Positions 1 through 64,000 of a stretch of DNA of 64,000 nt are shown in pieces. Numbering within the stretch: position 1 is the stretch's first letter; each line of letters begins with the position of its first letter. The position numbers and the translations under genes were made by a program. Source of the DNA: Spirochaetia bacterium (GTDB lineage Bacteria; Spirochaetota; Spirochaetia; CADAEX01); contig OY759746.1 in assembly GCA_963662795.1 (NCBI GenBank), positions 3,648,001 through 3,712,000 of the forward strand, read 5' to 3'. The notes under the pieces were generated by a model. It did not search any database and was not told the origin of the DNA. It saw only the letters and a program-made list of their open reading frames with translations.

Positions 1-2
1 AT

Positions 3-863
3 AATCAGTCCGATTTTACAGAACTCAGTGTTGTAATCCCCTCTTTTAACGGCGGTTCTGTAATTGAAAAAACATGTATAGAAACCATTGCGGTTCTTGA
101 TGGATTAACTGATAAATGGGAAATTCTCATAACAGACGACGGCAGTACAGACAACACCTGGGAAAAGATTAAATTACTTAACAATATGGATAAAAGGATA
201 AAGGGCATACACCTTTCCAAAAACAGCGGCCAGCAGGAAGCAACCTATTACGGGCTGTTATATTCAGCAGGCGGAAAAGTAATTACAATGGATGATGATT
301 TGCAGCATGATCCCAAATATATACCTCAAATGCTTGACTTTGGGGACGGAGGATATAGCTCAGACAGCAAAATCCTGAGGAACGGAGGATTTTTTATAGT
401 ATTTGCCTCATCCCGCAATATATATTCCATAACAAGATCATTGGGATCATTGGCACACGATCTTTTTTTCTTTCTTTTTTTCAACAAACCATTCGGCGTT
501 AAAATAACCGGCTTCAGGCTTCTATCCTGTGACCTTGTACAGAAAATAATCACATCAAAAAGAGATTTTATCTATATATCAGCAATAGCGTTAAGATTGA
601 AACCCCGTATTTACACATTGGAAACTGACGCTGCCATAATTACCAACAGCAGATACAGTCTTTTTAAGCTTATACGACTTTTTTTTCTTCTTGTTGTGCA
701 TTACACCCTCCCGGATTCACTTTATTTCAGCATAATGAAAACAATCAGGAATTTCCCAATAACAGATAAGAAGAGAAGCCCTGGATTTGTATCCCATAAA
801 ACAGATAAATCATCAGTATCAGAGACAATTCCTGGAAATTTATCAACTAGAGTAAAGGACTGA
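3..863 (+). CDS. Glycosyltransferase family 2 (DPM/ArnC-like), 5'-truncated by the window edge
   Basis: The frame is open from position 3: SVVIPSFN, ITDDGSTDNTW, NSGQQEA, TMDDDLQHDP are GT2 polyprenol-phosphate transferase motifs. The ORF-track start at 186 is internal. Confidence 0.85.
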   Translation, partial: NQSDFTELSVVIPSFNGGSVIEKTCIETIAVLDGLTDKWEILITDDGSTDNTWEKIKLLNNMDKRIKGIHLSKNSGQQEATYYGLLYSAGGKVITMDDDLQHDPKYIPQMLDFGDGGYSSDSKILRNGGFFIVFASSRNIYSITRSLGSLAHDLFFFLFFNKPFGVKITGFRLLSCDLVQKIITSKRDFIYISAIALRLKPRIYTLETDAAIITNSRYSLFKLIRLFFLLVVHYTLPDSLYFSIMKTIRNFPITDKKRSPGFVSHKTDKSSVSETIPGNLSTRVKD

Positions 864-868
864 TTAAA

Positions 869-2158
869 ATGGATAAAAAATCCATATTGATACTCGGAGG
901 CGGCAGCAGCCAGATAAATCTTATTAAAAAATCAAAAAGCATGGGCCTTTTTACAATCCTGGCAGATATTAATCCGGATGCGCCGGGAAGGGAATTCTGC
1001 AGCAAGTTCGAAAAAGTCAGCACTTTTGACTATATCGGAGCGCTAAAGGCTGCAGAGAGGAATTCTATTGATGCTGTTGCTACGGCGGGAACTGATCAGC
1101 CGGTATATACTAGCGCATATATAGCAGATAAACTTTCACTTCCCCAGTTTTTAACGCCTGAAAAAGCACTTACGGTGACGAACAAAAAACATATGAAATC
1201 TGTTTTTAAATCAGCTAAAATAAAAACAGCTGCTTATATACTTTTAGATAAAAATTCAAAAGAAACTGATATTCAGGTTCTCAAGCCGCCCTTTGTCCTT
1301 AAACCGCTTGATAGTCAGGGGCAGCGGGGGGTCATGAAATTAAACACCAGTAAGGATGTCCTTTCCAATATTGAGTATGCACTATCTTTTTCAAGAGAAA
1401 CCTCTGTTATTCTTGAAGAATATTACGATTCAGATGAGATAACATTAAGCGGCTGGGTAAAAGATGGCAAGCTGTATATATTGAGTGTGACAGACAGGGT
1501 GACTTTTGATAATTTACCTTCCATAGGGATTTGCTTATCACATCAATATCCCTCAACCTATTCCTCATCCCATAAAGATGGGATTATCGGTCTGACAGAA
1601 AATATAATAAAAGCTTTCAAAATTGAAAACGGCCCAATATATTTTCAATATCTGATTGGAAATGACGGTATATATGTTAACGAAATAGCATGCAGACTTG
1701 GGGGGGCCTACGAAGATGAATTTATACCCCATACGTCCGGAATAGATATTACAGAAATATTAATTAAAGGCTCTTTAGGAGAAACTATTCCGGATAAAAT
1801 ATTTTCCAGGATAAAACCATCTTCATTATTCTTTAACGGACAATATTTCTCAACCCTGCTACTTTTTTCAAAACCCGGTCTGATTAAACAGCTGTCATTC
1901 CCTGATAACGAAGAACAGGATGACAATATTCTTTCTTCAAAATTCATAATTAACAGCAACACAAAAATCAATCCGGTAGTAAATTCGACACAAAGAGCTG
2001 GATATGCAATACTGAAAAATTGTAATATAAATACCATTAACAGTTCTATCAAATATTTTATTGAAAATACGAAAATATCAGATGAAAAGGGATGCAATCT
2101 ATTAGTCAGTGATTTTGATTTACTGAGTTATAAAACAAGGAGACGGTTTAGTGTTTAA
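869..2158 (+). CDS. ATP-grasp domain protein (carboxylate-amine ligase)
   Basis: ILGGGSSQ N-terminus, VLKPLDSQGQRGV, ILEEY, NEIACRLGG. Confidence 0.85.
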   Translation: MDKKSILILGGGSSQINLIKKSKSMGLFTILADINPDAPGREFCSKFEKVSTFDYIGALKAAERNSIDAVATAGTDQPVYTSAYIADKLSLPQFLTPEKALTVTNKKHMKSVFKSAKIKTAAYILLDKNSKETDIQVLKPPFVLKPLDSQGQRGVMKLNTSKDVLSNIEYALSFSRETSVILEEYYDSDEITLSGWVKDGKLYILSVTDRVTFDNLPSIGICLSHQYPSTYSSSHKDGIIGLTENIIKAFKIENGPIYFQYLIGNDGIYVNEIACRLGGAYEDEFIPHTSGIDITEILIKGSLGETIPDKIFSRIKPSSLFFNGQYFSTLLLFSKPGLIKQLSFPDNEEQDDNILSSKFIINSNTKINPVVNSTQRAGYAILKNCNINTINSSIKYFIENTKISDEKGCNLLVSDFDLLSYKTRRRFSV

Positions 2159-3113
2159 GCAAAAATTCCTGTCACTTATATTACTGTTAATTTTCCTTTC
2201 CGGAATACTTTTTATTGTTTCCTGCAGCGGAAAAAAAGAAACCGGGGGCAATAAAAAACTGGTTATCGCGGAACAGTTCGGGCTTGCTTATGCCCCGCTT
2301 CAGATAATCAGGACCAACAAAATTCTTGAAAAGGAACTTCCCGGATGGGAAATAAAATGGGAAAAGCTGGTAAACACCGCATCAATAAGAGAAGCAATGC
2401 TTTCAGGAAATCTTGATGTCGGATTTATGGCAATTCCACCATTTTTAATCGGGTACAGCAACGGTATGAAATGGAAAATGTTTACAGGCCTAAGTTCTGT
2501 ACCGGTCGGCCTTGTAACATGGAAGGATAATATCAAAACGCTTTCTGATTTTACAGGCAATGACAGAATAGCGCTTCCGCAGCCCGGGAGTATTCAGCAT
2601 ATGCTTCTTTCAATGGCAGCTGAAAAACAACTTGGGAATGCCGGCTATTTTGACAATATGCTTATCACAATGGCGCATCCTGATGGAATGAATGCGCTTT
2701 TACAGAAAAAAGATGTAACGGCGCACTTTACATCACCCCCATTTATAATGCAGGAACTGAAAATACCCGGGTTCAGGCTGATATTAAGCGGAAAAGAAGC
2801 GGCAGGCAGTGATTTTACCTTTGCTGTCGGAACAGTAACTGACAGCTTCTCATCAAAAAATCCGGAAGCAGTGGAAGCAATTATTAATGCAATTAAAAAA
2901 GCTTCACAAATTATTAAAAATGAGCCTGATAAATCTGCTGAAACACTGTCACGGGAATATCAGTCAGATAAGGAAGAAATACTGGAATATATTAAACGGG
3001 ATGATATTATATACTCTACAGGAATAAACGGTACAAATATTTTTATTGATTACATGAAAAAAAGCGGCTACATTAAGTCTGATATAAATTTTACCGGTAT
3101 TTATTACAAATGA
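2151..3113 (+). CDS. ABC transporter substrate-binding lipoprotein, NitT/TauT/SsuA family
   Basis: Lipobox IVSC, LSGNLDVGF, IALPQPGSIQH, AHFTSPPF; followed by permease and ATPase genes. Confidence 0.85.
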   Translation: MFKQKFLSLILLLIFLSGILFIVSCSGKKETGGNKKLVIAEQFGLAYAPLQIIRTNKILEKELPGWEIKWEKLVNTASIREAMLSGNLDVGFMAIPPFLIGYSNGMKWKMFTGLSSVPVGLVTWKDNIKTLSDFTGNDRIALPQPGSIQHMLLSMAAEKQLGNAGYFDNMLITMAHPDGMNALLQKKDVTAHFTSPPFIMQELKIPGFRLILSGKEAAGSDFTFAVGTVTDSFSSKNPEAVEAIINAIKKASQIIKNEPDKSAETLSREYQSDKEEILEYIKRDDIIYSTGINGTNIFIDYMKKSGYIKSDINFTGIYYK

Positions 3114-3880
3114 AAAAGCCAATACTGTTAAAATTTCTCTGGATCTGTTTCTTTATTACCCTTTGGGAAGCAGTACGGCTTACAGGGAATTTTTCTCCGC
3201 TTGTATATCCATCATTATTATCAATAATTAAATCTCTTTTCCATGCATTTTCCAATGAAGGGATTGCAGTTCAGCTTTTACTTTCTTTCGCAGTTATTGC
3301 GTTTGGTATTACCGCCGGTATTATTCTTGCCATGGGCGCTGTAATGGCGGCACATTCTTCTGCATTATTTGAATCATTTCTAAAAATTGTTATTTCAATT
3401 TTCCATCCCCTTCCCGGAATAGCGCTTCTGCCGGTACTGCTTTTATGGGTCGGGACAGGGATCGAATCAATTCTGATAATAGTCCTTCATTCAGTTATCT
3501 GGCCGCTGATTACAAACCTGTATACAGGCTACAAATCAATCCCTGCAACATATACACTTGTTGCAGATAATTATTCTATGGGGAAAAAGGACAGATTTTT
3601 AAAAATTACTCTACCGGCATCACTGCCCTATTTTCTTGCAGGCTCGCGTATAGCATTTGCAAGGTCATGGCGTGCCCTGATAAGTGCAGAAATGCTTTTT
3701 GGAGCCGCAGGAGGGAAAGGCGGGATCGGGTGGTTTTTATATAACAAAAGGGTTTTTATGGATTCATCAGGGCTGTTTGCAGGGCTTCTCGTTATTGTAT
3801 TTGCAGGAATACTGACTGAAGAAGTTTTTTTCACCATTTTTGAAAACAAAACAGTGAAAAAATGGGGAATGTCCACATGA
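3110..3880 (+). CDS. ABC transporter permease, NitT/TauT family
   Basis: Hydrophobic; HPLPGIALLP, ITLPASLPY, SWRALISAEM, GIGW. Confidence 0.9.
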   Translation: MKKPILLKFLWICFFITLWEAVRLTGNFSPLVYPSLLSIIKSLFHAFSNEGIAVQLLLSFAVIAFGITAGIILAMGAVMAAHSSALFESFLKIVISIFHPLPGIALLPVLLLWVGTGIESILIIVLHSVIWPLITNLYTGYKSIPATYTLVADNYSMGKKDRFLKITLPASLPYFLAGSRIAFARSWRALISAEMLFGAAGGKGGIGWFLYNKRVFMDSSGLFAGLLVIVFAGILTEEVFFTIFENKTVKKWGMST

Positions 3881-4632
3881 ATGATTATCTTGAAATTAAA
3901 AATCTTTCTTTTTCATATACTGATGATAATCAGGGAAGAAAAAATACCAGGAAGGTCATCGACAATATTTCCTTCAATCTTCAGAAAAAAACTCTCCTTT
4001 GTATTCTTGGTCCCTCAGGATGCGGCAAAACTACACTCCTGAAAATTATCGCTTCAATGGTTCCTCCATCTGCCGGGAAAGTACTTTTTGACGGAAAAGA
4101 ACTTAAAAACCCTGATGCCGGCCGTATTTTAATATTTCAGGACGATAATCAGCTTTTCCCATGGCTTAATGTTATTGAGAATATTTTAATGCCATTGAAA
4201 TTATTCCGTATAAACAACAGAGATAATATAGCTATGGATATAATAAATAAGGTAGATCTTACAGGATTTGAAAATTATTACCCGCACAGGCTTTCGGGAG
4301 GAATGAAAAAAAGAGCGGGAATCGCAAGAGCGCTTGCAACATCACCGGAGCTCCTGCTGATGGATGAACCATTCGGGAGTCTGGATGCCCAGACAAGGAA
4401 AAAACTGCATAAACTTGTGCTTGAGATTAAAGAAAAAACTGATTTGACTGTCATATTTGTAACACATGATATCCATGAAGCTATTTTTCTTGCTACTGAT
4501 ATTGCGGTTATAGGCAAATCAGGTACGATCGCTTATCAGATAAAAAACAATTTTTCAGGAATTTCAGATTTTTCTGTTACCGGATTTTCAGACTTTTACA
4601 ATAAACTTTATTCCTTTATTGATGAGCCGTAA
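3877..4632 (+). CDS. ABC transporter ATP-binding protein, NitT/TauT family
   Basis: Walker A GPSGCGKTT, LSGGM signature, LLMDEPFGSLD, VTHD. Start placed at the ATG overlapping the permease stop (ATGA). Confidence 0.92.
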   Translation: MNDYLEIKNLSFSYTDDNQGRKNTRKVIDNISFNLQKKTLLCILGPSGCGKTTLLKIIASMVPPSAGKVLFDGKELKNPDAGRILIFQDDNQLFPWLNVIENILMPLKLFRINNRDNIAMDIINKVDLTGFENYYPHRLSGGMKKRAGIARALATSPELLLMDEPFGSLDAQTRKKLHKLVLEIKEKTDLTVIFVTHDIHEAIFLATDIAVIGKSGTIAYQIKNNFSGISDFSVTGFSDFYNKLYSFIDEP

Positions 4633-4658
4633 TTCCTTCCGGTTATTCCTGATACTGT

Positions 4659-6317
4659 TTAATCTGGTTGAACTTTATAGATTTTTACCAGGTATTCTTT
4701 TTTTTTCATATAATCAACAATTCTGACCGGATATATTTTTTTTCTTAAAGTTTTGACAAGAGTACATTTATTATTAAGAAAAGAGAGGGCTTCATCATAA
4801 TAACTGTAAACATTCCCATAAAGATCATTCCAGACAGGCCTTTCCTGCGCTATAATATCCAGTTCCTCTGTCCAGATGATATATTCAATTTTATTTAGTT
4901 CAATGTAATCGCTGAATTTTATTTTTTTTTCTATTACCTGATCAAGATCGTTATATGAACAAAGTCTACCGTAATCAAGGTTAAAAGCCAGATTTGTATT
5001 TGCAAGAATTTTTCCGCTATCACCTGTTAACTCCGTTATTTCCCTGGAATACTCATTATAGCTGATATCTTTCCAGCTATTTACCTCTGAGTAAGCCTTT
5101 GCAATCTGGTATAACAATAATACGGAAAAAGATATAAACAGAATAAATGCAGCAAAAACATTATTATTTATTCTTTTTCTTGATTTTTTACTTCTTAAAA
5201 CCACATCCATTCCTGTTTGCATATCAACATAATCTTCCTCCGTCCCTGTTTTCATATTATAAAGAATGTCTGCCTCCGTCCCCAATAAAATCCATAATAC
5301 AGGAAAGAGAAAAAAGATTGATGGAGGACTGTATTTACCTATAACAACTATTCCTGCAGCAATGCCGGCAGAAAACAATACTAAAGGGAAAATACGTTTT
5401 CTTGATTTTTCAACTAAAAAGACCAGCAATAAAGCAATTATAAGAGCTGCTGCAAATATATAAAATTGTCCTCTGATATCAGGGAGATAATAAGTTCCCT
5501 GAATCTGATAATATATCTTGTATAAAAATCTGGGAAAGGCAAGCAATTTAATAAACAAAGAATCCCCTACACCGTGTCTTGAACCAAAATTATAATAGTG
5601 ATTTAAAAAATCTCCATCCATAATTAAGCTTGCAAAAAGGGCAATTACCCCGAAGATTATTGTGATAAAAACATATAATCCAAGAATTTTGATTACAATG
5701 GAGATTTTATTTTTTTTATATAAAACTGTAGCGGCAAGAAAAGGGATTATTCCTGTAAAAATAATAAAACTGTTAGGGTGTATAAAAATCGAAAAACCGG
5801 ATAAAAACGATGCCATTAAAATCAGTCTTCTGAAATTATCCTTATCAATACCTGCAATAATAACAAGCTGTATAACTGCAAACAGATAAATAATTATTTC
5901 CTGTCTGGCAAAACGGGATATGTAAATATACTGGATATCAGTAATTATCAGCAGTAAAGTAAATATTCTGATAAAATTGGAACTGATATATTTTTTTATT
6001 AATAAATTTAGAAAATACAGCACAAAGACTGATGCAATAATTGAAATCAATCTTGCTGAATTAATAGAAAAATCCATCATTAGAAAAGGTAGCTGAATAA
6101 TATGAAATAGCAGTTTTACAGCATGCGGGAATCTTTCTGTTATTCTGAAAAACTCTTCAGTGGCAGCAGGATTTTTTTCAGTTATAATAGACCGCGTAAG
6201 GGAAGCCAGCCAGGCTTCATCTGAATGTACAAAAGGATATGAATCGAGATAAAAGAGATTAAGTAAAAAATAAAGTGCCAGTAAAAAAAATATCAGTTTA
6301 CTTTTTGCCACATTCAT
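4659..6317 (-). CDS. GT-C fold membrane glycosyltransferase (ArnT/PMT-like)
   Basis: N-terminal TM followed by PFVHSDEAW (DE motif), ARLIS, SRFARQE, many TM segments and a soluble C-terminal domain. Confidence 0.7.
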   Translation of the reverse strand: MNVAKSKLIFFLLALYFLLNLFYLDSYPFVHSDEAWLASLTRSIITEKNPAATEEFFRITERFPHAVKLLFHIIQLPFLMMDFSINSARLISIIASVFVLYFLNLLIKKYISSNFIRIFTLLLIITDIQYIYISRFARQEIIIYLFAVIQLVIIAGIDKDNFRRLILMASFLSGFSIFIHPNSFIIFTGIIPFLAATVLYKKNKISIVIKILGLYVFITIIFGVIALFASLIMDGDFLNHYYNFGSRHGVGDSLFIKLLAFPRFLYKIYYQIQGTYYLPDIRGQFYIFAAALIIALLLVFLVEKSRKRIFPLVLFSAGIAAGIVVIGKYSPPSIFFLFPVLWILLGTEADILYNMKTGTEEDYVDMQTGMDVVLRSKKSRKRINNNVFAAFILFISFSVLLLYQIAKAYSEVNSWKDISYNEYSREITELTGDSGKILANTNLAFNLDYGRLCSYNDLDQVIEKKIKFSDYIELNKIEYIIWTEELDIIAQERPVWNDLYGNVYSYYDEALSFLNNKCTLVKTLRKKIYPVRIVDYMKKKEYLVKIYKVQPD

Positions 6318-6357
6318 AATTTAAGATATTTTATCAGCAGTTGAGAAAAGTTTACAT

Positions 6358-6395
6358 AAAAAAAGCTGCCGTTCTGAATATTCATATACGGCAGC
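6358..6395 (-). terminator. Intrinsic terminator of the sulfur-relay operon
   Basis: GCTGCCGT (6365-6372) and ACGGCAGC (6388-6395) form a stem, with an A-run at 6358-6364 that is the U-tract on the minus strand. Confidence 0.75.
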
Positions 6396-6434
6396 CCTTT
6401 CTGATTTCAATAGCAGAAAGCTATTATCATCTTA

Positions 6435-7382
6435 TTACTGGGCAACGACAGGATATCCCTGGTTTGTCCATCCCATCGGAGCATTCTTGGGAACACCCAT
6501 TCCGCCTTTCAGCGAAACTGCGTCATAACCGAGGAGCCTTAAAGCTGCTACAGTCTGTCCCGCAGTCTGACCTGAATAACAGTAGATAATAATTTTTTTA
6601 TCTGAAGGCAGGGACTGAAAAGAAGAATCCATACCAGATGCAAACGGGATATTAATCGCACCGTCTATGTGCCCTTTCGCATAATCTTCAGCTCTTCTGA
6701 TTGAAACAAAAACAGCAGATTTATCTTTTGCATCAAAAATGGCTTTAGCATTGGCTTCGCTGATAATATTGCTGGCAAATGGGGTGTCCTTGATCGATGC
6801 GAATCTCTCAAAATATTCAGTAACTTTTTTTGCTATAACAGGATTTACATCATATTTTTTTGTCATATTAAGCTCAGCTGTCTCAGTTGTTGTAATTGCC
6901 TCATAGCCGGGAACTTTTGAAATTCCGAAATTCCAGCCGAAAGCCACAGATTTAACAGGAATACCAGCTGCATTCATCAGCATACCTGCCTGTGCAGCTG
7001 TCTGACCTGAATAGCAGTAGATGTATACATTCCCTTCATGAGGAAGATAGGCAAGTTTTTCAGCAACAGGCATACCCCAGGGAACACTAACTGCACCTTT
7101 TACATGGCCTTTCGCGTAATCTGCCGCTGATCTTGCGTCTATTACAAACATCTGTTCGCCAGCTTTTACTTTTTCAACAAAGTCAGCTTCCTTGATCTGA
7201 TAGTTTGTATGTGCAGCCAGATCTGCATAATAATTTTTTACCGCTTCTGCCGCATAATTTACTTTCATTTCTGCAGCAGGGGATGCGGCAGGTGCTTCTT
7301 TAGCGCCTGTAGCCCAAACAGTAGATGCTGTAGTACTTAGCAGCATTATAAGCGCGATCTTTAAAAATAAAAATTTTTTCAT
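6435..7382 (-). CDS. Exported tandem rhodanese-domain protein
   Basis: Signal peptide ending VWA followed by TGAKE; two domains, each with DYAKGH(V/I)xGA and an active-site loop YCYSGQTA. Confidence 0.85.
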   Translation of the reverse strand: MKKFLFLKIALIMLLSTTASTVWATGAKEAPAASPAAEMKVNYAAEAVKNYYADLAAHTNYQIKEADFVEKVKAGEQMFVIDARSAADYAKGHVKGAVSVPWGMPVAEKLAYLPHEGNVYIYCYSGQTAAQAGMLMNAAGIPVKSVAFGWNFGISKVPGYEAITTTETAELNMTKKYDVNPVIAKKVTEYFERFASIKDTPFASNIISEANAKAIFDAKDKSAVFVSIRRAEDYAKGHIDGAINIPFASGMDSSFQSLPSDKKIIIYCYSGQTAGQTVAALRLLGYDAVSLKGGMGVPKNAPMGWTNQGYPVVAQ

Positions 7383-7411
7383 TTAAATACCTCTTTGTTA
7401 TTTTTCTTTAT

Positions 7412-8323
7412 TTATGAATTATCTGATGAATTAATCATATAAACCGGTTTTTCCGGTTTAAACACAGGATTCATGGGATTGGCAATCCACTCAACCCATG
7501 CTCCGTCATATAATTTCAGGTTTCTATAACCAGCATTATAAAGAGCAAGATATGTCTGAGCACCTCTTATAGAAGTTTTACAGTACATATAAATCTCCTT
7601 ATCATAATCAATCTTCTCCTGAAGATATCTTATCCTTATCTGCTGCACCGGTTTATAAGTACCGTCACTGAAATTATTATCCTTATAGTTTAAAAGAACT
7701 GAACCAGGTATAGTGCCTTCCTCTTCATATTCTTTCTGTGACCTTGTATCAATAATTACTGCATCTGAGCGTGGATTATCAACGAGCTCCCTTAAATCGT
7801 CACGTACTGCTATCATATTCTTTCTTTCTTCTGAAATACTGTATGTCTTAGTTTCTCTTGAGACAGCCTGATCTGATACTTTTGCACCTTCAGACAGCAG
7901 GGCGTTAAGACCGCCGCTGACAACCTTTACAGTATCATTTCCATAATACTTTAATGTCCACCATAATCTGGCAGAATCCATATTGTCGTTATTATCATAG
8001 ACAACAATCAGCATGGAATTATCAATGCCCTTCCTGCCCATCAGTTCTTCGATCTGAACGGCAGGAGCCAGCATATTAATATATGGTGTATTAACTACGA
8101 TGTCTGCTCTTGAGATGTTTACCGCACCCTCAATATGTCCATTACTGTAGTCAGGGAAATTCCTGGCATCAATAAGAACTGTTTTACCATCGCTTATCAG
8201 ACTAATAGCTTCTTTAGCAGTGATTATTTCTGTATTTATTTCACCAGGTGCTTTCTGTCCGCAGGAGAATAGCAGCACAGTGAACAGTAAAACTGAAAAA
8301 AATATTCCGTATTTTAGTTTCAC
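7412..8323 (-). CDS. Sulfurtransferase (TST/SseA-like tandem rhodanese) lipoprotein
   Basis: Lipobox LLFSC, GHIEGAV, SARLWWTL, active site YCKTSIRG, C-terminal LYDGAWVEW. Confidence 0.88.
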   Translation of the reverse strand: MKLKYGIFFSVLLFTVLLFSCGQKAPGEINTEIITAKEAISLISDGKTVLIDARNFPDYSNGHIEGAVNISRADIVVNTPYINMLAPAVQIEELMGRKGIDNSMLIVVYDNNDNMDSARLWWTLKYYGNDTVKVVSGGLNALLSEGAKVSDQAVSRETKTYSISEERKNMIAVRDDLRELVDNPRSDAVIIDTRSQKEYEEEGTIPGSVLLNYKDNNFSDGTYKPVQQIRIRYLQEKIDYDKEIYMYCKTSIRGAQTYLALYNAGYRNLKLYDGAWVEWIANPMNPVFKPEKPVYMINSSDNS

Positions 8324-8332
8324 AATACCTCC

Positions 8333-9568
8333 TTATATCAGACTCTTGAGTTTTTCAATAATCGCCGGTTTTGAGCAATCCATGGATCCGTCAATAACTA
8401 CACCATCTTTGGTATAAAAAATGGTCATTGGCGATGCTGTACAGTCAAGTCTGTCGCAAAGTGATCTGCCTTTATAAATATCTATAAAATTGAGTTTAAC
8501 CTTATCTTCGAATTCCTTTTCAATTTCCTGAAGCATTGGCATAAGTTCCCTGCTGGGAGCATCAATAGCTGAATAAATATAAATCATGCCGATTTTTTCT
8601 TTCTGCATAATCTGATTTCTGAACATTTCGGATTCCGCTATATATTTTTCAGCACCAACGCCGGCAATTGAACCGTCACCAACAGCAGTAGCGACCTGTT
8701 TAAGTTCTTTTTCCCTGATATCACCGCAGGCTAATACACCGGGAATATCAGTACGCATTTTTTCATCAGTTGTTACATAGCCCTGTTTGGTTAGTTTTAA
8801 CTGATCCTTGAATATCTCCGAATTAGGCAGATAACCAATAAATTCAAAACATGTATCAGCAATTACAGTATCAAGATCACCAGTCTTAAGATTTTTTAGT
8901 ATTACTTTTTCAAGTCTCTCTTCTCCCTCAAAAGAATTGACAACTGTATTCCATTTGAATTCCATTTTCGGGTTAGCAAGAGCCTGTGCTTTTGCAATCT
9001 CATTACAGTCCATTTTGCCTGTATCATGAATTACTGAAACAATTACTTTTTTTGCGAATTTCGTAAGAAACATCCCTTCTTCGATGGCAGCATCACCGCT
9101 TCCGATAACCATTACAGTTTTATCTGTATTAGCCGCAGCATCACATGTAGCGCAAAAGGAAATACCTTTATCAAAAAGGAATTTCTCTTCGTTTACAGCC
9201 CCTGTTGTTCTTGGCCTTCCGCCGGATGCTATTATAACAACTTTACATTCAAAAATATTTCTGAATGTTTCAACTTCCTTGATTTCATTTTCCATTCTGA
9301 CGGTTTTTACATCTGTCAGCTTGAAATTAACGCCGAAGTTCTTAGCCTGCTGATGGAACTTGTTCATCAGTTCAAGCCCGGTTAATGAATCCGGAAAGCC
9401 GGGGAAATTCCCGATTTCGTTTGTATAAGTCGCAAGCCCACCGATGAGGGCTTTTTCTATTACAAGTGTATTAAGTCTTGCTCTGCCGCAGTATATTGCG
9501 GCAGTTAATCCGGAAGCTCCGCCACCAATTATGACGACATCGTATCGTTCTCTTGTTTTTTCTCTCAT
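8333..9568 (-). CDS. trxB: Thioredoxin reductase-like flavoprotein with a C-terminal thioredoxin-fold extension
   Basis: GGGASG FAD motif, CATCD redox motif, GSGDAAIEE, TDIPGVLACGD, QVATAVGDG, plus ~95 extra C-terminal residues. Confidence 0.85.
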   Translation of the reverse strand: MREKTRERYDVVIIGGGASGLTAAIYCGRARLNTLVIEKALIGGLATYTNEIGNFPGFPDSLTGLELMNKFHQQAKNFGVNFKLTDVKTVRMENEIKEVETFRNIFECKVVIIASGGRPRTTGAVNEEKFLFDKGISFCATCDAAANTDKTVMVIGSGDAAIEEGMFLTKFAKKVIVSVIHDTGKMDCNEIAKAQALANPKMEFKWNTVVNSFEGEERLEKVILKNLKTGDLDTVIADTCFEFIGYLPNSEIFKDQLKLTKQGYVTTDEKMRTDIPGVLACGDIREKELKQVATAVGDGSIAGVGAEKYIAESEMFRNQIMQKEKIGMIYIYSAIDAPSRELMPMLQEIEKEFEDKVKLNFIDIYKGRSLCDRLDCTASPMTIFYTKDGVVIDGSMDCSKPAIIEKLKSLI

Positions 9569-9589
9569 TACTTTTCCTTGAGTTTTTAA

Positions 9590-10135
9590 TTACATAAAAT
9601 ATTTAACAAGCAATTTGCTGCCGATCATGGCTCCTATAAAAAGGAAAAATCCAAATACCCAGCCGGAAAGAGACAAAGATGATATACCACTGTAAAACGC
9701 TCCAATATTGCATCCCTGTGCAATTCTTGCCCCGTAACCCATAAATAAACCACCAAGTATGGCAGCAAGAACCTGCCTTGAGGATTTTAATTTTTTAAAT
9801 TTGAAACCGGAGGCTATCAGTGTCGCGAAAAGAGCCCCGGTAATAATGCCTACATTTCTCATTGACGCAAAATCATTGAGAAAACCCCGTTCCAAAGTAT
9901 TTCTAGCACCTTCACTGGCAAAATAATACCATTTATCTACCGAACCGCCTGCAAATTCATATATCCAGGCTCCCCAGTTGGCAAATGCAGCAGATACACC
10001 CCAAGGGTTACCTGTTACAGCAAAAGTCACAATCTGGAAAACTGACAGTAATATGGCTCCGGTTAGATACGGCCATGCATCTTTTAACCACAGTATGTAG
10101 TAATCATTGGTTTTAATTTTATCAGTCAGCTTCAT
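9590..10135 (-). CDS. YeeE/YedE (TsuA) sulfur transporter, C-terminal half
   Basis: PWGVS, GGLFMGYGARIAQGCNIGA, SLSGW. Confidence 0.88.
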   Translation of the reverse strand: MKLTDKIKTNDYYILWLKDAWPYLTGAILLSVFQIVTFAVTGNPWGVSAAFANWGAWIYEFAGGSVDKWYYFASEGARNTLERGFLNDFASMRNVGIITGALFATLIASGFKFKKLKSSRQVLAAILGGLFMGYGARIAQGCNIGAFYSGISSLSLSGWVFGFFLFIGAMIGSKLLVKYFM

Positions 10136-10150
10136 TGATCCCTCCAGGGG

Positions 10151-10378
10151 TTATTTTACTTTTTCGATTATAACGTCCCATTCGCCGTCACCAACTTCTT
10201 CAACTTCAACATTGTGGCCATCAGTTCTTGCCCATTCAGGGAGATTTTTCATTGCACAGCTGTGATCTATTTGAACTATCAGGATATCCCCGATTTCAAG
10301 TTCTGCCAATTTTTTCTGTGCTTTTACGAGAGGTACCGGACAAGCTTCTCCCAGACAATCAAGTTCTACTTCTTTCAT
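10151..10378 (-). CDS. TusA/YeeD-family sulfur carrier
   Basis: LDCLGEACPVP (CPxP). Start moved to MKEVELD, which has an AAGGAG RBS. Confidence 0.9.
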   Translation of the reverse strand: MKEVELDCLGEACPVPLVKAQKKLAELEIGDILIVQIDHSCAMKNLPEWARTDGHNVEVEEVGDGEWDVIIEKVK

Positions 10379-10395
10379 TTTAATACTCCTTAATT

Positions 10396-11130
10396 TCAAT
10401 GACTTTGTTCCGCTTTTCTTTTGCCCCATTTATCAGCAGCAATCCATAAAAAAGCGATAATTAATAACTGTATTGTTACAGCCCCAAACCAACCGAATAC
10501 ATCGGGAAGGAAAACGGCTTTCCCTTTCATAATTACATTAAGCTGCCACCATCCGAAATCATGAGCAGCCCAAAGTGACCCTGCAACAAAAAACACTAGG
10601 GAGAGTATCTGCATTGCAAAGCCTTCGCCAACTCTCATCAGAGTACCTGATGCACACCCGCCGGCTATAACCATTCCTATTCCGAAAATTAAACCGCCGA
10701 GCACCGTTGCAAGACTTACAGGAACAACAAAACCCTGTCCCGGGATCGGCATACCATTAATAAATGCACCGTACTTTATCGCAGTAAATCCCAAGGTAGT
10801 AATTGCAAGTGCTGCAAGAACTGATTTTGTCAGATTTGTCCCTCCGGTTAAGTATGGATCCCTCATTGAGGCAGTAAAACAGAATCTTGTTTTCTGAAGG
10901 ACAAAACCGAAAAGATTACCTGTGATCCAGAAAAATGCCAGTGTTTTTGAGATAAAACTTAATGCAAAACCCGATATTACAATAAGCACAAGAATTCCAA
11001 GACCAGGCAATATTTGATCTTTTTTAGGTTTTCTCGAAGCAGTCCTGCTGCTTCTTCTTATACCTGATATACCGCCAGAAGCTGAAGCATCAGGCACAGA
11101 AGTTTTAGTGATGTTTTTTTCATCTCCCAC
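10396..11130 (-). CDS. YeeE/YedE (TsuA) sulfur transporter, N-terminal half
   Basis: GFVLQKTRFCF, GGLIFGIGMVIAGGCASGTLMRVGEG. Confidence 0.88.
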   Translation of the reverse strand: MGDEKNITKTSVPDASASGGISGIRRSSRTASRKPKKDQILPGLGILVLIVISGFALSFISKTLAFFWITGNLFGFVLQKTRFCFTASMRDPYLTGGTNLTKSVLAALAITTLGFTAIKYGAFINGMPIPGQGFVVPVSLATVLGGLIFGIGMVIAGGCASGTLMRVGEGFAMQILSLVFFVAGSLWAAHDFGWWQLNVIMKGKAVFLPDVFGWFGAVTIQLLIIAFLWIAADKWGKRKAEQSH

Positions 11131-11291
11131 TTTGTGGATCTCCTTTTATAAAAGATTTATATCAATTGCGTTATATGTTTGTATATAAATATATAAATGT
11201 AACAATGTTATATAAATAGAATACATGAAAATACATATATTGGTCAATATTCATTAAACTAGATTAGTCTAATTTAATGAATTAATAATTA

Positions 11292-11320
11292 TTGACAATA
11301 ATCTTTTTAATATCTATCTT
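11292..11320 (+). promoter_or_regulatory. Sigma70-like promoter for the U32 gene
   Basis: TTGACA (11292-11297), 17 bp spacer, TATCTT (11315-11320), 9 nt before the ATG. Confidence 0.5.
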
Positions 11321-11329
11321 TTTTAAATT

Positions 11330-12574
11330 ATGGAATTATTATCCCCTGCAGGCAGTATAGAGAAACTATTTTATGCATATGAATATGGAGCTGATGCAGC
11401 TTATATAGGACTTAAAAACTTTTCACTCAGAGCAAAAGCTGATAATTTCAGAAAAGACGAATACCTTGAAATTAAGAATATAAAAAAGAATAAAAAACTA
11501 TACGCGGCACTTAATATCTATTTTCATGATAACGACATAAAACACCTTGAAAGTGAAATTGAATATATATCAAATTATCCTATAGATGCCTTTATAATTA
11601 GTGATATTGGTCTTCTTCCTGTTATGAAAAAATATTTTCCCAATACTGAACTACATTTAAGCACACAAGCAAATTGTGTTAACACAAATTCAGCAAAACT
11701 TTACAGGGATATGGGATTTTCAAGGATAATTCCCGGGCGAGAATTATCTCTGAGGGAAATTGAAGCCATAAAAAGAGATGTTGATAATCTTGAAATTGAA
11801 GTTTTCGTTCACGGGGCGATGTGTCTGGCCTATTCCGGCAGATGCTTTTTAAGCAAATATCTTGCCGCCCGCTCTGCAAATAAAGGCGATTGCGCCCATT
11901 CCTGCCGATGGAAATACAGGGTTCTTGAAGAATCCGAACGGCAAGGAGAATATTTCCCATTGATTGAAGGTGAAAATTTCACATCTATCCTCTCTTCTAA
12001 AGACATTTGTATGATAGATCATATAAAAGATCTTCAAAATGCAGGTATTGATTCCCTAAAAATTGAGGGAAGGATGAAATCTATCTATTATACAGCAGTA
12101 GTTACCCGGGCCTACAGAAAAATGATTGATTATATATCAGCTGGCAATAATGATTTTGAGGGACGGAGGAATAATTTTATCGATAAAAATATAGATCAAT
12201 ATGTCAATGAAATTTATAAAGTCAGCCACAGAGAATTTTCAACAGGTTTTTACTATACAAAAGAAGATATTGAAGAATCTACTTATAAATCTTATATGAA
12301 AAAGTATAATTTTCTTGGTAGTATTATTGAATTAGTAAATAACACATCTTCCCCCAATAAATATTGTTATCTGCTTGATGTAAAAAACCAAATTTCTGTA
12401 AATAAAGAAATAGAATATATAGGACCAGATCTTCTTTATAAGATTGACACTAATTACAGTCTTTACGATGAAAATTTCAACAAAGTCGAAAAAACAGATC
12501 ATGGGAAAATTTCATATCTCGTAACTGATGAAAAATTAGAAACAGGATTTATAATTCGCGAAAAATATCATTGA
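11330..12574 (+). CDS. Peptidase U32 family protein (TrhP/YegQ-like RNA hydroxylase)
   Basis: ELLSPAG, HLSTQAN, HGAMCLAYSGRC, GDCAHSCR Fe-S cysteines, SLKIEGRMKS. Confidence 0.9.
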   Translation: MELLSPAGSIEKLFYAYEYGADAAYIGLKNFSLRAKADNFRKDEYLEIKNIKKNKKLYAALNIYFHDNDIKHLESEIEYISNYPIDAFIISDIGLLPVMKKYFPNTELHLSTQANCVNTNSAKLYRDMGFSRIIPGRELSLREIEAIKRDVDNLEIEVFVHGAMCLAYSGRCFLSKYLAARSANKGDCAHSCRWKYRVLEESERQGEYFPLIEGENFTSILSSKDICMIDHIKDLQNAGIDSLKIEGRMKSIYYTAVVTRAYRKMIDYISAGNNDFEGRRNNFIDKNIDQYVNEIYKVSHREFSTGFYYTKEDIEESTYKSYMKKYNFLGSIIELVNNTSSPNKYCYLLDVKNQISVNKEIEYIGPDLLYKIDTNYSLYDENFNKVEKTDHGKISYLVTDEKLETGFIIREKYH

Positions 12575-13064
12575 AAAAATATTTTAATAGCTTCTTTTCT
12601 AAATTATTAGGTGGATCAATAAATCTATATTTTTTATAGTTTATTCCACAGTATAAATAATTACGGACGTTTTTAACAATTTTTGCAGCAACAGGGTTAT
12701 TAGCAATATATTTATATGCGTAAATGAACTCTTTTAAGTTTTCAATAATAGTACTTTTAAATCTATCATACCAAACATGTCCAATATATCCATATTTTTT
12801 ATTATATCTAATTGCAAAAACACTCAATATCCACTGCATAATTTTTGACAAATTTACATTTTCTCCAGGTTTGATCAATAAATGGATATGATTATCCATA
12901 ATACAAAAGTTTTTTATTTGGAATGAATACTTTTTTTTAGCTTTTTTCAGTACTATAATAAACATCTCTTTTATTTCCGTGGTATTAAAAATAAATTCTT
13001 TCCTGTTAGCTCTCGCAACTACATGATAAAAAACATCTTCCTTTATTTTTCTTGGGATTCTCAT
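12549..13064 (-). mobile_element. REP-associated tyrosine transposase-like protein (Y1 HUH, IS200/RAYT family)
   Basis: YHVVARANRKEFIF, HUH motif MDNHIHLL, GHVWYDRFKS, catalytic Tyr in YIANNPV. Very AT-rich; no tnpB partner. Confidence 0.85.
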
Positions 13065-13099
13065 ACATTAATTAACATATGCAATTACTTTGCTGCTTC

Positions 13100-13138
13100 A
13101 AAACATGGATTAAAAGTTATACTATTAATCCATGTTTT
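13100..13138. repeat. Perfect 14-bp inverted repeat (hairpin) upstream of the RAYT gene
   Basis: AAAACATGGATTAA (13100-13113) and TTAATCCATGTTTT (13125-13138), with three more inner pairs AGT/ACT. Confidence 0.9.
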
Positions 13139-13219
13139 TGGCACAGGGAGCATGTAGATCTGATTATTTGAAACCTCCGTCCCTTTACTCAACTCAGCTA
13201 GGTAATAAAATATTTAAAT

Positions 13220-15088
13220 CTATTCCGGTTTATAAAGACTTTCCGGAACTACTCTAACCGCTCCTTTATCAGCAGATGTTACAAAGTATGAGTAGGCTTT
13301 AAGAGAATCAGAAATAATTCTATCACGGACAGGTGTATATGCATCTTTTCCTCTATTTTTTTCATCTTTTTTTCTTTTTTCTAACTCACTAACGTTGATA
13401 TCAAGATTTATTGACCTTGCAGGTATATCAATTTCTATAATGTCGTTATCTTTTATGAGAGCAATTGTCCCTCCCGATGCTGCTTCAGGAGAAATATGGC
13501 CAATCGAAAGGCCTGAAGTACCTCCAGAGAATCTTCCGTCAGTAATTAAAGCACATTCCTTGCCAAGATGTATGGATTTTATGTAAGAAGTTGGATATAG
13601 CATTTCCTGCATTCCTGGTCCACCCTTTGGGCCTTCATAAATAATTACAACAATATCACCTGCTGTTATTTTCCCACCCAGGATCGCATCACAAGCAAGC
13701 TCTTGTGAATGAAACACTCTAGCTTTACCTCTGAATTTAAAAAGAGAACTGTCTACACCTGCTGTTTTTATTATTGATCCCTTCTCGGCAATATTGCCAT
13801 AAAGGACAGCAAGTCCTCCGTCCCTATAATAACAGTTCTCAACACCTCTAATACACCCATTTTTATTATCAGTATCAAGCTCTTTAAATGTTGAGTCCTG
13901 TGAACCTAAAATAAGATTAAATACACCTCCAGGTGCCGACTTGGCATTTTCAAATGCTTCAGGCATAGCCTTAACACCTGATATATCATAAGCATCAAGT
14001 GTTTCGCCTAGGCTAGATGAATCAACTCTTTTTACAGTTTTATCAATGAGACCAGCTCGTGCAAGTTCAGAAAGTATCCTTATAATACCTCCTGCCCTGT
14101 TTACATCTTCAACATGATAGCTTGAACTTGGAGCTACTTTGCATATACACGGGACCTTTCTGGATAATTCATCAATGTCCTTCATAGTAAAATCAGCTTT
14201 TGCTTCCTGCGCTATTGCAAGAAGGTGAAGTACTGTATTTGTTGAACCTCCCATGGCAATATCAAGAGTCATGGAGTTCAGGAATGCATTTCGTGTTCCG
14301 ATTGAGCGGGGGAGAACAGAATCATCCCCAAGTCTGTAATAGCGGTCAGCATTTTTAACAATCTGCAGGGCAGCCTTTCTGAATAGCTCTTTTCTCCTTT
14401 TATGTGTAGCAACAATAGTACCGTTACCGGGAAGCGCAAGACCAAGCGCTTCATTAAGGCAATTCATTGAATTAGCAGTAAACATACCGGAACAGCTTCC
14501 GCATGTTGGGCAGGCGTTCCTCTCAAGTTCATCAACATCGCCGTCAGAAATATTTTTATCAGCACTCTGTACCATTGCATCGATAAGATCTATTTTTTTA
14601 CCTTTATAATTTCCTGCCTCCATCGGTCCCCCTGATACAAAAATCGCAGGGATATTAAGTCTCATAGCAGCCATGAGCATTCCGGGAGTTATTTTATCGC
14701 AATTACTAATACAGACAAGAGCGTCAACTCTATGCGCATTGCACATATATTCAACACTATCTGCAATTAAATCCCTTGATGGCAAGGAATAAAGCATCCC
14801 GTCATGTCCCATTGCTATACCGTCATCAATTGCAATTGTGTTAAATTCTGCTGCAAAACAACCCTGTTCTTCGATAATTGATTTTACATATTGTCCAATT
14901 TCATGTAGATGAACATGTCCCGGAACCATCTGAGTAAAAGAGTTGGCTATCCCAATAATAGGTTTACCCATCTGATTTTTTTTCATTCCATTTGCAATCC
15001 AGAGACTTCTCGCCCCTGCCATCTTCCTATCTTCCATAGTCAGACTGCTTCTCAATTTATTTTTCATTTGAACTATTTTTTCCATCAC
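13220..15088 (-). CDS. ilvD: Dihydroxy-acid dehydratase
   Basis: [57 protein letters not shown]. Confidence 0.97.
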
Positions 15089-15110
15089 TCTACTCCTTTT
15101 TCTATTAGAA

Positions 15111-16394
15111 TCATATTTCTTTTACTGCTTTAAAAATTAGTTTCAAAAGTTCAGGAATTTTTTCAATATCTACAGACGAAAATGCAATTCGCAGATATTT
15201 TCCCGAAATTGAAATTGTACCTGTGGAATATTCTTCAAGAAGATGTTTTCGAAGCTTCTCAGCGTCTTTTCCAAGCAATTCGAATGTCATGAAATATCCT
15301 GAATTAAAAGGAAGAATCTTAAGAGGTACATCTGCAGGTATATTTTGAACAATTTCTTTTACTTTTAAATATCGTTCTTTCATCCGTGCTCCGGCAAATT
15401 CCTTTTCCTGATGATAAGTACCGCTTGAAAGTCCTTTTAATAAAAGGTTTTGCGTGATATTACAACAGCTTGAAACAGATGATCTTATAGCACCCATTGT
15501 TTTTTGCTGAAGGGCTTCATACTGCTCTTTGGTTATCCCCTTTCCTCCGTAGGTTATAAAACCTGTTCTGAATCCCCAGACTAGTTCTTCCTTTGTAGCA
15601 CCGTCTATTTTTACTGCCAGTATATTTTTATGAAGATTACAAAGTTTTCCGAAAAGAGATTCTGTAGATGTGTTTTCTTCAAAAAAAAGTCCAAAATACG
15701 CATCATCGCAAATCACAAGTATTTTGTGCCCATTTTCTGCAAGTCTGTTAAACATTGATATAATTTCATCAGACTCTTCTACAGAAGGTGAATAACCTGT
15801 AGGATTATTTGGAAAATTAAGAATAACGGCTGTTTTTTTATTTCCAGTTGATTTAATAGTATTTTCAAGGCCTTTTATATTTATTTTATCATCATCAAAA
15901 AACGGATAGTTGACAACGTTTCCCTGCCTCCGTCCCTCTATAATAAGCTTATAATTACCCCAATACATATCAGGCACTACTACACTGTCGTCTTTTTCTA
16001 CAAAAAGATCGGCGGCTATAGAGATTCCATGGGTAAGACCTGACGTTACAATTGGCAGAGAAATAAGAGAATCTCCGATTGAAGGATTTTTTTTAAGCAT
16101 CTCATCTTTCCAGATTTCCCTGAGTTTCAATATTCCTGCTGTAGGTGCATAGCTGAATATCTCAGAGGGTTCAAGCCCGCTGATATGTTTCATTATCGAT
16201 GGTAGAAACATAGGTTTATTATCGCTTGTCGCCATACCTACTGTTGCATTATATTTTTTAGCCTTGGCACCGGCCTCTGCAGCCTGTGAAACAATTCCTT
16301 TGGGAAAAAACATTCTTTTTCCAAGGTCCGAAAGAAGTGTATAAATAGTTGAATTATCAAGTACTGCATTAAGTTCTTTAACGATTGGTTCCAT
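15111..16394 (-). CDS. PLP-dependent class I/II aminotransferase
   Basis: [19 protein letters not shown]-lysine motif [16 protein letters not shown]. Start at MEPIVK, which has an AAGGAG RBS. Confidence 0.9.
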
Positions 16395-16703
16395 ACAAAA
16401 CTCCTTCAAGCAAATACATAACCGTATAATATAACTATTTTGACAGATAAACTCCAACTTATCAATATTTATTATTATGCCGTACACATAAGAAGAGTTT
16501 TTATAATTGCAATATTTGCAATTATAAATTGACCACTAAAACAATTAAAAGATAATATTATCTTTACCTGTAGGACTTTAAGTAAAAAAATCGTCATTCA
16601 GTATTCCTGTTGGTGTTTGCGCATAATGGGGCAAAATATGATTACAGTTCATTAATGGCTGTAAAAAAGCTGACTGTATAATAAAAATATTTCAGGAGTA
16701 TTT

Positions 16704-18205
16704 ATGGAACATTTTGGTATTTTAGGACTTCTTCCTCCGTTTCTGACTATTGCACGTGCTCTGATAACAAAAGATGTAATTATATCACTGTTCATCGGGA
16801 TATTATCAGGAACTCTGATTGTTGCAGGGGGAAATCCTGTTGCAGCAGGTATGTCACTTACAGACTGGATTGCAAATTTTCTTGCAGACGGCTGGAACAT
16901 CAGAATTTTTCTTTTTTGCGGACTTCTCGGAGCACTTGTTGGAATGCTTTCAAAAACTAGAGATGCTTTTTCATTTGTAGACTGGGCTGCCAGCAAACTG
17001 AAATTTAAAAAACAATGCCTCCTCTTTACATGGTTTTTCGGCCTTATTGTCTTTATCGATGATTATTTTAATTCCCTTACAATTAGAACAGTTATGCGTT
17101 CTTTAACTGATAAAACAGGCACTTCCAGAGCCAAACTTGCATATATTCTTGACTCAACCGCAGCTCTTCTGGTATGCATTATTGCTCCAATTTCATCCTG
17201 GGTAGTTTATGTTATGTCGGTAATCAAGGATTCAAACGGGTTTTCATCACTTGGAATAGGAGGATAAAATTCTTTTTGATGAAATTAAATATGGCCTTCC
17301 TGCAGGTAAAATTGATGAAGAAACCAGAGGGGAAAATACCCGTCCAATGGATATGCTTTTACCAATAATGGCACTTATCATATTTGCTGTTGTTTTTTTC
17401 CCTTCAACAACATGGTTTGCTTGCCATTGACGGAGAATCAATTAAAAGCCTGCCTGATGCAGTAAAGTCAATTCCTCTTTCAACTGCATTTAATGATACA
17501 ATGCATCAGCCGCACTTATGTATACGGTGATATTTACTTTGGTTTTATCATATATATTATATTTCACGGAGATTTATTACAATAAAAACAGCTGCATCAG
17601 CGATTATTGAAGGTATCAAATCCATGGTTCCGGCACTCATTATACTTGCCATGGCATGGTCTATAGGATCTTTAATAAAAAGCACACCAGAGAACGGCGG
17701 TCTTGGCCTCTCTTTATTCCTGTCTGAAGATGTTGTTAACGGTGGGTTTCTACTATGGCTGCTTCCTGTAGTGGTATTTATAATTTCCTGTCTTATCTCT
17801 TTCTCAACAGGCACCAGTTGGGGAACATTTGCCATAATGATTCCCATTGTAATGCCCATTACAATAGCGCTTGCCCAGTCCATGAATCTTGATGGGGATT
17901 CATTTTTAAACGCAACACTGATACCAACAGGTGCAGTTCTTGGCGGTGCTATTTTCGGCGATCATTCTTCCCCGATATCAGATACCACTATTCTTTCTTC
18001 GACCGGAGCCTCATGCCCCCATCTTGAGCATGTCGCGACACAGGTACCATATGCACTTTTTATTGCGTTCATTGCTCTTGCAGGCCATCTTGCTTCAGGT
18101 ATAACAAAGAACTTATTTGCTGGTTTAAGTTTAACGATTATATTATTTATTGCAGGATTTTTTTTCTTACTAAAAGATATGGAACCAATAGCTGATAGAA
18201 TGTAA
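16704..18205 (+). pseudogene. Fragmented NhaC-family Na+/H+ antiporter or amino-acid transporter
   Basis: N-terminal piece 16704-17267 (FIDDYFN, DSTAA), middle piece ~17281-17430 (MDMLLPIMAL), C-terminal piece 17624-18205 (GTSWGTF, GDHSSPISDTTILSS), separated by stops and frame changes. Confidence 0.85.
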
Positions 18206-18225
18206 AAATTAAACTGCTTTAAACA

Positions 18226-18277
18226 ACCTGTCTGAACCGATAATGCTTAAGAAAGTGTGTTAATCCGGCAGGCAGGT
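18226..18277. terminator. Imperfect long hairpin between convergent genes
   Basis: ACCTGTCTG (18226-18234) pairs with CAGGCAGGT (18269-18277), followed by a T-rich run. Confidence 0.4.
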
Positions 18278-18283
18278 AATTTT

Positions 18284-20041
18284 TTATATTTCTTTATTGC
18301 TGAAATATAACCGGAAAGTTGTACCGATCCCTACTTCGCTCTCAACCTCAATCTTGCCGCCGTGAGTTCTCGCAACATGCTTTACAATCGCAAGCCCAAG
18401 CCCTGTTCCCCCTAAATCACGGCTCCGTGATTTATCAACACGGTAAAACCTGTCAAATATTCTGTCAATATTCTTTTTGGAAATCCCTGGGCCTGAATCT
18501 GAAACTGTTATTATAACATTATTATCAACCAGCTCTGCGCTTATATTAATAACTGTATCCGGATATCCATACTTGACTGCATTATCAATAAGATTGGACA
18601 CAGCCTGTTCCGCAAGAATTGGATGGGCAAAAAGCTCAAGTTCATCATCACAGTCAACAATAATTCTCATATTTTTCTGTTCTGCAATATATGAACATGC
18701 CGATGCCGAGCTGCCGATAAGATCAGTAACCGGAATAATTTCCTTAGTAAGTTTTACAAGTTCATCATCTACTTTGGAAAGAGTAAGAAGGTCCTCAATA
18801 ATTTTTTCCAGCCTTACAGCCTGCCTGTTTATTACAGAAAGAAAATTTCTGATGTCTTTCTCCTCAGAAACCCTTCCTGCCAGCAGGGTTTCCACATAAC
18901 CAATGATTGAAGTTACAGGTGTTTTTAATTCATGGGAAACATTAGCTACAAACTCTTTCCTCATTTTTTCAAGTCTTTTAATACCTGATATATCATTCAT
19001 AACTAAAAGTGCGGCATTCTTTTCTTCTCCCAGTTTTTCTATAAATGAGACATGAACAAGATAATAAAGCTGATCCTCTTCGTTAAGACAGACTATCTCT
19101 TCCTGGTATTTTCTGGTTTTTATTCCGTTTTTTACAATTTTCAGGATCTGTGTGTTTTTTAATATTGAATTTAACTTTCTTGAGCTTACTATTTTCTCGC
19201 TGTCAATGACATCAACAGCTGAGGGGTTAATCTCTCTTACATTCATATTTTCATCAAGAAGAATAACCGGTTCAGTCATGGTGTTGAGCATCGCCTGGAG
19301 TTCATTCCTTTGTGATGTAATGGTATTGATTTTATCCTTAAGCTGCTTACCCATAATATTTATGGATTTACCTAAATCCTGTAATTCGAAATTCCCTCCC
19401 TCCTCAAGAGATATGGAAAAATCGCCTGAAGCATAATGCTCTGCCACATTTTTTATTGAATTAATATGATCGCTCGTGTTTTTTGCTATTAGATAGGCAA
19501 AAATAGTTGCAAAAAAAAGTATAATAAATGTAGAAATAGCAAGTCTTATATATATAAATTTAACCTGACGCTTTATATCCTCAACGGAAATTGAAGTTCT
19601 TACGATAAGATTTCGGGTAGGGACCGGAATCGCAATGTAATACATCTCTTCACGCATTGTTGTGCTGTACCTTACAGATTTTCCTATAAAGCCGCGGAGC
19701 GCATCCTGCACCTCAGGTCTGTTAAAATGGTTTTCCATAACTGACGGGTCGCTGTGAGAATCAGCAAGAACACTTCCGGAATACTGGATCAGGGTAAGGC
19801 GGATCCTGGTCCCTGCAGAAGCCCTGAATGCAAAATCCTGTGCGTTATAAAGTGAAACAAATCCTTTTTCGGGCAGCATGTTTACTATTAAGTTACATAT
19901 TGTCTCCTGTTCTTTTGCAGTTTTATCATTTATTATCTGAACCAGCGTCCTTGTAGACAGAAAAGCAGAGACAAAAATTGATGCGAAAATGAGTATTATC
20001 TGAATTGTAAAAAACTGAAAGAATAGAGTTTTATTTCTCAT
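18284..20041 (-). CDS. phoR: Phosphate-regulon sensor kinase (sCache-HAMP-PAS-HisKA-HATPase)
   Basis: MENHFNRPEV periplasmic motif, EFVANVSHELKTP, NLIDNAVKY, RFYRVDKSRSR, GGTGLGL. Confidence 0.85.
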   Translation of the reverse strand: MRNKTLFFQFFTIQIILIFASIFVSAFLSTRTLVQIINDKTAKEQETICNLIVNMLPEKGFVSLYNAQDFAFRASAGTRIRLTLIQYSGSVLADSHSDPSVMENHFNRPEVQDALRGFIGKSVRYSTTMREEMYYIAIPVPTRNLIVRTSISVEDIKRQVKFIYIRLAISTFIILFFATIFAYLIAKNTSDHINSIKNVAEHYASGDFSISLEEGGNFELQDLGKSINIMGKQLKDKINTITSQRNELQAMLNTMTEPVILLDENMNVREINPSAVDVIDSEKIVSSRKLNSILKNTQILKIVKNGIKTRKYQEEIVCLNEEDQLYYLVHVSFIEKLGEEKNAALLVMNDISGIKRLEKMRKEFVANVSHELKTPVTSIIGYVETLLAGRVSEEKDIRNFLSVINRQAVRLEKIIEDLLTLSKVDDELVKLTKEIIPVTDLIGSSASACSYIAEQKNMRIIVDCDDELELFAHPILAEQAVSNLIDNAVKYGYPDTVINISAELVDNNVIITVSDSGPGISKKNIDRIFDRFYRVDKSRSRDLGGTGLGLAIVKHVARTHGGKIEVESEVGIGTTFRLYFSNKEI

Positions 20042-20054
20042 TATTTAAGGTTTA

Positions 20055-20753
20055 TTATTCTGCCTGAATTCTGTACCCGACACCTCTTACTGTTTCAATA
20101 AAACGTCCCTGACTGCCGAGTTTTTTTCTGATCCCGAGAATCTGCACATCCACAGACCGGGGAGTTACGGGGTAATTCCCCCCTTTTACTGCATCAATTA
20201 TCTGGCTTCTTGAAAAAACCCACCCTGGATTGGAAGCAAGAAATTTAAGTATCGCAAACTCGGTAGCTGAAAGATTAACAAATTCACCTCTTGCAAAAAC
20301 TTCATGGCGTGGAAGGTCTATGATAATATCATGTATTTTAAAATGTCTTTGAGCTGCAGGTTCAGTTCCAGTTTCATTTTTTCTCCTCATGGCAGCGTGA
20401 ACCCTGGCAATAAGTATTCGGGGGCTGAAAGGTTTTGTAATATAATCATCAGCTCCAATTTCAAGTCCTTTGACGACATCGGTGTCTTCAGAGCGTGCAG
20501 TAAGCATTATTATCGGTACATCACGAGTTGCAACGTTTTTCTTTAGATATCGGCAGACTTCAAATCCGTCGATTCCGGGAAGCATAACATCAAGAATTAT
20601 TATATCTGGATATTCACGCTCTGCAATTTCAATCGCCTCTTCCCCATTTTTAGCCTTGAATACTTCCATGTTGCTCATTTCCAGATTAAAGGCAATCAGC
20701 TCCCTAATATCATCTTCATCTTCGACAACAAGCAATTTTTGTTTTTTATTCAT
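20055..20753 (-). CDS. phoB: OmpR/PhoB-family response regulator
   Basis: REC domain (LDVMLP), GADDYITKPF, winged helix with RSVDVQI and ETVRGVGY; upstream of the phoR-like gene. Confidence 0.8.
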   Translation of the reverse strand: MNKKQKLLVVEDEDDIRELIAFNLEMSNMEVFKAKNGEEAIEIAEREYPDIIILDVMLPGIDGFEVCRYLKKNVATRDVPIIMLTARSEDTDVVKGLEIGADDYITKPFSPRILIARVHAAMRRKNETGTEPAAQRHFKIHDIIIDLPRHEVFARGEFVNLSATEFAILKFLASNPGWVFSRSQIIDAVKGGNYPVTPRSVDVQILGIRKKLGSQGRFIETVRGVGYRIQAE

Positions 20754-20930
20754 TACTTTTTTTTAACATATCTTTCAATGTTTTTCCACCTTATAGAATT
20801 AACTCAATAAAATTACAGGATTATTATTTATTTTATTTTTACATTTCGGGAATATTATATTATATATAACTGTATATTGACATTATATTTTTTTTATTAA
20901 TATTATTGATTGTTATAAAAGCCAAAAAAT

Positions 20931-21590
20931 ATGAACACCTTTGATTTACTTAAATATTTTCCGGTTATTTGCAGAGATATTAACCTGATTGATCAGCTTT
21001 ACCGCAGGATAGATTTAAAAACCGGCCTCTTTGCTTCAGATTATGCAATTAAATGCCCTCAGGGCTGCGGCAGCTGTTGCAGCATTTACGAACCTGATAT
21101 TTATTATTCCGAAGCCTTATTTGCCGCATTCTGGATTATCAAGGAAAACAAAAGCTTATCATCTTTATTTCAAAATATTGAAAACAGAAAAAATTGTATT
21201 TTTTACGATGATAAAAATGATTACCACTGCCTGATCTATCCAGCACGGCCGCTTTTATGCAGGGCTTTTGCATTTTTAGGAGTTTTGGACAAATACGGAA
21301 ATCACAAATACAAATCATGTAAATTCATGGACGAAAGAAAAGAATTTTCAGGGAATTTTGTTCCATTAATGACTAATGAGGGAAATACAATATTATACAA
21401 TAATGATATGGAAAATCCCCTGCCGCTCTCTGTAGCTGTTGAAAAAGCCTGGCAGAAAATTTCTTTTATCATGAATTCGGCAGCGATGGAAAACACAAAT
21501 ACCGACATATCAAGAAAGTATATACCAGATTGTGATATTGCACCTGATGACAGGCATCCGCCCGATACAGCGCCTCAACCGGCAGCATAA
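20931..21590 (+). CDS. YkgJ-family (CxxCxxCC) Zn/Fe-chelating protein
   Basis: CPQGCGSCC, CIFY, CLIYPARPLLCR. Confidence 0.85.
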   Translation: MNTFDLLKYFPVICRDINLIDQLYRRIDLKTGLFASDYAIKCPQGCGSCCSIYEPDIYYSEALFAAFWIIKENKSLSSLFQNIENRKNCIFYDDKNDYHCLIYPARPLLCRAFAFLGVLDKYGNHKYKSCKFMDERKEFSGNFVPLMTNEGNTILYNNDMENPLPLSVAVEKAWQKISFIMNSAAMENTNTDISRKYIPDCDIAPDDRHPPDTAPQPAA

Positions 21591-21715
21591 ATATGCAGAA
21601 TTCAGAAACAAGGTTATTTAGCATCACTCAATATTTTACATACTATTTTCATTTAAAAGAAATTTAGTTCTTTCTATTATCAATATTTCTGATTTTGATA
21701 TATAATTATTTACCA

Positions 21716-23884
21716 ATGACTGCATTTAAAATTAAAACAGAATTTCAGTTTTTTAATAATATTTTTTCTTTCTTTTTTATTTTTCTCACTTTTATAACTG
21801 GATGTGAAGCTGTAGAAGTAATTAAAAAAGATAATCCTGCAGAGAGAAGTATTGATTTGATGACTGCGGTTTCAGCATATTATGACGGCAATTTTAATGA
21901 ATCTATCTCTTTGTTTGAAAGAATAATTCTGGAAAATCCGGCAAATCCCGATGCTGTGCTGAGTCTGGCAAGGCTTTATGAGGAGTCCGGCCGCCATTTA
22001 GAGACAGCAGAATTATTAAAATCAGAAAGCTTCTTGACTGAAACAAACAAAAAAAAAGAATCTTATTCAAAAAACAATAGCAGGACATTTTCAATGTGGG
22101 AAGACAGCGCCCTGCCGTTCTTTTTATCAGGAAATAATGAAGAGTATGTTCGGAAGACTGAATCTTTAATTCAGAATATGACTTTAAAATCCAATGATGA
22201 TATACAGCAAAAACAATCACAGATGGATGAATTATCAGAAATGTTTTTTTTTACCGGATGGGCATATGAAAATACCGGCGCAAAAGATAAAGCAATAGAT
22301 TCATTTGAATCTTCCATCAGGATAAGGGAATACTTTCCTTTAGCGCATCTTGCCCTTGGATTACTGTATTTTAAAAATAATGATTTTGAATTGTCTGAAA
22401 AACATCTTCGTACAGCTCTCAAACAGGATTCCAATATCACGCAGGCACGGCCATATCTTGCAAAAACTTTTCTTGCTCAAAACAGATTGAATGAAGGATA
22501 TGCAGAACTTCAAAAATCAATGGCAATCAGACCGTGGGACAGGGAAACAAAAGAGATACTTACAGTTTTTGAAAAAAATAATCCTGCAATTATTAAAGAG
22601 AAAGAAGAATTTACTGCTAAAAAAAGAATTTCATCCTCCGTCCCCAAAGCAATTTCCATTACAGACGATAGAGACACGATGCCTCAGATAAGAGTGGGAC
22701 TTGCAGAAAATTCAAGTGAATTATTTATCAAAACAGGAGGGGATTTCATTATAACTTCCCAGTCTGGGGAACATCTTCTTAAGGGTAATAATAATCAGAT
22801 TTACAGAATTGTATTTGATCATAATAATATTGTAATATCCTCAACAAATGATGAAACGGTTCTATCTATTTCAAAGCCGATCTCGCTTGTTTATGATAGT
22901 CCATTCTCAACAACTCTGATCTTTGATATTTTACACAGCAGCGGATATCAGTCGGCAGGACAGGAAGACAGAGACTATAGAGGAAAAATATCCTTTATCC
23001 CTTTTCAGAATAATGGAATTACAATAGTTAACACGCTGCCTCTTGAGGAATACCTTTATTCTGTCGTTCCATCAGAAATGCCATCTTCCTGGCCTGAAGA
23101 GGCGCTTGCCGCTCAGGCTGTCGCTGCCCGCTCTTATACGCTTGCAAATATGGGAAAATATGAAAAACGGGGATTTGACCTTTCCGGTTCCATTCATTCC
23201 GCATTCTACCGCGGGCTGTCCGGTGAAAACACTAAAACTACTGCTGCTGTAGAAAAAACCCGCGGACTTTTTCTAAAATATGAAAACAGTTATCTTAATG
23301 CATTCTATTCCGCCAATTCTGCAGGAAGAACAGAATCTGCAGAAAGTGTCTGGAAGATGAATGCTCCGATAATTGGAGTAACCGATCCTCAGCTTGTATT
23401 TAAAACCAATCCTCCGTCCCCATGTGAGCTTACCAGGTGGATATTATCAGAACCTCCGTCATACAGCTCTGTTCCACCTTTTTACTACAAATCTTCATAC
23501 CGATGGAGAATTATTGTTCCCAGAGAGGAAATAGAAGCAAGAATAGGAAATGATATCGGTACTGTATTAAGAATTACAACCCGTGGACGGGGAATGAGCG
23601 GAAGGGTAAATGAGGTTCTTGTTGAAGGAAGTAAGGGGAATGAAATAATCCGCAATGATTCGATAAGAAACCGTCTCGGCGGATTACGCAGCAACCTTTT
23701 TATTGTCATGCCTAAAATGGGAGAAGACATGATTCCGCAATTCTTTATTTTTGCAGGAGCCGGATGGGGTCACGGAGTTGGCATGTGCCAGACTGGTGCG
23801 GCAGGAATGGCATCTGAAGGATTTTCAGCAGAAGAGATTCTTAAACATTATTATCCGCTTGCTGATTTAATAAAAGAATATTGA
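21716..23884 (+). CDS. TPR plus SpoIID/LytB lytic transglycosylase lipoprotein
   Basis: Lipobox FITGC, TPR-like helices, LEEYLYSVVPSEM, ALAAQAVAARSY, GWGHGVGMCQTGA. Confidence 0.88.
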   Translation: MTAFKIKTEFQFFNNIFSFFFIFLTFITGCEAVEVIKKDNPAERSIDLMTAVSAYYDGNFNESISLFERIILENPANPDAVLSLARLYEESGRHLETAELLKSESFLTETNKKKESYSKNNSRTFSMWEDSALPFFLSGNNEEYVRKTESLIQNMTLKSNDDIQQKQSQMDELSEMFFFTGWAYENTGAKDKAIDSFESSIRIREYFPLAHLALGLLYFKNNDFELSEKHLRTALKQDSNITQARPYLAKTFLAQNRLNEGYAELQKSMAIRPWDRETKEILTVFEKNNPAIIKEKEEFTAKKRISSSVPKAISITDDRDTMPQIRVGLAENSSELFIKTGGDFIITSQSGEHLLKGNNNQIYRIVFDHNNIVISSTNDETVLSISKPISLVYDSPFSTTLIFDILHSSGYQSAGQEDRDYRGKISFIPFQNNGITIVNTLPLEEYLYSVVPSEMPSSWPEEALAAQAVAARSYTLANMGKYEKRGFDLSGSIHSAFYRGLSGENTKTTAAVEKTRGLFLKYENSYLNAFYSANSAGRTESAESVWKMNAPIIGVTDPQLVFKTNPPSPCELTRWILSEPPSYSSVPPFYYKSSYRWRIIVPREEIEARIGNDIGTVLRITTRGRGMSGRVNEVLVEGSKGNEIIRNDSIRNRLGGLRSNLFIVMPKMGEDMIPQFFIFAGAGWGHGVGMCQTGAAGMASEGFSAEEILKHYYPLADLIKEY

Positions 23885-23926
23885 AAATGATATTCATCAT
23901 CTTAAAAAAAAAGAGATTATTTTTTC

Positions 23927-24361
23927 TCAGGCGGATAATACCTCTTTAAGTGTTAAAACATAATCTCTGATTTCATCTCTTACCCGTCTGTAAATTCCAA
24001 GAACATCTTCTTCAGTTGCAGCATTTTTTGCAAGACGGGGCGGATCATCAAAACTGTGATGTATTATTTTTGTTTTTGCGGGAAAAAAAGGACAGTTTTC
24101 ACTTGCATGATCACAGACTGTAATAACATAGTCAAAATTCTGGTACGGCAGTTCTGACGTAATTTTACTTTTATGAGACGATATATCCACTCCGGCTTCT
24201 TTCATAACTTTTACAGCATTTATATTTAATCCATGTTTTTCAATGCCTGCAGACCAGGTTTCCGCGATATCTGAGATAAGATGCCTGGCCCATCCTTCTG
24301 CCATCTGGCTTCTGCAGGAATTGCCTGTGCACAGGAACAGTAGTTTTGGTTTACTTTTCAA
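23927..24361 (-). CDS. arsC: Arsenate reductase, thioredoxin-coupled LMW-PTP type
   Basis: CTGNSCRSQMAEG, VCDHASENCP, FDDP, RRVRDEI. Confidence 0.92.
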   Translation of the reverse strand: MKSKPKLLFLCTGNSCRSQMAEGWARHLISDIAETWSAGIEKHGLNINAVKVMKEAGVDISSHKSKITSELPYQNFDYVITVCDHASENCPFFPAKTKIIHHSFDDPPRLAKNAATEEDVLGIYRRVRDEIRDYVLTLKEVLSA

Positions 24362-24690
24362 TTATTTCCAACTCCCATGTACTTTCGATTTCGGTCAATA
24401 TTCATTCTAATGACATTCTCAATACATCCTATAAAATCAAGGAGGCATTTGCATCTGAGTGAGTAATAAACTGTTGTCCCTTTTTTAGTATCATCGATTA
24501 TTCCGGCATTTTTTAAGATTGAAAGATGTTTTGAAGTGGTTGACTGGTCAATGCCTATCATTTCTGCAAGTTCACATACACAGTAAGGTTTTTCATTCAA
24601 CTTATCCACTATGAATATCCTTGAGGGATGGGCAATGGCCTTAAGAATCGCGGCCCTCCCCTCGCTTTTATATTTTTCATCTTCAGTCAT
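24358..24690 (-). CDS. arsR: ArsR/SmtB-family repressor
   Basis: KAIAHPSR, CVCELA, SKHLSILKNAG. Confidence 0.88.
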   Translation of the reverse strand: MTEDEKYKSEGRAAILKAIAHPSRIFIVDKLNEKPYCVCELAEMIGIDQSTTSKHLSILKNAGIIDDTKKGTTVYYSLRCKCLLDFIGCIENVIRMNIDRNRKYMGVGNN

Positions 24691-24744
24691 TGTTACACCC
24701 TGATATATTTTACATTTATATCAGACGATTATCAAGCTTATATA

Positions 24745-24785
24745 TTGACCATTTACTGCATATATGACTATATTGCCATATATGC
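24745..24785 (+). promoter_or_regulatory. Sigma70 promoter overlapped by a probable ArsR operator
   Basis: TTGACC (24745-24750) and TATATT (24769-24774); inverted repeat GCATATATG (24758-24766) / CATATATGC (24777-24785). Confidence 0.6.
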
Positions 24786-24808
24786 TTTTAAAAAGATAGG
24801 GAGAGAAG

Positions 24809-25053
24809 ATGAAAATCCAAATATTTGGAACAGGCTGTTCCAAATGCAGAACACTTGAATCCAATGTCAAAGAGGCCCTAGCAGAAACAACTCTTGATGC
24901 TGAGATTATCAAAGTAACAGACATAAACGAAATAATGGAATTCGGTGTCATGATGACACCTGCGCGCTTGCCATAGATGGAGAGGTCAAAAGTTCAGGAA
25001 AAATTCTCACAAAATCTCAGATAATTGAACTTTTAAATAATTACAGCAATTAA
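24809..25053 (+). pseudogene. Small redox-active disulfide protein (MTH895-like thioredoxin), frameshifted
   Basis: MKIQIFGTGCSKC...GVMMTPA, then 2 extra bases in GCGCGC (~24962-24967); the shifted frame continues LAIDGEVKSSGKIL...YSN*. Not in the ORF track. Confidence 0.85.
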
Positions 25054-25065
25054 AGGATAATAAAT

Positions 25066-26228
25066 ATGGCTAAAAAAGTGCTGACTCAAAACAGCAGATT
25101 GCTGATTCTTTTTTCTGTTTTTATTGCTTCTTACTTTATCCCGTTTTCAAATACTGCGGTTCAATCCGGTATAAGCAAGCGAAGCCTTTTTCATGCTTCA
25201 GGAATATGCCAGAGAGCATGTTCTTTTGTGTCTTGTACCGGCTTTTTTCATTGCGGGGGCAATAATGGTTTTTTTAAACCAGCAGGCCGTTATAAAATAT
25301 CTCGCCCTGAAGCAAATAAATTTACCGCAGACTCTGTTGCCTCGGTTTCTGGTGCAATTCTTGCAGTCTGTTCATGTACCGTTCTCCCTTTATTTAAAAA
25401 AATATATAAAAAAGGGGCAGGAATCGGTCCTGCAATCAACATACTTGCGATAATCCTCACAGGAAAGGTTTTAGGATGGCAGATTGGCCTTGCCGGGGCA
25501 ATAGGTGCTGTTTCATTTGCTTTCCTTATTGGTTTTCTTATGCACGTTTTCCTCAGGAAGGATGATGAAAAAAGACTGACAGATGACCGTATGTTCCATC
25601 AGACAGTAAGTGATGACAGCGGAAGGACTCTGGAGATGAATATTCTCTATCTTTTTTCTATGGTAGGGATTCTTATTTTTCTTAATTGGGCCCCTTCAGG
25701 CGGTACACTTCCTCTGTGGGATTTTATATATAAAAACAAGTATTTCATAACAGGTATTTTCTTTATAGCACTCAATATTATGCTTGCCAGATGGTTTTCA
25801 AAAGATGAAATAAAAGAGTGGATAGTTTCAACAAGGGATTTTTCCATTCAGATAATCCCCCTTCTTTTTTCAGGAGTTCTGGTTGCAGGTTTTTTATTGG
25901 GCAGGCCTGGCCATCAAGCTTTTATTCCTACAGAATGGGTAGCAGGCCTTGTTGGAGGCAATTCAATCATATCAAATTTGACAGCTTCCATATCAGGTGC
26001 TTTTATGTATTTTGCCCCTCTCACCGAAGTACCGATTATGCAGGGGCTTATCGGGGCAGGTATGGGTAAAGGTCCGGCACTCGCCCCGCTGCTCTCAGAG
26101 CCATACCTTTCCCTTCCTTCAATGCTTGTAATTCACAGTGAACTGGATTGAAAAAGACAATTGTCTACGTAAGCCTTGTGATAATAATGTCAGCTTTAAC
26201 CGGAATGGCTTATGGAATATTATTCTGA
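25066..26228 (+). pseudogene. arsP: ArsP/DUF318 permease with several frameshifts
   Basis: The motif MLQEYAREHVLLCLVPAFFIAGAI lies in an alternative frame (25193-); ILAVCSCTVLPLF and GMGKGPALA are in the main frame; the C-terminal TM (KTIVYVSLVIIMS) is out of frame after the stop at 26151. Confidence 0.82.
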
Positions 26229-26239
26229 CATTTTTTAAA

Positions 26240-27205
26240 TTAAATTATAGTTATAAGAATTTTTAAAACAGGTACGGTTAGAATCATAAAAATCATTGAA
26301 AAAAACCAGCATGTATTTGCGAGGTCAAGGTCCAGATCATAAAGCGTGGATGGAATCATGGCAAGTATGGCTACAGGCATAGATGAAAGTATCAGTATTA
26401 CCTTTAATGGCAATCCCTTATCAATCTCACCAAGGCCGGTATATTTTGCAAATAAAAAAGTAATAACCGGAACCGCAAGATATTTTATTGGCAGTACTGC
26501 AGATGCTTTAACTGCGCGCTCTTTCATTTTGCCGAATTTCAAAGCCATACCTATTGTAACAAGCATTGTAAATGAGGAAAGGGGAATTATTACTGCATTT
26601 AATGGTTTAAAAAAATCCGGACGTTTAATCCCTGACAGATTCAAAATAAATCCTGTCAGAATACTTATTATTACAGCAGATAACAGAGGATCAAATTTGA
26701 TCTTTGATTTCCTGTTATTTTGATTATTCTCTTTTCTAATACCGAATGTCCGCAAAAAAGGAAACCCGATTAAATAATAAAATAAATCCTCAAAAAGTTT
26801 ATAAAACGGGACAAACGCGAATCCTTTTTCTCCAAGAAAAGAATAACAGACAAGGGCTCCGATGTTCCCGATATTTGTAAAAGAACCACAGGCGATAAAT
26901 GCTCCGCTCTCCTTTCTGCTCATCTTCATGTATTTAGCCGTGAGCAAGGCAATCATACCACCGGAAGTCAGTGCCAATATTCCCGTTAGCGGCATAAATA
27001 ATAGTTGATGTTTCTTTAAATCCAGAATCCAGATTGATCCAATAAAAGCAACAGGATTAAGAAAAACAATAACCAATCTCTGCAATATTTTTCTTACCTT
27101 CCCGTTTATTATTGACCCGTATGGAAAAACCGAAGTAAATTGCAATATATAGCCTGTTGTCAGCCCGGAGAATACAATAAATAATGAATAAAATATTTTA
27201 ATCAA
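26240..27205 (-). CDS. AEC (auxin efflux carrier-like) family transporter
   Basis: About 10 TM segments, FTNIGNIG, SSMPVAI, YDLDLDLAN. Confidence 0.75.
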   Translation of the reverse strand: MIKIFYSLFIVFSGLTTGYILQFTSVFPYGSIINGKVRKILQRLVIVFLNPVAFIGSIWILDLKKHQLLFMPLTGILALTSGGMIALLTAKYMKMSRKESGAFIACGSFTNIGNIGALVCYSFLGEKGFAFVPFYKLFEDLFYYLIGFPFLRTFGIRKENNQNNRKSKIKFDPLLSAVIISILTGFILNLSGIKRPDFFKPLNAVIIPLSSFTMLVTIGMALKFGKMKERAVKASAVLPIKYLAVPVITFLFAKYTGLGEIDKGLPLKVILILSSMPVAILAMIPSTLYDLDLDLANTCWFFSMIFMILTVPVLKILITII

Positions 27206-27403
27206 CCGGAGTTCATCCTTAAGTTAATAACCTTGTAAGGTATTATAAATTTAACTTGATTATTTATTCAGATATGTTAATATCTTTTATTATTATAAGT
27301 TTACAAATCAAAATAGTCTTATCTTTCAATTCTTAAAAAGTCATATTATTAAACAGAAAAATTATTAAAATGTCTACTTAATACTCGTACCAAGGAGACT
27401 TTA

Positions 27404-27811
27404 ATGAGATATACAATATCAGACTCGAATTTACCGCATTTTTTCTCAGTAAAAATCAGCGTGGGCATTGACCCTTTAAAAATAGAAATCATACTGAATG
27501 AAATCCTCTCGGACAGCAGGTGGAAGGCAGGGACCAGCCTGTTATTTGACTACAGTGAAGTAAATACGTACTGCTTCCCTGTCTCAAGTGTTGATACAAT
27601 CACTAAAATTGCAGAAAAAAACATGGAAAAACTCAAAGGTTCGCTTTGTGGCGTAATCGTTAATCCGCTTACAGATAAAACGATATTAAGTGTTTTTGAA
27701 ACTGTTGCAGATATGAAATCGAACCATTTTGTAAAGGTTTTTATAAACTATGAAGACGCATACAGCTGGCTGAAAGATGCTGAAACCAATCTATGTAATA
27801 TTGGCGGCTGA
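27404..27811 (+). CDS. Hypothetical protein (SpoIIAA/STAS-SEC14-like)
   Basis: AAGGAG RBS, LLFDYSEV, C-terminal VFINYEDAYSWL typical of this fold. Confidence 0.55.
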   Translation: MRYTISDSNLPHFFSVKISVGIDPLKIEIILNEILSDSRWKAGTSLLFDYSEVNTYCFPVSSVDTITKIAEKNMEKLKGSLCGVIVNPLTDKTILSVFETVADMKSNHFVKVFINYEDAYSWLKDAETNLCNIGG

Positions 27812-28063
27812 TTATATTAAAGAATATATTTACCGATAGTATTTGATTTGTTTTCGTAAAATATCTACAGAAACTCCGATATATTTTAATGTTATTTATT
27901 ATCTTGGAAAGTCCAATATTGTCAAAATAAAATGTTTTCAATAATAATATATTTATAATATAATAAATATTGCTATATACTTAATATGATAACTGCCCTG
28001 ATAACATTTATATAGCCTATTTGTTATCTCCGGTACGGATGTTTCATACAATCAGGTGGTAAA

Positions 28064-29659
28064 ATGGACCGGCAAAAAGATTATTTTTTTGATGATTTCC
28101 TTAAGATTACCGAAAGCTCTCTTGCTGGACTTGAAAATATCAATGATATTATAGAAAATCCAGCTGATGATATTTCTGATATTTTTTCGAAAAACACAAG
28201 AAAGGAATTTTCAGAAGACAATTCAGAGGGAATTAATTTTCAATTAGACGGATATGCTGAAATAAATATTTCTGAAGACAATATGATTGTTACTGCAGAT
28301 TTCTACCCCGCTTCACCGGGTAAAAATCTGATAAGTCTGGATAAAATCAAATCTATCTTATTTGAAAAAAAAATAATCTACGGTATTGACGGGGATTTAC
28401 TGTCAGAAAGTATTTATAGATGCAATACAGAAAACTGTATAGTAAAAGACATAGTAATCGCCAAAGGAATACCTTCCAAAGATGAGATTCTAAAACATAT
28501 TGTAATTGTACCGGATCTTTTTGAGCCTGATAAAATAAATACTGAAATTGAAGAGCCTGTCGATTTTAAAGACTACACCACTTATAAGATAGTTAATAAG
28601 GATCAATTACTGGCTGAAATGATGCCTCTTAAACCGGGTTTCACAGGTATTAATGTTTTTGGTGAAGAAGTCAAATACAGGAAAATATTTTTAAAGTATC
28701 TGAAACCGGGCAAAAATACTAAATTCAGTGATAATGAAATATTATCCGCATGTGATGGTGTTTTTAAATATGACAACAACAATTTCTGGGTTGATGAGGT
28801 TCTCCATGTCAACGGCAATGTTGATTATCATACAGGGAATATCAATTTTACCGGTGATGTAATAATTGATGGAGATATCAGTGATTCCTTTAAAATAAAT
28901 TCTAAGGGAAACATATTTTGCAATCAGACAATGGATGCGACAGAAGTTTATTGCGGCAATGATCTTCAGGTGAAAAATGGTATTATCGGCAGAAAAGACA
29001 GTATCGTAAAGGTAAAAGGGTCGATAAAAGCAAAATTCATTGAACACTGTTATGTTGAAGCCTATAACTCAATTTACCTCGAAATCGGTGCTTTGAATTC
29101 CTATCTTTATACAACAGACAAGTTAATTATGTCCCATAAAGGATTGATTGTCGGAGGAACAATTTATGCTTCAAACGGAATTGTTACAACCCAGATCGGA
29201 ACTGCCATGGGACCTAAGACTGAATTATACTGCGGGACGGATTTTAATATTGTAAACAGAATGAACTGGATAAGAGAAAAAACTATTGAACTTGCAACTG
29301 CTCTAAAAAAAGTCCGCGACAGACTTTTAAAAAGCAGTATTGATTTACAACAGAAAATGGAACTTGAAAAATACAGGGAACAGCTGCAGGGAGGCATCCA
29401 CAAGTTAAATGAAGCATCCTGTAATCTTTTATCAAAACTAGATAAAAACACCGAAGCAGATATTGTAGTCAGGGGATCAATATATCCCGGAGTATATATT
29501 GAAATATGCCATGTTTCTCATATAGTAAGCCGTAAGATGAACAAAGTCAGATTCAGGCTTGATAAAAAAAAGGGCAGAGTTGTGTGTGATAATATAGGTA
29601 TTGATGATATCAGGCAGGCAGAAAGTGAATACATTACTGAAAACAGAGGAAAAAGATGA
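28064..29659 (+). CDS. FapA/DUF342 family protein
   Basis: IAKGIP, DFKD, GNVDYHTGNINFTGDVII beta-helix repeats, GSIYPGV. Confidence 0.85.
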   Translation: MDRQKDYFFDDFLKITESSLAGLENINDIIENPADDISDIFSKNTRKEFSEDNSEGINFQLDGYAEINISEDNMIVTADFYPASPGKNLISLDKIKSILFEKKIIYGIDGDLLSESIYRCNTENCIVKDIVIAKGIPSKDEILKHIVIVPDLFEPDKINTEIEEPVDFKDYTTYKIVNKDQLLAEMMPLKPGFTGINVFGEEVKYRKIFLKYLKPGKNTKFSDNEILSACDGVFKYDNNNFWVDEVLHVNGNVDYHTGNINFTGDVIIDGDISDSFKINSKGNIFCNQTMDATEVYCGNDLQVKNGIIGRKDSIVKVKGSIKAKFIEHCYVEAYNSIYLEIGALNSYLYTTDKLIMSHKGLIVGGTIYASNGIVTTQIGTAMGPKTELYCGTDFNIVNRMNWIREKTIELATALKKVRDRLLKSSIDLQQKMELEKYREQLQGGIHKLNEASCNLLSKLDKNTEADIVVRGSIYPGVYIEICHVSHIVSRKMNKVRFRLDKKKGRVVCDNIGIDDIRQAESEYITENRGKR

Positions 29660-30012
29660 AATCCATCCTTATAATTGATGATGATGAACTTCTCGTCGAA
29701 AGCCTTGAAATTGTTCTTAAAAATGATAATTTCAATGTGACAACTGCCAAAAACGGGAATATTGCTCTAAAGAAGCTTGAAATGTTTGCTCCTGATATAA
29801 TTCTTCTGGATATAATTATGCCTGACATGGAGGGTATCGAATTTTTGAGGAGAAGAAAATCACTGGGCAGCAACATCCCGGTAATCATGATGTCGGGAAA
29901 TCCTATCGGGATGGATTTTTTCAGGGTTGCCAAATTATTGGGCGCAAAAGACAGCATTAAAAAACCTTTTTCAAAAAAAGAACTTCTTGATTTAATTTCA
30001 AGATATGTATAA
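29656..30012 (+). CDS. Single-domain response regulator
   Basis: IIDDD, LLDIIMPDMEG, KKPF. Confidence 0.9.
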   Translation: MKSILIIDDDELLVESLEIVLKNDNFNVTTAKNGNIALKKLEMFAPDIILLDIIMPDMEGIEFLRRRKSLGSNIPVIMMSGNPIGMDFFRVAKLLGAKDSIKKPFSKKELLDLISRYV

Positions 30013-30039
30013 TTATTATTTGTCGATTTAATACTTTAT

Positions 30040-32511
30040 TCAAACCGGTAAAAATATTTTAACAGATGTATAATCTTTTACTTTACTTTCAATATGTAAA
30101 AAACCATTCATCTGTTTTACATAATTATTAACCAGAGACAGGCCCATTCCTCTTCCTATTCCCCTGGTGGAAAAGTAGGGATCAGTAAGGAGCTCCAGGT
30201 TTTCAGAAGGAATCCCCTCCCCTGTATCATTGATTTCAATCAAGATGTAATTACAATCATTTAAATCATATCTTGCGTTTAAATGAAAAACACTGTTCAA
30301 AGGAATATTCTGTGTTTTGATAGATATCTGACCTTCATATTGTATCGCTTCGAGTGAATTTTTGTATAGTTCAATAATTGAATCACAAAAAATTTCTTTT
30401 GCAGAATTGATCAGCCAGATGCCTGAAGAAAATAAAAAATCTGTTTTTATCCTGATTGAGTGCCTCAGCTGGTATTCAGATATTGTATTTTTAATCATTT
30501 CATTTACATTAATCAGTTCACCGGCAGCGCTTGAATATTTGCCCATCGTATTTATCAATTTTTCAATATTTATTGAAGCCTTCCTTGTTTCACCAATTAT
30601 TTTACTGGACAACATAAGGACATCTGAACTTTCCCGCTCTTTCATTGACAATATTTCAGTTAAACCCATTATTTTCATCAGGGAATTATTAAAATCATGC
30701 GCAACTCCTGATATAAGGTAATTTATTGCCTGGCTTTTAATATGTTCACGTTCAGCTTTTATTACAGCACTTTCAACAGTAATATCCCTTATAATACAGA
30801 TCATGTTGGTTAGTTTTTTATTGATGTCATTTACAGGTACAATTCTTATAAACCCAGTATATGTATCATTGTTTTTTTTGGTTATTGTTATATTTTCTTC
30901 CCAGCCGTTTTTTACCGTTTCATCCTTTTTTATAATTGATGAGATATCACCTTTGTCGATACTATTAATAACTATATTTATGTTTTTCTTTTCAAGTTCA
31001 TCCCTGCTATACGCATTAAAATTACAAAATGTATCATTACAGTATTCTATATTACCTTCAGTATCAGTAATGACAATCATTTCCTTGAGCAATCCAAGCA
31101 TCATATTTAATTTTTTTAATTCGTTACCGGTTTCAACCCATCCAGTAACATCTCTGATATAAAAATTAAACAGCTCTGTTTTTTTATTTTTCTCATTCAC
31201 AATCGGCTGTATTTCAATATCACTCCATCCACCTTGACACTCTGTTACTATAGAATACTTCTCTTTCATCTCCGCAGCTTTTATCATACCTTCAAGTCTT
31301 CTTGCAAATTCTTCTTCTGATAAAAAATCCTTAAGATTTGCTTTTTTATTTTTTGATATTTTCAGATTAAACCGTTTTTCGGCGGCCTTGTTTGCCTCCT
31401 GAATTTCACCGTTGATGCGTACTTTAATGATCATTAAATCTGTTTTTGAAGTTATAAGACTATTTTCTTCATATAACTTTTTAAGATTTTTTCGAATGAT
31501 AACAATACGTGTAAAAAGAAATAATAATATCACAATCGTGAAAAAAAGAATTAGATTATACAATATGTGCTGATGAATAGATTCAACAAATGAAACTTTT
31601 CCGTAATTTTCATATGGCCCATATCTTAATTCTTTCATGCAGTCTTTCACACTTTCATAATTCTCAGGTATAGTCCATAAAATATTATAATTAAGCCTTC
31701 CCGCCGTATCAGAATCTCTAACAAGCAGCTCTTTCATAATATGCAGTGCCAGAGTTTTTGATCTAAAACTGACCATTGCAAGCGGCCATTCAGGATAATG
31801 TGCTGTTGAATGAATAAATGGTAAATTTTCATTATTATGAGCTATTCCCCCTATATTTTTCACCTGCTGTTTTGTAATTAATTTTCTGGAAATCATATTT
31901 TCGACTGTTCCCGATCTTACAATACCGGCGTCATATTTGCCATCTAAAACTGCACTTACAACTTCTTCATGGGATCCTAAAAAAACAAGAGATTTAAAAC
32001 TATCAGGAATATCAAGCCCGTTATTCTTCAGTTCTCTTGCTGCCATAAGCCAGCCGCCCAGAGAATTAGTTTCAACTGCTGCAATTCTGGAATTTTTTAA
32101 ATCTTTACAACTATTGATTTTACTGTTGCCGGAAGCTGTAAATATGAGACTTGAAAAAAAAGAGAAATTTCCGTATTCATACTGCCTGTCTAAAGTCAGG
32201 ATCCTCCTGATGTCGTAATTCAACTCAAGTTCTACATAAATAAGAGGATTGCATATTATAAAATCAACATTTGTGGATTCTGCAGTTTTAATTATTTCAT
32301 CATATCCAAGAGGAAGTATTTCAAAAGTATACCGATCTATTCTTGCGGAAAGATAATCAGCGAGAGGATCCCATTCCCCATGGCATTGCTCAATGCCATT
32401 ATTCGCAAGGACTCCTATTTTTATATTGATATCATTGCCATATGCACAATTAAGAAATAATAAAAAATTAATGAGTATAAAATATTTTCCTTTGATCTTT
32501 TTAATTTCCAT
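30040..32511 (-). CDS. Sensor histidine kinase with a PhnD-like periplasmic binding domain and PAS domains
   Basis: SLGGWL, GSHEEVV, DAGIVRSG, YPEWP (phosphonate-binding-like domain); TM; two PAS; AHDFNN, DTGEGI, GRGMGL. Confidence 0.85.
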   Translation of the reverse strand: MEIKKIKGKYFILINFLLFLNCAYGNDINIKIGVLANNGIEQCHGEWDPLADYLSARIDRYTFEILPLGYDEIIKTAESTNVDFIICNPLIYVELELNYDIRRILTLDRQYEYGNFSFFSSLIFTASGNSKINSCKDLKNSRIAAVETNSLGGWLMAARELKNNGLDIPDSFKSLVFLGSHEEVVSAVLDGKYDAGIVRSGTVENMISRKLITKQQVKNIGGIAHNNENLPFIHSTAHYPEWPLAMVSFRSKTLALHIMKELLVRDSDTAGRLNYNILWTIPENYESVKDCMKELRYGPYENYGKVSFVESIHQHILYNLILFFTIVILLFLFTRIVIIRKNLKKLYEENSLITSKTDLMIIKVRINGEIQEANKAAEKRFNLKISKNKKANLKDFLSEEEFARRLEGMIKAAEMKEKYSIVTECQGGWSDIEIQPIVNEKNKKTELFNFYIRDVTGWVETGNELKKLNMMLGLLKEMIVITDTEGNIEYCNDTFCNFNAYSRDELEKKNINIVINSIDKGDISSIIKKDETVKNGWEENITITKKNNDTYTGFIRIVPVNDINKKLTNMICIIRDITVESAVIKAEREHIKSQAINYLISGVAHDFNNSLMKIMGLTEILSMKERESSDVLMLSSKIIGETRKASINIEKLINTMGKYSSAAGELINVNEMIKNTISEYQLRHSIRIKTDFLFSSGIWLINSAKEIFCDSIIELYKNSLEAIQYEGQISIKTQNIPLNSVFHLNARYDLNDCNYILIEINDTGEGIPSENLELLTDPYFSTRGIGRGMGLSLVNNYVKQMNGFLHIESKVKDYTSVKIFLPV

Positions 32512-32535
32512 TTTTTTAAGTAAAAAACAGTTAAA

Positions 32536-32880
32536 TTATTTTAAAAAATGCAGTATCTTGGATATTTCAAACGGTTTTTTTAGCAGCGACAGTGCTCCTG
32601 AATCCATAGCTGCTTTGGCAAGAGGATCAAGTGGAAAAGCTGTAATAATTAATATTTTCGCATCAGGCTTTTCCTTCAATATTATTTCGGTAACTTTTGC
32701 TCCGTCTCTTTCAGGCATTCTCAGATCAGTGATAATAAGATCGTATTTTTCATCAAGAGCCTTCTGAGTACCTTCTATAGAGCTGCTGCAGCCTGTTACT
32801 TCGTGTCCCATATCGGCAAGGATTGTTGATACAGCTTCGACAATTATTTCTTCATCATCAATGATTAAAACCCTGCTCAT
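32536..32880 (-). CDS. Single-domain response regulator
   Basis: IIDDE, ITDLRMP, KKPF. Confidence 0.9.
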   Translation of the reverse strand: MSRVLIIDDEEIIVEAVSTILADMGHEVTGCSSSIEGTQKALDEKYDLIITDLRMPERDGAKVTEIILKEKPDAKILIITAFPLDPLAKAAMDSGALSLLKKPFEISKILHFLK

Positions 32881-33004
32881 TTACTGCTCCTGAAATAAAG
32901 AATGGAATATTATATACTATTTTTCTGAACAATGTATATAAATTTATTTGTATTTATATCTTCCTGATATATGGATTCCGGGACATTATTAACACTCACC
33001 CTTT

Positions 33005-33624
33005 TTATGCAATTAAACATGACACAATCTGCTTAGTTTTAGCAATATCCTTTATGCATAATCCGTTCCCAGAGTATTTTCCAGCTTCTGATGATCAAGA
33101 AAGATTCTTCCTCCCATAATTATGACAGGAGTTTCTTTTAGACAATTTCTGCGGAGTTATTTTCTGATATAATTGCGAAATGTCACACTTTATGCCAGAT
33201 GCTCGCGCATTACAGTAATTTCATTTTTCTCCACATCAGACCGAATCCTGGTCATCGCCGGCTGATTTACTTTGATACAGAAGGCTGAAAGATCGTTGCT
33301 TGCAGAAACTGAGTTTAATGCAAGTTCTGAAGCGGAAAAGTCGTCTGCCTGTATCAGAAAGGGAAGATACCTTTCTTCAAGTTTTTTCATCCATGCAGGT
33401 ATTTCAGAAATTTTAATTTCAGTTAAACGAATAATCTCAGGATATTGTCATCCTCTTTTGTCATCCACTTGCAGACACTTATTATTTCTTTTTCCCTGAT
33501 GCTCCTATAAACATTTCCACAGTTCTATCCGCAATTTCATGACCTTAGTAAAAATATCTTTTCTGAAATTCCTTGCTGTATATCTCCGAAAAACCCAGGG
33601 AATAGTTTTTGCCAATAGCTGGAA
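33005..33624 (-). pseudogene. Decayed cobalamin-binding protein (B12 cap plus Rossmann remnant)
   Basis: Minus-strand fragments FQLLAKTIPWVFRRY, QPAMTRI[G-L-M-W across a frameshift]EKNEITVMREHLA, and TPVIIMGGRIF...LGTDYA, broken by stops and an internal deletion. Confidence 0.65.
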
Positions 33625-34035
33625 TCAATTATTGAACCGTATTTCTATTTTTTTGATCATTTCAATTAAATCATTTATCATAAATGGTTTATTAAAAAAA
33701 TAAAGTGGCTGGTATTCAGCATAAGCAGATTTTTGAAAATTATAATCACCGCTTATCAGTAAAACAGGAATATTCTTATTTTCCTTTCTTATTTCCCTTA
33801 AAACATCGATTCCGCTGATACCGGTGAGATTCACATCCAGTATAACCAGGTCCGCATTCTTTTTTTTACTGAAGTATTCCAAAAATATTTTCCCGGATTT
33901 AAACTGGACTACATTATATTTTCTATTTTCAAGGAGAATCTTACAACTTTCACGGATTGCATCCTCATCATCAACAAGAAACAATGATCGAATTATATTT
34001 TTACTTGAATCAATAATTTCCCTATTTACACTCAA
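33625..34035 (-). CDS. Single-domain response regulator
   Basis: LVDDE, ILDVNL, ISG, NKPF. Confidence 0.85.
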   Translation of the reverse strand: MSVNREIIDSSKNIIRSLFLVDDEDAIRESCKILLENRKYNVVQFKSGKIFLEYFSKKKNADLVILDVNLTGISGIDVLREIRKENKNIPVLLISGDYNFQKSAYAEYQPLYFFNKPFMINDLIEMIKKIEIRFNN

Positions 34036-34258
34036 CTTAACTTCTCCCCGAAAATGAAATATGAATTTAATTTTTTAATAACCAGTTTATGGGAATCATC
34101 AATATTTTCAGCCATTTTAATCTTTTAAATACCTTAATGGAATTTACGATGTAGGTATTATTACCCTAAACATGTTAACAATTGTAAATTAAAGTATAAT
34201 ACGTATATCCTTATTTGTTTATATTATATAAGTATAATGTTGTTAAATGAAATATTAC

Positions 34259-34891
34259 TTATTCAATCAGATTGTGCTGGATAGCATACTGTATCATTTC
34301 TGCCGTTGATTTCAATTCCATTTTCTCAATTATTCTGCTCCGGTAGGTTCTTACAGTATTTTCGCTTATATTTAAGGCTTCTGATATATTTCTTGAAGAT
34401 TTTCCTTCGCCTATCAGACAAAGTATCTGAAACTCCCTGTCAGAAAGTTTTTCATGAGGGTTTTTAATGCTTCCCCCCCCTATTGAACGGGCAAGATGCT
34501 CTGCCAGAGAAGACGATACATATATACCTCCGGTACTTATTTTCCTTATTGCTTCCAGTATTTCCCGGGAATTCGTACCTTTTGTTACATAACCGGATGC
34601 TCCGTCTTTGATTGCTCTTAAAGCATAATCTTCTTCGGCGTGCATACTTAAGACAAGTACTGATATTCCAGGTTTTTTTATTTTTATATCTTTAAGAACA
34701 TCAAGTCCGTTTTTCCCGGAAAGAGAAATATCCAGTACAATAATATCTATTTTCTCGTTTTCGATTATCGTGAAAAGTTCTTCACTGGATGCCGTACCTG
34801 CTGTAAACTGCATATCTTTCTGTGTAGTAATAAGCCGTTTAAAACCATCCCGTAATAATTCATGGTCATCGACAATAACAATTCGTATCAT
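34259..34891 (-). CDS. NarL/FixJ-family response regulator (REC plus LuxR HTH)
   Basis: VDDHELLR, LSMH, GASGYVTK, LSDREFQ, TVRTYRSRI. Confidence 0.93.
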   Translation of the reverse strand: MIRIVIVDDHELLRDGFKRLITTQKDMQFTAGTASSEELFTIIENEKIDIIVLDISLSGKNGLDVLKDIKIKKPGISVLVLSMHAEEDYALRAIKDGASGYVTKGTNSREILEAIRKISTGGIYVSSSLAEHLARSIGGGSIKNPHEKLSDREFQILCLIGEGKSSRNISEALNISENTVRTYRSRIIEKMELKSTAEMIQYAIQHNLIE

Positions 34892-36849
34892 TCGTTTCCC
34901 TTTATTGGAATAACAGCCTTGACAGTAGTTCCGGTATTATCGCTGCTGATAATTTCAATACTTCCATTACAGTATATAGCCCGCTCATGTATATTCAAAA
35001 GTCCGAAGCCCTTATTTTTCTTGGATGAGACAGAAAAACCTTTGCCGTAATCTTTCACAATAATAACAAGATTATCATCTTTTTCATAAAAATCTACTTC
35101 AACTTTATTTGTTTGCGCATGTCTTATAATATTTGTCAATGCTTCCTGAAAAATTCTGTATACTGCCAGTTTTTTTTCCTCTTTCAAACTTATATTTTTA
35201 ATCTGGATATTTGAGACAACTTCAGCATGTGATTGAATTGTGAAATTTTTTATCAGCAGATTTAGCGAGTTTAAAAAATCTGAAGAATCAAGAATTGATG
35301 GACGCAGATTATGTGTAAGTTTTCTTGTTTTTTCAACAGAAGAATCAATCTGTTCCCTGAATTCCCTGGTAAGATCAATAATATCCTTGTCCGATATGTT
35401 TTTTTTACTGATTTCTTCTTCAAAAAGCGTTAATAACATTTCAAGGCAGGTTAAAGACTGTCCCAGGTCATCATGTATTTCCCTGGCAATGTATTTATTC
35501 TGATCCTCTCTTGCATTCTGCAAGTGATGAGATAATTCACGAAGCTGTCTGGAGCTCTCTTCAAGCCGCAATTCATTATTTTTCTGTATAGTTACATCCT
35601 GCAGGGCGCCCCTTACAATTATACATTTTCCATTTTTCACTACCGGTTCACCGTATATTCTGACCCATTTAAGTTTTTGATCTGATGAATATATCTGCAA
35701 AAGAAGATCAAAATTATCCCCATTTTGAATGGACTTCCTATAGATATTTTTAAAACCAATCATGTCCTCATTATTATAATAATCCAGTGTATCAGCAATT
35801 GACACTTGTGAAGAAGGAATAATTCCAAGTATATCTTTAATACTATCGGTCCATATAATGTTTTTCTGCTCCAGATCAGATTCCCAGCCCGCAATTCCGG
35901 CCAAATGTCCTGTCTGATTAAGAAGAGTATCTTTTTTTTCTGCTATTTTTTCAGCTTTATTACGTCCTGAAATTTCTTTTTCAAGCGCCTTATTTTTTTT
36001 AATTATTTCCTTTTCATATTTTTTTAAAAGTGAAATATCTGTATGAGTTCCAACAATTCTCACTGCTTTATTGCTTTCATCAAAATAGACATTTGCCCTG
36101 GCAAGAATATCAACCCAGTGCCCGTCCTTATGCTTCATTTTAAATTCCACTACAAATCTGTCGCGCTTTCTGTTTATCAATTCCTGGTGGATTTTCCAGG
36201 ATTTTTCAACATCTTTTTTTTCTGTAAGGTTTTCCCAGACAGAAAAATCATTCGGCAGTTCATCGTTTTTATAACCAAGCATTTTTTTCCAGCCGGGAGA
36301 ATAATAGATTTCATTGGTAATCAGGTTCCAGTCGAATAGTCCGTCTCTTGTTGCATCCATGGCGCGGTTGAACCTGAGTTCGCTTTCTTTCAGTTTTTCT
36401 ATACTGTTTTCCCTTACAGTTACATCATTAAATACAGCTACAATCAAATCATTCGATATTCTAAAGACAGTATTCTCAAAATAGTTTGAAAAATTGCTGT
36501 CTATATATTTTTTAACAGGGTATGTTTTTGATTTGCCGGTTTTCCAGACCTTCCTGAAAACATTTACAAGTCCGTATTCATCAACGGTCGGACGGATATC
36601 TTTTAAACTTTTACCTTTTAAATCATTTAAACTTTTATTATTTAAATCATTTGAAGCAAGTTTTTCATATTCAAGTGCCGTTCTGTTGAAATCCTGAATA
36701 ATATAATCACTTCCTGATTTGCCGTCATTTATAACCTTATATATTGCTATACCGCTCGGACTGTTATCAAAAAGCAGTCTGAAATTATTATATAAATCGC
36801 CATCGGATTTAATAAGCCAATCGGGGGGTGTTTTATCTGTTTTTTCCAT
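34888..36849 (-). CDS. Cytoplasmic PAS sensor kinase, HisKA_3 (NarX/UhpB type)
   Basis: Three PAS/PAC domains, IAREIHDDLGQSL, QEALTNIIRHA, DYGKGF, GFGLLNIHER. Confidence 0.92.
   Translation of the reverse strand: MEKTDKTPPDWLIKSDGDLYNNFRLLFDNSPSGIAIYKVINDGKSGSDYIIQDFNRTALEYEKLASNDLNNKSLNDLKGKSLKDIRPTVDEYGLVNVFRKVWKTGKSKTYPVKKYIDSNFSNYFENTVFRISNDLIVAVFNDVTVRENSIEKLKESELRFNRAMDATRDGLFDWNLITNEIYYSPGWKKMLGYKNDELPNDFSVWENLTEKKDVEKSWKIHQELINRKRDRFVVEFKMKHKDGHWVDILARANVYFDESNKAVRIVGTHTDISLLKKYEKEIIKKNKALEKEISGRNKAEKIAEKKDTLLNQTGHLAGIAGWESDLEQKNIIWTDSIKDILGIIPSSQVSIADTLDYYNNEDMIGFKNIYRKSIQNGDNFDLLLQIYSSDQKLKWVRIYGEPVVKNGKCIIVRGALQDVTIQKNNELRLEESSRQLRELSHHLQNAREDQNKYIAREIHDDLGQSLTCLEMLLTLFEEEISKKNISDKDIIDLTREFREQIDSSVEKTRKLTHNLRPSILDSSDFLNSLNLLIKNFTIQSHAEVVSNIQIKNISLKEEKKLAVYRIFQEALTNIIRHAQTNKVEVDFYEKDDNLVIIVKDYGKGFSVSSKKNKGFGLLNIHERAIYCNGSIEIISSDNTGTTVKAVIPIKGNE
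36602..36649. repeat. 24-bp in-frame tandem duplication
   Basis: TTTAAACTTTTACCTTTTAAATCA / TTTAAACTTTTATTATTTAAATCA (21/24 identical), encoding part of NDLNNKSLNDLKGKSL. Confidence 0.8.
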
Positions 36850-36918
36850 GTATATTCCTGATCCAGTATTATTAAGAATAAAATTTATAATTCAGGTTGT
36901 CAGAAACCAGTCTACTAA

Positions 36919-38661
36919 CTAAGTATCGGCGACTTCGAACGGAATGTCCAAATAAAATTTTGTATATTCACCCTGTCTGCTTTCAAAAGTTAATGACCCG
37001 TTATGTTTTTTTACTAAGCCATGGCTTATTGAAAGGCCTAGCCCGGTTCCCTTTGTCCTGTTTTTAGTGGTATAAAACGGGTCGAGAATAAAATCCTTAA
37101 TATTTTCAGGTATTCCCATCCCCCTGTCTTCGACAGTAATTCTCGCATATTTCTTTTCATTCAATTCTATTTCCGATACAGAAATTATTATAATTTTTTC
37201 AGCATTATACCCGGGATATTTTTCATTAAGCGAATCACGCGCATTTGTAAGCAGATTCATAAGAACCTGTTGAATTTCACTGCTTTTACAGTAGACATCA
37301 GGGAATTTATCAGGTATTTCAATCTTAAGATGTATCTGATCATGCCGGAAAATTGTAATTAAAAGCGAATCCACATATTTTATCAATTCTGATAACGGAG
37401 TTAATTTTTTACCGGACTGATTATCGCTTCTTGCGAACTGAAGAAGATTTTTAACTATTACAGATACTCTTTTTGTCTCTTCAATAATTGCCTCTGCATA
37501 TTCCTTGACTGCAGATTCACAAATATCGAGATCAATTATCAGCTGGGCATAATTTAATATCCCGTTTATCGGATTATTGATTTCATGAGCAACACCGCTG
37601 GCAAGAATGCCGATGGATTCAAGCTTCTGCTGCTGAATCATGCGGGCTTCAATCTCTCTCTTCGCAAGAATCGCTTTTTCTTTTTCCTTTATTTGTGTCT
37701 GAAGTGCCTCAGTCCTTACCGCAACCAAATCCTCAAGGTGATTCCTGTATCTTGCAAGTTCGGCTTCAATTTTTTTTCTGCCAGTGATATTTCTTATAAC
37801 TCCAACAGTAGCAAGAAAAACTTTTTTCTTTTGAGCGCCCAAAACTCCATGGATACCGGAACTGTTGACCTCTGCATTAATAAAATCATCATTGAGGTTA
37901 TTGATAATCCCCTCTTGCCTGTATTTCATCTTTTTCGTAAGAAGTCTCACTTCAAGTTCCACAGTTTTTCTGTTATCCGATCTTCTTTCATCGAATAGTT
38001 TAGGAGCTCCTTTATCTCCTGTTTTTTTACCTTCATATTCAGGCAGAACATATTCACGACTGACCTGTCTGATATCATCCGGATGAATAATTTTACTGAA
38101 GTGGGATCCTATCAATTCGGCAGGATCATAACCGAGGTTTTCTACAGCCTGATTGATAAATGTAAAAATGCCTTTTTCATTAATCCTGTACACAATATCG
38201 GGAACTGTACGGACCAGACTGCGGAATCCCTCTTCAGAGGCTGCAAGAAGTTCAACTTTTTCACTAAGTTCTCTGTTTATCCTGTTCAAATCCAGAAAGA
38301 CATTAACTTTTGACAAAAGATGTTCAGGACTGTATGGTTTGACAAGATAATCAACTGCGCCGGTTTTATAGCCTTTAAAAATATGGGAATCATCCGTAAA
38401 GACTGCGGACATGAAAATAATCGGCATATTATGTGAATCAGGGTCTCCCCTAAGAAGATCGGCAAGTTCATATCCATCCATTCCCGGCATTTGAATATCA
38501 AGAATGGCAAGAGCAAAAACATTGTCGACAGCAAGCCTGAGCGCTTCTTCCCCGTTTAATGCACTTAACACAACAGCATTAACTTTCCTCAATACCCTTT
38601 CCAGCGCCACAATATTTTCTTTTCTGTCATCAACAATAAGTATTTTCTGTTTAATATCCAT
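36919..38661 (-). CDS. REC-PAS-histidine kinase (NtrB-type)
   Basis: VDDRKEN, ILDIQMP, PAS, GVAHEINNP, NLLTNARD, GTGLGL. Start moved to MDIKQK. Confidence 0.92.
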   Translation of the reverse strand: MDIKQKILIVDDRKENIVALERVLRKVNAVVLSALNGEEALRLAVDNVFALAILDIQMPGMDGYELADLLRGDPDSHNMPIIFMSAVFTDDSHIFKGYKTGAVDYLVKPYSPEHLLSKVNVFLDLNRINRELSEKVELLAASEEGFRSLVRTVPDIVYRINEKGIFTFINQAVENLGYDPAELIGSHFSKIIHPDDIRQVSREYVLPEYEGKKTGDKGAPKLFDERRSDNRKTVELEVRLLTKKMKYRQEGIINNLNDDFINAEVNSSGIHGVLGAQKKKVFLATVGVIRNITGRKKIEAELARYRNHLEDLVAVRTEALQTQIKEKEKAILAKREIEARMIQQQKLESIGILASGVAHEINNPINGILNYAQLIIDLDICESAVKEYAEAIIEETKRVSVIVKNLLQFARSDNQSGKKLTPLSELIKYVDSLLITIFRHDQIHLKIEIPDKFPDVYCKSSEIQQVLMNLLTNARDSLNEKYPGYNAEKIIIISVSEIELNEKKYARITVEDRGMGIPENIKDFILDPFYTTKNRTKGTGLGLSISHGLVKKHNGSLTFESRQGEYTKFYLDIPFEVADT

Positions 38662-39238
38662 CACATTCTCCTGAGATTCTGCAAAGCAGCGAAGAAATTT
38701 CTTCAATTTCCAGAATATAGTCTATTACTGTATTCCTGATTGCCGCCAAAGGCATTTCCCTGCTGTAGGCAGTATCAGGCGACTGAACTACTGCAAGACC
38801 TCCTGCCTGCTTTATTTTTTTCAGCCCTTCAGCGCCGTCATTATTTGCGCCTGATAATATTATTCCTATTACAGCCGGACCGTAAGCATATACAGCACTT
38901 TCAAAAAGGACGTCAATGGATGGCCGTGAAAAGTTAACTTTATCATCAACCGAAAGGGATATTGTATTATCATGTTCAACAAGAAGGTGATAATCGGGCG
39001 GCGCGATATAGATAATACCCGGCTTCAGCTGTTCCCTGTTTTCGGCTTCTTTTACCCTGATATCAACCTTTTCATCGAGAAGCTTTGCAAAAATATCGCT
39101 TTCAGCATGTGCAAGATGCTGGACAACAGCAACGGGTAATTTAAAATTCACAGGCAGCCCGGAAAAGAGTTTATAAAGAGCATCCAATCCTCCTGCAGAT
39201 GAACCTACAACAACTATTTCGTACATATAATGATTCAT
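38651..39238 (-). CDS. cheB: Stand-alone CheB methylesterase (no REC domain)
   Basis: Catalytic S/H/D motifs GSSAGG, VVQH, GANNDGAEG; RPSIDVLF. Confidence 0.92.
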   Translation of the reverse strand: MNHYMYEIVVVGSSAGGLDALYKLFSGLPVNFKLPVAVVQHLAHAESDIFAKLLDEKVDIRVKEAENREQLKPGIIYIAPPDYHLLVEHDNTISLSVDDKVNFSRPSIDVLFESAVYAYGPAVIGIILSGANNDGAEGLKKIKQAGGLAVVQSPDTAYSREMPLAAIRNTVIDYILEIEEISSLLCRISGECDGY

Positions 39239-40062
39239 AATACTGTTTTTTTGTATATCTGCATTTTCCGGTCAATCAGATTATAAGAATTTTCAACATG
39301 AGTGAATGATATTGATTCTTTTGTCCCGAGACACAGATAACCGTTATGTACAAGACTGTGAGTGAATAATTCAAGGACACGGTTCTGAAGATCATTATTG
39401 AAATAGATTAATACATTTCTGCACAATATCAGATTCATTTCTCCGAATACCTTGTCACATACAAGATTATGATTTGCAAATGTAATATTTTTTTTTAATG
39501 ACTGATCTATTATTACTGAATCATATCCAGCATTGTAATAATCAGAAAATTCATTATGTCCGCCTGAATTGATATAGTTCTGTGTATAAGACTTCATGTC
39601 CCTGAGATGATAAATACCGTTTTTTGCTTTTTCAAGTGCCGTATCGTTAAAATCAGTGCCGTATATTTTAGTTTTTTCATAAAGCCCCTCTTCCTTTAAA
39701 AGAATCGCAATTGAATATACTTCCTCCCCTGTCGCACAGCCGGCTATCCAGATTTTAATATGGGGATAGCTCCTCAATTCAGGAATAACAATTCTGCGCA
39801 GCCCGGCATAAACAAATGGATCCCGGAACATTTCAGTAACAGGAATTGAAAGATACTGGACAAAATCAGACAGTAAATCCTGATTATGGAGTATTTCAGG
39901 GATGACATAAGCAATGGAATTATAGCTTTTATTTGCTATAAACTGATTCACCCTCCGCATTATTGACGCTTTCGAATATGATCTGAAATCATACCCATAT
40001 CTTTTATTCAACGCATCAAGGAGGAGGTCAAGTTCCAGCTTCTCGAGTTCATTGGTATTCAT
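39235..40062 (-). CDS. cheR: CheR-type protein-glutamate O-methyltransferase
   Basis: VTEMFRDP, IWIAGCATGEEVYS, LCRNVLIYF. Confidence 0.93.
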   Translation of the reverse strand: MNTNELEKLELDLLLDALNKRYGYDFRSYSKASIMRRVNQFIANKSYNSIAYVIPEILHNQDLLSDFVQYLSIPVTEMFRDPFVYAGLRRIVIPELRSYPHIKIWIAGCATGEEVYSIAILLKEEGLYEKTKIYGTDFNDTALEKAKNGIYHLRDMKSYTQNYINSGGHNEFSDYYNAGYDSVIIDQSLKKNITFANHNLVCDKVFGEMNLILCRNVLIYFNNDLQNRVLELFTHSLVHNGYLCLGTKESISFTHVENSYNLIDRKMQIYKKTVL

Positions 40063-43000
40063 TATTTATCCCTGCCGTACAGCCATACCTTAATCAGGGA
40101 AATCAGTTTATCCCCGTCGACAGGTTTTGACATATAGTCATCCGCTCCTGCTTCGATACATTTTTCACGGTCATTTTTCATTGCTTTTGCGGTAAGAGCT
40201 ATTATAGGTATATTTTTAAAATCCTCATTTACGCGTATTTTTTTCATTGTTTCATAGCCGTCCATATCCGGCATCATTATATCCATAAGAATAAGATCTA
40301 TCCCGGAAGTTGCATTTAAAATTTTCAATGCTTTTTCACCAGATTCAGCTTTAATTGTTTCAAGTCCTTTTGAAGTAAGCAATTTGGAAACAGCGAACAG
40401 GGCTCTCATATCATCGTCAACAATCAGGACTTTTCCTTCCTTGAACATCTTGTCTGTTTGACTGATATCTGTTTGTAATTGTTTTTTATCTTTCTTCCCT
40501 GTTTTTATCATCTGATGGAGGAAAAGAGATACCTCATCCAGAAGTCTTCCTTCAGACCTTGCGTCCTTGATTATTATTGAATCAGAATGTTCATTGATTG
40601 ATATTTCCTCATCCTGGGTAAGATCTTTTCCTGTATATACAATAACCGGCGGCAGGGTCATATTATTTTTAAGCTCCTCCATTTTATCCAGCAGCTCCAT
40701 TCCGCTGATGTCAGGGAGTCCAAGGTCCATAACAATGCAATGGTATTTTCCGGTTTTAACAGCCTTAAAAGCATCTTCACCTGTTATAGCAACATCAATA
40801 TTTATATTATCACTTTTCAAAAGAGAAACAATATTATTTTTCATAACCTCATCATCTTCAACTACAAGCAAGTTGCGGGTTCTGTGATCGCTTAGTTCAA
40901 TAAGTTTACTTATAACTTCATCAAGCTGTTCTTTGGTAACCGGTTTATTTAAAAAGCCGACCGCTCCATTTCTGAAAGCGCTGAGCGTAGGTTCATTGAT
41001 CGATATAATGTGAACAGGGATATGTCTGGTCTGAGGATCATCCTTAAGGCTGCTTAATACTTTATATCCGTCAATTCCCGGAAGCTGGAGATCAAGAATT
41101 ATCCCGCTGGGGTGATGCTTTTTGGCAAGAGATAATCCGTTGTTTCCTGTAGAAGCGGCAATACATTTATAACCCTTGTTTTTGCAGTGTTTCATTACTA
41201 TTTTTAAAAATTCAAGATCATCCTCAATAATCAACAGTACCTTATCATTCTCCTTGAGGTTATTACGGTCATCATTGAGTTTCTCAGGGCTTGAGTCCGG
41301 TTCAACAGCAAGATTTTGCTGACTTTCTGCCGGTATTAGTATTTCCTGGATGTTTGTTTTTTTCTTGCTGCCTGATTCACATTCAAACGGCAGATAAAGT
41401 GTGAAAATACTCCCCTTCCCTTCTTCACTTTCAAGTTTTATTACACCTCCAAGCAGAGCCGCCAGTTCTCTTGCAATTGAGAGGCCCAGGCCGGTCCCTC
41501 CGTACCTCCTTGAAGTTCCCCCGTCTCCCTGCTGGAATGCTTCAAAAACAGCTTTTTTCTGTAACTCCGGTATCCCTATTCCTGTATCCCTGACTGAAAT
41601 TGAAAGCAATTCCTCATCACTTTCTGATTTGGAAAATTTCACATCAACACTTCCCCTGGCTGTAAATTTAATCGCATTTCCTATCAGGTTGCGCAGAATC
41701 TGTTCCAGGCGCATACTGTCGGAATAAATCAACTGGGGTATATTTTTCTCAATTTCCACACTGAAATCAAGGTTCTTCTCCTTTGCCAGCTTGGTAAAAC
41801 CTGTTTCAAGCCTTTCCTTAATATCTTTCAGATTTATATTTTCAAAATACAATTCCATTCTTCCTGCTTCTATTCTTGAAAGATCAAGTATCTGATTAAT
41901 AAGATTCAGAAGATCATTACCCCCCTTGAATATTATATTTGCAGACTCCACCTGTTCTTCGTTCAGATTTTTCTCTTCATTATTGGCCAGGTCCCGCGCA
42001 AGAAGAAGCAGACTGTTTAAAGGAGTCCTGAGTTCATGAGACATGTTGGAAAGAAACTCGGATTTATATTTGCTTGCCTGTTCAAGCTCATCAGCTTTTT
42101 TCTGCAATTCCATTTTTGCCTCTTCAACCAGTCTCTGTTTTTCTTCGAGCTGTTCATTTTTAATTTCAAGATCAACATTTGAATGCTCAAGTTCCTGCTG
42201 CTGTTCTTTTAGTCTATCCTCCGATTCTCTCAGCCGGCTGGCCTGCTCCTCAAGTTCTTCATTTGATACTCTAAGTTCCTCCTGCTGAGTCTGAAGTTCA
42301 TGTTTCTGTTCTTCTGTCTGCTTTAAAAGTATTCTTTCCTGTTCCATCCCCTGCAGTGTATTGATACTGATTCCTATGCTGCCAAGTACGGATGTGAGAT
42401 ATTCAATTTTCATATCACTTACAATACTTGTAAATCCAAGCTCAATTACTCCCTTAACCTCACCATTAAAAAGAACAGGAGCCAGTACAATACTTACAGG
42501 AGATGCCCGGCCAAGGTCAGAACCCATATAGATATAATTTTCAGGGATAGTATTTATTATTTTTATTTTTTTATCTGATGCAGCCTGTCCAACAAGACCT
42601 TCTCCGAAATCAAAAGATTCAGGCACCGCTTTATCTTTAAAATATGCAAAAATTGCGCTCCTTATAAGTTTTTTATCTTTTACAAGATAGAATGAACCGA
42701 TATCTGCTCCTGAGTAATCCGAAATTTCTTTTAAAATATCAGTAGCTAACGGTTTTGAATTTTTAAACATCCTCATGCGTTTATATAGCCTGTTTTGTCC
42801 TTCCTGAATGAAGTTTTTCTCTTTCAATGTAATTGCCTGATTTTCAAGCATTTCCATCATTTCATCAAATGATTTTGAGATCAAACCGATTTCATCCCCT
42901 GAATTTATATTTGTTCTAAGTGACAGATTTTCAGGACCGACTGTTTTTACTGCTTTTTGAAGCCTTAGCAAAGGAATTGTGATGGATCTTGAAATCAATA

Positions 43001-43910
43001 GGGATATTATTACACCGATAAGTAAAATTATCGCTAAAACAATATATGTAAGTGTTCTTAACAAATAAACAGGCTGAAGTACTTCTGCTGAATTATTATC
43101 AATAATCAATGTCCATGTTCTTTTTTTTATATTGTCATATAATGTACTGTATCCGTAAATATTATCCTTGCCGTTTTCTTTTAATTCAAAAGAACCGCTC
43201 TTTTCCGTAATATTTTTCCATAACTCAGTTTCAGTTATTGATTCAAATGGAGTAATTGCAAGCGTAGAATAAAAAAGCTGGCCATCTCCGTTAACAAGAC
43301 GGGTTCTGGTTGTTTCAAACGCGGCTCCGACCAGTTCTATCTCATGAGTAAGAATTGTCATGTTGACTTCTGCCCTGAGTATTCCTGCAAATGAACCGTT
43401 ATCATCATAAACAGATACTGATAACGGAAGAATGGGGTTAAGTGTATGCTGATCAAGAACTAATGAGTCTCTATAATATTGATGCTTTTTAGTATTTATC
43501 CACCAGATTTCAGAAGACAGGTTTCCCGATTGAGTCTTTGATGAATCAAAAACAATATTTCCCGTCTGGTCGGTAAAAAGGATACTTTCATAGACTTTGT
43601 ACCCGTACTGCCTATCAATTTTATTTAATGCTTCATCTTTTGTATTGTTTTTTATGTCTGATTTCATCCATATTTTTGATGCACTCGCAAACAATGAAAG
43701 TTCCCTGTATTTTTTCTCAATTGAATTTTCAACTATGGCAAGATATCTTTTGGCATGGAATTCAAGTGTATCCTGAACTGTTCTGGTCAGAACCTTTAAC
43801 GCTGTATAGGATGAAAAAAAACCAAACCCCACTATTAACAGACATAACAGTAAAAAACCTGCATTCAGTCTTGCCTGTATACCTGTTATTATTTTTTTAT
43901 TCATAATCAA
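40062..43910 (-). CDS. Hybrid sensor kinase Cache-HAMP-GAF-coiled coil-HisKA-HATPase-3xREC
   Basis: Two TMs, HAMP (DEIGLI), GEGLVGQ GAF motif, FLSNMSHELRTPLNS, YGGTGLGL, three REC domains (LDLQLP, MDLGLP, MDIMMP). Confidence 0.93.
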   Translation of the reverse strand: MIMNKKIITGIQARLNAGFLLLCLLIVGFGFFSSYTALKVLTRTVQDTLEFHAKRYLAIVENSIEKKYRELSLFASASKIWMKSDIKNNTKDEALNKIDRQYGYKVYESILFTDQTGNIVFDSSKTQSGNLSSEIWWINTKKHQYYRDSLVLDQHTLNPILPLSVSVYDDNGSFAGILRAEVNMTILTHEIELVGAAFETTRTRLVNGDGQLFYSTLAITPFESITETELWKNITEKSGSFELKENGKDNIYGYSTLYDNIKKRTWTLIIDNNSAEVLQPVYLLRTLTYIVLAIILLIGVIISLLISRSITIPLLRLQKAVKTVGPENLSLRTNINSGDEIGLISKSFDEMMEMLENQAITLKEKNFIQEGQNRLYKRMRMFKNSKPLATDILKEISDYSGADIGSFYLVKDKKLIRSAIFAYFKDKAVPESFDFGEGLVGQAASDKKIKIINTIPENYIYMGSDLGRASPVSIVLAPVLFNGEVKGVIELGFTSIVSDMKIEYLTSVLGSIGISINTLQGMEQERILLKQTEEQKHELQTQQEELRVSNEELEEQASRLRESEDRLKEQQQELEHSNVDLEIKNEQLEEKQRLVEEAKMELQKKADELEQASKYKSEFLSNMSHELRTPLNSLLLLARDLANNEEKNLNEEQVESANIIFKGGNDLLNLINQILDLSRIEAGRMELYFENINLKDIKERLETGFTKLAKEKNLDFSVEIEKNIPQLIYSDSMRLEQILRNLIGNAIKFTARGSVDVKFSKSESDEELLSISVRDTGIGIPELQKKAVFEAFQQGDGGTSRRYGGTGLGLSIARELAALLGGVIKLESEEGKGSIFTLYLPFECESGSKKKTNIQEILIPAESQQNLAVEPDSSPEKLNDDRNNLKENDKVLLIIEDDLEFLKIVMKHCKNKGYKCIAASTGNNGLSLAKKHHPSGIILDLQLPGIDGYKVLSSLKDDPQTRHIPVHIISINEPTLSAFRNGAVGFLNKPVTKEQLDEVISKLIELSDHRTRNLLVVEDDEVMKNNIVSLLKSDNINIDVAITGEDAFKAVKTGKYHCIVMDLGLPDISGMELLDKMEELKNNMTLPPVIVYTGKDLTQDEEISINEHSDSIIIKDARSEGRLLDEVSLFLHQMIKTGKKDKKQLQTDISQTDKMFKEGKVLIVDDDMRALFAVSKLLTSKGLETIKAESGEKALKILNATSGIDLILMDIMMPDMDGYETMKKIRVNEDFKNIPIIALTAKAMKNDREKCIEAGADDYMSKPVDGDKLISLIKVWLYGRDK

Positions 43911-45018
43911 TTATTCCCCCGACATTTTTTGCCGGCATTAATTCAAATTTTAAATCATGTTCACCGCTTTTAACAGATATTTTACCTAGAGAACCTGTAT
44001 ATACAAATCCTGAAGCCATTTGCTCCTGAATAGTACCGCGTGATATTTCCTTTCCCGACAGAAGTCCTGACAGCATTTTCAGACTCTCATATCCGTTGGC
44101 ACCATAGTGACTCAATGGACGGTTATATTTAGCTTCAAAATTACTTTTCAAGGTTGCGGCAAAAGAATATTTTTCATTATAAATAGCAGGTGAAGCCAGA
44201 TAAACTCCATCAGCTTCACTCAGTTCACTGACTTGTTGCTGAGCAGCCCCGGATGCTGCCAGAATATACCCTTTGTATCCTTCTTTTCTCAATACAATCA
44301 ATGCTTCAGTATAATCAACCGGATATCCGATAATATATACCGCGTCGTTATTCAATATTTTCAAAACAGCATCAGATATTTTTATATTTTTCCTGTCATA
44401 AGGCTCTGAATCGATCTTGATTTTTTTATCGTTAATATTTCCTTCAAGTTCAGCAAATACTGCTTTCCCGTATTCATCATCAAGATAAATTACTCCTGGA
44501 TTTTTGATTTTAAGTTTTTCAAAAAAATAAAGAATCGGAGCAATTTCATTATCAGGCAAGGTATAAAACCTGAAAACCCAGTTTTTATTACGGGTTATTT
44601 CAATACCTGACGTTACAAGACACAAAAGAGGAACTTCTGCTTTTTCTGCATATGGTGATAAAGAAGTGCCAATTGAACTTAAAGCAGTGATATAAAGATC
44701 AGGTTTAAATTTAGCTTCTATATCTTTGAATTCCTCTACCGCTTTTTCAGGGTTGGTTTTGTTATCCCTTACAATGAGTTCAATTTTCCTGCCGTTTATG
44801 CCGTCATACTTATTAATTTCCTCAACTGAAAGTTCTATTCCTTCAAGAACTTCCTTCAAATGTGCACCAGGCCCTGATAATGATATTATAACACCTATTT
44901 TTATTGAATTATTTTTCCTGCATGATTGAAGAGAAAACGAACCTGATATAATTAAAATCGCCAGACAGATACCCGCAATTATCCCTGAGATTCCATATTT
45001 TACTTTTACATCACTCAT
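43897..45018 (-). CDS. LivJ-like periplasmic binding lipoprotein (orphan)
   Basis: SLQSC lipobox, IKIGVIISLSGP, INGRKIELIVRD, DDEYG; no permease genes nearby. Confidence 0.82.
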   Translation of the reverse strand: MSDVKVKYGISGIIAGICLAILIISGSFSLQSCRKNNSIKIGVIISLSGPGAHLKEVLEGIELSVEEINKYDGINGRKIELIVRDNKTNPEKAVEEFKDIEAKFKPDLYITALSSIGTSLSPYAEKAEVPLLCLVTSGIEITRNKNWVFRFYTLPDNEIAPILYFFEKLKIKNPGVIYLDDEYGKAVFAELEGNINDKKIKIDSEPYDRKNIKISDAVLKILNNDAVYIIGYPVDYTEALIVLRKEGYKGYILAASGAAQQQVSELSEADGVYLASPAIYNEKYSFAATLKSNFEAKYNRPLSHYGANGYESLKMLSGLLSGKEISRGTIQEQMASGFVYTGSLGKISVKSGEHDLKFELMPAKNVGGIIDYE

Positions 45019-45035
45019 AATAGATTCTCCTTTTA

Positions 45036-46214
45036 TCATGATATTTCCGCAGCAGAACCCTTATCCGTAGCTTTAAAAATCAGCCTGACTTTTGTACCTT
45101 TTTCCGGCCTGCTTTTTATTTCCACAGTCCCTCCAATACTGTTTACAAGTCCGTAAACTGTAGAAAGGCCGAGACCTGAATATTTAGGTCCTTTTGTTGT
45201 ATAAAAAGGATCGAAGCAATGTCTGAGTTCCTCCTTTGTCATACCGCAGCCTTGATCCGTGATTTCAATAATCAGGTTCTCTTTATCATGAATTACTTCA
45301 ATATTAATTCCCCCTTTATTGCTCATAGCATCAGATGCATTTTTTAATAATTCCAGAAGTATTGTCTGCATTTCATTCATATTACCGTTTATGCAGGGTA
45401 ATCTTTCAGCTGCTTTAATTGTTATATAAATAGTGTTTTCAATATTTTTTTCGTTGTTAAATATTTCTATTGTATCTGTTATCAGTTTTTGCATATCAAT
45501 ACTTGATAGAGGATTCTCTATAAGTTTTTTTCTGTTGAAATTATTGATTTTTAAAATTGTAGACTCTATGCATGCTGCCGATTTAATAATATTTTTTATG
45601 AATTTTCTTGAACTATCGTCAAGATTTTTTTCTTTTTCCTGAAGAGCTTCTGCATATAACATGATAGGAGAAAGATTGTTATTAATATCATGGGCAATGC
45701 CGTAAAGCAGTTTGCCTACTGCGGCGAATTTCTCCTGCTGAATAACCTGTTCATATAACCTTTCCTTATCCTTGATCGCCAGTTCCAGATCAAGAGTTCT
45801 TTCTTTAATCAGATCTTCAAGATTATTCCGGTAGGCATTGTTGGATTCTTCAAGTTTTTTAATTTTGACAGCGTTTTCGACAGCCTTTAAAACCGATGTT
45901 TTATCTACAGGTTTAATAAGATAATCGCAGGCGCCGAAGCGAAGAGCCTGTGAAGCTGTTTCAATATTCGGTTCACCTGTAATCATTATAACCTGCAGCC
46001 GGGGATAATTATCATTAATGGATTTCAGCAATTCCACACCCGATATTCTGGGGAGCAGTATGTCTGTAACGACTATATCTATTTTATTTTCTTCCAGTAT
46101 TTTTAAAGCAGTTTCCGCGTCTTCCGCAATGTCAACTTTATAACCTTCTCTTAATAAAAATTCTCTTAATGTTATACGGATACTTTTTTCATCATCTACA
46201 ATAAGTATGTGCAT
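45036..46214 (-). CDS. REC-histidine kinase
   Basis: VDDE, TDILLP, GIAHDINN, DQGCGM, SGLGL. Confidence 0.9.
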   Translation of the reverse strand: MHILIVDDEKSIRITLREFLLREGYKVDIAEDAETALKILEENKIDIVVTDILLPRISGVELLKSINDNYPRLQVIMITGEPNIETASQALRFGACDYLIKPVDKTSVLKAVENAVKIKKLEESNNAYRNNLEDLIKERTLDLELAIKDKERLYEQVIQQEKFAAVGKLLYGIAHDINNNLSPIMLYAEALQEKEKNLDDSSRKFIKNIIKSAACIESTILKINNFNRKKLIENPLSSIDMQKLITDTIEIFNNEKNIENTIYITIKAAERLPCINGNMNEMQTILLELLKNASDAMSNKGGINIEVIHDKENLIIEITDQGCGMTKEELRHCFDPFYTTKGPKYSGLGLSTVYGLVNSIGGTVEIKSRPEKGTKVRLIFKATDKGSAAEIS

Positions 46215-46232
46215 ATTTTTACCTTTATATTT

Positions 46233-47315
46233 TTAAATTTCCTGAAAATCCGATTTAATTTTAAGTATTTTATCTTTTATGGAAATAAAGGCGGAAGCAA
46301 AATCAGGATCAAAATGTTTCCCACGGCCTTCTTCAATTATCTGAAAAGCTTTTTCTGCCGTAAAAGCATTTTTATAAGGTCTTTTAGTTGTCAGGGCATC
46401 AAATACATCGGCAATTGCAGCTATTCTTCCTTCAACAGGTATATTTTCACCCGACAACCCGTTGGGATATCCTGTACCATCCCATTTTTCATGATGTGAT
46501 AAAGCTATTATTCTTCCCTTAATCAATAACAGGCTTTTTGACCCTTCAAGTATTTTAGCCCCGATAATTGTGTGTTTTTTCATTAAATCCCATTCAGTAC
46601 TGTCAAGTGAGCCTTTTTTTAGCAGTATATTATCAGGTATTCCAATTTTACCTATATCGTGCATCGGGGAAGTATATAAAATCATGTCGGAAATTTCCTG
46701 AGACATTCCTATACATCCTGAAAGGGCAACTGCATAATTACTCATTCTCTGAAGATGCGAGGAAGTATCCTCATCCCTGTACTCGGCAGCTCTTGAAAGG
46801 CTGTAGATTGTATCAAGAGAGGCATTCTGCAGATCAGTAAGCGCATGCCGGAGCTCAAGGGTTCTTTCCGATACCTGTTTCTCAAGTACTGCCTGATTAT
46901 TTATCATGTAATCGTTGTACGCCTTAACTTTAACCAGAGATTTCAATCTTGCGGAAAGTTCCGCTAAATGAGGGGGTTTTACCAGAAAATCATCCGCTCC
47001 AAGCTTCAATGCCTCAATCCTTAATTTAATATCATTCTCCCCTGTAACGATAATTATTGGAATATGCATCAGTTTTACATCAGTTTTTAGAATTTCTGTA
47101 ATTTCAATCCCGGTTTTTCCCGGCATATGTATATCCAGAAGAATTACATCCGGATTTATCATATTAATTTTAGATAACAACTCAAGACCGTCAGAAACTT
47201 CAGCAACGTTATATCCCTCTATATTGAGTAAATCATTAAAAGTTGACCGTATACGGGGATCATCATCAGCTACAAGTATGACAGGTTTTGATTTAATACT
47301 AATCTGCTCTTTCAC
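46233..47315 (-). CDS. REC-HD-GYP cyclic dinucleotide phosphodiesterase (RpfG-like)
   Basis: LLDIHMP, MHDIGKIG, HHEKWDGTGYP, ADVFDALT. Confidence 0.93.
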   Translation of the reverse strand: MKEQISIKSKPVILVADDDPRIRSTFNDLLNIEGYNVAEVSDGLELLSKINMINPDVILLDIHMPGKTGIEITEILKTDVKLMHIPIIIVTGENDIKLRIEALKLGADDFLVKPPHLAELSARLKSLVKVKAYNDYMINNQAVLEKQVSERTLELRHALTDLQNASLDTIYSLSRAAEYRDEDTSSHLQRMSNYAVALSGCIGMSQEISDMILYTSPMHDIGKIGIPDNILLKKGSLDSTEWDLMKKHTIIGAKILEGSKSLLLIKGRIIALSHHEKWDGTGYPNGLSGENIPVEGRIAAIADVFDALTTKRPYKNAFTAEKAFQIIEEGRGKHFDPDFASAFISIKDKILKIKSDFQEI

Positions 47316-50043
47316 AGTTTCCTCTGTTCATCATCTCATTTAATATTTTACGGATAACATTCATCCTGGGAGGTTTCTCTAGTACTGCATCTATATTTTC
47401 AGGGATATCAATTCCCCCCTTTACAATATTGCTCCAGCCGGAAAGAAGAACAACAGGTATCCCTGGATCAAGTATTTTAAGTTCCTTTGCCAGTTCATAA
47501 CCGCTCATCCCAGGCATTCCAAGGTCTGTAATTACTATTTCAAACGGATCTTTGCTTTCAATATTTTTCCTGAACTCATAAAGTGCGTTTGTACCGTTAT
47601 CAGTTGTCACAATACTGTGGCCGTCAATTGTCAGTAATTCGCTCAATGCATTTAATATACGGGGATCATCATCAACACATAATATCTTAAAAGGGCCGCA
47701 TTCTTTTGAATATTCAGTTTCAGAATGCAGTGTCTTTACCTGATTGTTTATCGGAAAAATCATATTAATGGATGTGCCGATATCAGGCCTGCTGAAAATA
47801 TCAAGCTTTCCACCATGCCTGTTGATCATCCCGAAAACACCCGCCAACCCAAGCCCTGTCCCGTTAATTCCTTTAGTGGTATAAAAAGGCTCTATACATC
47901 GTCTTTTCTCTTCCTCACTCATCCCCTTTCCATTGTCTTCTACTGAGATAATTATATTTTTGGAGGTGTATTTCCCTTTCAAAATGATAGTCCCTTTTTT
48001 GTCAATTGCATCAGCTGAATTAAAAATACAATTAATTAGAGACTCCCTTAAATCGCTTTTTACACAAACAAGCCTCATGTCGGGATCAGCAAGCTGTATT
48101 TCGATATTTACTTCATATCCTGAATCAATAGTCTTGGCTTCATATTTGGGTCTGACCAGCTCAATAACGTCCATAAAAATTTCCGAAATCAATACATCTT
48201 CCATATTTGACTCATCATCTTTTTTATAAAAAGACCTGAGCCTTTGAGTTACATTCTCTATATCGCTTACTGCTTTTTGAATAGTGCCTAGATATTTTCT
48301 ACCGCGTTCACTTATCCCTGGTTCAGTCTCAATCAAGGCTTCTGTGTAAAGAGTAATTGGAGATAATATATTATTTATATCGTGCGTTATCCCGCTTGCT
48401 ACCTGCCCCATGGCTTTTAATCGCTCCTGCTCTTTCATTGCTTCCTGCGCTTTTCCGAGTTTTTTATAAGAAGATATTATTTTTTCGTAAAGCCGGAAAT
48501 TATGAATCGAAACTGATATATTTTCTGCAAGGTTGTTAAGAAAATATTTTTTTGCTTTATTAAGGTTGAAATCGCTTTTGTCGACAAGAAACAGCTGACC
48601 GACAAGATTGTCATCGGAAAATAACGGCATGAACAATATATTTGTCAAATTATTCAGCTGTAAATTAACAAGATATTTATCAAAATAACTGCTGCCGGAT
48701 TCCGGTTGATCTTTATTCAGGTTAATATAAAATAGTCCTGGTTTTTTCGACAGCAAGAAAGATTTATTTTTATTATCTATATTAAAAACTGTTTCAGAAT
48801 CAACTAACATGTTATCAATATTTTCAAGATTATTATATTCAATATGCTTTATGGTAAAAGAAGTACCCTTGTTGTTAAACAACCCGACCCCTGCAATGGA
48901 ATGGCTGAAATTGTTATTAAGATATTTCATAACAATACGAAGAATACTTTCCAGATCGTTTTTTCTTGCGATCTGTGTTGTAATTGTATTCAGTGCTTCA
49001 AGCCACTCCGCCCGCAGGTTGAGCTGTGCCTGTGTTTTTCTTAATTCTGCAAAAGTTTCCTGAATTAATTTTTCATCATTTTTTCTGGATGTAATATTCT
49101 CAACAGAAACTTCGCAATACTGCTGCCCTGTTATATCTTCCACCAGATGAGCGTTTTCTGATACCCATATTTCCTTTCCTCCATTACATCTCCATTGAGT
49201 TTCAAAACCGGAAACATAGCCCTTTTCATTTAGTATCTTTTGCCATTTCACCCTGTCGTCAATATTCAAATAAAAATCACTTATATCAATATTCCTTAAC
49301 TTACTTGTATCTTTGTAATTAGTGATTTCAAGAAAGGCCTTGTTTGTATCAATTATTTTTTCCATATTATCTGTTGTATATAATCCAATCGGTACATTTT
49401 CAAAAAGCATCCGGTATTTTTTTTCACTATCAAGAATATTTATGTCTGTTTTCTCATGTTTGATTTCAATTTCATTATTATAATAAATAAAAGCTATGTC
49501 GTTTGCGATTTCAATTATTAAATCTTTTATTATTTCTGAATCAATAATTTTATAATTAATAATAAGGCAAAAAAATCCATATTTTATATCAGCATATTTG
49601 ACTTCAGTTATAAACGGTATATTTTCATTATTATTCTCTTTTTTCAAATCAAGGAACAGGCACTCATTCTTTTCATTCGGTTCGCAAATATAGTAATCAT
49701 TCTTAATAGCTTTCTTACAGCATACTGGAATTGAAATGGACTTGTTAAGATCATCTATTTTGTTGATTCCATTTTCATTAAAAATAAGGGAAGATTTATC
49801 AATCTCAATATTTTCAGAATTATTTTTATCATAAAAAATCAGCCATCCCGCTGAGCATATTTTATATTTTAAAAGGATATTAATAATGTCATGAAACACA
49901 TCCTGTCTCCCCATCTCCCTTTTTAAAATGATATTTATATCCCTCATTGCTTTTAAAAATATTAATTCACTTTTTTTAAGAGTTACTGATTCATTTAATG
50001 TTGAATCAACCGTTATTTCAGGCCTGAAATCGGCTGTTTTCAT
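47299..50043 (-). CDS. Cytoplasmic hybrid kinase (GAF-like/PAS/GAF-HisKA-HATPase-REC)
   Basis: PAS region LFENVPIG...WVSENA, GITHDINNIL, DNGKGM, GTGLGL, C-terminal REC (TDLGMP). Confidence 0.9.
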   Translation of the reverse strand: MKTADFRPEITVDSTLNESVTLKKSELIFLKAMRDINIILKREMGRQDVFHDIINILLKYKICSAGWLIFYDKNNSENIEIDKSSLIFNENGINKIDDLNKSISIPVCCKKAIKNDYYICEPNEKNECLFLDLKKENNNENIPFITEVKYADIKYGFFCLIINYKIIDSEIIKDLIIEIANDIAFIYYNNEIEIKHEKTDINILDSEKKYRMLFENVPIGLYTTDNMEKIIDTNKAFLEITNYKDTSKLRNIDISDFYLNIDDRVKWQKILNEKGYVSGFETQWRCNGGKEIWVSENAHLVEDITGQQYCEVSVENITSRKNDEKLIQETFAELRKTQAQLNLRAEWLEALNTITTQIARKNDLESILRIVMKYLNNNFSHSIAGVGLFNNKGTSFTIKHIEYNNLENIDNMLVDSETVFNIDNKNKSFLLSKKPGLFYINLNKDQPESGSSYFDKYLVNLQLNNLTNILFMPLFSDDNLVGQLFLVDKSDFNLNKAKKYFLNNLAENISVSIHNFRLYEKIISSYKKLGKAQEAMKEQERLKAMGQVASGITHDINNILSPITLYTEALIETEPGISERGRKYLGTIQKAVSDIENVTQRLRSFYKKDDESNMEDVLISEIFMDVIELVRPKYEAKTIDSGYEVNIEIQLADPDMRLVCVKSDLRESLINCIFNSADAIDKKGTIILKGKYTSKNIIISVEDNGKGMSEEEKRRCIEPFYTTKGINGTGLGLAGVFGMINRHGGKLDIFSRPDIGTSINMIFPINNQVKTLHSETEYSKECGPFKILCVDDDPRILNALSELLTIDGHSIVTTDNGTNALYEFRKNIESKDPFEIVITDLGMPGMSGYELAKELKILDPGIPVVLLSGWSNIVKGGIDIPENIDAVLEKPPRMNVIRKILNEMMNRGNCERAD

Positions 50044-50414
50044 TATTTTGATACCTTAATTATATCTTTAATTACCGAAATAGCTTTAACATGCTCTTTT
50101 GATTTATCAAAAAAATAATCCGCACCATCATCGAGGCAGCGCTGTATAGTATCATCAGAAGCGAAATTGGAAAGTATGATTACTACTGGTTTTTTTGATA
50201 ATGTGTTTGTGTAATTCAATACTTCATATCCGTTTCCGTCAGGCATCTTTAAATCCAGAATGAGGATGTCCGGTGATAATGTATCGATTTTTGATTTTGT
50301 GTCTTGAATATTTTCAGAATCGTGGATTTCAAGGTTTGTAAGTCCGTTTAAAAGTCTTTTAATGTTTTTTTTAACCAAAGTGGAATCATCTGCAATTAAC
50401 AAAATATATTTCAT
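50043..50414 (-). CDS. Single-domain response regulator
   Basis: IADDS, ILDLKMPDG, GADYFFDK. Confidence 0.9.
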   Translation of the reverse strand: MKYILLIADDSTLVKKNIKRLLNGLTNLEIHDSENIQDTKSKIDTLSPDILILDLKMPDGNGYEVLNYTNTLSKKPVVIILSNFASDDTIQRCLDDGADYFFDKSKEHVKAISVIKDIIKVSK

Positions 50415-50617
50415 TTCTCACTCTCTCTTTATATCAAGAAAGTATAATACATCTTAAATAATAGCGGTATCGCCTAAATGTTTATTTTAGTGTAGCTGAA
50501 ATAATGACAAATGATTTTCACGCGGAACAGGATTCCCGCGCATAATTATCAAATAGGGAGTATTAATTTGATCCTGAAGAGTATCAGTGTTAGATCATTT
50601 AGAGAGCACAATTTGTT

Positions 50618-51046
50618 TTAAATTTCCCGTTGCTGAAATTCATAGTATCTTTTTTCTGCCAATTTAAATGCACTTTCTACTGTCTTTCTCAGTTCATCCA
50701 GTACCCATGGCTTTTGGATAAATGCAAATACATCTTTTTCCATTATTTTCCCAAGTTCAGCTGATTCAGAAAAGCCGGACATAAGTATAGATACAATTTC
50801 AGGATATTTTTCAGATACCGTTTTAATAAGGTCGATTCCATTTGCTTCAGGCATTCTTTGATCAGAAATAAGTACAGTTATATAATGTTCGTTGATTTTC
50901 AGATAATCAAGAACTTCTATTGCTCTTGTATTTAAAACGGTTTTTATATTGTTGTTGTTAGTCCATTTTTTAAAGCTGAGATTAATCAGATTAACTAAAG
51001 ATTGCTGATCATCTACAATAATCAATAATTTTTCCGGGCCACCCAT
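50618..51046 (-). CDS. Single-domain response regulator
   Basis: IVDDQ, ISDQRMP, MSG, QKPW. Confidence 0.88.
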   Translation of the reverse strand: MGGPEKLLIIVDDQQSLVNLINLSFKKWTNNNNIKTVLNTRAIEVLDYLKINEHYITVLISDQRMPEANGIDLIKTVSEKYPEIVSILMSGFSESAELGKIMEKDVFAFIQKPWVLDELRKTVESAFKLAEKRYYEFQQREI

Positions 51047-51146
51047 TTTTTCTAATATTTCCTCATATAAGGACTGATATTCTTTGAAAATTCAAACATA
51101 TTTATAGTATAACATATTTTTCTTCATGTAGAAACAAGAAATAAGC

Positions 51147-51182
51147 AAAAAAATTGCTTTGAGCGGTTAAACTCAAAGCAAT
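51147..51182 (-). terminator. Intrinsic terminator after the tRNA and che operon
   Basis: ATTGCTTTGAG (51153-51163) / CTCAAAGCAAT (51172-51182) stem, with an A-run that gives a minus-strand U-tract. Confidence 0.8.
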
Positions 51183-51210
51183 AATTCTTTACATAGCAAA
51201 TAGTTACATA

Positions 51211-51284
51211 TGGGCGACGGCAGATTCGAACTGCCGACCCCTTGCGTGTCGAGCAAGTACTCTAACCAACTGAGCTAGCCGCCC
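51211..51284 (-). tRNA. tRNA-Val(GAC), CCA not encoded
   Basis: GGGCGGC acceptor stem, TAGCTCAGTTGGTTAGAGTA D-arm, CTTGC-TCGACAC-GCAAG anticodon arm, GGCAG-TTCGAAT-CTGCC T-arm, discriminator A. Confidence 0.95.
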
Positions 51285-51288
51285 TATT

Positions 51289-51735
51289 TCATGTACCCTT
51301 AAGAACAGAAGTAAGACGTTCCAGTACTTTTATCCTGTCCAGAGGTTTTACTATATAATTTTTTGCACCGGAAAGTAAAGACTGTTTTACAAGTTCCTGC
51401 TTACCAAGAGCGCTGATCATAATGATAACTGCTTCAGGATCAAATTCTATAATTTTCTGAAGACAGGTAACACCATCCATATTCGGCATTGTTATGTCCA
51501 TGGTTACAAGATCTACATTGGGATGAAGTTCTTTATATTTTTCAAGCCCTTCGAGACCATCTTTAGCAGTTCCGATAATTTCAAACCCTTCAGATGTAAG
51601 GATCTGTGAAATCTGCTTTGCTACAAACATTGAGTCATCAACTATTAGTACCCTGTAAGCTGATCCATCAGGTTTCATACCGTCAGGTTTTTTTGTATTG
51701 ATGTTGGGATAATCCATTTTTGCTCTCATATACAA
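51289..51735 (-). CDS. cheY: Chemotaxis response regulator CheY
   Basis: VDDSMFV, TMDITMPNMDG, ISALG, VKP; spirochaete-type N-terminal extension; last gene of cheAWXY. Confidence 0.93.
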   Translation of the reverse strand: MYMRAKMDYPNINTKKPDGMKPDGSAYRVLIVDDSMFVAKQISQILTSEGFEIIGTAKDGLEGLEKYKELHPNVDLVTMDITMPNMDGVTCLQKIIEFDPEAVIIMISALGKQELVKQSLLSGAKNYIVKPLDRIKVLERLTSVLKGT

Positions 51736-51741
51736 ACTCCT

Positions 51742-52206
51742 CTAAGCTTTTTCTTTGACTGCGACATTAATTTCAATCCTGCCCTGTGTAAGTTCAATTG
51801 GAACTATCAGTGCTTCAACACCGCTGTCAGAGATAACCATATCTCTGCCAGTTACGATAGATGGAGGGGTAAGATCGAACCTGAATCCAATTTCATGCAG
51901 CTTTGTTACTGCCTGCCCTGTTATCATATTGGCAAGCTCCGTTATGGTAGCTTTTCCAAGTTCATCCAATTCTGTAAGTTCTTCCATGTTCATTTCAGAT
52001 GCTATTTTCAGAGCAGTTTCATGACTCATGTCAAGAAGAACCCTTCCCTCTACATCTCCTGCCAGACCTACTATTGTCGCGACTCCAAGGACAGGTTGTG
52101 AAGTCGATTTCAGATAAAGCTCTCCACGTTTTATTTCAGTATTAAGAACTTCCTTGAGTACATTGAAAGCGGCTTCTACAAAAGGGTTAATATACTCTAC
52201 TCTCAT
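51742..52206 (-). CDS. cheX: Chemotaxis phosphatase CheX
   Basis: MRVEYINPF, ELANMITG (ExxN), LTPPS. Confidence 0.95.
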   Translation of the reverse strand: MRVEYINPFVEAAFNVLKEVLNTEIKRGELYLKSTSQPVLGVATIVGLAGDVEGRVLLDMSHETALKIASEMNMEELTELDELGKATITELANMITGQAVTKLHEIGFRFDLTPPSIVTGRDMVISDSGVEALIVPIELTQGRIEINVAVKEKA

Positions 52207-52221
52207 ATTTTCTCCTTACAA

Positions 52222-53553
52222 TTAAATACCAGCATTTTTACGGTAAAAAACAATACCCTGTTCTTCATATTTATCTAATCCTTCAAGGACAATATTCTCA
52301 TTATCACCGGTAATAAGTATTCCATTATTTTTTAATTTTTCAAACAATTCACTTATAATTCTGAATTGTTCATTATAATCAAAAAATGATAAAACGTCCC
52401 TGCATATAATCATGTCTACATCAGGATAAGGATTATGATTTTTGACATCATGATATTCGAAATAAATAATATCTCTTAACTTTTGTGATATTACTCCTCC
52501 TTTTGTTCCTTCAGAGATAAAATCATTCAGATATCCGGGTACAGAAATCTTATCTACAGTTATATTAGGTGCATTTGAAATGCTTAAAAGATCTTTATCA
52601 TTTGCCCATATTTTTATGGCAGCATCAGGATTCTGTTTTCTCGCAATCGCTGCAATGGAATATGTTTCATATCCGTTTCCGCAGCCAATATCCCATATAT
52701 AATAGTTACCTTTTATATTTTCAGGAATTATTTTCATTAATGCCTGTGCTGCAATCTGATCAAAAAATCTACCTGTATTTCTTGAATAAAAAGTTTGTAT
52801 AAATTGTTCGGCATCTTCAACACCTGATAATTGAACATTTTCTCCTGATTCCCTTCTTTTTTTCAACCAATCATCATACCTGCCGAAAAACCAGGCCTCA
52901 TTTATATCAGTAACATGGAAGTTTATAAAGGTTTTAAGAGTATCCTTTATAAAATCCTTATTAACATCTGTTTCTGCTTTTACATCCGCGTTTCGGTAAA
53001 CAATTTTTTCCGGAATAGAACCAGATTCAAATTCTTTTTCCTCAGATTCAGGCTCCTGTTCTAATTCATTCTCCTGTCCGAAAATTCTTTCAATATCAAG
53101 GATAATATATATTTTAGAATCTTTATCGACTATTCCATTTATATATTTGATATTGATATTGCTGAAAATAGGATGAGGCGGCTGTATTGTAGATGATTGT
53201 ATCCCAATTACTTTGTTTATGGAGTCGACAATTACTCCAATCTTTTTATCGTCAACCGTTAAAACTATAACATCTTCCAGGTCATTATTATTTTCATCAT
53301 AAGAAACGCTGAACATAATTCTAAGATCTATAATTGATATAATATCGCCTCTAAGGTTAAATACGCCTCTGACATACGGTTCTGAGTTGGGAACAAATGT
53401 AAATTTATTGACTTTCTGAATTTCTTTTACCTTCATTATGTCAATTCCGTAATCTTTACCGCCAAGTGAGAAAGAAACCATTTTATAATCAATATTATCT
53501 ACAGCTTCTGTTTTATTATATTCTTCTTTTAGTTCCCAGATATCGGTATTCAT
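52222..53553 (-). CDS. cheW: CheW-CheR-like fusion (spirochaete CheW3 type)
   Basis: N-terminal CheW (YGIDIMKVKEI, GVFNLRGDII); C-terminal CheR-like domain (IWDIGCGNGYETYS, ICRDVLSF). Confidence 0.92.
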   Translation of the reverse strand: MNTDIWELKEEYNKTEAVDNIDYKMVSFSLGGKDYGIDIMKVKEIQKVNKFTFVPNSEPYVRGVFNLRGDIISIIDLRIMFSVSYDENNNDLEDVIVLTVDDKKIGVIVDSINKVIGIQSSTIQPPHPIFSNINIKYINGIVDKDSKIYIILDIERIFGQENELEQEPESEEKEFESGSIPEKIVYRNADVKAETDVNKDFIKDTLKTFINFHVTDINEAWFFGRYDDWLKKRRESGENVQLSGVEDAEQFIQTFYSRNTGRFFDQIAAQALMKIIPENIKGNYYIWDIGCGNGYETYSIAAIARKQNPDAAIKIWANDKDLLSISNAPNITVDKISVPGYLNDFISEGTKGGVISQKLRDIIYFEYHDVKNHNPYPDVDMIICRDVLSFFDYNEQFRIISELFEKLKNNGILITGDNENIVLEGLDKYEEQGIVFYRKNAGI

Positions 53554-53580
53554 TGTTATTCCTTATTTAAACATTCAAAG

Positions 53581-55950
53581 TCAATTTATATAATTTCTTC
53601 TCTCACGGGCTGTCCGTTCTTTTTTAAAGCAAAGTTCAAGTATCTGATTAACATCAAGAATCAGGGAAACCTGCCCGTCTCCAAGAATAGTCGCCCCTGC
53701 TATCCCCGTAACATTTGTATATTTATCTTTCAATGGCTTTATTACCACATCCTCTTCACCAATCAGCTGATCAACCATCAATCCGATTTTTTTATCGCTG
53801 CTGCCGACCACTACGATATAGTGGGTGTCTCCAGTCTCATTAGTCGGTATTCCAAATAATCTGTTTAAACGGACAAGGGAAACTACATCATCCCTCACAT
53901 CAAAAACTTCGTGATTATCAAGAAATTTAATGTCATCAGAAAATATCCTCTGGCTTTCAATGACTGAAGTTATTGGTATGGCATATATCTCTTTTCCAAC
54001 TTTTATAAGAAGCCCCTGAATAATTGCCAGGGTCAAGGGTAATCTGATGGACAGGGTTGTTCCTACTCCTTTCCGCGACCATACTGTGACAGACCCATTC
54101 AACTTTTCTATCTGTTTCTTTACTACATCCAGTCCGACACCTCTGCCTGATATGTTAGTTACTTCAGCAGCAGTAGAAAATCCCGGTTCAAAAATCAAGT
54201 TAAATGCTTCTATTTCTGTAAGAGCTTTACCGGGGTGAATAATACCCTTACTTACGGCCTTATCCCTTATTACATCTATATCAATACCTTTTCCGTCATC
54301 CGATATTTCAATCAGGATCATGTTGCCTTCGTTTTTTGCTTTTAGAACAATAGTTCCTTCTTCATTTTTTTTATTTTCAATTCTTTTTTCCGGTAATTCA
54401 ATGCCGTGATCCATTGAATTTCTTACACAGTGAATCAGCGGATCAAGCAGCTGCTCAATTACAGATTTGTCCAGCTCAGTATCTTCTCCCTCAATTACCA
54501 GCTGTATTTTTTTATCCAGTTTTTTTGATACATCCCGCACAAGCCTTGGAAATCTGGAAAAGATCTGTGAAATGGGTACCATTCTTATCTGAAGTACCCC
54601 TTCATGAAGTTCATTTGTGATTCTTCCAAAATTTTGTGAGGTATTTACAAGCTTAGTAATTGCATTTTTCAGGGTTGATTCAATATTGTTTAAAGCAGTT
54701 TTCGCAATTTCGTAATCCGGGGATAATTCTTTTTTAATAGCTTTAACATTTACCCCATCTTTGAGATATTTTTCAACGCCATCATATATATCATTGATAG
54801 TGTCATTCATTTTTTGCTGTTTTGTGTGCATTTCATCAAGTATACTTAAAAATTGAGAACTTATCTGATTAAAAGTTGCTTTATTGATTACTGTTTCACT
54901 GACAAGATTTAGAAGATTATCAATACGTCTTGAATCTACTTTTAATACTGTGGAATCGGTGCTTGTTGGTTTTTTTAATTTCTGGAGTTTTGTTTTATCG
55001 CCGGTATCTTCTGTATTTTCTGTATCTTCAACTTTTTCCGTCTCTTCCCTGCTCTCCTGCAGAACAACAGAAGTCTTTTTATCTTCAGGAACAGAATCAA
55101 TAATATTTTCATTTGCTGATTTTATATTTGGTAAATTATCATTTTTTTGTATTTCAGCAATATTTATTTCAGTTGTGACATCTGCGATTGTAATTAATTT
55201 CTTAATTTCACCAGGGTCTCTGTTTGTAGCAATAAAGAAATCAACAACAGGATAATAATTATCTTCATATAACATGTCGAAATCAGGTTTTGTTAACAAT
55301 ACTTTGGATAAATTTTTAAGTTTTGCGAAAACCTGTATTCCACCTATTGAATTCATGGGATTATCTTCATTATAGAAGACTTCGACATTATATATTTTTT
55401 CATCTTTTCCTGATTCGTTAAAAAGCTCCAGTAACTCATATTCTGTAAGTTTTTTTGAATCTTTAACTGTCGGAGCAGCCGGTTTTGATTGAATATCAGC
55501 TTTTTTCACTGGACTGTTTTTTTGTTTTTTATCTTTGATATTTTGTTTATCAGACCCTGATATTAATGATTTCAGAGTCTCTTTTATTTCTGCACAGTCT
55601 GACTTATAAACTTCCCCCTGTGTCCGTGCTTCAATCATTGCCTTGACAATGTCCAAAGATTCGAGAAGTATATCAATAACATCACTGTCAATATTGATTT
55701 TTTCCGCTCTTATATCATCCAGAAGATCTTCGAGAATATGAGTAAATTCAGATATTTCAAACATTTCAACTGCACCTGAATTTCCTTTAAGTGTGTGTGC
55801 AGCTCTGAATATTTCATCAATAGCTTCCTTGTTTCTGGGATCATTTTCTATTACTAAAATATTTTTTTCAAGATTCTCTATTTGCGCATTAGCTTCAAGA
55901 AAAAAATCTTTTAACAATTCCTCATTTGCCGGATCTAAATAATCGCTCAT
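53581..55950 (-). CDS. cheA: Chemotaxis histidine kinase CheA
   Basis: P1 IFRAAHTLKG, HCVRNSMDHG, SGRGVGLDVV, C-terminal CheW domain. Confidence 0.97.
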   Translation of the reverse strand: MSDYLDPANEELLKDFFLEANAQIENLEKNILVIENDPRNKEAIDEIFRAAHTLKGNSGAVEMFEISEFTHILEDLLDDIRAEKINIDSDVIDILLESLDIVKAMIEARTQGEVYKSDCAEIKETLKSLISGSDKQNIKDKKQKNSPVKKADIQSKPAAPTVKDSKKLTEYELLELFNESGKDEKIYNVEVFYNEDNPMNSIGGIQVFAKLKNLSKVLLTKPDFDMLYEDNYYPVVDFFIATNRDPGEIKKLITIADVTTEINIAEIQKNDNLPNIKSANENIIDSVPEDKKTSVVLQESREETEKVEDTENTEDTGDKTKLQKLKKPTSTDSTVLKVDSRRIDNLLNLVSETVINKATFNQISSQFLSILDEMHTKQQKMNDTINDIYDGVEKYLKDGVNVKAIKKELSPDYEIAKTALNNIESTLKNAITKLVNTSQNFGRITNELHEGVLQIRMVPISQIFSRFPRLVRDVSKKLDKKIQLVIEGEDTELDKSVIEQLLDPLIHCVRNSMDHGIELPEKRIENKKNEEGTIVLKAKNEGNMILIEISDDGKGIDIDVIRDKAVSKGIIHPGKALTEIEAFNLIFEPGFSTAAEVTNISGRGVGLDVVKKQIEKLNGSVTVWSRKGVGTTLSIRLPLTLAIIQGLLIKVGKEIYAIPITSVIESQRIFSDDIKFLDNHEVFDVRDDVVSLVRLNRLFGIPTNETGDTHYIVVVGSSDKKIGLMVDQLIGEEDVVIKPLKDKYTNVTGIAGATILGDGQVSLILDVNQILELCFKKERTARERRNYIN

Positions 55951-56005
55951 ATCTACTCTATTTTAAAAGGATTTTAAAGACAGCCTAAGCTATATTTTCT
56001 TCTAC

Positions 56006-56034
56006 ACTATAAAACATAAACAGTTTTTTTTCAA
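56006..56034 (-). promoter_or_regulatory. Sigma70-like promoter for the cheA operon
   Basis: Minus-strand TTGAAA (56034-56029), 17 bp spacer, TATAGT (56011-56006). Confidence 0.55.
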
Positions 56035-56039
56035 ACCAT

Positions 56040-56080
56040 AAATATAAAAAAGCCCCCTTTATGGGAGCTTTTTTATATTT
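56040..56080. terminator. Intrinsic terminator after flaA
   Basis: AAATATAAAAAAGCCCCC-TTTAT-GGGAGCTTTTTTATATTT hairpin flanked by A and T tracts. Confidence 0.8.
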
Positions 56081-56111
56081 CTAGCCGTTAAACATTATAT
56101 GTTCAGTAAGA

Positions 56112-57107
56112 TCATCCTTCATCTACGTGCATTTTTTTCTGTTCAAGATATCTTAGAACCTGCTGCTGACCAAGTCTTTCGAATTCAGCTGTTCTTCTTG
56201 ATTCTTCTCTTTCTTTGAGAATACCCCAGATAGCTTCTTCATCAACATCTCTTTCGATTGTGAGGACTGCTTTATCAAAAACAACAGATATATCCTTAAT
56301 GTAAGTAATGATATCCCCGCCTTCCTGTGAAGCATCCTTTATAATTCTTACTCCTGCAAGTTTTACCATTGGTGTAGCTTTCGGATAAAGAGGTGTCTGA
56401 TAAATATCTCTGTTTCTTACTTCTGTAATGTAATTAGGATTTTTCCAGGTAATAGTTCTCCAGCCTTCGAAATTAAGATAATCCATGAATATGGCTTTTT
56501 CTTCGTTGTTCTGATCTTTCAGAATTACTTCAAGACCGTTAGGGAAATTTGATCCATAAACATTCATTGAAAGTGATTTAATTACACCGACATTTTTAAC
56601 AACACCGTAGCCATCGATAAACTTTGAACCGTATCTGTCTGTATCGTCTTCTACAAGTTTGCCGTCACCTTCAATATTTGTTTTTTTCATGTAGGCAGGT
56701 ATCTCAAACGGTGGTTTGATCAATGCCCATGAATTAAATGATTCATCAGGAAAATGAATCCTGATACCAAGAACTTTTTCTCCTGCATATTTTTTTGCTT
56801 CTGCAATTACAGGAACCTCTTTTGTCATGGACAGGGCCTGATTCATAACTCTTCTTGATGAAGATGCAAGCACAACATCCCAGTTATTCAGAGCGATTGA
56901 TGTTTTCATCTCCGCTTTTTCTGCATCTGAATAAGATGTACCAGCTTTATCTGAATAATCTACAAGTGTTCTTGCGTTTTCTTTAGGACCCTGTTCAGGA
57001 TAATCTGCTGCCAATTTTGAAAAGTCAATCAATACAGCTTCTTCAGCAAATGAAATTGCACTAATGAAGAAAAAAACTGTTGTTAGAAGGATGAAGAACC
57101 GTTTCAT
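56112..57107 (-). CDS. flaA: Periplasmic flagellar filament sheath protein FlaA
   Basis: Signal peptide, LIDFSKL, VLGIRIHFP, GYGVVKNVGVIKS, WKNPNYITEVRNR. Confidence 0.95.
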   Translation of the reverse strand: MKRFFILLTTVFFFISAISFAEEAVLIDFSKLAADYPEQGPKENARTLVDYSDKAGTSYSDAEKAEMKTSIALNNWDVVLASSSRRVMNQALSMTKEVPVIAEAKKYAGEKVLGIRIHFPDESFNSWALIKPPFEIPAYMKKTNIEGDGKLVEDDTDRYGSKFIDGYGVVKNVGVIKSLSMNVYGSNFPNGLEVILKDQNNEEKAIFMDYLNFEGWRTITWKNPNYITEVRNRDIYQTPLYPKATPMVKLAGVRIIKDASQEGGDIITYIKDISVVFDKAVLTIERDVDEEAIWGILKEREESRRTAEFERLGQQQVLRYLEQKKMHVDEG

Positions 57108-57143
57108 CTATAGCTCCTTTTTCTTTAATAAACCTTAAATACA

Positions 57144-57171
57144 ATTATAAAATAGGTACAGATTTTGTCAA
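57144..57171 (-). promoter_or_regulatory. Consensus sigma70 promoter of flaA
   Basis: Minus-strand TTGACA (57171-57166), 16 bp spacer, TATAAT (57149-57144); AAAGGAG RBS before the ATG. Confidence 0.8.
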
Positions 57172-57242
57172 CAACTTTTATTTTTTTTTAGATTTTTGTA
57201 ATTGCTGACAAAACTTCCATTTTAATTGTAAAATAACCGGTT

Positions 57243-57707
57243 TTATTCCCTGTCGTCAATCAAAGTTTCTTCACCCGATATTGTAACAACCACCTTTTTA
57301 ACAAAGGGAAAATTAAACTTTATATTTTTTTTTAAAAGTCTAATTCCGGTATCGAAACCGTGTATTGCCTTTTTATCAGGAAAAAGCGCCTTAATATCAA
57401 GATCAAGGTAAATAATTTTATTCCTATATAACATTTTTTCCAGCTTTGTACCAGAAGAAAATAAAGAATCCAGCTTCATATTAAGGGGGCCAAGCAGCAA
57501 TTCCCGTGTAAATATGTCTACATTCTTCTCCCTGTTCATAAATCGGGGGATTTTGTGGCTTTCGCCTACTGTTTTACTGTTATTATGTTCAGGAAAGAAA
57601 AATATTCTTTCCGTTTTATGAAAATTTACAGAAATATATATTGCAAGTGATATTATAAATACTGCTAAAATGGAAATAGCAGATATAATCCTTAATTTCG
57701 TGCTCAA
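57243..57707 (-). CDS. Membrane-anchored hypothetical protein (GerMN-like)
   Basis: N-terminal TM, ELLLGP, NFPFVKKVVVTISGE; follows the amidase gene. Confidence 0.6.
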   Translation of the reverse strand: MSTKLRIISAISILAVFIISLAIYISVNFHKTERIFFFPEHNNSKTVGESHKIPRFMNREKNVDIFTRELLLGPLNMKLDSLFSSGTKLEKMLYRNKIIYLDLDIKALFPDKKAIHGFDTGIRLLKKNIKFNFPFVKKVVVTISGEETLIDDRE

Positions 57708-57708
57708 A

Positions 57709-58794
57709 TCAACTTTCTCCGCCGGTATTAATCATTTCAAGATTATCGATAAATCTTTTTATCCCATTATAAATACCTTCGGTTATTTTCTTCAAGTAAT
57801 TTTTATCCGAAAGATTTACAGATTCTTCTTTATTTGATACAAATCCCACTTCAATCAGAACAGAAGGCATTTTGGCATTTTTTACAACAAACCAGGTTTC
57901 TTCCTTTAAGCCTCGGTTTAAATCCTTACTGCCAATTGATTTATCAAGACCATCGAGGATATTTTGCGCCAATAAAATACTCTCTATTGTAAATTCTTCT
58001 TCAAGCATTGTATTCAGGATGGGAAGGATATCTTTTGTTTTTTTGTCAGCTTTGTTCTCATCAATCAAATCCCGCCTGTAATCAGGCGGCAGATACCAAA
58101 CCTCAAACCCTTTTGCGTTTTTATTGAAAGAAGCATTTGCATGTATTGAAACAAATACAATTGCCTCGTTTTTTCCAAGTTTGACATTATTTGCTTTTTC
58201 TACCCTGTCATCAAGTGAGGGATATGAATCGTTGTTTCTCGTCAGAATTATTTTTTTATCCCTGTAGGCAGAGGTTAGCCTCCTGTTTAGTTCAAGTGCA
58301 ATATCAAGTACGACATCTTTTTCATAAACAGTATAATTATTTCCATCAATATCATGTCTGCCTATTGCTCCGGAATCCCTTCCCCCATGCCCGGGATCAA
58401 TAATTATTGCAGCAATCCTGTGCCCCGAAGGTTTAACATCAGTCGGTTCCTTCTCAGCTGGTCTTGAGAAAGCAGTAAAACCGCTCTTTGAGAGTATTGC
58501 TTCAGCGGTTTTACCATCAATTATGATAATTCCTCCGTCCCTGTTTATCCTTGAGCCTGTTATTTTTTCCTTATAGTTATATACAACAAAATCTTCTCCC
58601 GGTTTGAAACTGAAAATATCTTCCCCGTACTTAAGTTCTCCGGTATCAAGTATTGGGGACCATCTGAATGAAAAATTATTTTGTTTAATAAAATCCGTCA
58701 GAGAAATATCATCAGATGCTGCATTGGCATTAAAACAGAGGATAAACAGAAGAATAACAATTAAAACTGCTGATTTCCGCCCTGTTATTACCAT
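57709..58794 (-). CDS. N-acetylmuramoyl-L-alanine amidase (Amidase_3)
   Basis: IIDPGHGGRD, EKDVVL, FVSIHANAS, PSVLIEVGFVSN. Confidence 0.93.
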   Translation of the reverse strand: MVITGRKSAVLIVILLFILCFNANAASDDISLTDFIKQNNFSFRWSPILDTGELKYGEDIFSFKPGEDFVVYNYKEKITGSRINRDGGIIIIDGKTAEAILSKSGFTAFSRPAEKEPTDVKPSGHRIAAIIIDPGHGGRDSGAIGRHDIDGNNYTVYEKDVVLDIALELNRRLTSAYRDKKIILTRNNDSYPSLDDRVEKANNVKLGKNEAIVFVSIHANASFNKNAKGFEVWYLPPDYRRDLIDENKADKKTKDILPILNTMLEEEFTIESILLAQNILDGLDKSIGSKDLNRGLKEETWFVVKNAKMPSVLIEVGFVSNKEESVNLSDKNYLKKITEGIYNGIKRFIDNLEMINTGGES

Positions 58795-60425
58795 TTATAA
58801 TCTTTTAAATCCTTTCCGTTTTCAAGATACTCAAGAAGTGTTTCTACAATCCACACTCCCCCCTGAACGCTGCCGCGTGCCACACTTTTCCAAAAAAGGC
58901 CCCCGACGGCAAAAGAACTGCCTATATCCGCTTTTTCTGCAAACCTTATGTTTGCATGATATTCTATCTGCTTTAACACATTATCCAGTGTCCGGCCCTG
59001 CCAGTCCTTACCCTGGTCTCCAACTCCTGATTCCGGCATAATTACATAAAGCGGGTGCTTAATTATATCAATATCCTGAATATTTCCGTAATAATCAGGC
59101 ATTTCAAGAGCTGAACAGCCGGGATTGAATGCATCAGGAATCCATGATTCCTTTTCATTGAATATAAAATTAAATGTCATCTCTCCGCACGGTTTTAATT
59201 TTACAAATATATCACGGCATGCCTGTTCTGCCCCGTAAACAGCTTTCTCTCTATCTCTGTGAACTGCAATTACACTACCGCATTTTTCAACATTATTTTT
59301 TGGAAAATTTACAACATTGCCCGGTTTTACATTTATAAATAATTCTTTTAATACAGTATCTTTATTTCGGTTACTTATGCTTTTCTGAATAATTTCAGGA
59401 ATAAAGACTGAGTCAACAATACCGGGTATTGAGATAAAAGCTCTTTCAGCAGCAGTATTTATATAGCTGTAATCAACTGCTCCCGGATCGTTTCCAACTG
59501 CAATATCGATAGCAGCGTCAATAACGGAAAAACCTGTCGAATAAGGGAATGTCCACCCGGACATATAACCCCCTGAAAGCCTGGCTGCAATTTCACCGAC
59601 AACAGCTCCCTTTCTGCTGTATTTGATATCTCCCTTTGCAGATCCGTTATCTATACCTATGGCTTTTATACCGTCGCAGAAGACTTTTGAGATATTCTCT
59701 GAAGCCTCCTTCGTCAAAACAGCAGGCATTGTATGCCCCATTTCCACAAAATAGGGGGGGAAAAATATATGGCGGTCTGCAATACCGCAGACAGATATTT
59801 TTCCGTCTTTTATAACTGCATCAAGACTGTATTCCGGCCCTTCAATAAATTGTTCTATAATTACCTTTCCTGTTCTTGAATGAATATATGCTGAGTCAAA
59901 TGCCTCTCCAAGCTGAAGGCTGTCGTCTACCCTGACTGTACCGCGCGCGCCCATGCTGTCAACAGGTTTTACAACAAGAGGAAATCCAAGTTTCCGGACC
60001 AAAGCCTCATCAATGTTTCTGTTTTCAGTTATCAGCCAGGCAGGAGACGGAACATTACTGGAGAGAAATGCCTGCCTCATAAGCGATTTGTCAGTAGCTT
60101 TAATTGATGTTTCATAGCTTATGGATTTAAGACCGAGCTGAGTGGAAAGCCAGGCAACAATATATGAAAAATCAGTACCGGCGGTAAATACACCTGCAAT
60201 TTCATACTCTTTCCTGTAGCTGAGGCATTTTTCAAGCAGGGCATCACGGTTTTTCAGGTCTATATTTTCAAAATGGTCAGAGGAAGAAGCTCCCTGTGCT
60301 TTGCAGTTCCCGTCAAAGACTATTGTCATATACCCCTTGCGTTTTGCAGACTCTATGGCCGGTATCTGCATAATCCCTGCTCCAAGAATTACAATAGCTT
60401 TTTTTGCTTCAACAGCTTCAATCAT
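58788..60425 (-). CDS. ATP-grasp domain protein
   Basis: ILGAGIMQ, TAGTD, VVKPVDSMGARG, EQFIEGPEYS, EIAARLSGG. Confidence 0.88.
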   Translation of the reverse strand: MIEAVEAKKAIVILGAGIMQIPAIESAKRKGYMTIVFDGNCKAQGASSSDHFENIDLKNRDALLEKCLSYRKEYEIAGVFTAGTDFSYIVAWLSTQLGLKSISYETSIKATDKSLMRQAFLSSNVPSPAWLITENRNIDEALVRKLGFPLVVKPVDSMGARGTVRVDDSLQLGEAFDSAYIHSRTGKVIIEQFIEGPEYSLDAVIKDGKISVCGIADRHIFFPPYFVEMGHTMPAVLTKEASENISKVFCDGIKAIGIDNGSAKGDIKYSRKGAVVGEIAARLSGGYMSGWTFPYSTGFSVIDAAIDIAVGNDPGAVDYSYINTAAERAFISIPGIVDSVFIPEIIQKSISNRNKDTVLKELFINVKPGNVVNFPKNNVEKCGSVIAVHRDREKAVYGAEQACRDIFVKLKPCGEMTFNFIFNEKESWIPDAFNPGCSALEMPDYYGNIQDIDIIKHPLYVIMPESGVGDQGKDWQGRTLDNVLKQIEYHANIRFAEKADIGSSFAVGGLFWKSVARGSVQGGVWIVETLLEYLENGKDLKDYKW

Positions 60426-62229
60426 TCGCCGGCCCTGCCTTTACTGCATAAATTTCAAACGTATCACCCAGCCGGAATATTCTGCTGATAACGCCCAGAA
60501 ACATCCTTCCAGCCGTAATTTCAAGGAAGCGGGGGAACCTTTCAGGATGGTGTCCTGTGGACCTTACCCTGATTATTCTGAATCCGTATTGCGGAAGAAG
60601 GCAGCAGGCTGTTTTAATGTTCCATATTGTAAAGTGATCATCAGGACTTGATTCAAGAAATCCTGAAATATTTTTCCTGCCGCTTATACCTGAATAATTC
60701 GGAGTGGAAAATGCAAAGAGACCGCCTTCGTTAAGCATACCGTGTATTTTTCTTATGATTTTATCTGTATTTTTGAAATGCTCGATGACATACCACATAG
60801 TTATTATATCGTAATTTCCTTCAGGAGAGAGAACCTCTTTTTTTATTTCTGTTGCCGCAGGGTAAGGCAAAGAAGAGGATGATGCAAAATCAAAAGTGAA
60901 TGCGTTTATTCCAAGCTCCTCTCTGACATATCTTACAGCATCTTCGGATATGTCAATTCCTGTACAGTCATACCCTTTTTTATTCATGACATCAAGAAAA
61001 GGGCCGTAAGCGCATCCGACATCGAGTATTTTTCCTGATGTCTTGATTTTTTCTATTATTTTATGACGGCTGATACAATTAACTGAAATATTGTTAAAAT
61101 CCTCAAGATATGTTTTACCATACTGTTTTTTATATTCCTCAAAAAAATAGGATTTATTGTATATTTCTGAATCCTTTGAAACAGCTTCTGTCTTCTGAAG
61201 AAAATAAATGCCGCACTTCCTGCATTTAATGTAGTTTTTTTTCAGAAACCTCTTGAATATTTTTCCTTCATTTCTGCATATGGGACAAACTGTTTTTTCT
61301 GTCTCTGCAGTATTTTTAAAAAGTTCCATAATATCAGAGGGCGGATCAAGTAATTTTATTGCTCTTTCATCATAAAGAAGAGGGGTTTCAAGAATCCGTT
61401 TAATCTTCTTGATATCCCCGTTAATTATACCTGCTTCATATATTCCTGCAATAAGGGACAGTTTCCTGTGATATCCTGACGGATTGATCAAAATTACATG
61501 CTTTCCGGAATAAAGGGCTTCGTAAGCAGTAAGACCGAATGAGGTAAAAACAAGATCAGCTTCGTCAATTAAATCTTCGATTCCTTTAGGAGATTCAACA
61601 ATGTTGAAAAAACCGTATTTATCCTTTATTTCGCTTTTATTTTTAAAAAAAGGACCTGTTACAACTGTTACCTTAAGATTTTCAAAAAGACTGAACCTGA
61701 TTGCATCGCTTAAAAACCGCTCTGTAATACCGGCAGGATCTTCCCCTCCAAAGGATATTAATACAGATGAATATTTATCTATTCTGCCGGAAGAAAGCAG
61801 GGTTTCTCTTTTATCCGGAATACCAAGCAGACCGGTTGAAGTAATATTGCTCCTTACGCCGGTATTATAGGGATTCGGCAGAGTATCAATAAGGTAGTCA
61901 AAGTTTCTCCTCCAGATACCTCCCTCGTCTACACCTGTGAGAATTATAGATATATTTCTGCATTTTTCTATCAGCTGTACCGGAGTTCTCCTCATGTCAA
62001 GAACAGACATATCCCAGCGTCCCTCCAAAACTGATACAATCTTTTTATTATCAGACAAATGAGCGGATGCGAATTCAGAATTACTTTCAGACAGGTACTC
62101 TTTGAGCCTTTGTTCAGGTATATAGATATAACCTTCATAAAGCGGTGACTCTGCCCAGAGACAGCATCTTCGCAAATGGCCGCTTCCGTTACCTTTTTCA
62201 GATGAAGGGATAAAAAGTATTTTTTTCAT
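60418..62229 (-). CDS. PseG/SpsG-like GT-B domain fused to a Zn-ribbon class I SAM methyltransferase
   Basis: GNGSGHLRRC, LISFGGEDP, FGLTAYEA; CPIC...CRKC; ILDVGCAYG, WYVIEH, FSTPN. Confidence 0.8.
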   Translation of the reverse strand: MKKILFIPSSEKGNGSGHLRRCCLWAESPLYEGYIYIPEQRLKEYLSESNSEFASAHLSDNKKIVSVLEGRWDMSVLDMRRTPVQLIEKCRNISIILTGVDEGGIWRRNFDYLIDTLPNPYNTGVRSNITSTGLLGIPDKRETLLSSGRIDKYSSVLISFGGEDPAGITERFLSDAIRFSLFENLKVTVVTGPFFKNKSEIKDKYGFFNIVESPKGIEDLIDEADLVFTSFGLTAYEALYSGKHVILINPSGYHRKLSLIAGIYEAGIINGDIKKIKRILETPLLYDERAIKLLDPPSDIMELFKNTAETEKTVCPICRNEGKIFKRFLKKNYIKCRKCGIYFLQKTEAVSKDSEIYNKSYFFEEYKKQYGKTYLEDFNNISVNCISRHKIIEKIKTSGKILDVGCAYGPFLDVMNKKGYDCTGIDISEDAVRYVREELGINAFTFDFASSSSLPYPAATEIKKEVLSPEGNYDIITMWYVIEHFKNTDKIIRKIHGMLNEGGLFAFSTPNYSGISGRKNISGFLESSPDDHFTIWNIKTACCLLPQYGFRIIRVRSTGHHPERFPRFLEITAGRMFLGVISRIFRLGDTFEIYAVKAGPAND

Positions 62230-62945
62230 GATTTTCTATTACTGTCGGGATGGGGATTCTTTTTAAGCCAGTCAATAAGCCGTTCAGTACTTTCTGTCAA
62301 ACAATCAGTTCCGGTTATATTATCAATTTCAAAGATTCTCTTTATATAAAGATAATCATTCATGGTATCCATGGTTATCCTGCCGTCCGGATATATTGAT
62401 CTGATATCAGCTTCAGGATGATTCAGCTTATACAATGACGGTCTGCGGTAAAGATAAGGAGTAACATGCTCCCTTTCGTACGGATCAGTGGCATTTTTTT
62501 CCGCCTCCAGCAATTTTTCTGATTTTACTATCTCAACCCCGGCGCCCAGAGGCATTCCTGTGAACCAGCTGTGATCCGCATTTTTTTCAATATGCTCTGA
62601 AAGAATAAACTGCGCCTGGCGGTAAAACACCAGTGGATTATCTCCTGTAGCCCTTACAAAGTTAAGAGGAGAGTATTTTTCAACCGCAAGGGCAAATCTT
62701 TTTAAAACATCATCAGCAGGACCCTCCATAATCTCAAATCCGTACTTCTGTGTTTCCTTTTCAAGTATAGCAAAACTGTCGCGGTCGGTGAGAACAACAT
62801 AATTATCTGCCTTTATTCTTTTCAGCCTGATCATGGCCCTGCCGAGCGCCGTTATTCCATTAAGATCAAAAAGAGCTTTGGAAGGGAGCCGCGTTGAACC
62901 GATACGGGCCTGCAGAAAAACAGCTACATTTCCGGATCTGACCAT
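62226..62945 (-). CDS. SpsF/NeuA-like acylneuraminate cytidylyltransferase
   Basis: QARIGSTRLPSK, DDVLKRF, RATGDNP, REHVTPY. Confidence 0.88.
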   Translation of the reverse strand: MVRSGNVAVFLQARIGSTRLPSKALFDLNGITALGRAMIRLKRIKADNYVVLTDRDSFAILEKETQKYGFEIMEGPADDVLKRFALAVEKYSPLNFVRATGDNPLVFYRQAQFILSEHIEKNADHSWFTGMPLGAGVEIVKSEKLLEAEKNATDPYEREHVTPYLYRRPSLYKLNHPEADIRSIYPDGRITMDTMNDYLYIKRIFEIDNITGTDCLTESTERLIDWLKKNPHPDSNRKS

Positions 62946-63889
62946 AGTTCTGTTAACCCTCTGCAGTCAAAATTAAAACGGTATTTATTAAGTTCAACCC
63001 ATTTTTTTGCTTCATTAAAATTATTTTTTGCCGTAAAAAAACTTTCACCCGACCTTAACAGATACTGTATAAATTTTGATCCGGGCAGATAACCTGAATC
63101 ACCGTTAAACCTTACTGCAAGATTTTTCAGGTAAAACATCCTGTAATATCTGTCAACAGAGGAATCATCTGTAATAAAATCTGAAGTATAGGCCGACTGA
63201 AGGCTTGTATTGCAGACAATTCTTCCGCCCCACATGTTTACCCTGAACCCGAAATCCATCTTCTGCCAGTACTGGTTCAGGATTGAGTAATCATACCCGC
63301 CGCTGTAAAGAAATTTCTCCCTGTTGTAAATACCGCAATAATCAAACGGGAACAGGGTGATTGCACCGTTTTTTTTGGGAACAGTATAAATAATCTTGAG
63401 ATTCCGTTTTTTAAATGCCGGTATCACTATTGAAGGGACTATTTCGTTTCCTGAAGTTCTCAACACCGGGACAGTACAGATAGATTCTTCATGCTGCAGG
63501 TTTTCAACTAGCCTTACAGATACTGATGATGGAGAAAGTTTCATATTATTCCATACTGTATATACATATTCGCTTTTTGCCTCTTCAAGCCCGAGATTTA
63601 TCTGCTCTCCGGGGCTGCAGCTTTCCTGAAGCAGGAGGAATTTAACAAAAGGGAATTTTCTTGAAATGCTTTCAACATCATAGTTTACACCGGGATTTTC
63701 TATGGATATTACCTCAGCAAAACCAAGGCTTTCAATTTCCTTTAAAAAATCAGTTTTAAATATGGATTTTCCCCTGTTAAGGACAAGAAGAGAAAGGCGT
63801 TCAAAATGTCTTTTCCCTCCGCTTCCTCCGTCCCCGAGGACTGTATAGGGAATCCGCGCCCTTTTAGAAGTTGTAGGTATAGTATTCAT
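62924..63889 (-). CDS. Conserved hypothetical protein, GT2-like fold
   Basis: GEQINLG, GGYDYSILNQYWQKMDFGFR. Start placed at MNTIPTT, overlapping the end of the upstream gene. Confidence 0.65.
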   Translation of the reverse strand: MNTIPTTSKRARIPYTVLGDGGSGGKRHFERLSLLVLNRGKSIFKTDFLKEIESLGFAEVISIENPGVNYDVESISRKFPFVKFLLLQESCSPGEQINLGLEEAKSEYVYTVWNNMKLSPSSVSVRLVENLQHEESICTVPVLRTSGNEIVPSIVIPAFKKRNLKIIYTVPKKNGAITLFPFDYCGIYNREKFLYSGGYDYSILNQYWQKMDFGFRVNMWGGRIVCNTSLQSAYTSDFITDDSSVDRYYRMFYLKNLAVRFNGDSGYLPGSKFIQYLLRSGESFFTAKNNFNEAKKWVELNKYRFNFDCRGLTELWSDPEM

Positions 63890-64000
63890 CACACTTCCCG
63901 CATATTCCTGAATAATTGGATTCCAGTTGTTCAAGATAGTATTTTTCCCCTTCTCTCCATATTTCTTCCATATCGTCTGTAAAGATATTGCCGAGTACTC
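63864..64000 (-). CDS. C-terminus of a SPASM-domain protein (spiro-SPASM-like), partial
   Basis: Frame from 63998: VLGNIFTDDMEEIW...ICGKCDEYYTYNF*, containing the SPASM GN..IW..CxxC signature. Not in the ORF track. Confidence 0.8.
   Translation of the reverse strand, partial: VLGNIFTDDMEEIWREGEKYYLEQLESNYSGICGKCDEYYTYNF

Follow-up and report, generated by a model that had tools for sequence, protein, structure and literature searches.

TIR-associated tyrosine transposases (TIRYTs) and their units, the TIRtrons (Di Nocera et al. 2013, BMC Genomics 14:522), are the nearest known kind to the system reported here, and TIRYT has been equated with TnpA_REP subclass 2.1 in the accessible part of Quentin et al. 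(2018). According to the accessible sections of these reports (PMC3733652; PMC6006769), TIRYT genes are bracketed by inverted repeats sharing GGGGWSAS, and in some genomes the repeat also forms a dispersed, "moderately abundant" family. In REP/REPIN-RAYT systems, or REPtrons (Nunvar 2010; Bertels and Rainey 2011; Ton-Hoang 2012), REPs are palindromes of 20 to 40 bp that are extragenic, bear a GTAG or CGTC tag, and spread as REPIN doublets. Single-copy RAYT groups without REPINs are treated as co-opted genes in the portions consulted of PMC5581495 and bioRxiv 10.1101/2021.07.10.451892. Here, we analyzed a stretch of 64,000 nucleotides from a Spirochaetia bacterium (the window) and conclude that the short word CCTCCGTCCC is probably the core of the terminal inverted repeats of a TIRtron-like Y1 unit, accompanied by a Y1-dependent local cloud of copies in resident genes. 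D-CCTCCGTCCC-Y, reading GGGACGGAGG on the other strand, would be the conserved core of these repeats, and the unit would consist of a single-copy RAYT-like Y1/HUH gene inserted between the genes for a U32 peptidase and IlvD.

An earlier note on this DNA had listed 11 exact copies of CCTCCGTCCC in the window, and we found all of them at the same coordinates and on the same strands (Table 1). Its further observations also held, namely a C or T after the word in 11 of 11 copies, a T before it in 8 of 11, and two correctly placed one-mismatch variants, CCTCCGTTCC on the minus strand and CCTCCGTACC at 41497 to 41506 on the plus strand; its GC estimate of about 33% was somewhat low (0.325 to 0.393 in 4-kb bins). 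The copies are translated as GDGG (twice), GTEE, GTEA, EGRR (twice), RDGG (twice), SSVP, and PPSP in three frames, and 10 of the 11 lie inside ORFs, as the note had stated, the exception being the intergenic copy at 13174. We compared the window with 80 Y1 loci from Spirochaetia MAGs, whose Y1 homologues are 45 to 62% identical. In these related loci, 82% of 362 copies were in long open frames versus 89% of random positions, and all six frames were used, which indicates a DNA-level signal, as had been proposed, and not protein constraint.

Table 1. Coordinates of the Y1 gene, the word copies, and associated features in the window
Feature	Position	Strand	Remark
Glycosyltransferase family 2 gene, cloud copy (GDGG)	343..352	-	Conserved in G001
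One-mismatch copy, CCTCCGTTCC	379..388	-	36 nt from copy 343
Uncharacterised 552-aa ORF, two copies 36 nt apart	5237..5282	+	12-residue tandem repeat (GTEA.../GTEE...)
Peptidase U32 gene, 11-codon (33-nt) in-frame insertion	12155..12187	+	FEGRRNNFIDK, carries copy 12160
Downstream inverted partner of Y1 unit	12160..12169	-	In peptidase U32 gene, EGRR
RAYT-like Y1 (HUH) tyrosine transposase gene, 171 aa	12549..13064	-	Cluster center
Hairpin, 14-bp stem	13100..13139		Between upstream word and Y1 start codon
Upstream terminal word	13174..13183	+	GGGACGGAGG on Y1 sense strand, 110 nt before start codon
Dihydroxy-acid dehydratase IlvD gene, cloud copy (RDGG)	13815..13824	+
Class I/II aminotransferase gene, cloud copy (EGRR)	15927..15936	+
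TPR-SpoIID protein gene, cloud copy (SSVP; SpoIID-314)	22635..22644	+	C-rich word on sense strand
TPR-SpoIID protein gene, copy (PPSP; SpoIID-573)	23411..23420	+
N-acetylmuramoyl-L-alanine amidase gene, outlying copy (RDGG)	58532..58541	+	46 kb from Y1; conserved in G001
Uncharacterised 336-aa ORF, outlying copy (GDGG)	63825..63834	+	51 kb from Y1; conserved in G001

Chance, codon usage, shared protein motifs, or an assembly artifact can hardly be credited with this pattern. Although the DGG of IlvD and the PPSP of the SpoIID protein partly dictate the word, and GGN, GAC, and GGA codons are common, only 0.01 copies are expected in the window, and 0 of 100 dinucleotide-preserving shuffles gave 11. 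Permuted control words averaged 0 in the cloud, compared with 9 copies of the word, and 3.6 in the 80 loci, compared with 533 exact copies (about 150-fold enrichment), and all six frames are used. Furthermore, the region was recovered in an independent assembly (run X4), which derives from a different sample and study, against the artifact that the earlier note had considered: one 64.8-kb contig covers window positions 4501 to 24500 with 103 differences and 4 gaps, and among the differences listed none falls inside the copies at 5237 or 5273.

The whole genome (3,931,449 bp, or 3.93 Mb) contains 31 copies of the word, 23 on the plus and 8 on the minus strand, versus 11 copies of the reversed control word, indicating that the excess is regional and not genome-wide. 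The stretch reaching 12.5 kb to either side of the Y1 gene accounts for nine of the 31, where 0.2 would be expected (binomial P = 3e-13), and 16 lie within 150 kb; the other 15 compare with the 11 control copies of the entire genome. The cloud is densest within about 12 kb of Y1 and thins over about 150 kb. The earlier note had proposed a genome-wide uptake signal (DUS/USS-like) or a polar Chi/KOPS-like signal, and the genome-wide count, which finds the copies essentially confined to this region, speaks against that reading. Such a signal would suit a short exact word that is over-represented in the window and occurs in all frames of coding DNA, and a few relatives (G175, G092, G094, and G199) carry 146 to 407 copies each. 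We nevertheless give it scarcely any credence, because half of the few copies here surround one gene and the count elsewhere is about that of the control, the presence of the word tracks the Y1 gene and not the taxon, loci within one genome use differing variants, and a clear strand polarity is lacking. The 9:2 strand skew, for which replichore polarity had been suggested as a possible cause, instead follows gene orientation: 8 of the 10 genic window copies read GGGACGGAGG in the sense direction, a bias that is mild across related loci (183:113), and of 131 copies in those loci only 77 have the G-rich word on the strand richer in G. Among the options that had been offered, an HUH-nuclease target fits best, since a RAYT-like Y1/HUH gene carries the word as its inverted terminal sequence, whereas uptake and Chi/KOPS-like functions are unsupported.

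The Y1 protein matched Pfam Y1_Tnp (E = 1.2e-17), with no second Pfam domain, and scored 76.4 bits against NCBIfam REP_Tyr_transpos (below the cut-off of 80) and 35 bits against the IS200 model (below the cut-off of 55); its sole PDB relative is TnpA_REP 4ER8 (E = 2e-6). Judging from the HxH pair (H59 and H61) and Y119, which are invariant in nine homologues, and from a dN/dS of 0.12 against the orthologue in G001, a second genome of the same genus as the genome of the window (G000), the enzyme looks functional and catalytically intact. The gene is single-copy, with one genome match even at E ≤ 10, and in this genus it sits between the U32 peptidase and IlvD genes, with its ORF overlapping that of U32 by 26 nt; no tnpB was found beside it in the ORF list of the window. 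Copy 12160 is inverted relative to copy 13174 and lies about 390 nt beyond the Y1 stop codon. The 109-nt Y1 leader has a folding z-score of -4.2, and its hairpin is kept in G001 with one loop change; the hairpin is not family-wide, as 4 of 62 loci score below -2 and the median z is -0.11.

Bracketing by the word recurs in relatives. An upstream word lies within 320 nt before the Y1 start in 63 of the 73 loci with enough flank, and only 39 of 72 loci have a downstream inverted word within 900 nt. All five diverged Y1 paralogues of G005 (tblastn identity to the window protein, 55 to 62%) are bracketed, with GGGACGGAGG upstream and CCTCCGTCCC downstream, and both Y1 paralogues of G008 have copies on both sides; paralogue flanks are otherwise unconserved except for a short GCTTCA box that follows the upstream word and precedes the start. 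Pooled over the 80 loci, copy density falls from 6.0 per kb at 0 to 150 nt upstream of Y1 to about 0.4 to 0.9 per kb at 0.5 to 2 kb and 0.15 to 0.22 per kb at 7 to 10 kb, whereas all distance bins together yield 6 occurrences of the reversed control word. In G005, the zones reaching 30 kb from a Y1 gene make up 8% of the genome and contain 20 of its 26 copies, or 8 of 14 when the immediate flanks are excluded.

G005, G011, and G007 have the U32, IlvD, and aminotransferase genes next to one another, and no Y1 was found at the U32-IlvD locus in any of the three; the complete copy list of G005 places no word in this Y1-less region. Among 201 genomes of the class, which are mostly MAGs and so subject to possible binning errors, a word excess occurs in 19 of 32 with a close Y1 versus 4 of 156 without a Y1 hit. 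Six of the 32 show no genome-wide excess despite a close Y1 (G021, G027, G063, G114, G131, and G166), three genomes have an excess though no Y1 was found in them (G067, G076, and G172), and G092 has Y1 fragments only, at contig ends. These comparisons bear on whether the copies are sites of a chromosome-organizing protein (parS-, matS-, or ram-like) at a landmark, with the neighboring Y1 gene incidental. The cluster does lie 220 to 280 kb from the terminus inferred by GC skew, and parS-like sites likewise form clusters and occur within genes. However, the word is non-palindromic, clusters occur at each Y1 paralogue of G005, G008, G009, and G003 in unrelated contexts, and the Y1-less orthologous region of G005 is empty, so that we regard landmark sites as very improbable.

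Besides, other Y1 lineages are associated with other words (GGGACGGAGC, GGGTCGGAGC, and GGGGACAGAG[G/C]), the last of which flanks the genes of a distinct lineage in G003, G009, and G054. With its one Y1 gene, G003 contains 38 copies of the GGGGACAGAG-lineage word, including 21 within 20 kb of that gene, versus 4 controls; G009 has five Y1 genes and contains 92 copies of its word versus 1 control, and its congener G006, in which no Y1 was found, 6 versus 5. Where the upstream word is canonical (60 loci), distal copies comprise 264 canonical and 29 GAGC-variant words, compared with 33 and 32 at the 8 loci with GGGACGGAGC upstream (Fisher P = 7e-12, although related genomes are not independent and cross-genome P values therefore overstate the case). 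Indeed, a single MAG combines a canonical locus (L046) with two purely variant ones (L066 and L075), and each paralogue locus of G009 uses either ...GAGG or ...GAGC. On the Y1 tree the local variant flips between G and C at least three times, with distal copies mostly following; L089 is an exception, having a variant upstream word yet 16 canonical distal copies.

The cloud thus accompanies the Y1 gene wherever it is located and mostly carries the variant of the local Y1 ends, and its copies arise mainly by substitution in situ and are kept exact. The alignment of orthologues, suggested previously as a check, gave substitutions for the aminotransferase, IlvD, and SpoIID-314 copies and a 33-nt insertion for the U32 copy. 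Aminotransferase orthologues of genus g4 read GAG GGA AGA TGC (EGRC), from which the word is reached by a synonymous change in the Arg codon and the replacement of Cys by Arg; some word-creating substitutions thus change amino acids. In IlvD, DGG is conserved in 9 of 10 aligned orthologues (EGG in one), and only G000 and G001 have the Arg (AGG) codon that completes the word, where the others have P, K, T, or E; the conserved DGG largely dictates this copy, and no special process is required there. The SSVP copy differs from eight orthologues by several substitutions without an indel. The PPSP copy is taken to be ancestral or a chance product favored by protein constraint, because the orthologous site of G005 has the word far from Y1.

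It is unlikely, in our estimation, that the copies are footprints or miniature insertions (MITE-like or REPIN-like), i.e., inserted DNA spread by local hopping of Y1. The insertion in U32 is lineage-specific (present only in G000 and G001 [10 codons], and absent or represented by 2 to 3 aligned codons in 14 of 14 other orthologues), pairs occur at a 36-nt spacing (343/379 and 5237/5273), and arrays with an 18- to 19-nt period exist in relatives (G002:C58, L064, and, with the GGGGACAGAG word, G054:C25); intragenic REPs are also on record in the accessible part of PMC3733652. Nonetheless, three of the five codon-compared window copies are substitutions with length unchanged, and the fourth, SpoIID-573, has the word at the same site in G005 without an indel. 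Likewise, 6 of the 21 copies in G003 could be aligned to Y1-less congeners, and the 10-mer was an insertion in 0 of 6. Across 526 aligned copies, conservation extends one base beyond either side of the 10-mer and no further, implying that there is no element body.

Ordinary selection on binding sites, with Y1 co-opted for local DNA organization, regulation, or protection, is possible but on balance doubtful. It would explain why copies arise by point substitution at already similar sites, gains near Y1 being favored where protein concentration is highest. It also accords with conservation between G000 and G001 (10 of 11 window copies identical in G001 versus 43.5% of all aligned 10-mers; P = 0.0016) and with a single-copy Y1 under purifying selection like a host gene, for which the co-opted RAYT groups introduced above (PMC5581495; bioRxiv 10.1101/2021.07.10.451892, accessible portions) are a precedent. 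On the other hand, one-mismatch sites show no enrichment once the named alternative variants are set aside, these making up 109 of 224 in the 80 loci (controls, 124), and two-mismatch sites number 1,175 versus 1,414 controls, so that any selection would have to be all-or-none. Clouds also move with the gene to unrelated contexts, five in G005, which is hard to fit with one host function, and the G/C flips followed by distal copies count against selected sites as well. We know of no benefit of the copies. There is also turnover within the genus, as the exact word occupies units 1 and 3 of the 552-aa ORF repeat in G001 and units 2 and 3 in G000; the 379 copy has either decayed or not yet been completed, since its orthologous site in G001 is exact.

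From its association with the gene, the word is most likely the DNA recognised by the Y1 enzyme. We infer that the protein may bind or cleave it, as TnpA_REP does with REPs, that it would act mainly in cis, close to its own gene, and that a Y1-dependent local process would make and maintain the copies. As the means of copy-making, we favor biased conversion or repair of near-cognate words, or insertion followed by excision that leaves the end word, over ordinary selection.

Compared with TIRYTs, as far as the accessible parts of that literature go, the locus is alike in that its RAYT-like Y1/HUH gene has terminal inverted repeats on either side instead of REP hairpins, and the sister-lineage word GGGGACAG fits the published GGGGWSAS, whereas the window word (RGGGACGG...) departs from it at position 7. 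Subclass 2.1 has a C-terminal HTH-like extension, which the short window protein of one Pfam domain does not share. The same parts of the literature mention neither a TIRYT in Spirochaetes nor intragenic copies made by substitution, density decay from the gene, or local copies matching the local end variant, and an intragenic, distance-decaying, exact-or-nothing cloud appears to be undescribed in print. With REPtrons, the locus has in common a single-copy, vertically kept Y1 gene, whose only solved relative is a TnpA_REP, and flanking inverted short repeats that are also dispersed in the genome and vary in type with the RAYT lineage. Unlike REPs, the window word is 10 to 12 nt long, non-palindromic, without a conserved flank or hairpin, mostly intragenic, and concentrated around its gene. 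The catalytic fold and motifs (Pfam Y1_Tnp) are those of IS200/IS605 elements (TnpA Y1; IS608 and ISDra2), and single-strand chemistry with a short specific word at the element end would be expected. IS608 inserts next to a fixed target, and the downstream word of G003, which lies in ancestral host DNA, is reminiscent of this. Unlike IS200/IS605, there are no identical multicopy elements (a single copy in G000 and paralogues 55 to 62% identical elsewhere), no conserved subterminal hairpins, no score above the IS200 cut-off, and no tnpB seen beside Y1. Finally, Vsr very-short-patch repair distorts CCWGG-related words in E. coli, and Chi and DUS are exact over-represented words. By analogy, the window word, exact, present in all frames, and with near variants unenriched, resembles what conversion bias or very strict recognition may produce; those effects are genome-wide, whereas the one described here is seen in the neighborhood of the nuclease gene and is specific to the variant of that locus.

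We found the word CCTCCGTCCC (GGGACGGAGG on the other strand) 11 times in the window, against 0.01 copies expected from 100 dinucleotide shuffles, none of which reached 11. The positions and count reported in the earlier note were thus borne out, its flanking bases and encoded peptides were correct on recheck, and codon chance was rejected, with 0.01 copies expected in the window and 11 seen. Ten of the copies lie inside ORFs, where all three frames are used and GGGACGGAGG is the sense strand in 8 of the 10; only two one-mismatch variants occur in the window. An assembly artifact was likewise rejected as the source of the copies, and Rfam gave zero matches at the gathering score over the whole window.

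Over the whole source genome (G000), a single contig of 3,931,449 bp with 39.7% GC in which the window spans C1:3648001-3712000, there are 31 copies of the word and 11 of the reversed control word. Around one point, distances of 12.5, 65, and 150 kb take in 9, 13, and 16 of the copies, respectively (P = 3e-13 to 1e-10). The signal is therefore regional, which, by the criterion set in the earlier note, rules out the uptake-type signal proposed there: a DUS- or USS-like sequence is present in hundreds to thousands of copies genome-wide, whereas this 3.93-Mb genome has 31, of which 16 lie no farther than 150 kb from a gene for a RAYT-like Y1/HUH tyrosine transposase (Y1). Replichore polarity, offered in the same note for the strand skew, also had to be dropped, since biases relative to the origin (near 1.40 Mb by GC skew) and terminus (near 3.43 Mb) were only weak and confounded. 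Counted by hand, 22 of the 31 copies place the G-rich word on the leading strand, mostly within one cluster, and in related loci the word is on the G-rich strand in 77 of 131 copies, which is not the strong strand bias flipping at origin and terminus of a Chi/KOPS-type signal. parS-like sites were rejected as the identity of the word as well. What stands of the earlier interpretation is a DNA-level signal, with an HUH enzyme as the probable owner of the target.

The protein of 171 amino acids encoded by the Y1 gene has Y1_Tnp as its sole Pfam domain (E = 1.2e-17, residues 10 to 123), and its homologues end at about 155 amino acids. It scored 76.4 bits against NCBIfam REP_Tyr_transpos (NF047646), just below the cutoff of 80, and 35.2 bits against the IS200 model NF033573, for which the cutoff is 55. 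Its sole relative of solved structure is E. coli TnpA_REP (4ER8), matched at E = 2e-6 in an alignment that includes the YI..NPV block; this block holds Tyr-119, which was invariant among nine sequences together with His-59 and His-61. The dN/dS ratio of Y1 against its orthologue in the congener G001 was 0.12, and that of the neighboring dihydroxy-acid dehydratase gene (IlvD) was 0.09. The source genome has one Y1 gene only, and no second gene or remnant was found there behind outlying copies of the word at 46 to 147 kb, even at E <= 10.

The two words bracketing the Y1 gene are inverted copies of each other. In G005, a genome of another genus in the same family, tblastn identified five Y1 paralogues, 55 to 62% identical to the window protein, and all five have GGGACGGAGG upstream and CCTCCGTCCC downstream in DNA that is otherwise unrelated, except for a short GCTTCA box between the upstream word and the start codon. 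Both Y1 paralogues of the compared genome G008 also have the word on either side. We scanned one genome per species for further relatives and kept the best 80 of the 146 loci found, nearly all from Spirochaetia metagenome-assembled genomes (MAGs; Oceanispirochaeta, Alkalispirochaeta, Sediminispirochaeta, Marispirochaeta, and others), with two labeled Margulisiibacteriota, one Parasporobacterium, and one "uncultured bacterium." Where the flank sufficed, the upstream word was seen at 63 of 73 loci; the downstream word was seen at 39 of 72. In a logo made from 526 copies, information was confined to [not C]-CCTCCGTCCC-[C/T], that is, from -1 to +11, and neither a hairpin nor a longer element appeared around the word. 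A search across the family found no conserved hairpin beside the word as a shared feature, and the leader that runs from the word to the start codon showed no unusual folding family-wide (median z, -0.11; 62 loci). In the window this leader contains a hairpin with a perfect 14-bp stem, which is kept in G001 and is not family-wide; at 29 of 62 loci, a TGAAGCA box occupies the same interval, where it might act as a promoter element. Besides, the same Y1 lineage and the same word occur in a Margulisiibacteriota MAG (L054 and L077) and in a Parasporobacterium-labeled MAG (L063), which could reflect horizontal transfer or a binning error.

The genes for peptidase U32, IlvD, and the aminotransferase are adjacent in G005, G011, and G007. 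Our Y1 searches of these three genomes did not find the gene at the U32-IlvD locus, and Y1 therefore entered between these two genes in the genus of the window. None of the copies of the word in G005, all of which were listed, lies in the U32-IlvD-aminotransferase region. The Y1 unit of G003, a genome of a separate Y1 lineage, fills a stretch that is about 60 bp in G006. We counted the word as in excess at 20 or more copies and at least three times the control. Among the 201 class members compared, this threshold was reached by 19 of 32 carrying a close Y1, by 2 of 13 with a weaker Y1 hit only, and by 4 of 156 without a Y1 hit, related genomes not being independent in these counts. The latter four include G092, in which fragments of Y1 lie at the ends of contigs.

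Away from the ends of the Y1 unit, the word is found as a cloud of copies inside resident genes. The 80 loci contain 533 exact copies in 1.18 Mb, and the pooled density falls from 6.0 per kb at 0 to 150 nt upstream of Y1 to about 0.4 to 0.9 per kb at 0.5 to 2 kb and 0.15 to 0.22 per kb at 7 to 10 kb, while the control word occurs six times in all distance bins together. Among 362 distal copies in related loci, 82% lie in long open frames. In G005, 20 of 26 copies are within 30 kb of a Y1 gene, a zone making up 8% of the genome, as are 8 of the 14 copies other than immediate flanks. Furthermore, the separate Y1 lineage of G003, G009, and G054 is flanked by a different word, GGGGACAGAG[G/C]. With one Y1 gene, G003 has 38 copies of this type of word, 21 of which are no farther than 20 kb from Y1, versus 4 controls; with five Y1 genes, G009 has 92 copies, clustered at each gene, versus 1 control; and G006, a congener in which no Y1 was found, has 6 copies versus 5 controls.

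The terminal word also varies, and the copies vary with it. Loci among the 80 without the canonical upstream word have one-base variants matched at both ends, namely, GGGACGGAGC with GCTCCGTCCC and GGGTCGGAG with CTCCGACCC. Distal copies at 60 canonical loci were 264 canonical and 29 variant, versus 33 and 32, respectively, at 8 GAGC loci (P = 7e-12). Most distal copies are of the same variant as the local ends, with mixed cases such as L089, and variants differ by locus even within one MAG (L046 versus L066 and L075) and among the G009 paralogues. On the Y1 tree, a quick IQ-TREE inference that left 34 of 94 inner branches open, the word label was clustered (18 changes versus 31.5 when shuffled) and its last base switched at least three times.

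Codon alignments with orthologues indicate how individual copies arose (see the table). Since G005 has the SpoIID-573 copy too, we consider that copy ancestral or due to chance. When G003 copies were compared with congeners lacking Y1, the 10-mer itself was never an insertion at the 6 of 21 sites that were alignable, in genomes only about 70% identical. One ORF of the window carries the word in a 36-nt tandem repeat encoding 12 residues, and the exact copies occupy different repeat units in the source genome and in G001. In the window, two pairs of words each have a spacing of exactly 36 nt, and arrays with a period of 18 to 19 nt were seen in relatives (G002:C58 and L064, and G054:C25 for the GGGGACAGAG word). 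Ten of the 11 window copies are identical in G001, in a region that is 91% identical and has 43.5% of its aligned 10-mers unchanged (P = 0.0016). The mismatch spectrum is exact-or-nothing: the 80 loci hold 533 exact copies versus 3.6 for permuted controls, 224 one-mismatch copies, 109 of which are the named alternative variants, versus 124 for controls, and 1,175 two-mismatch copies versus 1,414 for controls. Most of the stretch of the window free of exact copies is a 23-kb segment without a counterpart on the otherwise collinear G001 contig, with a single one-mismatch site inside; it encodes FapA, several hybrid histidine kinases and response regulators, an HD-domain regulator, and periplasmic binding proteins. 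This segment may be a strain-specific insertion too recent for copies, or may simply be too distant from Y1.

Features of the Y1 neighborhood and of the side locus (positions in the window unless a contig is named)
Feature	Position	Strand	Observation
Y1 gene	12549-13064	-	RAYT-like Y1/HUH tyrosine transposase
Upstream word	13174	+	110 nt before Y1 start
Downstream word	12160	-	about 390 nt beyond Y1 stop, within U32 peptidase gene
Leader hairpin	13100-13139		14-bp stem
ORF with tandem repeat	4659-6317	-	word-bearing repeat at 5180-5290
Word pairs 36 nt apart	5180-5290; 343-388		
One-mismatch variants	379; 41497		
Stretch free of exact copies	23421-58531		one-mismatch site 41497 inside
Segment without G001 counterpart	27963-51108		one-mismatch site 41497 inside
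Aminotransferase copy			EGRC to EGRR; one synonymous and one replacement change
IlvD copy			R (AGG) replaces P, K, T, or E ahead of conserved DGG
SpoIID-314 copy			multiple substitutions, zero indels
SpoIID-573 (PPSP) copy			found in G005 as well
U32 copy			within 11-codon insertion unique to this genus
Repeat array of about 60 nt	G000:C1:1,867,254-2,180,026	one strand	32 copies
Array piece examined (L203)	G000:C1:2016000-2030000		

We propose that the Y1 enzyme would recognize the word, by analogy with TnpA_REP and its REPs and with the ends of IS200/IS605 elements, and that it would act mainly close to its own gene. A Y1-dependent local process creating and renewing exact copies is the explanation that we favor, because the pattern is all-or-none, tracks the local end variant within one genome, and relocates with the gene; candidate processes are a biased conversion of near-cognate words and an insertion followed by an excision that leaves the end word. 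A strong competitor is selection of the usual kind for additional binding sites, and the computed results fit either explanation. The joints listed in four Logan-contig runs had short sides and 85% likeness and resemble other organisms. To carry the Y1-dependent process further, it is conceivable, albeit doubtful, that Y1, a tamed single-strand transposase on this reading, acts in cis on adjacent genes, either turning words close to its own terminal word into exact copies of it or moving in and out again and depositing the word, and that the resulting self-renewing, locus-specific cloud imposes amino acid changes on the products of housekeeping genes; a 10- to 12-nt word in bacteria would then be under a new kind of local sequence drive, or in concerted evolution.

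Outside the window, the source genome has an array of repeats of about 60 nt, all on the same strand, in which a 7-bp stem encloses a 13-nt loop holding the near-variant CCTCCGGCCC. The repeats sit between codirectional ORFs, about 80 to 120 nt ahead of the next ORF, and the neighboring ORFs include those for an OLD-like TOPRIM/AAA ATPase, for proteins weakly matching Shedu SduA_C and UDG, and for two 357-amino-acid zinc-ribbon proteins with near-identical domain scores. Rfam gave zero matches to the examined piece at E <= 0.01. The array looks like integron-like cassettes with attC-like hairpins and defense-type genes.

TIRYT and RAYT-like enzymes are widespread, and the locus provides a precise, testable candidate recognition word of 11 to 12 nt whose natural variants come paired with natural Y1 enzyme variants. 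Y1/HUH enzymes with defined short targets serve as covalent DNA-protein coupling tags. The cloud was unexpected and is directly testable: the word accumulates in ordinary genes around Y1 and alters their protein sequences, and sister genomes and orthologous regions without Y1 are available as natural controls. If the enzyme drives this accumulation, it would be a new mutational force on bacterial coding DNA; if the accumulation is selected, it would hint at a hidden local function of a domesticated transposase. In genome scans, wherever exact copies of a GC-rich word crowd together locally in an AT-rich genome, a central Y1 gene should be looked for.

In the literature, the 10-mer itself appeared in plant MITE/mariner, microRNA, and primer contexts, none bacterial among the matches listed. 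It occurs in work on a rice Stowaway MITE and in work on a mariner-like element of bamboo and its terminal inverted repeats, which we take as probable coincidence, because transposase class and kingdom differ. The terms TIRYT, TIRtron, and GGGGWSAS occurred in just three entries of the literature searched, two being copies of the same work. In the passages compared, Di Nocera et al. (2013; PMC3733652) named RAYT-like genes with flanking terminal inverted repeats TIRYTs and their units TIRtrons, described a GGGGWSAS motif common to most, not all, of these repeats, and called the repeat families "moderately abundant" in some species; according to the portion consulted of Quentin et al. (2018; PMC6006769), most TIRYTs belong to TnpA_REP subclass 2.1, with a C-terminal HTH-like tail. 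The window gene resembles TIRYTs in encoding a RAYT-like Y1 protein with the HUH motif and catalytic Tyr and in being flanked by terminal inverted repeats other than REP hairpins. The sister-lineage word GGGGACAG fits GGGGWSAS, whereas the window word, [G/A]GGGACGG, has G and not A at position 7, its first base being G in 69% of copies, and the window protein, with its 171 residues and only Y1_Tnp, differs from subclass 2.1 in lacking the HTH-like C-terminal extension. It also falls under the cutoff of the curated REP model, and, unlike REPs, which are extragenic palindromes with a GTAG or CGTC tag, the window word is not self-complementary and lies mostly in open frames. The differences from IS200/IS605 elements, which are characterized by several near-identical copies and by subterminal hairpins, are a single Y1 gene in the source genome, G005 paralogues diverged from the window protein, a score below the IS200 cutoff, and no general hairpin. 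Since the passages compared from the RAYT literature (PMC3733652, PMC5581495, and bioRxiv 10.1101/2021.07.10.451892) make no mention of intragenic substitution-derived copies, distance decay, or local variant matching, we file the window gene as TIRYT-like and the cloud surrounding it as a behavior new within the TIRYT kind.

Follow-up and report, generated by a model that had tools for sequence, protein, structure and literature searches.

A small Y1 HUH protein of TIRYT-like type, encoded in the DNA analysed here, on balance probably recognises the motif RGGGACGGAGG and probably writes and refreshes copies of it near its own gene, judging from comparisons of the locus with its relatives. The gene lies in a window of 64,000 nucleotides (the whole stretch that was analysed) from a Spirochaetia genome of 3.93 Mb, referred to below as G000, with G001 as its congener. 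The strongest feature of the system is a distance-dependent halo of in-register motif copies in neighbouring genes. An earlier sequence-only reading of the window had missed this halo, although the sequence features that it did describe are real. Its central proposal, a link between the Y1 protein and an 11-mer that is non-palindromic and lies largely within genes, is supported by the co-variation of motif and protein across genomes, by the motif variant kept upstream of the gene at most loci and by purifying selection on the gene.

The motif and its copies around the Y1 gene

We corrected the consensus of the motif to RGGGACGGAGG, which has 11 copies in the window (Table 1) and 26 in the genome. 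The exact 11-mer occurs six times in the window, where 0.01 would be expected, and ten times in the genome; with C or T allowed as the last base the genome holds 26 copies, against seven for the control. One strand carries 22 of the 26 copies in G000. In 1.1 Mb of pooled loci the reversed pattern is seen a single time. Around 380 motif copies no flank consensus was found, the copies being common over 11–13 nt only and lacking element sequence.

Table 1. Features of the Y1 locus and motif copies in the window (positions in nt from the start of the window).
Feature	Position	Strand	Remarks
Y1 HUH transposase-like gene (RAYT/TIRYT type)	12549-13064	-	171-aa ORF
U32 (TrhP-like) host gene	11330-12574	+	left flank of the insertion; adjoins ilvD in relatives without the Y1 gene
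ilvD host gene	13220-15088	-	right flank of the insertion
Upstream (5') motif copy, conserved cognate site	13174-13184	-	AGGGACGGAGG on the gene's sense strand, CCTCCGTCCCT on +; 109 nt from the ATG
Predicted promoter, leaderless transcript	13071-13101	-	TTGAAG-like -35 and TGTTAAT-like -10 directly before the ATG; suggested by conservation
Perfect AT-rich 14-bp hairpin	13100-13138	.	arms 13100-13113 and 13125-13138, 35 nt from the ATG; locus-specific
Halo copy in U32	12159-12169	+	in an additional in-frame segment of 11 codons (33 nt) that G005 and G011 lack
Halo copy in ilvD	13815-13825	-	Arg, where three relatives have Pro; no indel
Halo copy in class I/II aminotransferase gene	15927-15937	-	EGRR, where genus g4 has EGRC; no indel
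Halo copy GGGGACGGAGG, antisense in TPR/SpoIID-domain gene	22635-22645	-	no indel
Second antisense halo copy, TPR/SpoIID-domain gene	23411-23421	-	no indel
Halo copy in membrane-protein gene (4659-6317)	5237-5247	-	absent here in G001, whose copy is 33 nt further along
Halo copy 36 nt from the 5237-5247 copy	5273-5283	-	perfect in G001
Halo copy in glycosyltransferase-2 gene	342-352	+	one-mismatch copy next at 378-388
Distal halo copy in amidase_3 gene	58532-58542	-	perfect in G001
Distal halo copy in ORF 62924-63934	63825-63835	-	perfect in G001

The density of copies in G000 falls with distance from the Y1 gene, from 6.0 per 10 kb within 2.5 kb through 2.7, 0.67, 0.40, 0.13 and 0.13 to 0.02 beyond 300 kb. 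Nine of its 26 copies lie within 25 kb of the gene (binomial p 2e-11), as do 15 of 22 in G028 (p 1e-24) and 20 of 34 in G003 (p 3e-21); eight of the 14 non-bracketing copies in G005 lie within 30 kb (p 3e-6). When 76 loci are pooled, the cognate variant drops from 43.8 per 10 kb at 0–300 nt upstream to 2.4 at 5–10 kb, and the variant with base 7 swapped stays at 0.04–0.06 per 10 kb. Beyond 600 nt from the gene, simple ORF calls place 230 of 344 copies in predicted ORFs and 114 between them, and the ORF copies occupy all six frames, 158 of them sense and 72 antisense.

We also considered whether the whole halo points toward the gene. Such a bias is seen in G000, G003 and G028, but across the 76 loci only the first 300 nt on the upstream side show it strongly (94 copies in one orientation, four in the other), with no bias downstream.

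Motif abundance across genomes

The sequence-only reading had suggested checking whether motif abundance co-varies with the RAYT clade, and it does. Among 61 genomes, 14 of the 15 with the clade are motif-rich (G- or A-type) compared with two of the 46 without it, a comparison in which the threshold was chosen after the data had been seen and kin genomes are not independent. The exceptions are G002, G038 and G055. The sites of G055 end in GAGC or GGC, outside the variants counted. No cognate gene was found in G002, which has 20 copies and whose assembly also misses U32, ilvD, the aminotransferase gene and the SpoIID-domain gene, or in G038, which has 26 copies, 440 contigs, and a longer motif-less Y1 gene plus a fragment. 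A further genome, G034, has 52 G-type copies, and its sole Y1 protein has N99 and an A-type nearest site. In genus g2 the gene is carried by three genomes, with 34, 46 and 16 A-type copies, and six genomes that lack it have 2–4. The type of motif differs within a single family, with G000, G005 and G008 being G-type and G003, G009 and G019 A-type, and G059 contains both protein types together with both motifs.

The Y1 gene and its protein

The ORF reported as a RAYT-like Y1 transposase gene was recovered, and its 171-aa product matches PF01797 (E 1e-17) and scores 76.4 bits against the RAYT model NF047646, slightly below the cut-off of 80. Both catalytic elements, H59-x-H61 (NHIH) and Y119-x-x-x-N-P (YIANNP), are intact in the G000 protein, and the catalytic residues are unvarying in 39 of 39 homologues. 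PF01797 is the only domain common to all 39, none of which has a C-terminal HTH; the SS tail is also absent, and YCG stands at the position of FS in 4ER8. The predicted fold has a pLDDT of 88 and is closest to E. coli TnpA-REP (4ER8, TM 0.71), which is also the sole sequence match among solved structures.

The gene is present as a single copy in G000. Its dN/dS between G000 and G001 is 0.12, compared with 0.12 for U32 and 0.09 for ilvD, and a value of 0.09 is obtained for the Y1 gene at a site common to G005 and G008; by this measure the gene is under purifying selection, and its reading frame is intact. As the sequence-only reading had stated, there is no tnpB at the locus, where the neighbouring ORFs are U32 and IlvD, nor is there an array of REP palindromes, with no GTAG- or GTGG-footed hairpins within 1 kb of the gene.

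The clade of the Y1 gene belongs almost wholly to Spirochaetia, the class of the host genome. A weak search for longer or fused forms, covering lengths of 441 aa and more, gave one match of 447 aa and unrelated length, and no viral relatives were confirmed in ten candidate stretches. In a related clade with multiple copies the catalytic tyrosine is missing but tandem motifs are kept, which implies that binding can persist without cutting.

Insertion site and mobility

Comparison with relatives indicates that the Y1 gene is an insertion between U32 and ilvD that has since been inherited. In G005 and G011 these two genes adjoin each other directly and the Y1 gene is missing from between them, and the congener G001 carries the gene at the same site. 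In G005 five Y1 copies lie at different sites and all five are bracketed by an inverted motif pair. Set against empty sites, three of the G005 units and one from G008 span about 840–950 bp, and the ends of the three G005 units fall roughly 10–25 nt outside the motifs; these comparisons are made at 75–85% identity, at which target duplication is not resolvable.

The opposite-orientation copy described in U32 (AGGGACGGAGG) is indeed present, 379 nt past the Y1 stop codon, and it has only these 11 nt in common with the upstream copy. The proposal that this pair brackets the gene as part of the system was not supported. In both G000 and G003 the downstream copy lies inside a host gene and outside the inserted unit, in G000 not at an element end, and the inverted arrangement is not conserved. 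Within 600 nt downstream, among 68 loci (eight too short for the count were left out), 22 have an inverted copy only, five have both, 18 have a direct copy only and 23 have none, giving an inverted copy at 27 of 68 loci and a direct copy at 23. Joints at motif sites in contigs of four sequencing runs were absent among the matches listed, which is uninformative, and no RNA run was listed as a holder.

Upstream copy, promoter and hairpin

To compare loci we used the best 80 of 565 confirmed stretches, a set seeded partly with a pattern containing Y99, and looked for six 11-mer variants on the sense strand up to 300 nt upstream of the gene. One of the six is found at 76 of the 80 loci and a looser 8-mer at 78, and one locus has only 36 nt of upstream sequence. 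Homologues thus have their own flanking motif, a point that the sequence-only reading had raised as a check. The copy that it placed about 110 nt upstream in G000 was also recovered, and by the ORF list it is the only intergenic one among the six exact copies in the window.

Elements resembling -35 and -10 boxes abut the ATG in many loci (column consensus of 79 loci), which suggests that the Y1 gene may have a leaderless transcript; a consensus promoter scan did not flag the corresponding segment of G000. Preferred starts of the nearest upstream copy lie 52, 63, 73, 85 and 95 nt before the ATG. For distances of 45–130 nt, with those outside this range left out, the phasing gives a Rayleigh p of 2e-7 (n=103), which becomes 2e-6 for sequences below 80% identity (n=82) and 1e-3 below 65% (n=44), with a best period of 11.2. 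The upstream copy of G000 begins 120 nt before the ATG.

The perfect hairpin reported between the motif and the gene exists and has a folding z of -3.1, but its inclusion as a part of the system was mistaken. By itself it is ordinary, because G000 contains 52 perfect stems of at least 14 bp. A stem of at least 13 bp between motif and ATG occurs at only one of the 76 loci, that of the congener, and this lack of conservation rules the hairpin out as a recognition end for the Y1 protein. A search of the genome for the hairpin, as had been proposed, gave a single 15-nt arm only, at about 24225–24240 of the window, and Rfam returned only chance microRNA matches far below cut-off. The hairpin is likely a terminator for ilvD, U32 or both; a terminator scan flagged none at this position.

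Origin and upkeep of the copies

The relatives with an empty site allow the gain of copies to be followed. All eight orthologous stretches contain no perfect copies, and each has at most one site with a single mismatch. Four of the five window copies tested (in ilvD, in the aminotransferase gene and the two in the SpoIID-domain gene) show no indel, and in G003 and genus g4 12 of 16 sites are in register with at least one outgroup. These 12 sites are 1–8 nt away from the nearest outgroup, with a median of 4. Mismatches at in-register sites average 4.4, a small excess over the 3.5 expected from the flanks, and the outgroups are 70–85% identical, a distance at which single-step overwriting is not directly visible. 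G002 has a small in-frame insertion and also tandem duplications anchored on the motif, in which a unit of 18 nt is present three times and one of 36 nt twice; the three tandem copies of the 18-nt unit lie at the site of the glycosyltransferase-2 copy.

Near-matches to the motif are few. There are 382 perfect copies against 0–6 for each one-mismatch variant, a difference of at least 60-fold, except for GAGC with 37; apart from GAGC the one-mismatch variants are near control level. Once present, copies are retained. Of the orthologous copies 11 of 12 are perfect between G000 and G001 where 3.9 would be expected, and for gap-free comparisons the values are four of four against 0.5 (G000 and G002) and four of six against 0.3 (G003 and G019). 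Taken together, these alignments indicate that most intragenic copies arose in register and without indels, and that orthologous copies stay perfect as their flanks diverge. Copying of the flanks of a master copy was also considered, and the weak excess seen at 0, +11 and +13 (p 0.005–0.02) is explicable by genome composition.

A candidate specificity residue

Residue 99 of the protein matches base 7 of the motif at 115 of 115 loci, with Y or H paired with G at 77 of 77 and G, A, I, C or Q paired with A at 38 of 38. Six further loci (with I, E, M, N, A and F at 99) have A at base 7 of the nearest upstream copy, and one further locus with H99 has both motif types. On quick trees, built with the W98-K103 strand masked, residue and base each change three times; two independent pairs fall on supported branches and both agree, a number too small for significance (sign test p 0.5). 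In the alignment Y99 corresponds to Q95 of 4ER8 and K103, the second-best column, to W99. According to the available parts of two papers, Q95 and W99 of E. coli TnpA-REP hold the GTAG guide (PMC3479197, PMC6006769). This suggests that the Y1 core, lacking an HTH, reads the motif directly, with Y99 as the candidate base-reading residue.

Mechanism and alternative explanations

The chemistry that the proposed mechanism draws on is established for TnpA-REP, in which, as far as the available text goes, the 5'-phosphotyrosine link formed by the HUH enzyme is resolved by an incoming 3'-OH (PMC3479197, PMC8266576). The Y1 protein would read the motif through the strand W98-Y99-D-R-F-K103, aligned to the guide-binding strand of TnpA-REP, and the upstream copy, whose distance from a leaderless promoter is phased with a period of about one helical turn, would be both the left end of the element and its control site. 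Acting mainly in cis, the protein would paste motif-bearing single strands into nearby DNA by nicking and strand transfer. Within genes only equal-length replacements, in-frame insertions or duplications would survive, decayed copies would be rewritten, and the whole Y1 unit would move rarely. Writing in cis, selection for frame and rewriting would together produce a density that falls with distance, gains in register, duplications, few near-matches and conserved copies. The phasing of about 11 bp suggests duplex binding, which is at odds with the characterised Y1 enzymes, as these act on single strands. More tentatively, and with rather less confidence than in the recognition and writing of the motif as such, the comparisons may describe a minimal HUH enzyme that is a natural cis-acting, template-free, in-register writer, overwrites nearby chromosomal DNA and with it host genes, so editing their proteins close to any place where it lands, keeps its sites perfect, controls itself by the phasing of its site and takes its specificity from one residue.

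An alternative, which we consider unlikely, is that the copies are duplex-binding sites that originated by point mutation and are kept by selection, for autoregulation, looping or local chromosome organisation, with no enzymatic writing. The perfect conservation of orthologous copies, synonymous positions included, would be expected of such sites, as would the helical phasing of the upstream copy; the absence of indels from most intragenic copies, target sites that were partly motif-like beforehand and the retention of tandem motifs by the tyrosine-less relative are also consistent with it. What selection explains is conservation and phasing, but not the numbers of copies without intermediates: one- and two-mismatch sites are not enriched, and outgroup stretches of 12–19 kb offer 0–1 one-mismatch sites, compared with 12 perfect copies in 20 kb of G003. 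Several of the gains moreover alter residues common to all four outgroups, and a halo forms at each place where the gene has inserted, with as many as five in one genome, which is a poor fit to a chromosomal role for the host. A less probable explanation still is that the copies are footprints of a classical TIRtron, that is, ends eroded after local hops, or abortive insertions and excisions of a TIR element or its miniatures, trimmed to frame. The units of G005 and G008 end just outside an inverted motif pair, the U32 copy sits in an extra in-frame segment, intergenic copies are over-represented (the 114 of 344 given above, compared with 18% non-coding DNA), and TIR families are moderately abundant in the part of the description available (Di Nocera 2013, PMC3733652). 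Footprints would thus explain the bounded units but not conservation, since they should decay and yet the copies stay perfect; the lack of flanking element sequence, the intragenic copies that are mostly free of indels and the position of the downstream copy of G000 and G003 in the host gene also argue against them.

It is highly improbable that the motif belongs to a host factor (KOPS-, matS-, parS- or uptake-like), or is a product of chance, and that a transposase landed in a motif-rich region, and the evidence largely refutes this. The strand bias of the copies in G000 and the two motif-rich genomes in which no cognate gene was found would agree with it. A KOPS, matS or replichore signal was rejected, however, as some 220 kb separate the cluster from the skew terminus and the origin is far away, and a host factor would account neither for empty-site relatives without perfect copies nor for the 2–4 copies in the six gene-free congeners of A-type genomes. 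The motif variant also tracks the Y1 subclade and not the host, as seen in the family with both types and in G059. The reading that we favour remains that of a Y1 protein that probably recognises the motif and probably writes and refreshes it locally.

Relation to known systems

Most of the papers cited here were available in part, and what we say of them refers to those parts. The closest kin are the TIRYT/TIRtron systems and, probably, TnpA-Y1 subclass 2.1 and RAYT group 1, as matched by their descriptions. TIRtrons and TIRYTs are RAYT-like genes flanked by inverted GGGGWSAS motifs (Di Nocera 2013, PMC3733652); most TIRYTs fall in subclass 2.1, with an HTH in all 20 (Quentin 2018, PMC6006769), and RAYT group 1 is associated with flanking 16-mers of low abundance (Bertels 2017, PMC5581495). 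For picocyanobacteria a bioRxiv note, in its accessible portion, finds no inverted repeats there. The system described here shares with TIRYTs a RAYT-like Y1 protein with a class 2 Y---NP motif and no GTAG REPs, and a G-rich, non-hairpin flanking motif at a similar distance. The A-type sister variants (GGGGACAG) match GGGGWSAS exactly, and the window copy AGGGACGG differs from it at two of eight positions. Part of the copies are genuine units bounded by an inverted pair, with empty sites to match, and copy number is low and copies of the end sequence are dispersed; an inverted pair also flanks the G000 gene, its downstream member lying in the host U32 gene, and bounded units are found in G005 and G008. 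While the system works like a TIRYT, two of the described features fail, as the clade lacks the C-terminal HTH of subclass 2.1, along with the SS tail, and the repeat in G000 is 11 nt only whereas TIRs are long by description. The clade further differs in having a motif of 11 nt with G at base 7 and an optional downstream inverted copy, a local halo of copies, two thirds of them inside genes, that mostly lack indels and are perfectly conserved, a helically phased upstream copy and a candidate specificity residue.

The claim of the sequence-only reading that such a RAYT-motif system had not been described stands only in part. TIRYTs with inverted GGGGWSAS motifs are known (PMC3733652), but in the literature covered, from which subscription journals were mostly absent, we found no account of copies forming a halo around the gene, of their gain in register, of phasing or of a residue that sets specificity.

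E. coli TnpA-REP and its REPtron (4ER8; PMC3479197, PMC8266576) are alike in the HUH/Tyr core and in being a single copy under purifying selection, besides the closeness of structure and the alignment of the co-varying residues of the clade to the guide-contacting Q95 and W99. The clade differs in having no GTAG foot, no hairpin repeats and no BIME/REPIN arrays, and in having tens of copies near the gene, mostly in coding DNA, where REPs number hundreds genome-wide. GTAG-footed REP hairpins with genome-wide abundance, the feature of RAYT/REPtron groups 2 and 3, are thus not found. With IS200/IS605 TnpA the clade has in common the Y1 HUH fold and occasional moves to new intergenic sites, but it has Y---NP and not Y---Q, no tnpB and no conserved subterminal hairpins, and where one genome has several copies these have diverged and are not near-identical, G000 having one copy.

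DNA uptake sequences are short motifs, over-represented in coding DNA and with few near-matches, for which an enzymatic origin and upkeep has been proposed. Cyanobacterial HIP1 is likewise a short motif of coding DNA with few near-matches and proposed enzymatic creation and upkeep (Elhai 2015, PMC4390886). HIP1 and uptake sequences are, however, genome-wide and tied to methyltransferases or uptake, whereas the motif of the clade, which is no palindrome, is local to a single gene and follows an HUH protein.

Implications

How repeats of the RAYT family are created and maintained, and why hosts retain the genes, is presented as an open question in the available part of Bertels 2017 (PMC5581495), and no biochemistry of a TIRYT-type protein was present in the literature that we found. 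An enzyme that writes and refreshes its own motif would run contrary to the accepted view of how such repeats spread. The system is a compact test case, comprising a protein of 171 aa, an 11-nt site free of hairpins and naturally occurring variants, G-type and A-type, that go with a single residue, and the empty-site relatives of the clade date the copies. If in-register writing is true it may offer a lead for the writing of short sequences, and it would act as a mutational force, changing the coding of host genes close to wherever the Y1 gene lands. If selection explains the halo instead, the clade would represent a transposase-derived protein with a hitherto undescribed local DNA-binding role.

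Other features of the window and of related genomes

Two features lying apart from the Y1 transposase gene are listed in the table below, together with the recombinase-like gene that precedes the first of them and a region of a relative's genome, G008. The array in G000, the genome that holds the window, comprises about 154 attC-like repeat copies, all on one strand and spaced 1-6 kb apart over 330 kb. The other genes of the sulphur-transport run are, judged by sequence, rhodanese-like, thioredoxin-reductase-like and TusA-like. In G008 the orthologues of U32 and ilvD appear to be frameshifted at several points, and these frameshifts are probably assembly errors.

Coordinates of additional features
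Feature	Location	Remarks
Chromosomal integron-like array	G000:C1 ~1,846,800-2,180,100	outside the window
Tyrosine-recombinase-like ORF	G000:C1 near 1,846,800-1,847,800	precedes the attC-like array
Sulphur-transport gene run	window 6435-11130	includes split YeeE/YedE (PF04143)
U32 and ilvD orthologues	G008:C29:43744-46919	

Sequencing run X4 represents a near-identical strain with 117 differences from the window over 20 kb. Among the differences listed, those at window 4782-4926 and onward are densely packed; the tract falls in a membrane-protein gene, just ahead of the motif pair at 5237 and 5273.

Y1 homologues and their motifs at other loci

A related Y1 clade at about 40% identity (loci L202-L243) lacks the catalytic tyrosine and is present as many similar copies at different sites. 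Upstream of these genes are 2-4 tandem AGGGACAGAC motifs in the opposite orientation; the units stop approximately 35 nt past the stop codon and have no downstream motif.

Two members of the window gene's own clade occur under other taxon titles, which could reflect either horizontal transfer or mis-binning: locus L091, flanked on both sides by the same motif, is titled Lachnospiraceae bacterium, and protein record P0029 is titled as a Lokiarchaeota protein.

At L104 and L113 the motif upstream of the gene forms part of an 11-13-bp palindrome, self-complementary in a REP-like way. At L013 and L022, in the relative's genome G009, the Y1 coding sequence itself holds a motif copy. The proteins of these two loci are identical yet encoded at different sites, which suggests a recent duplication in G009.
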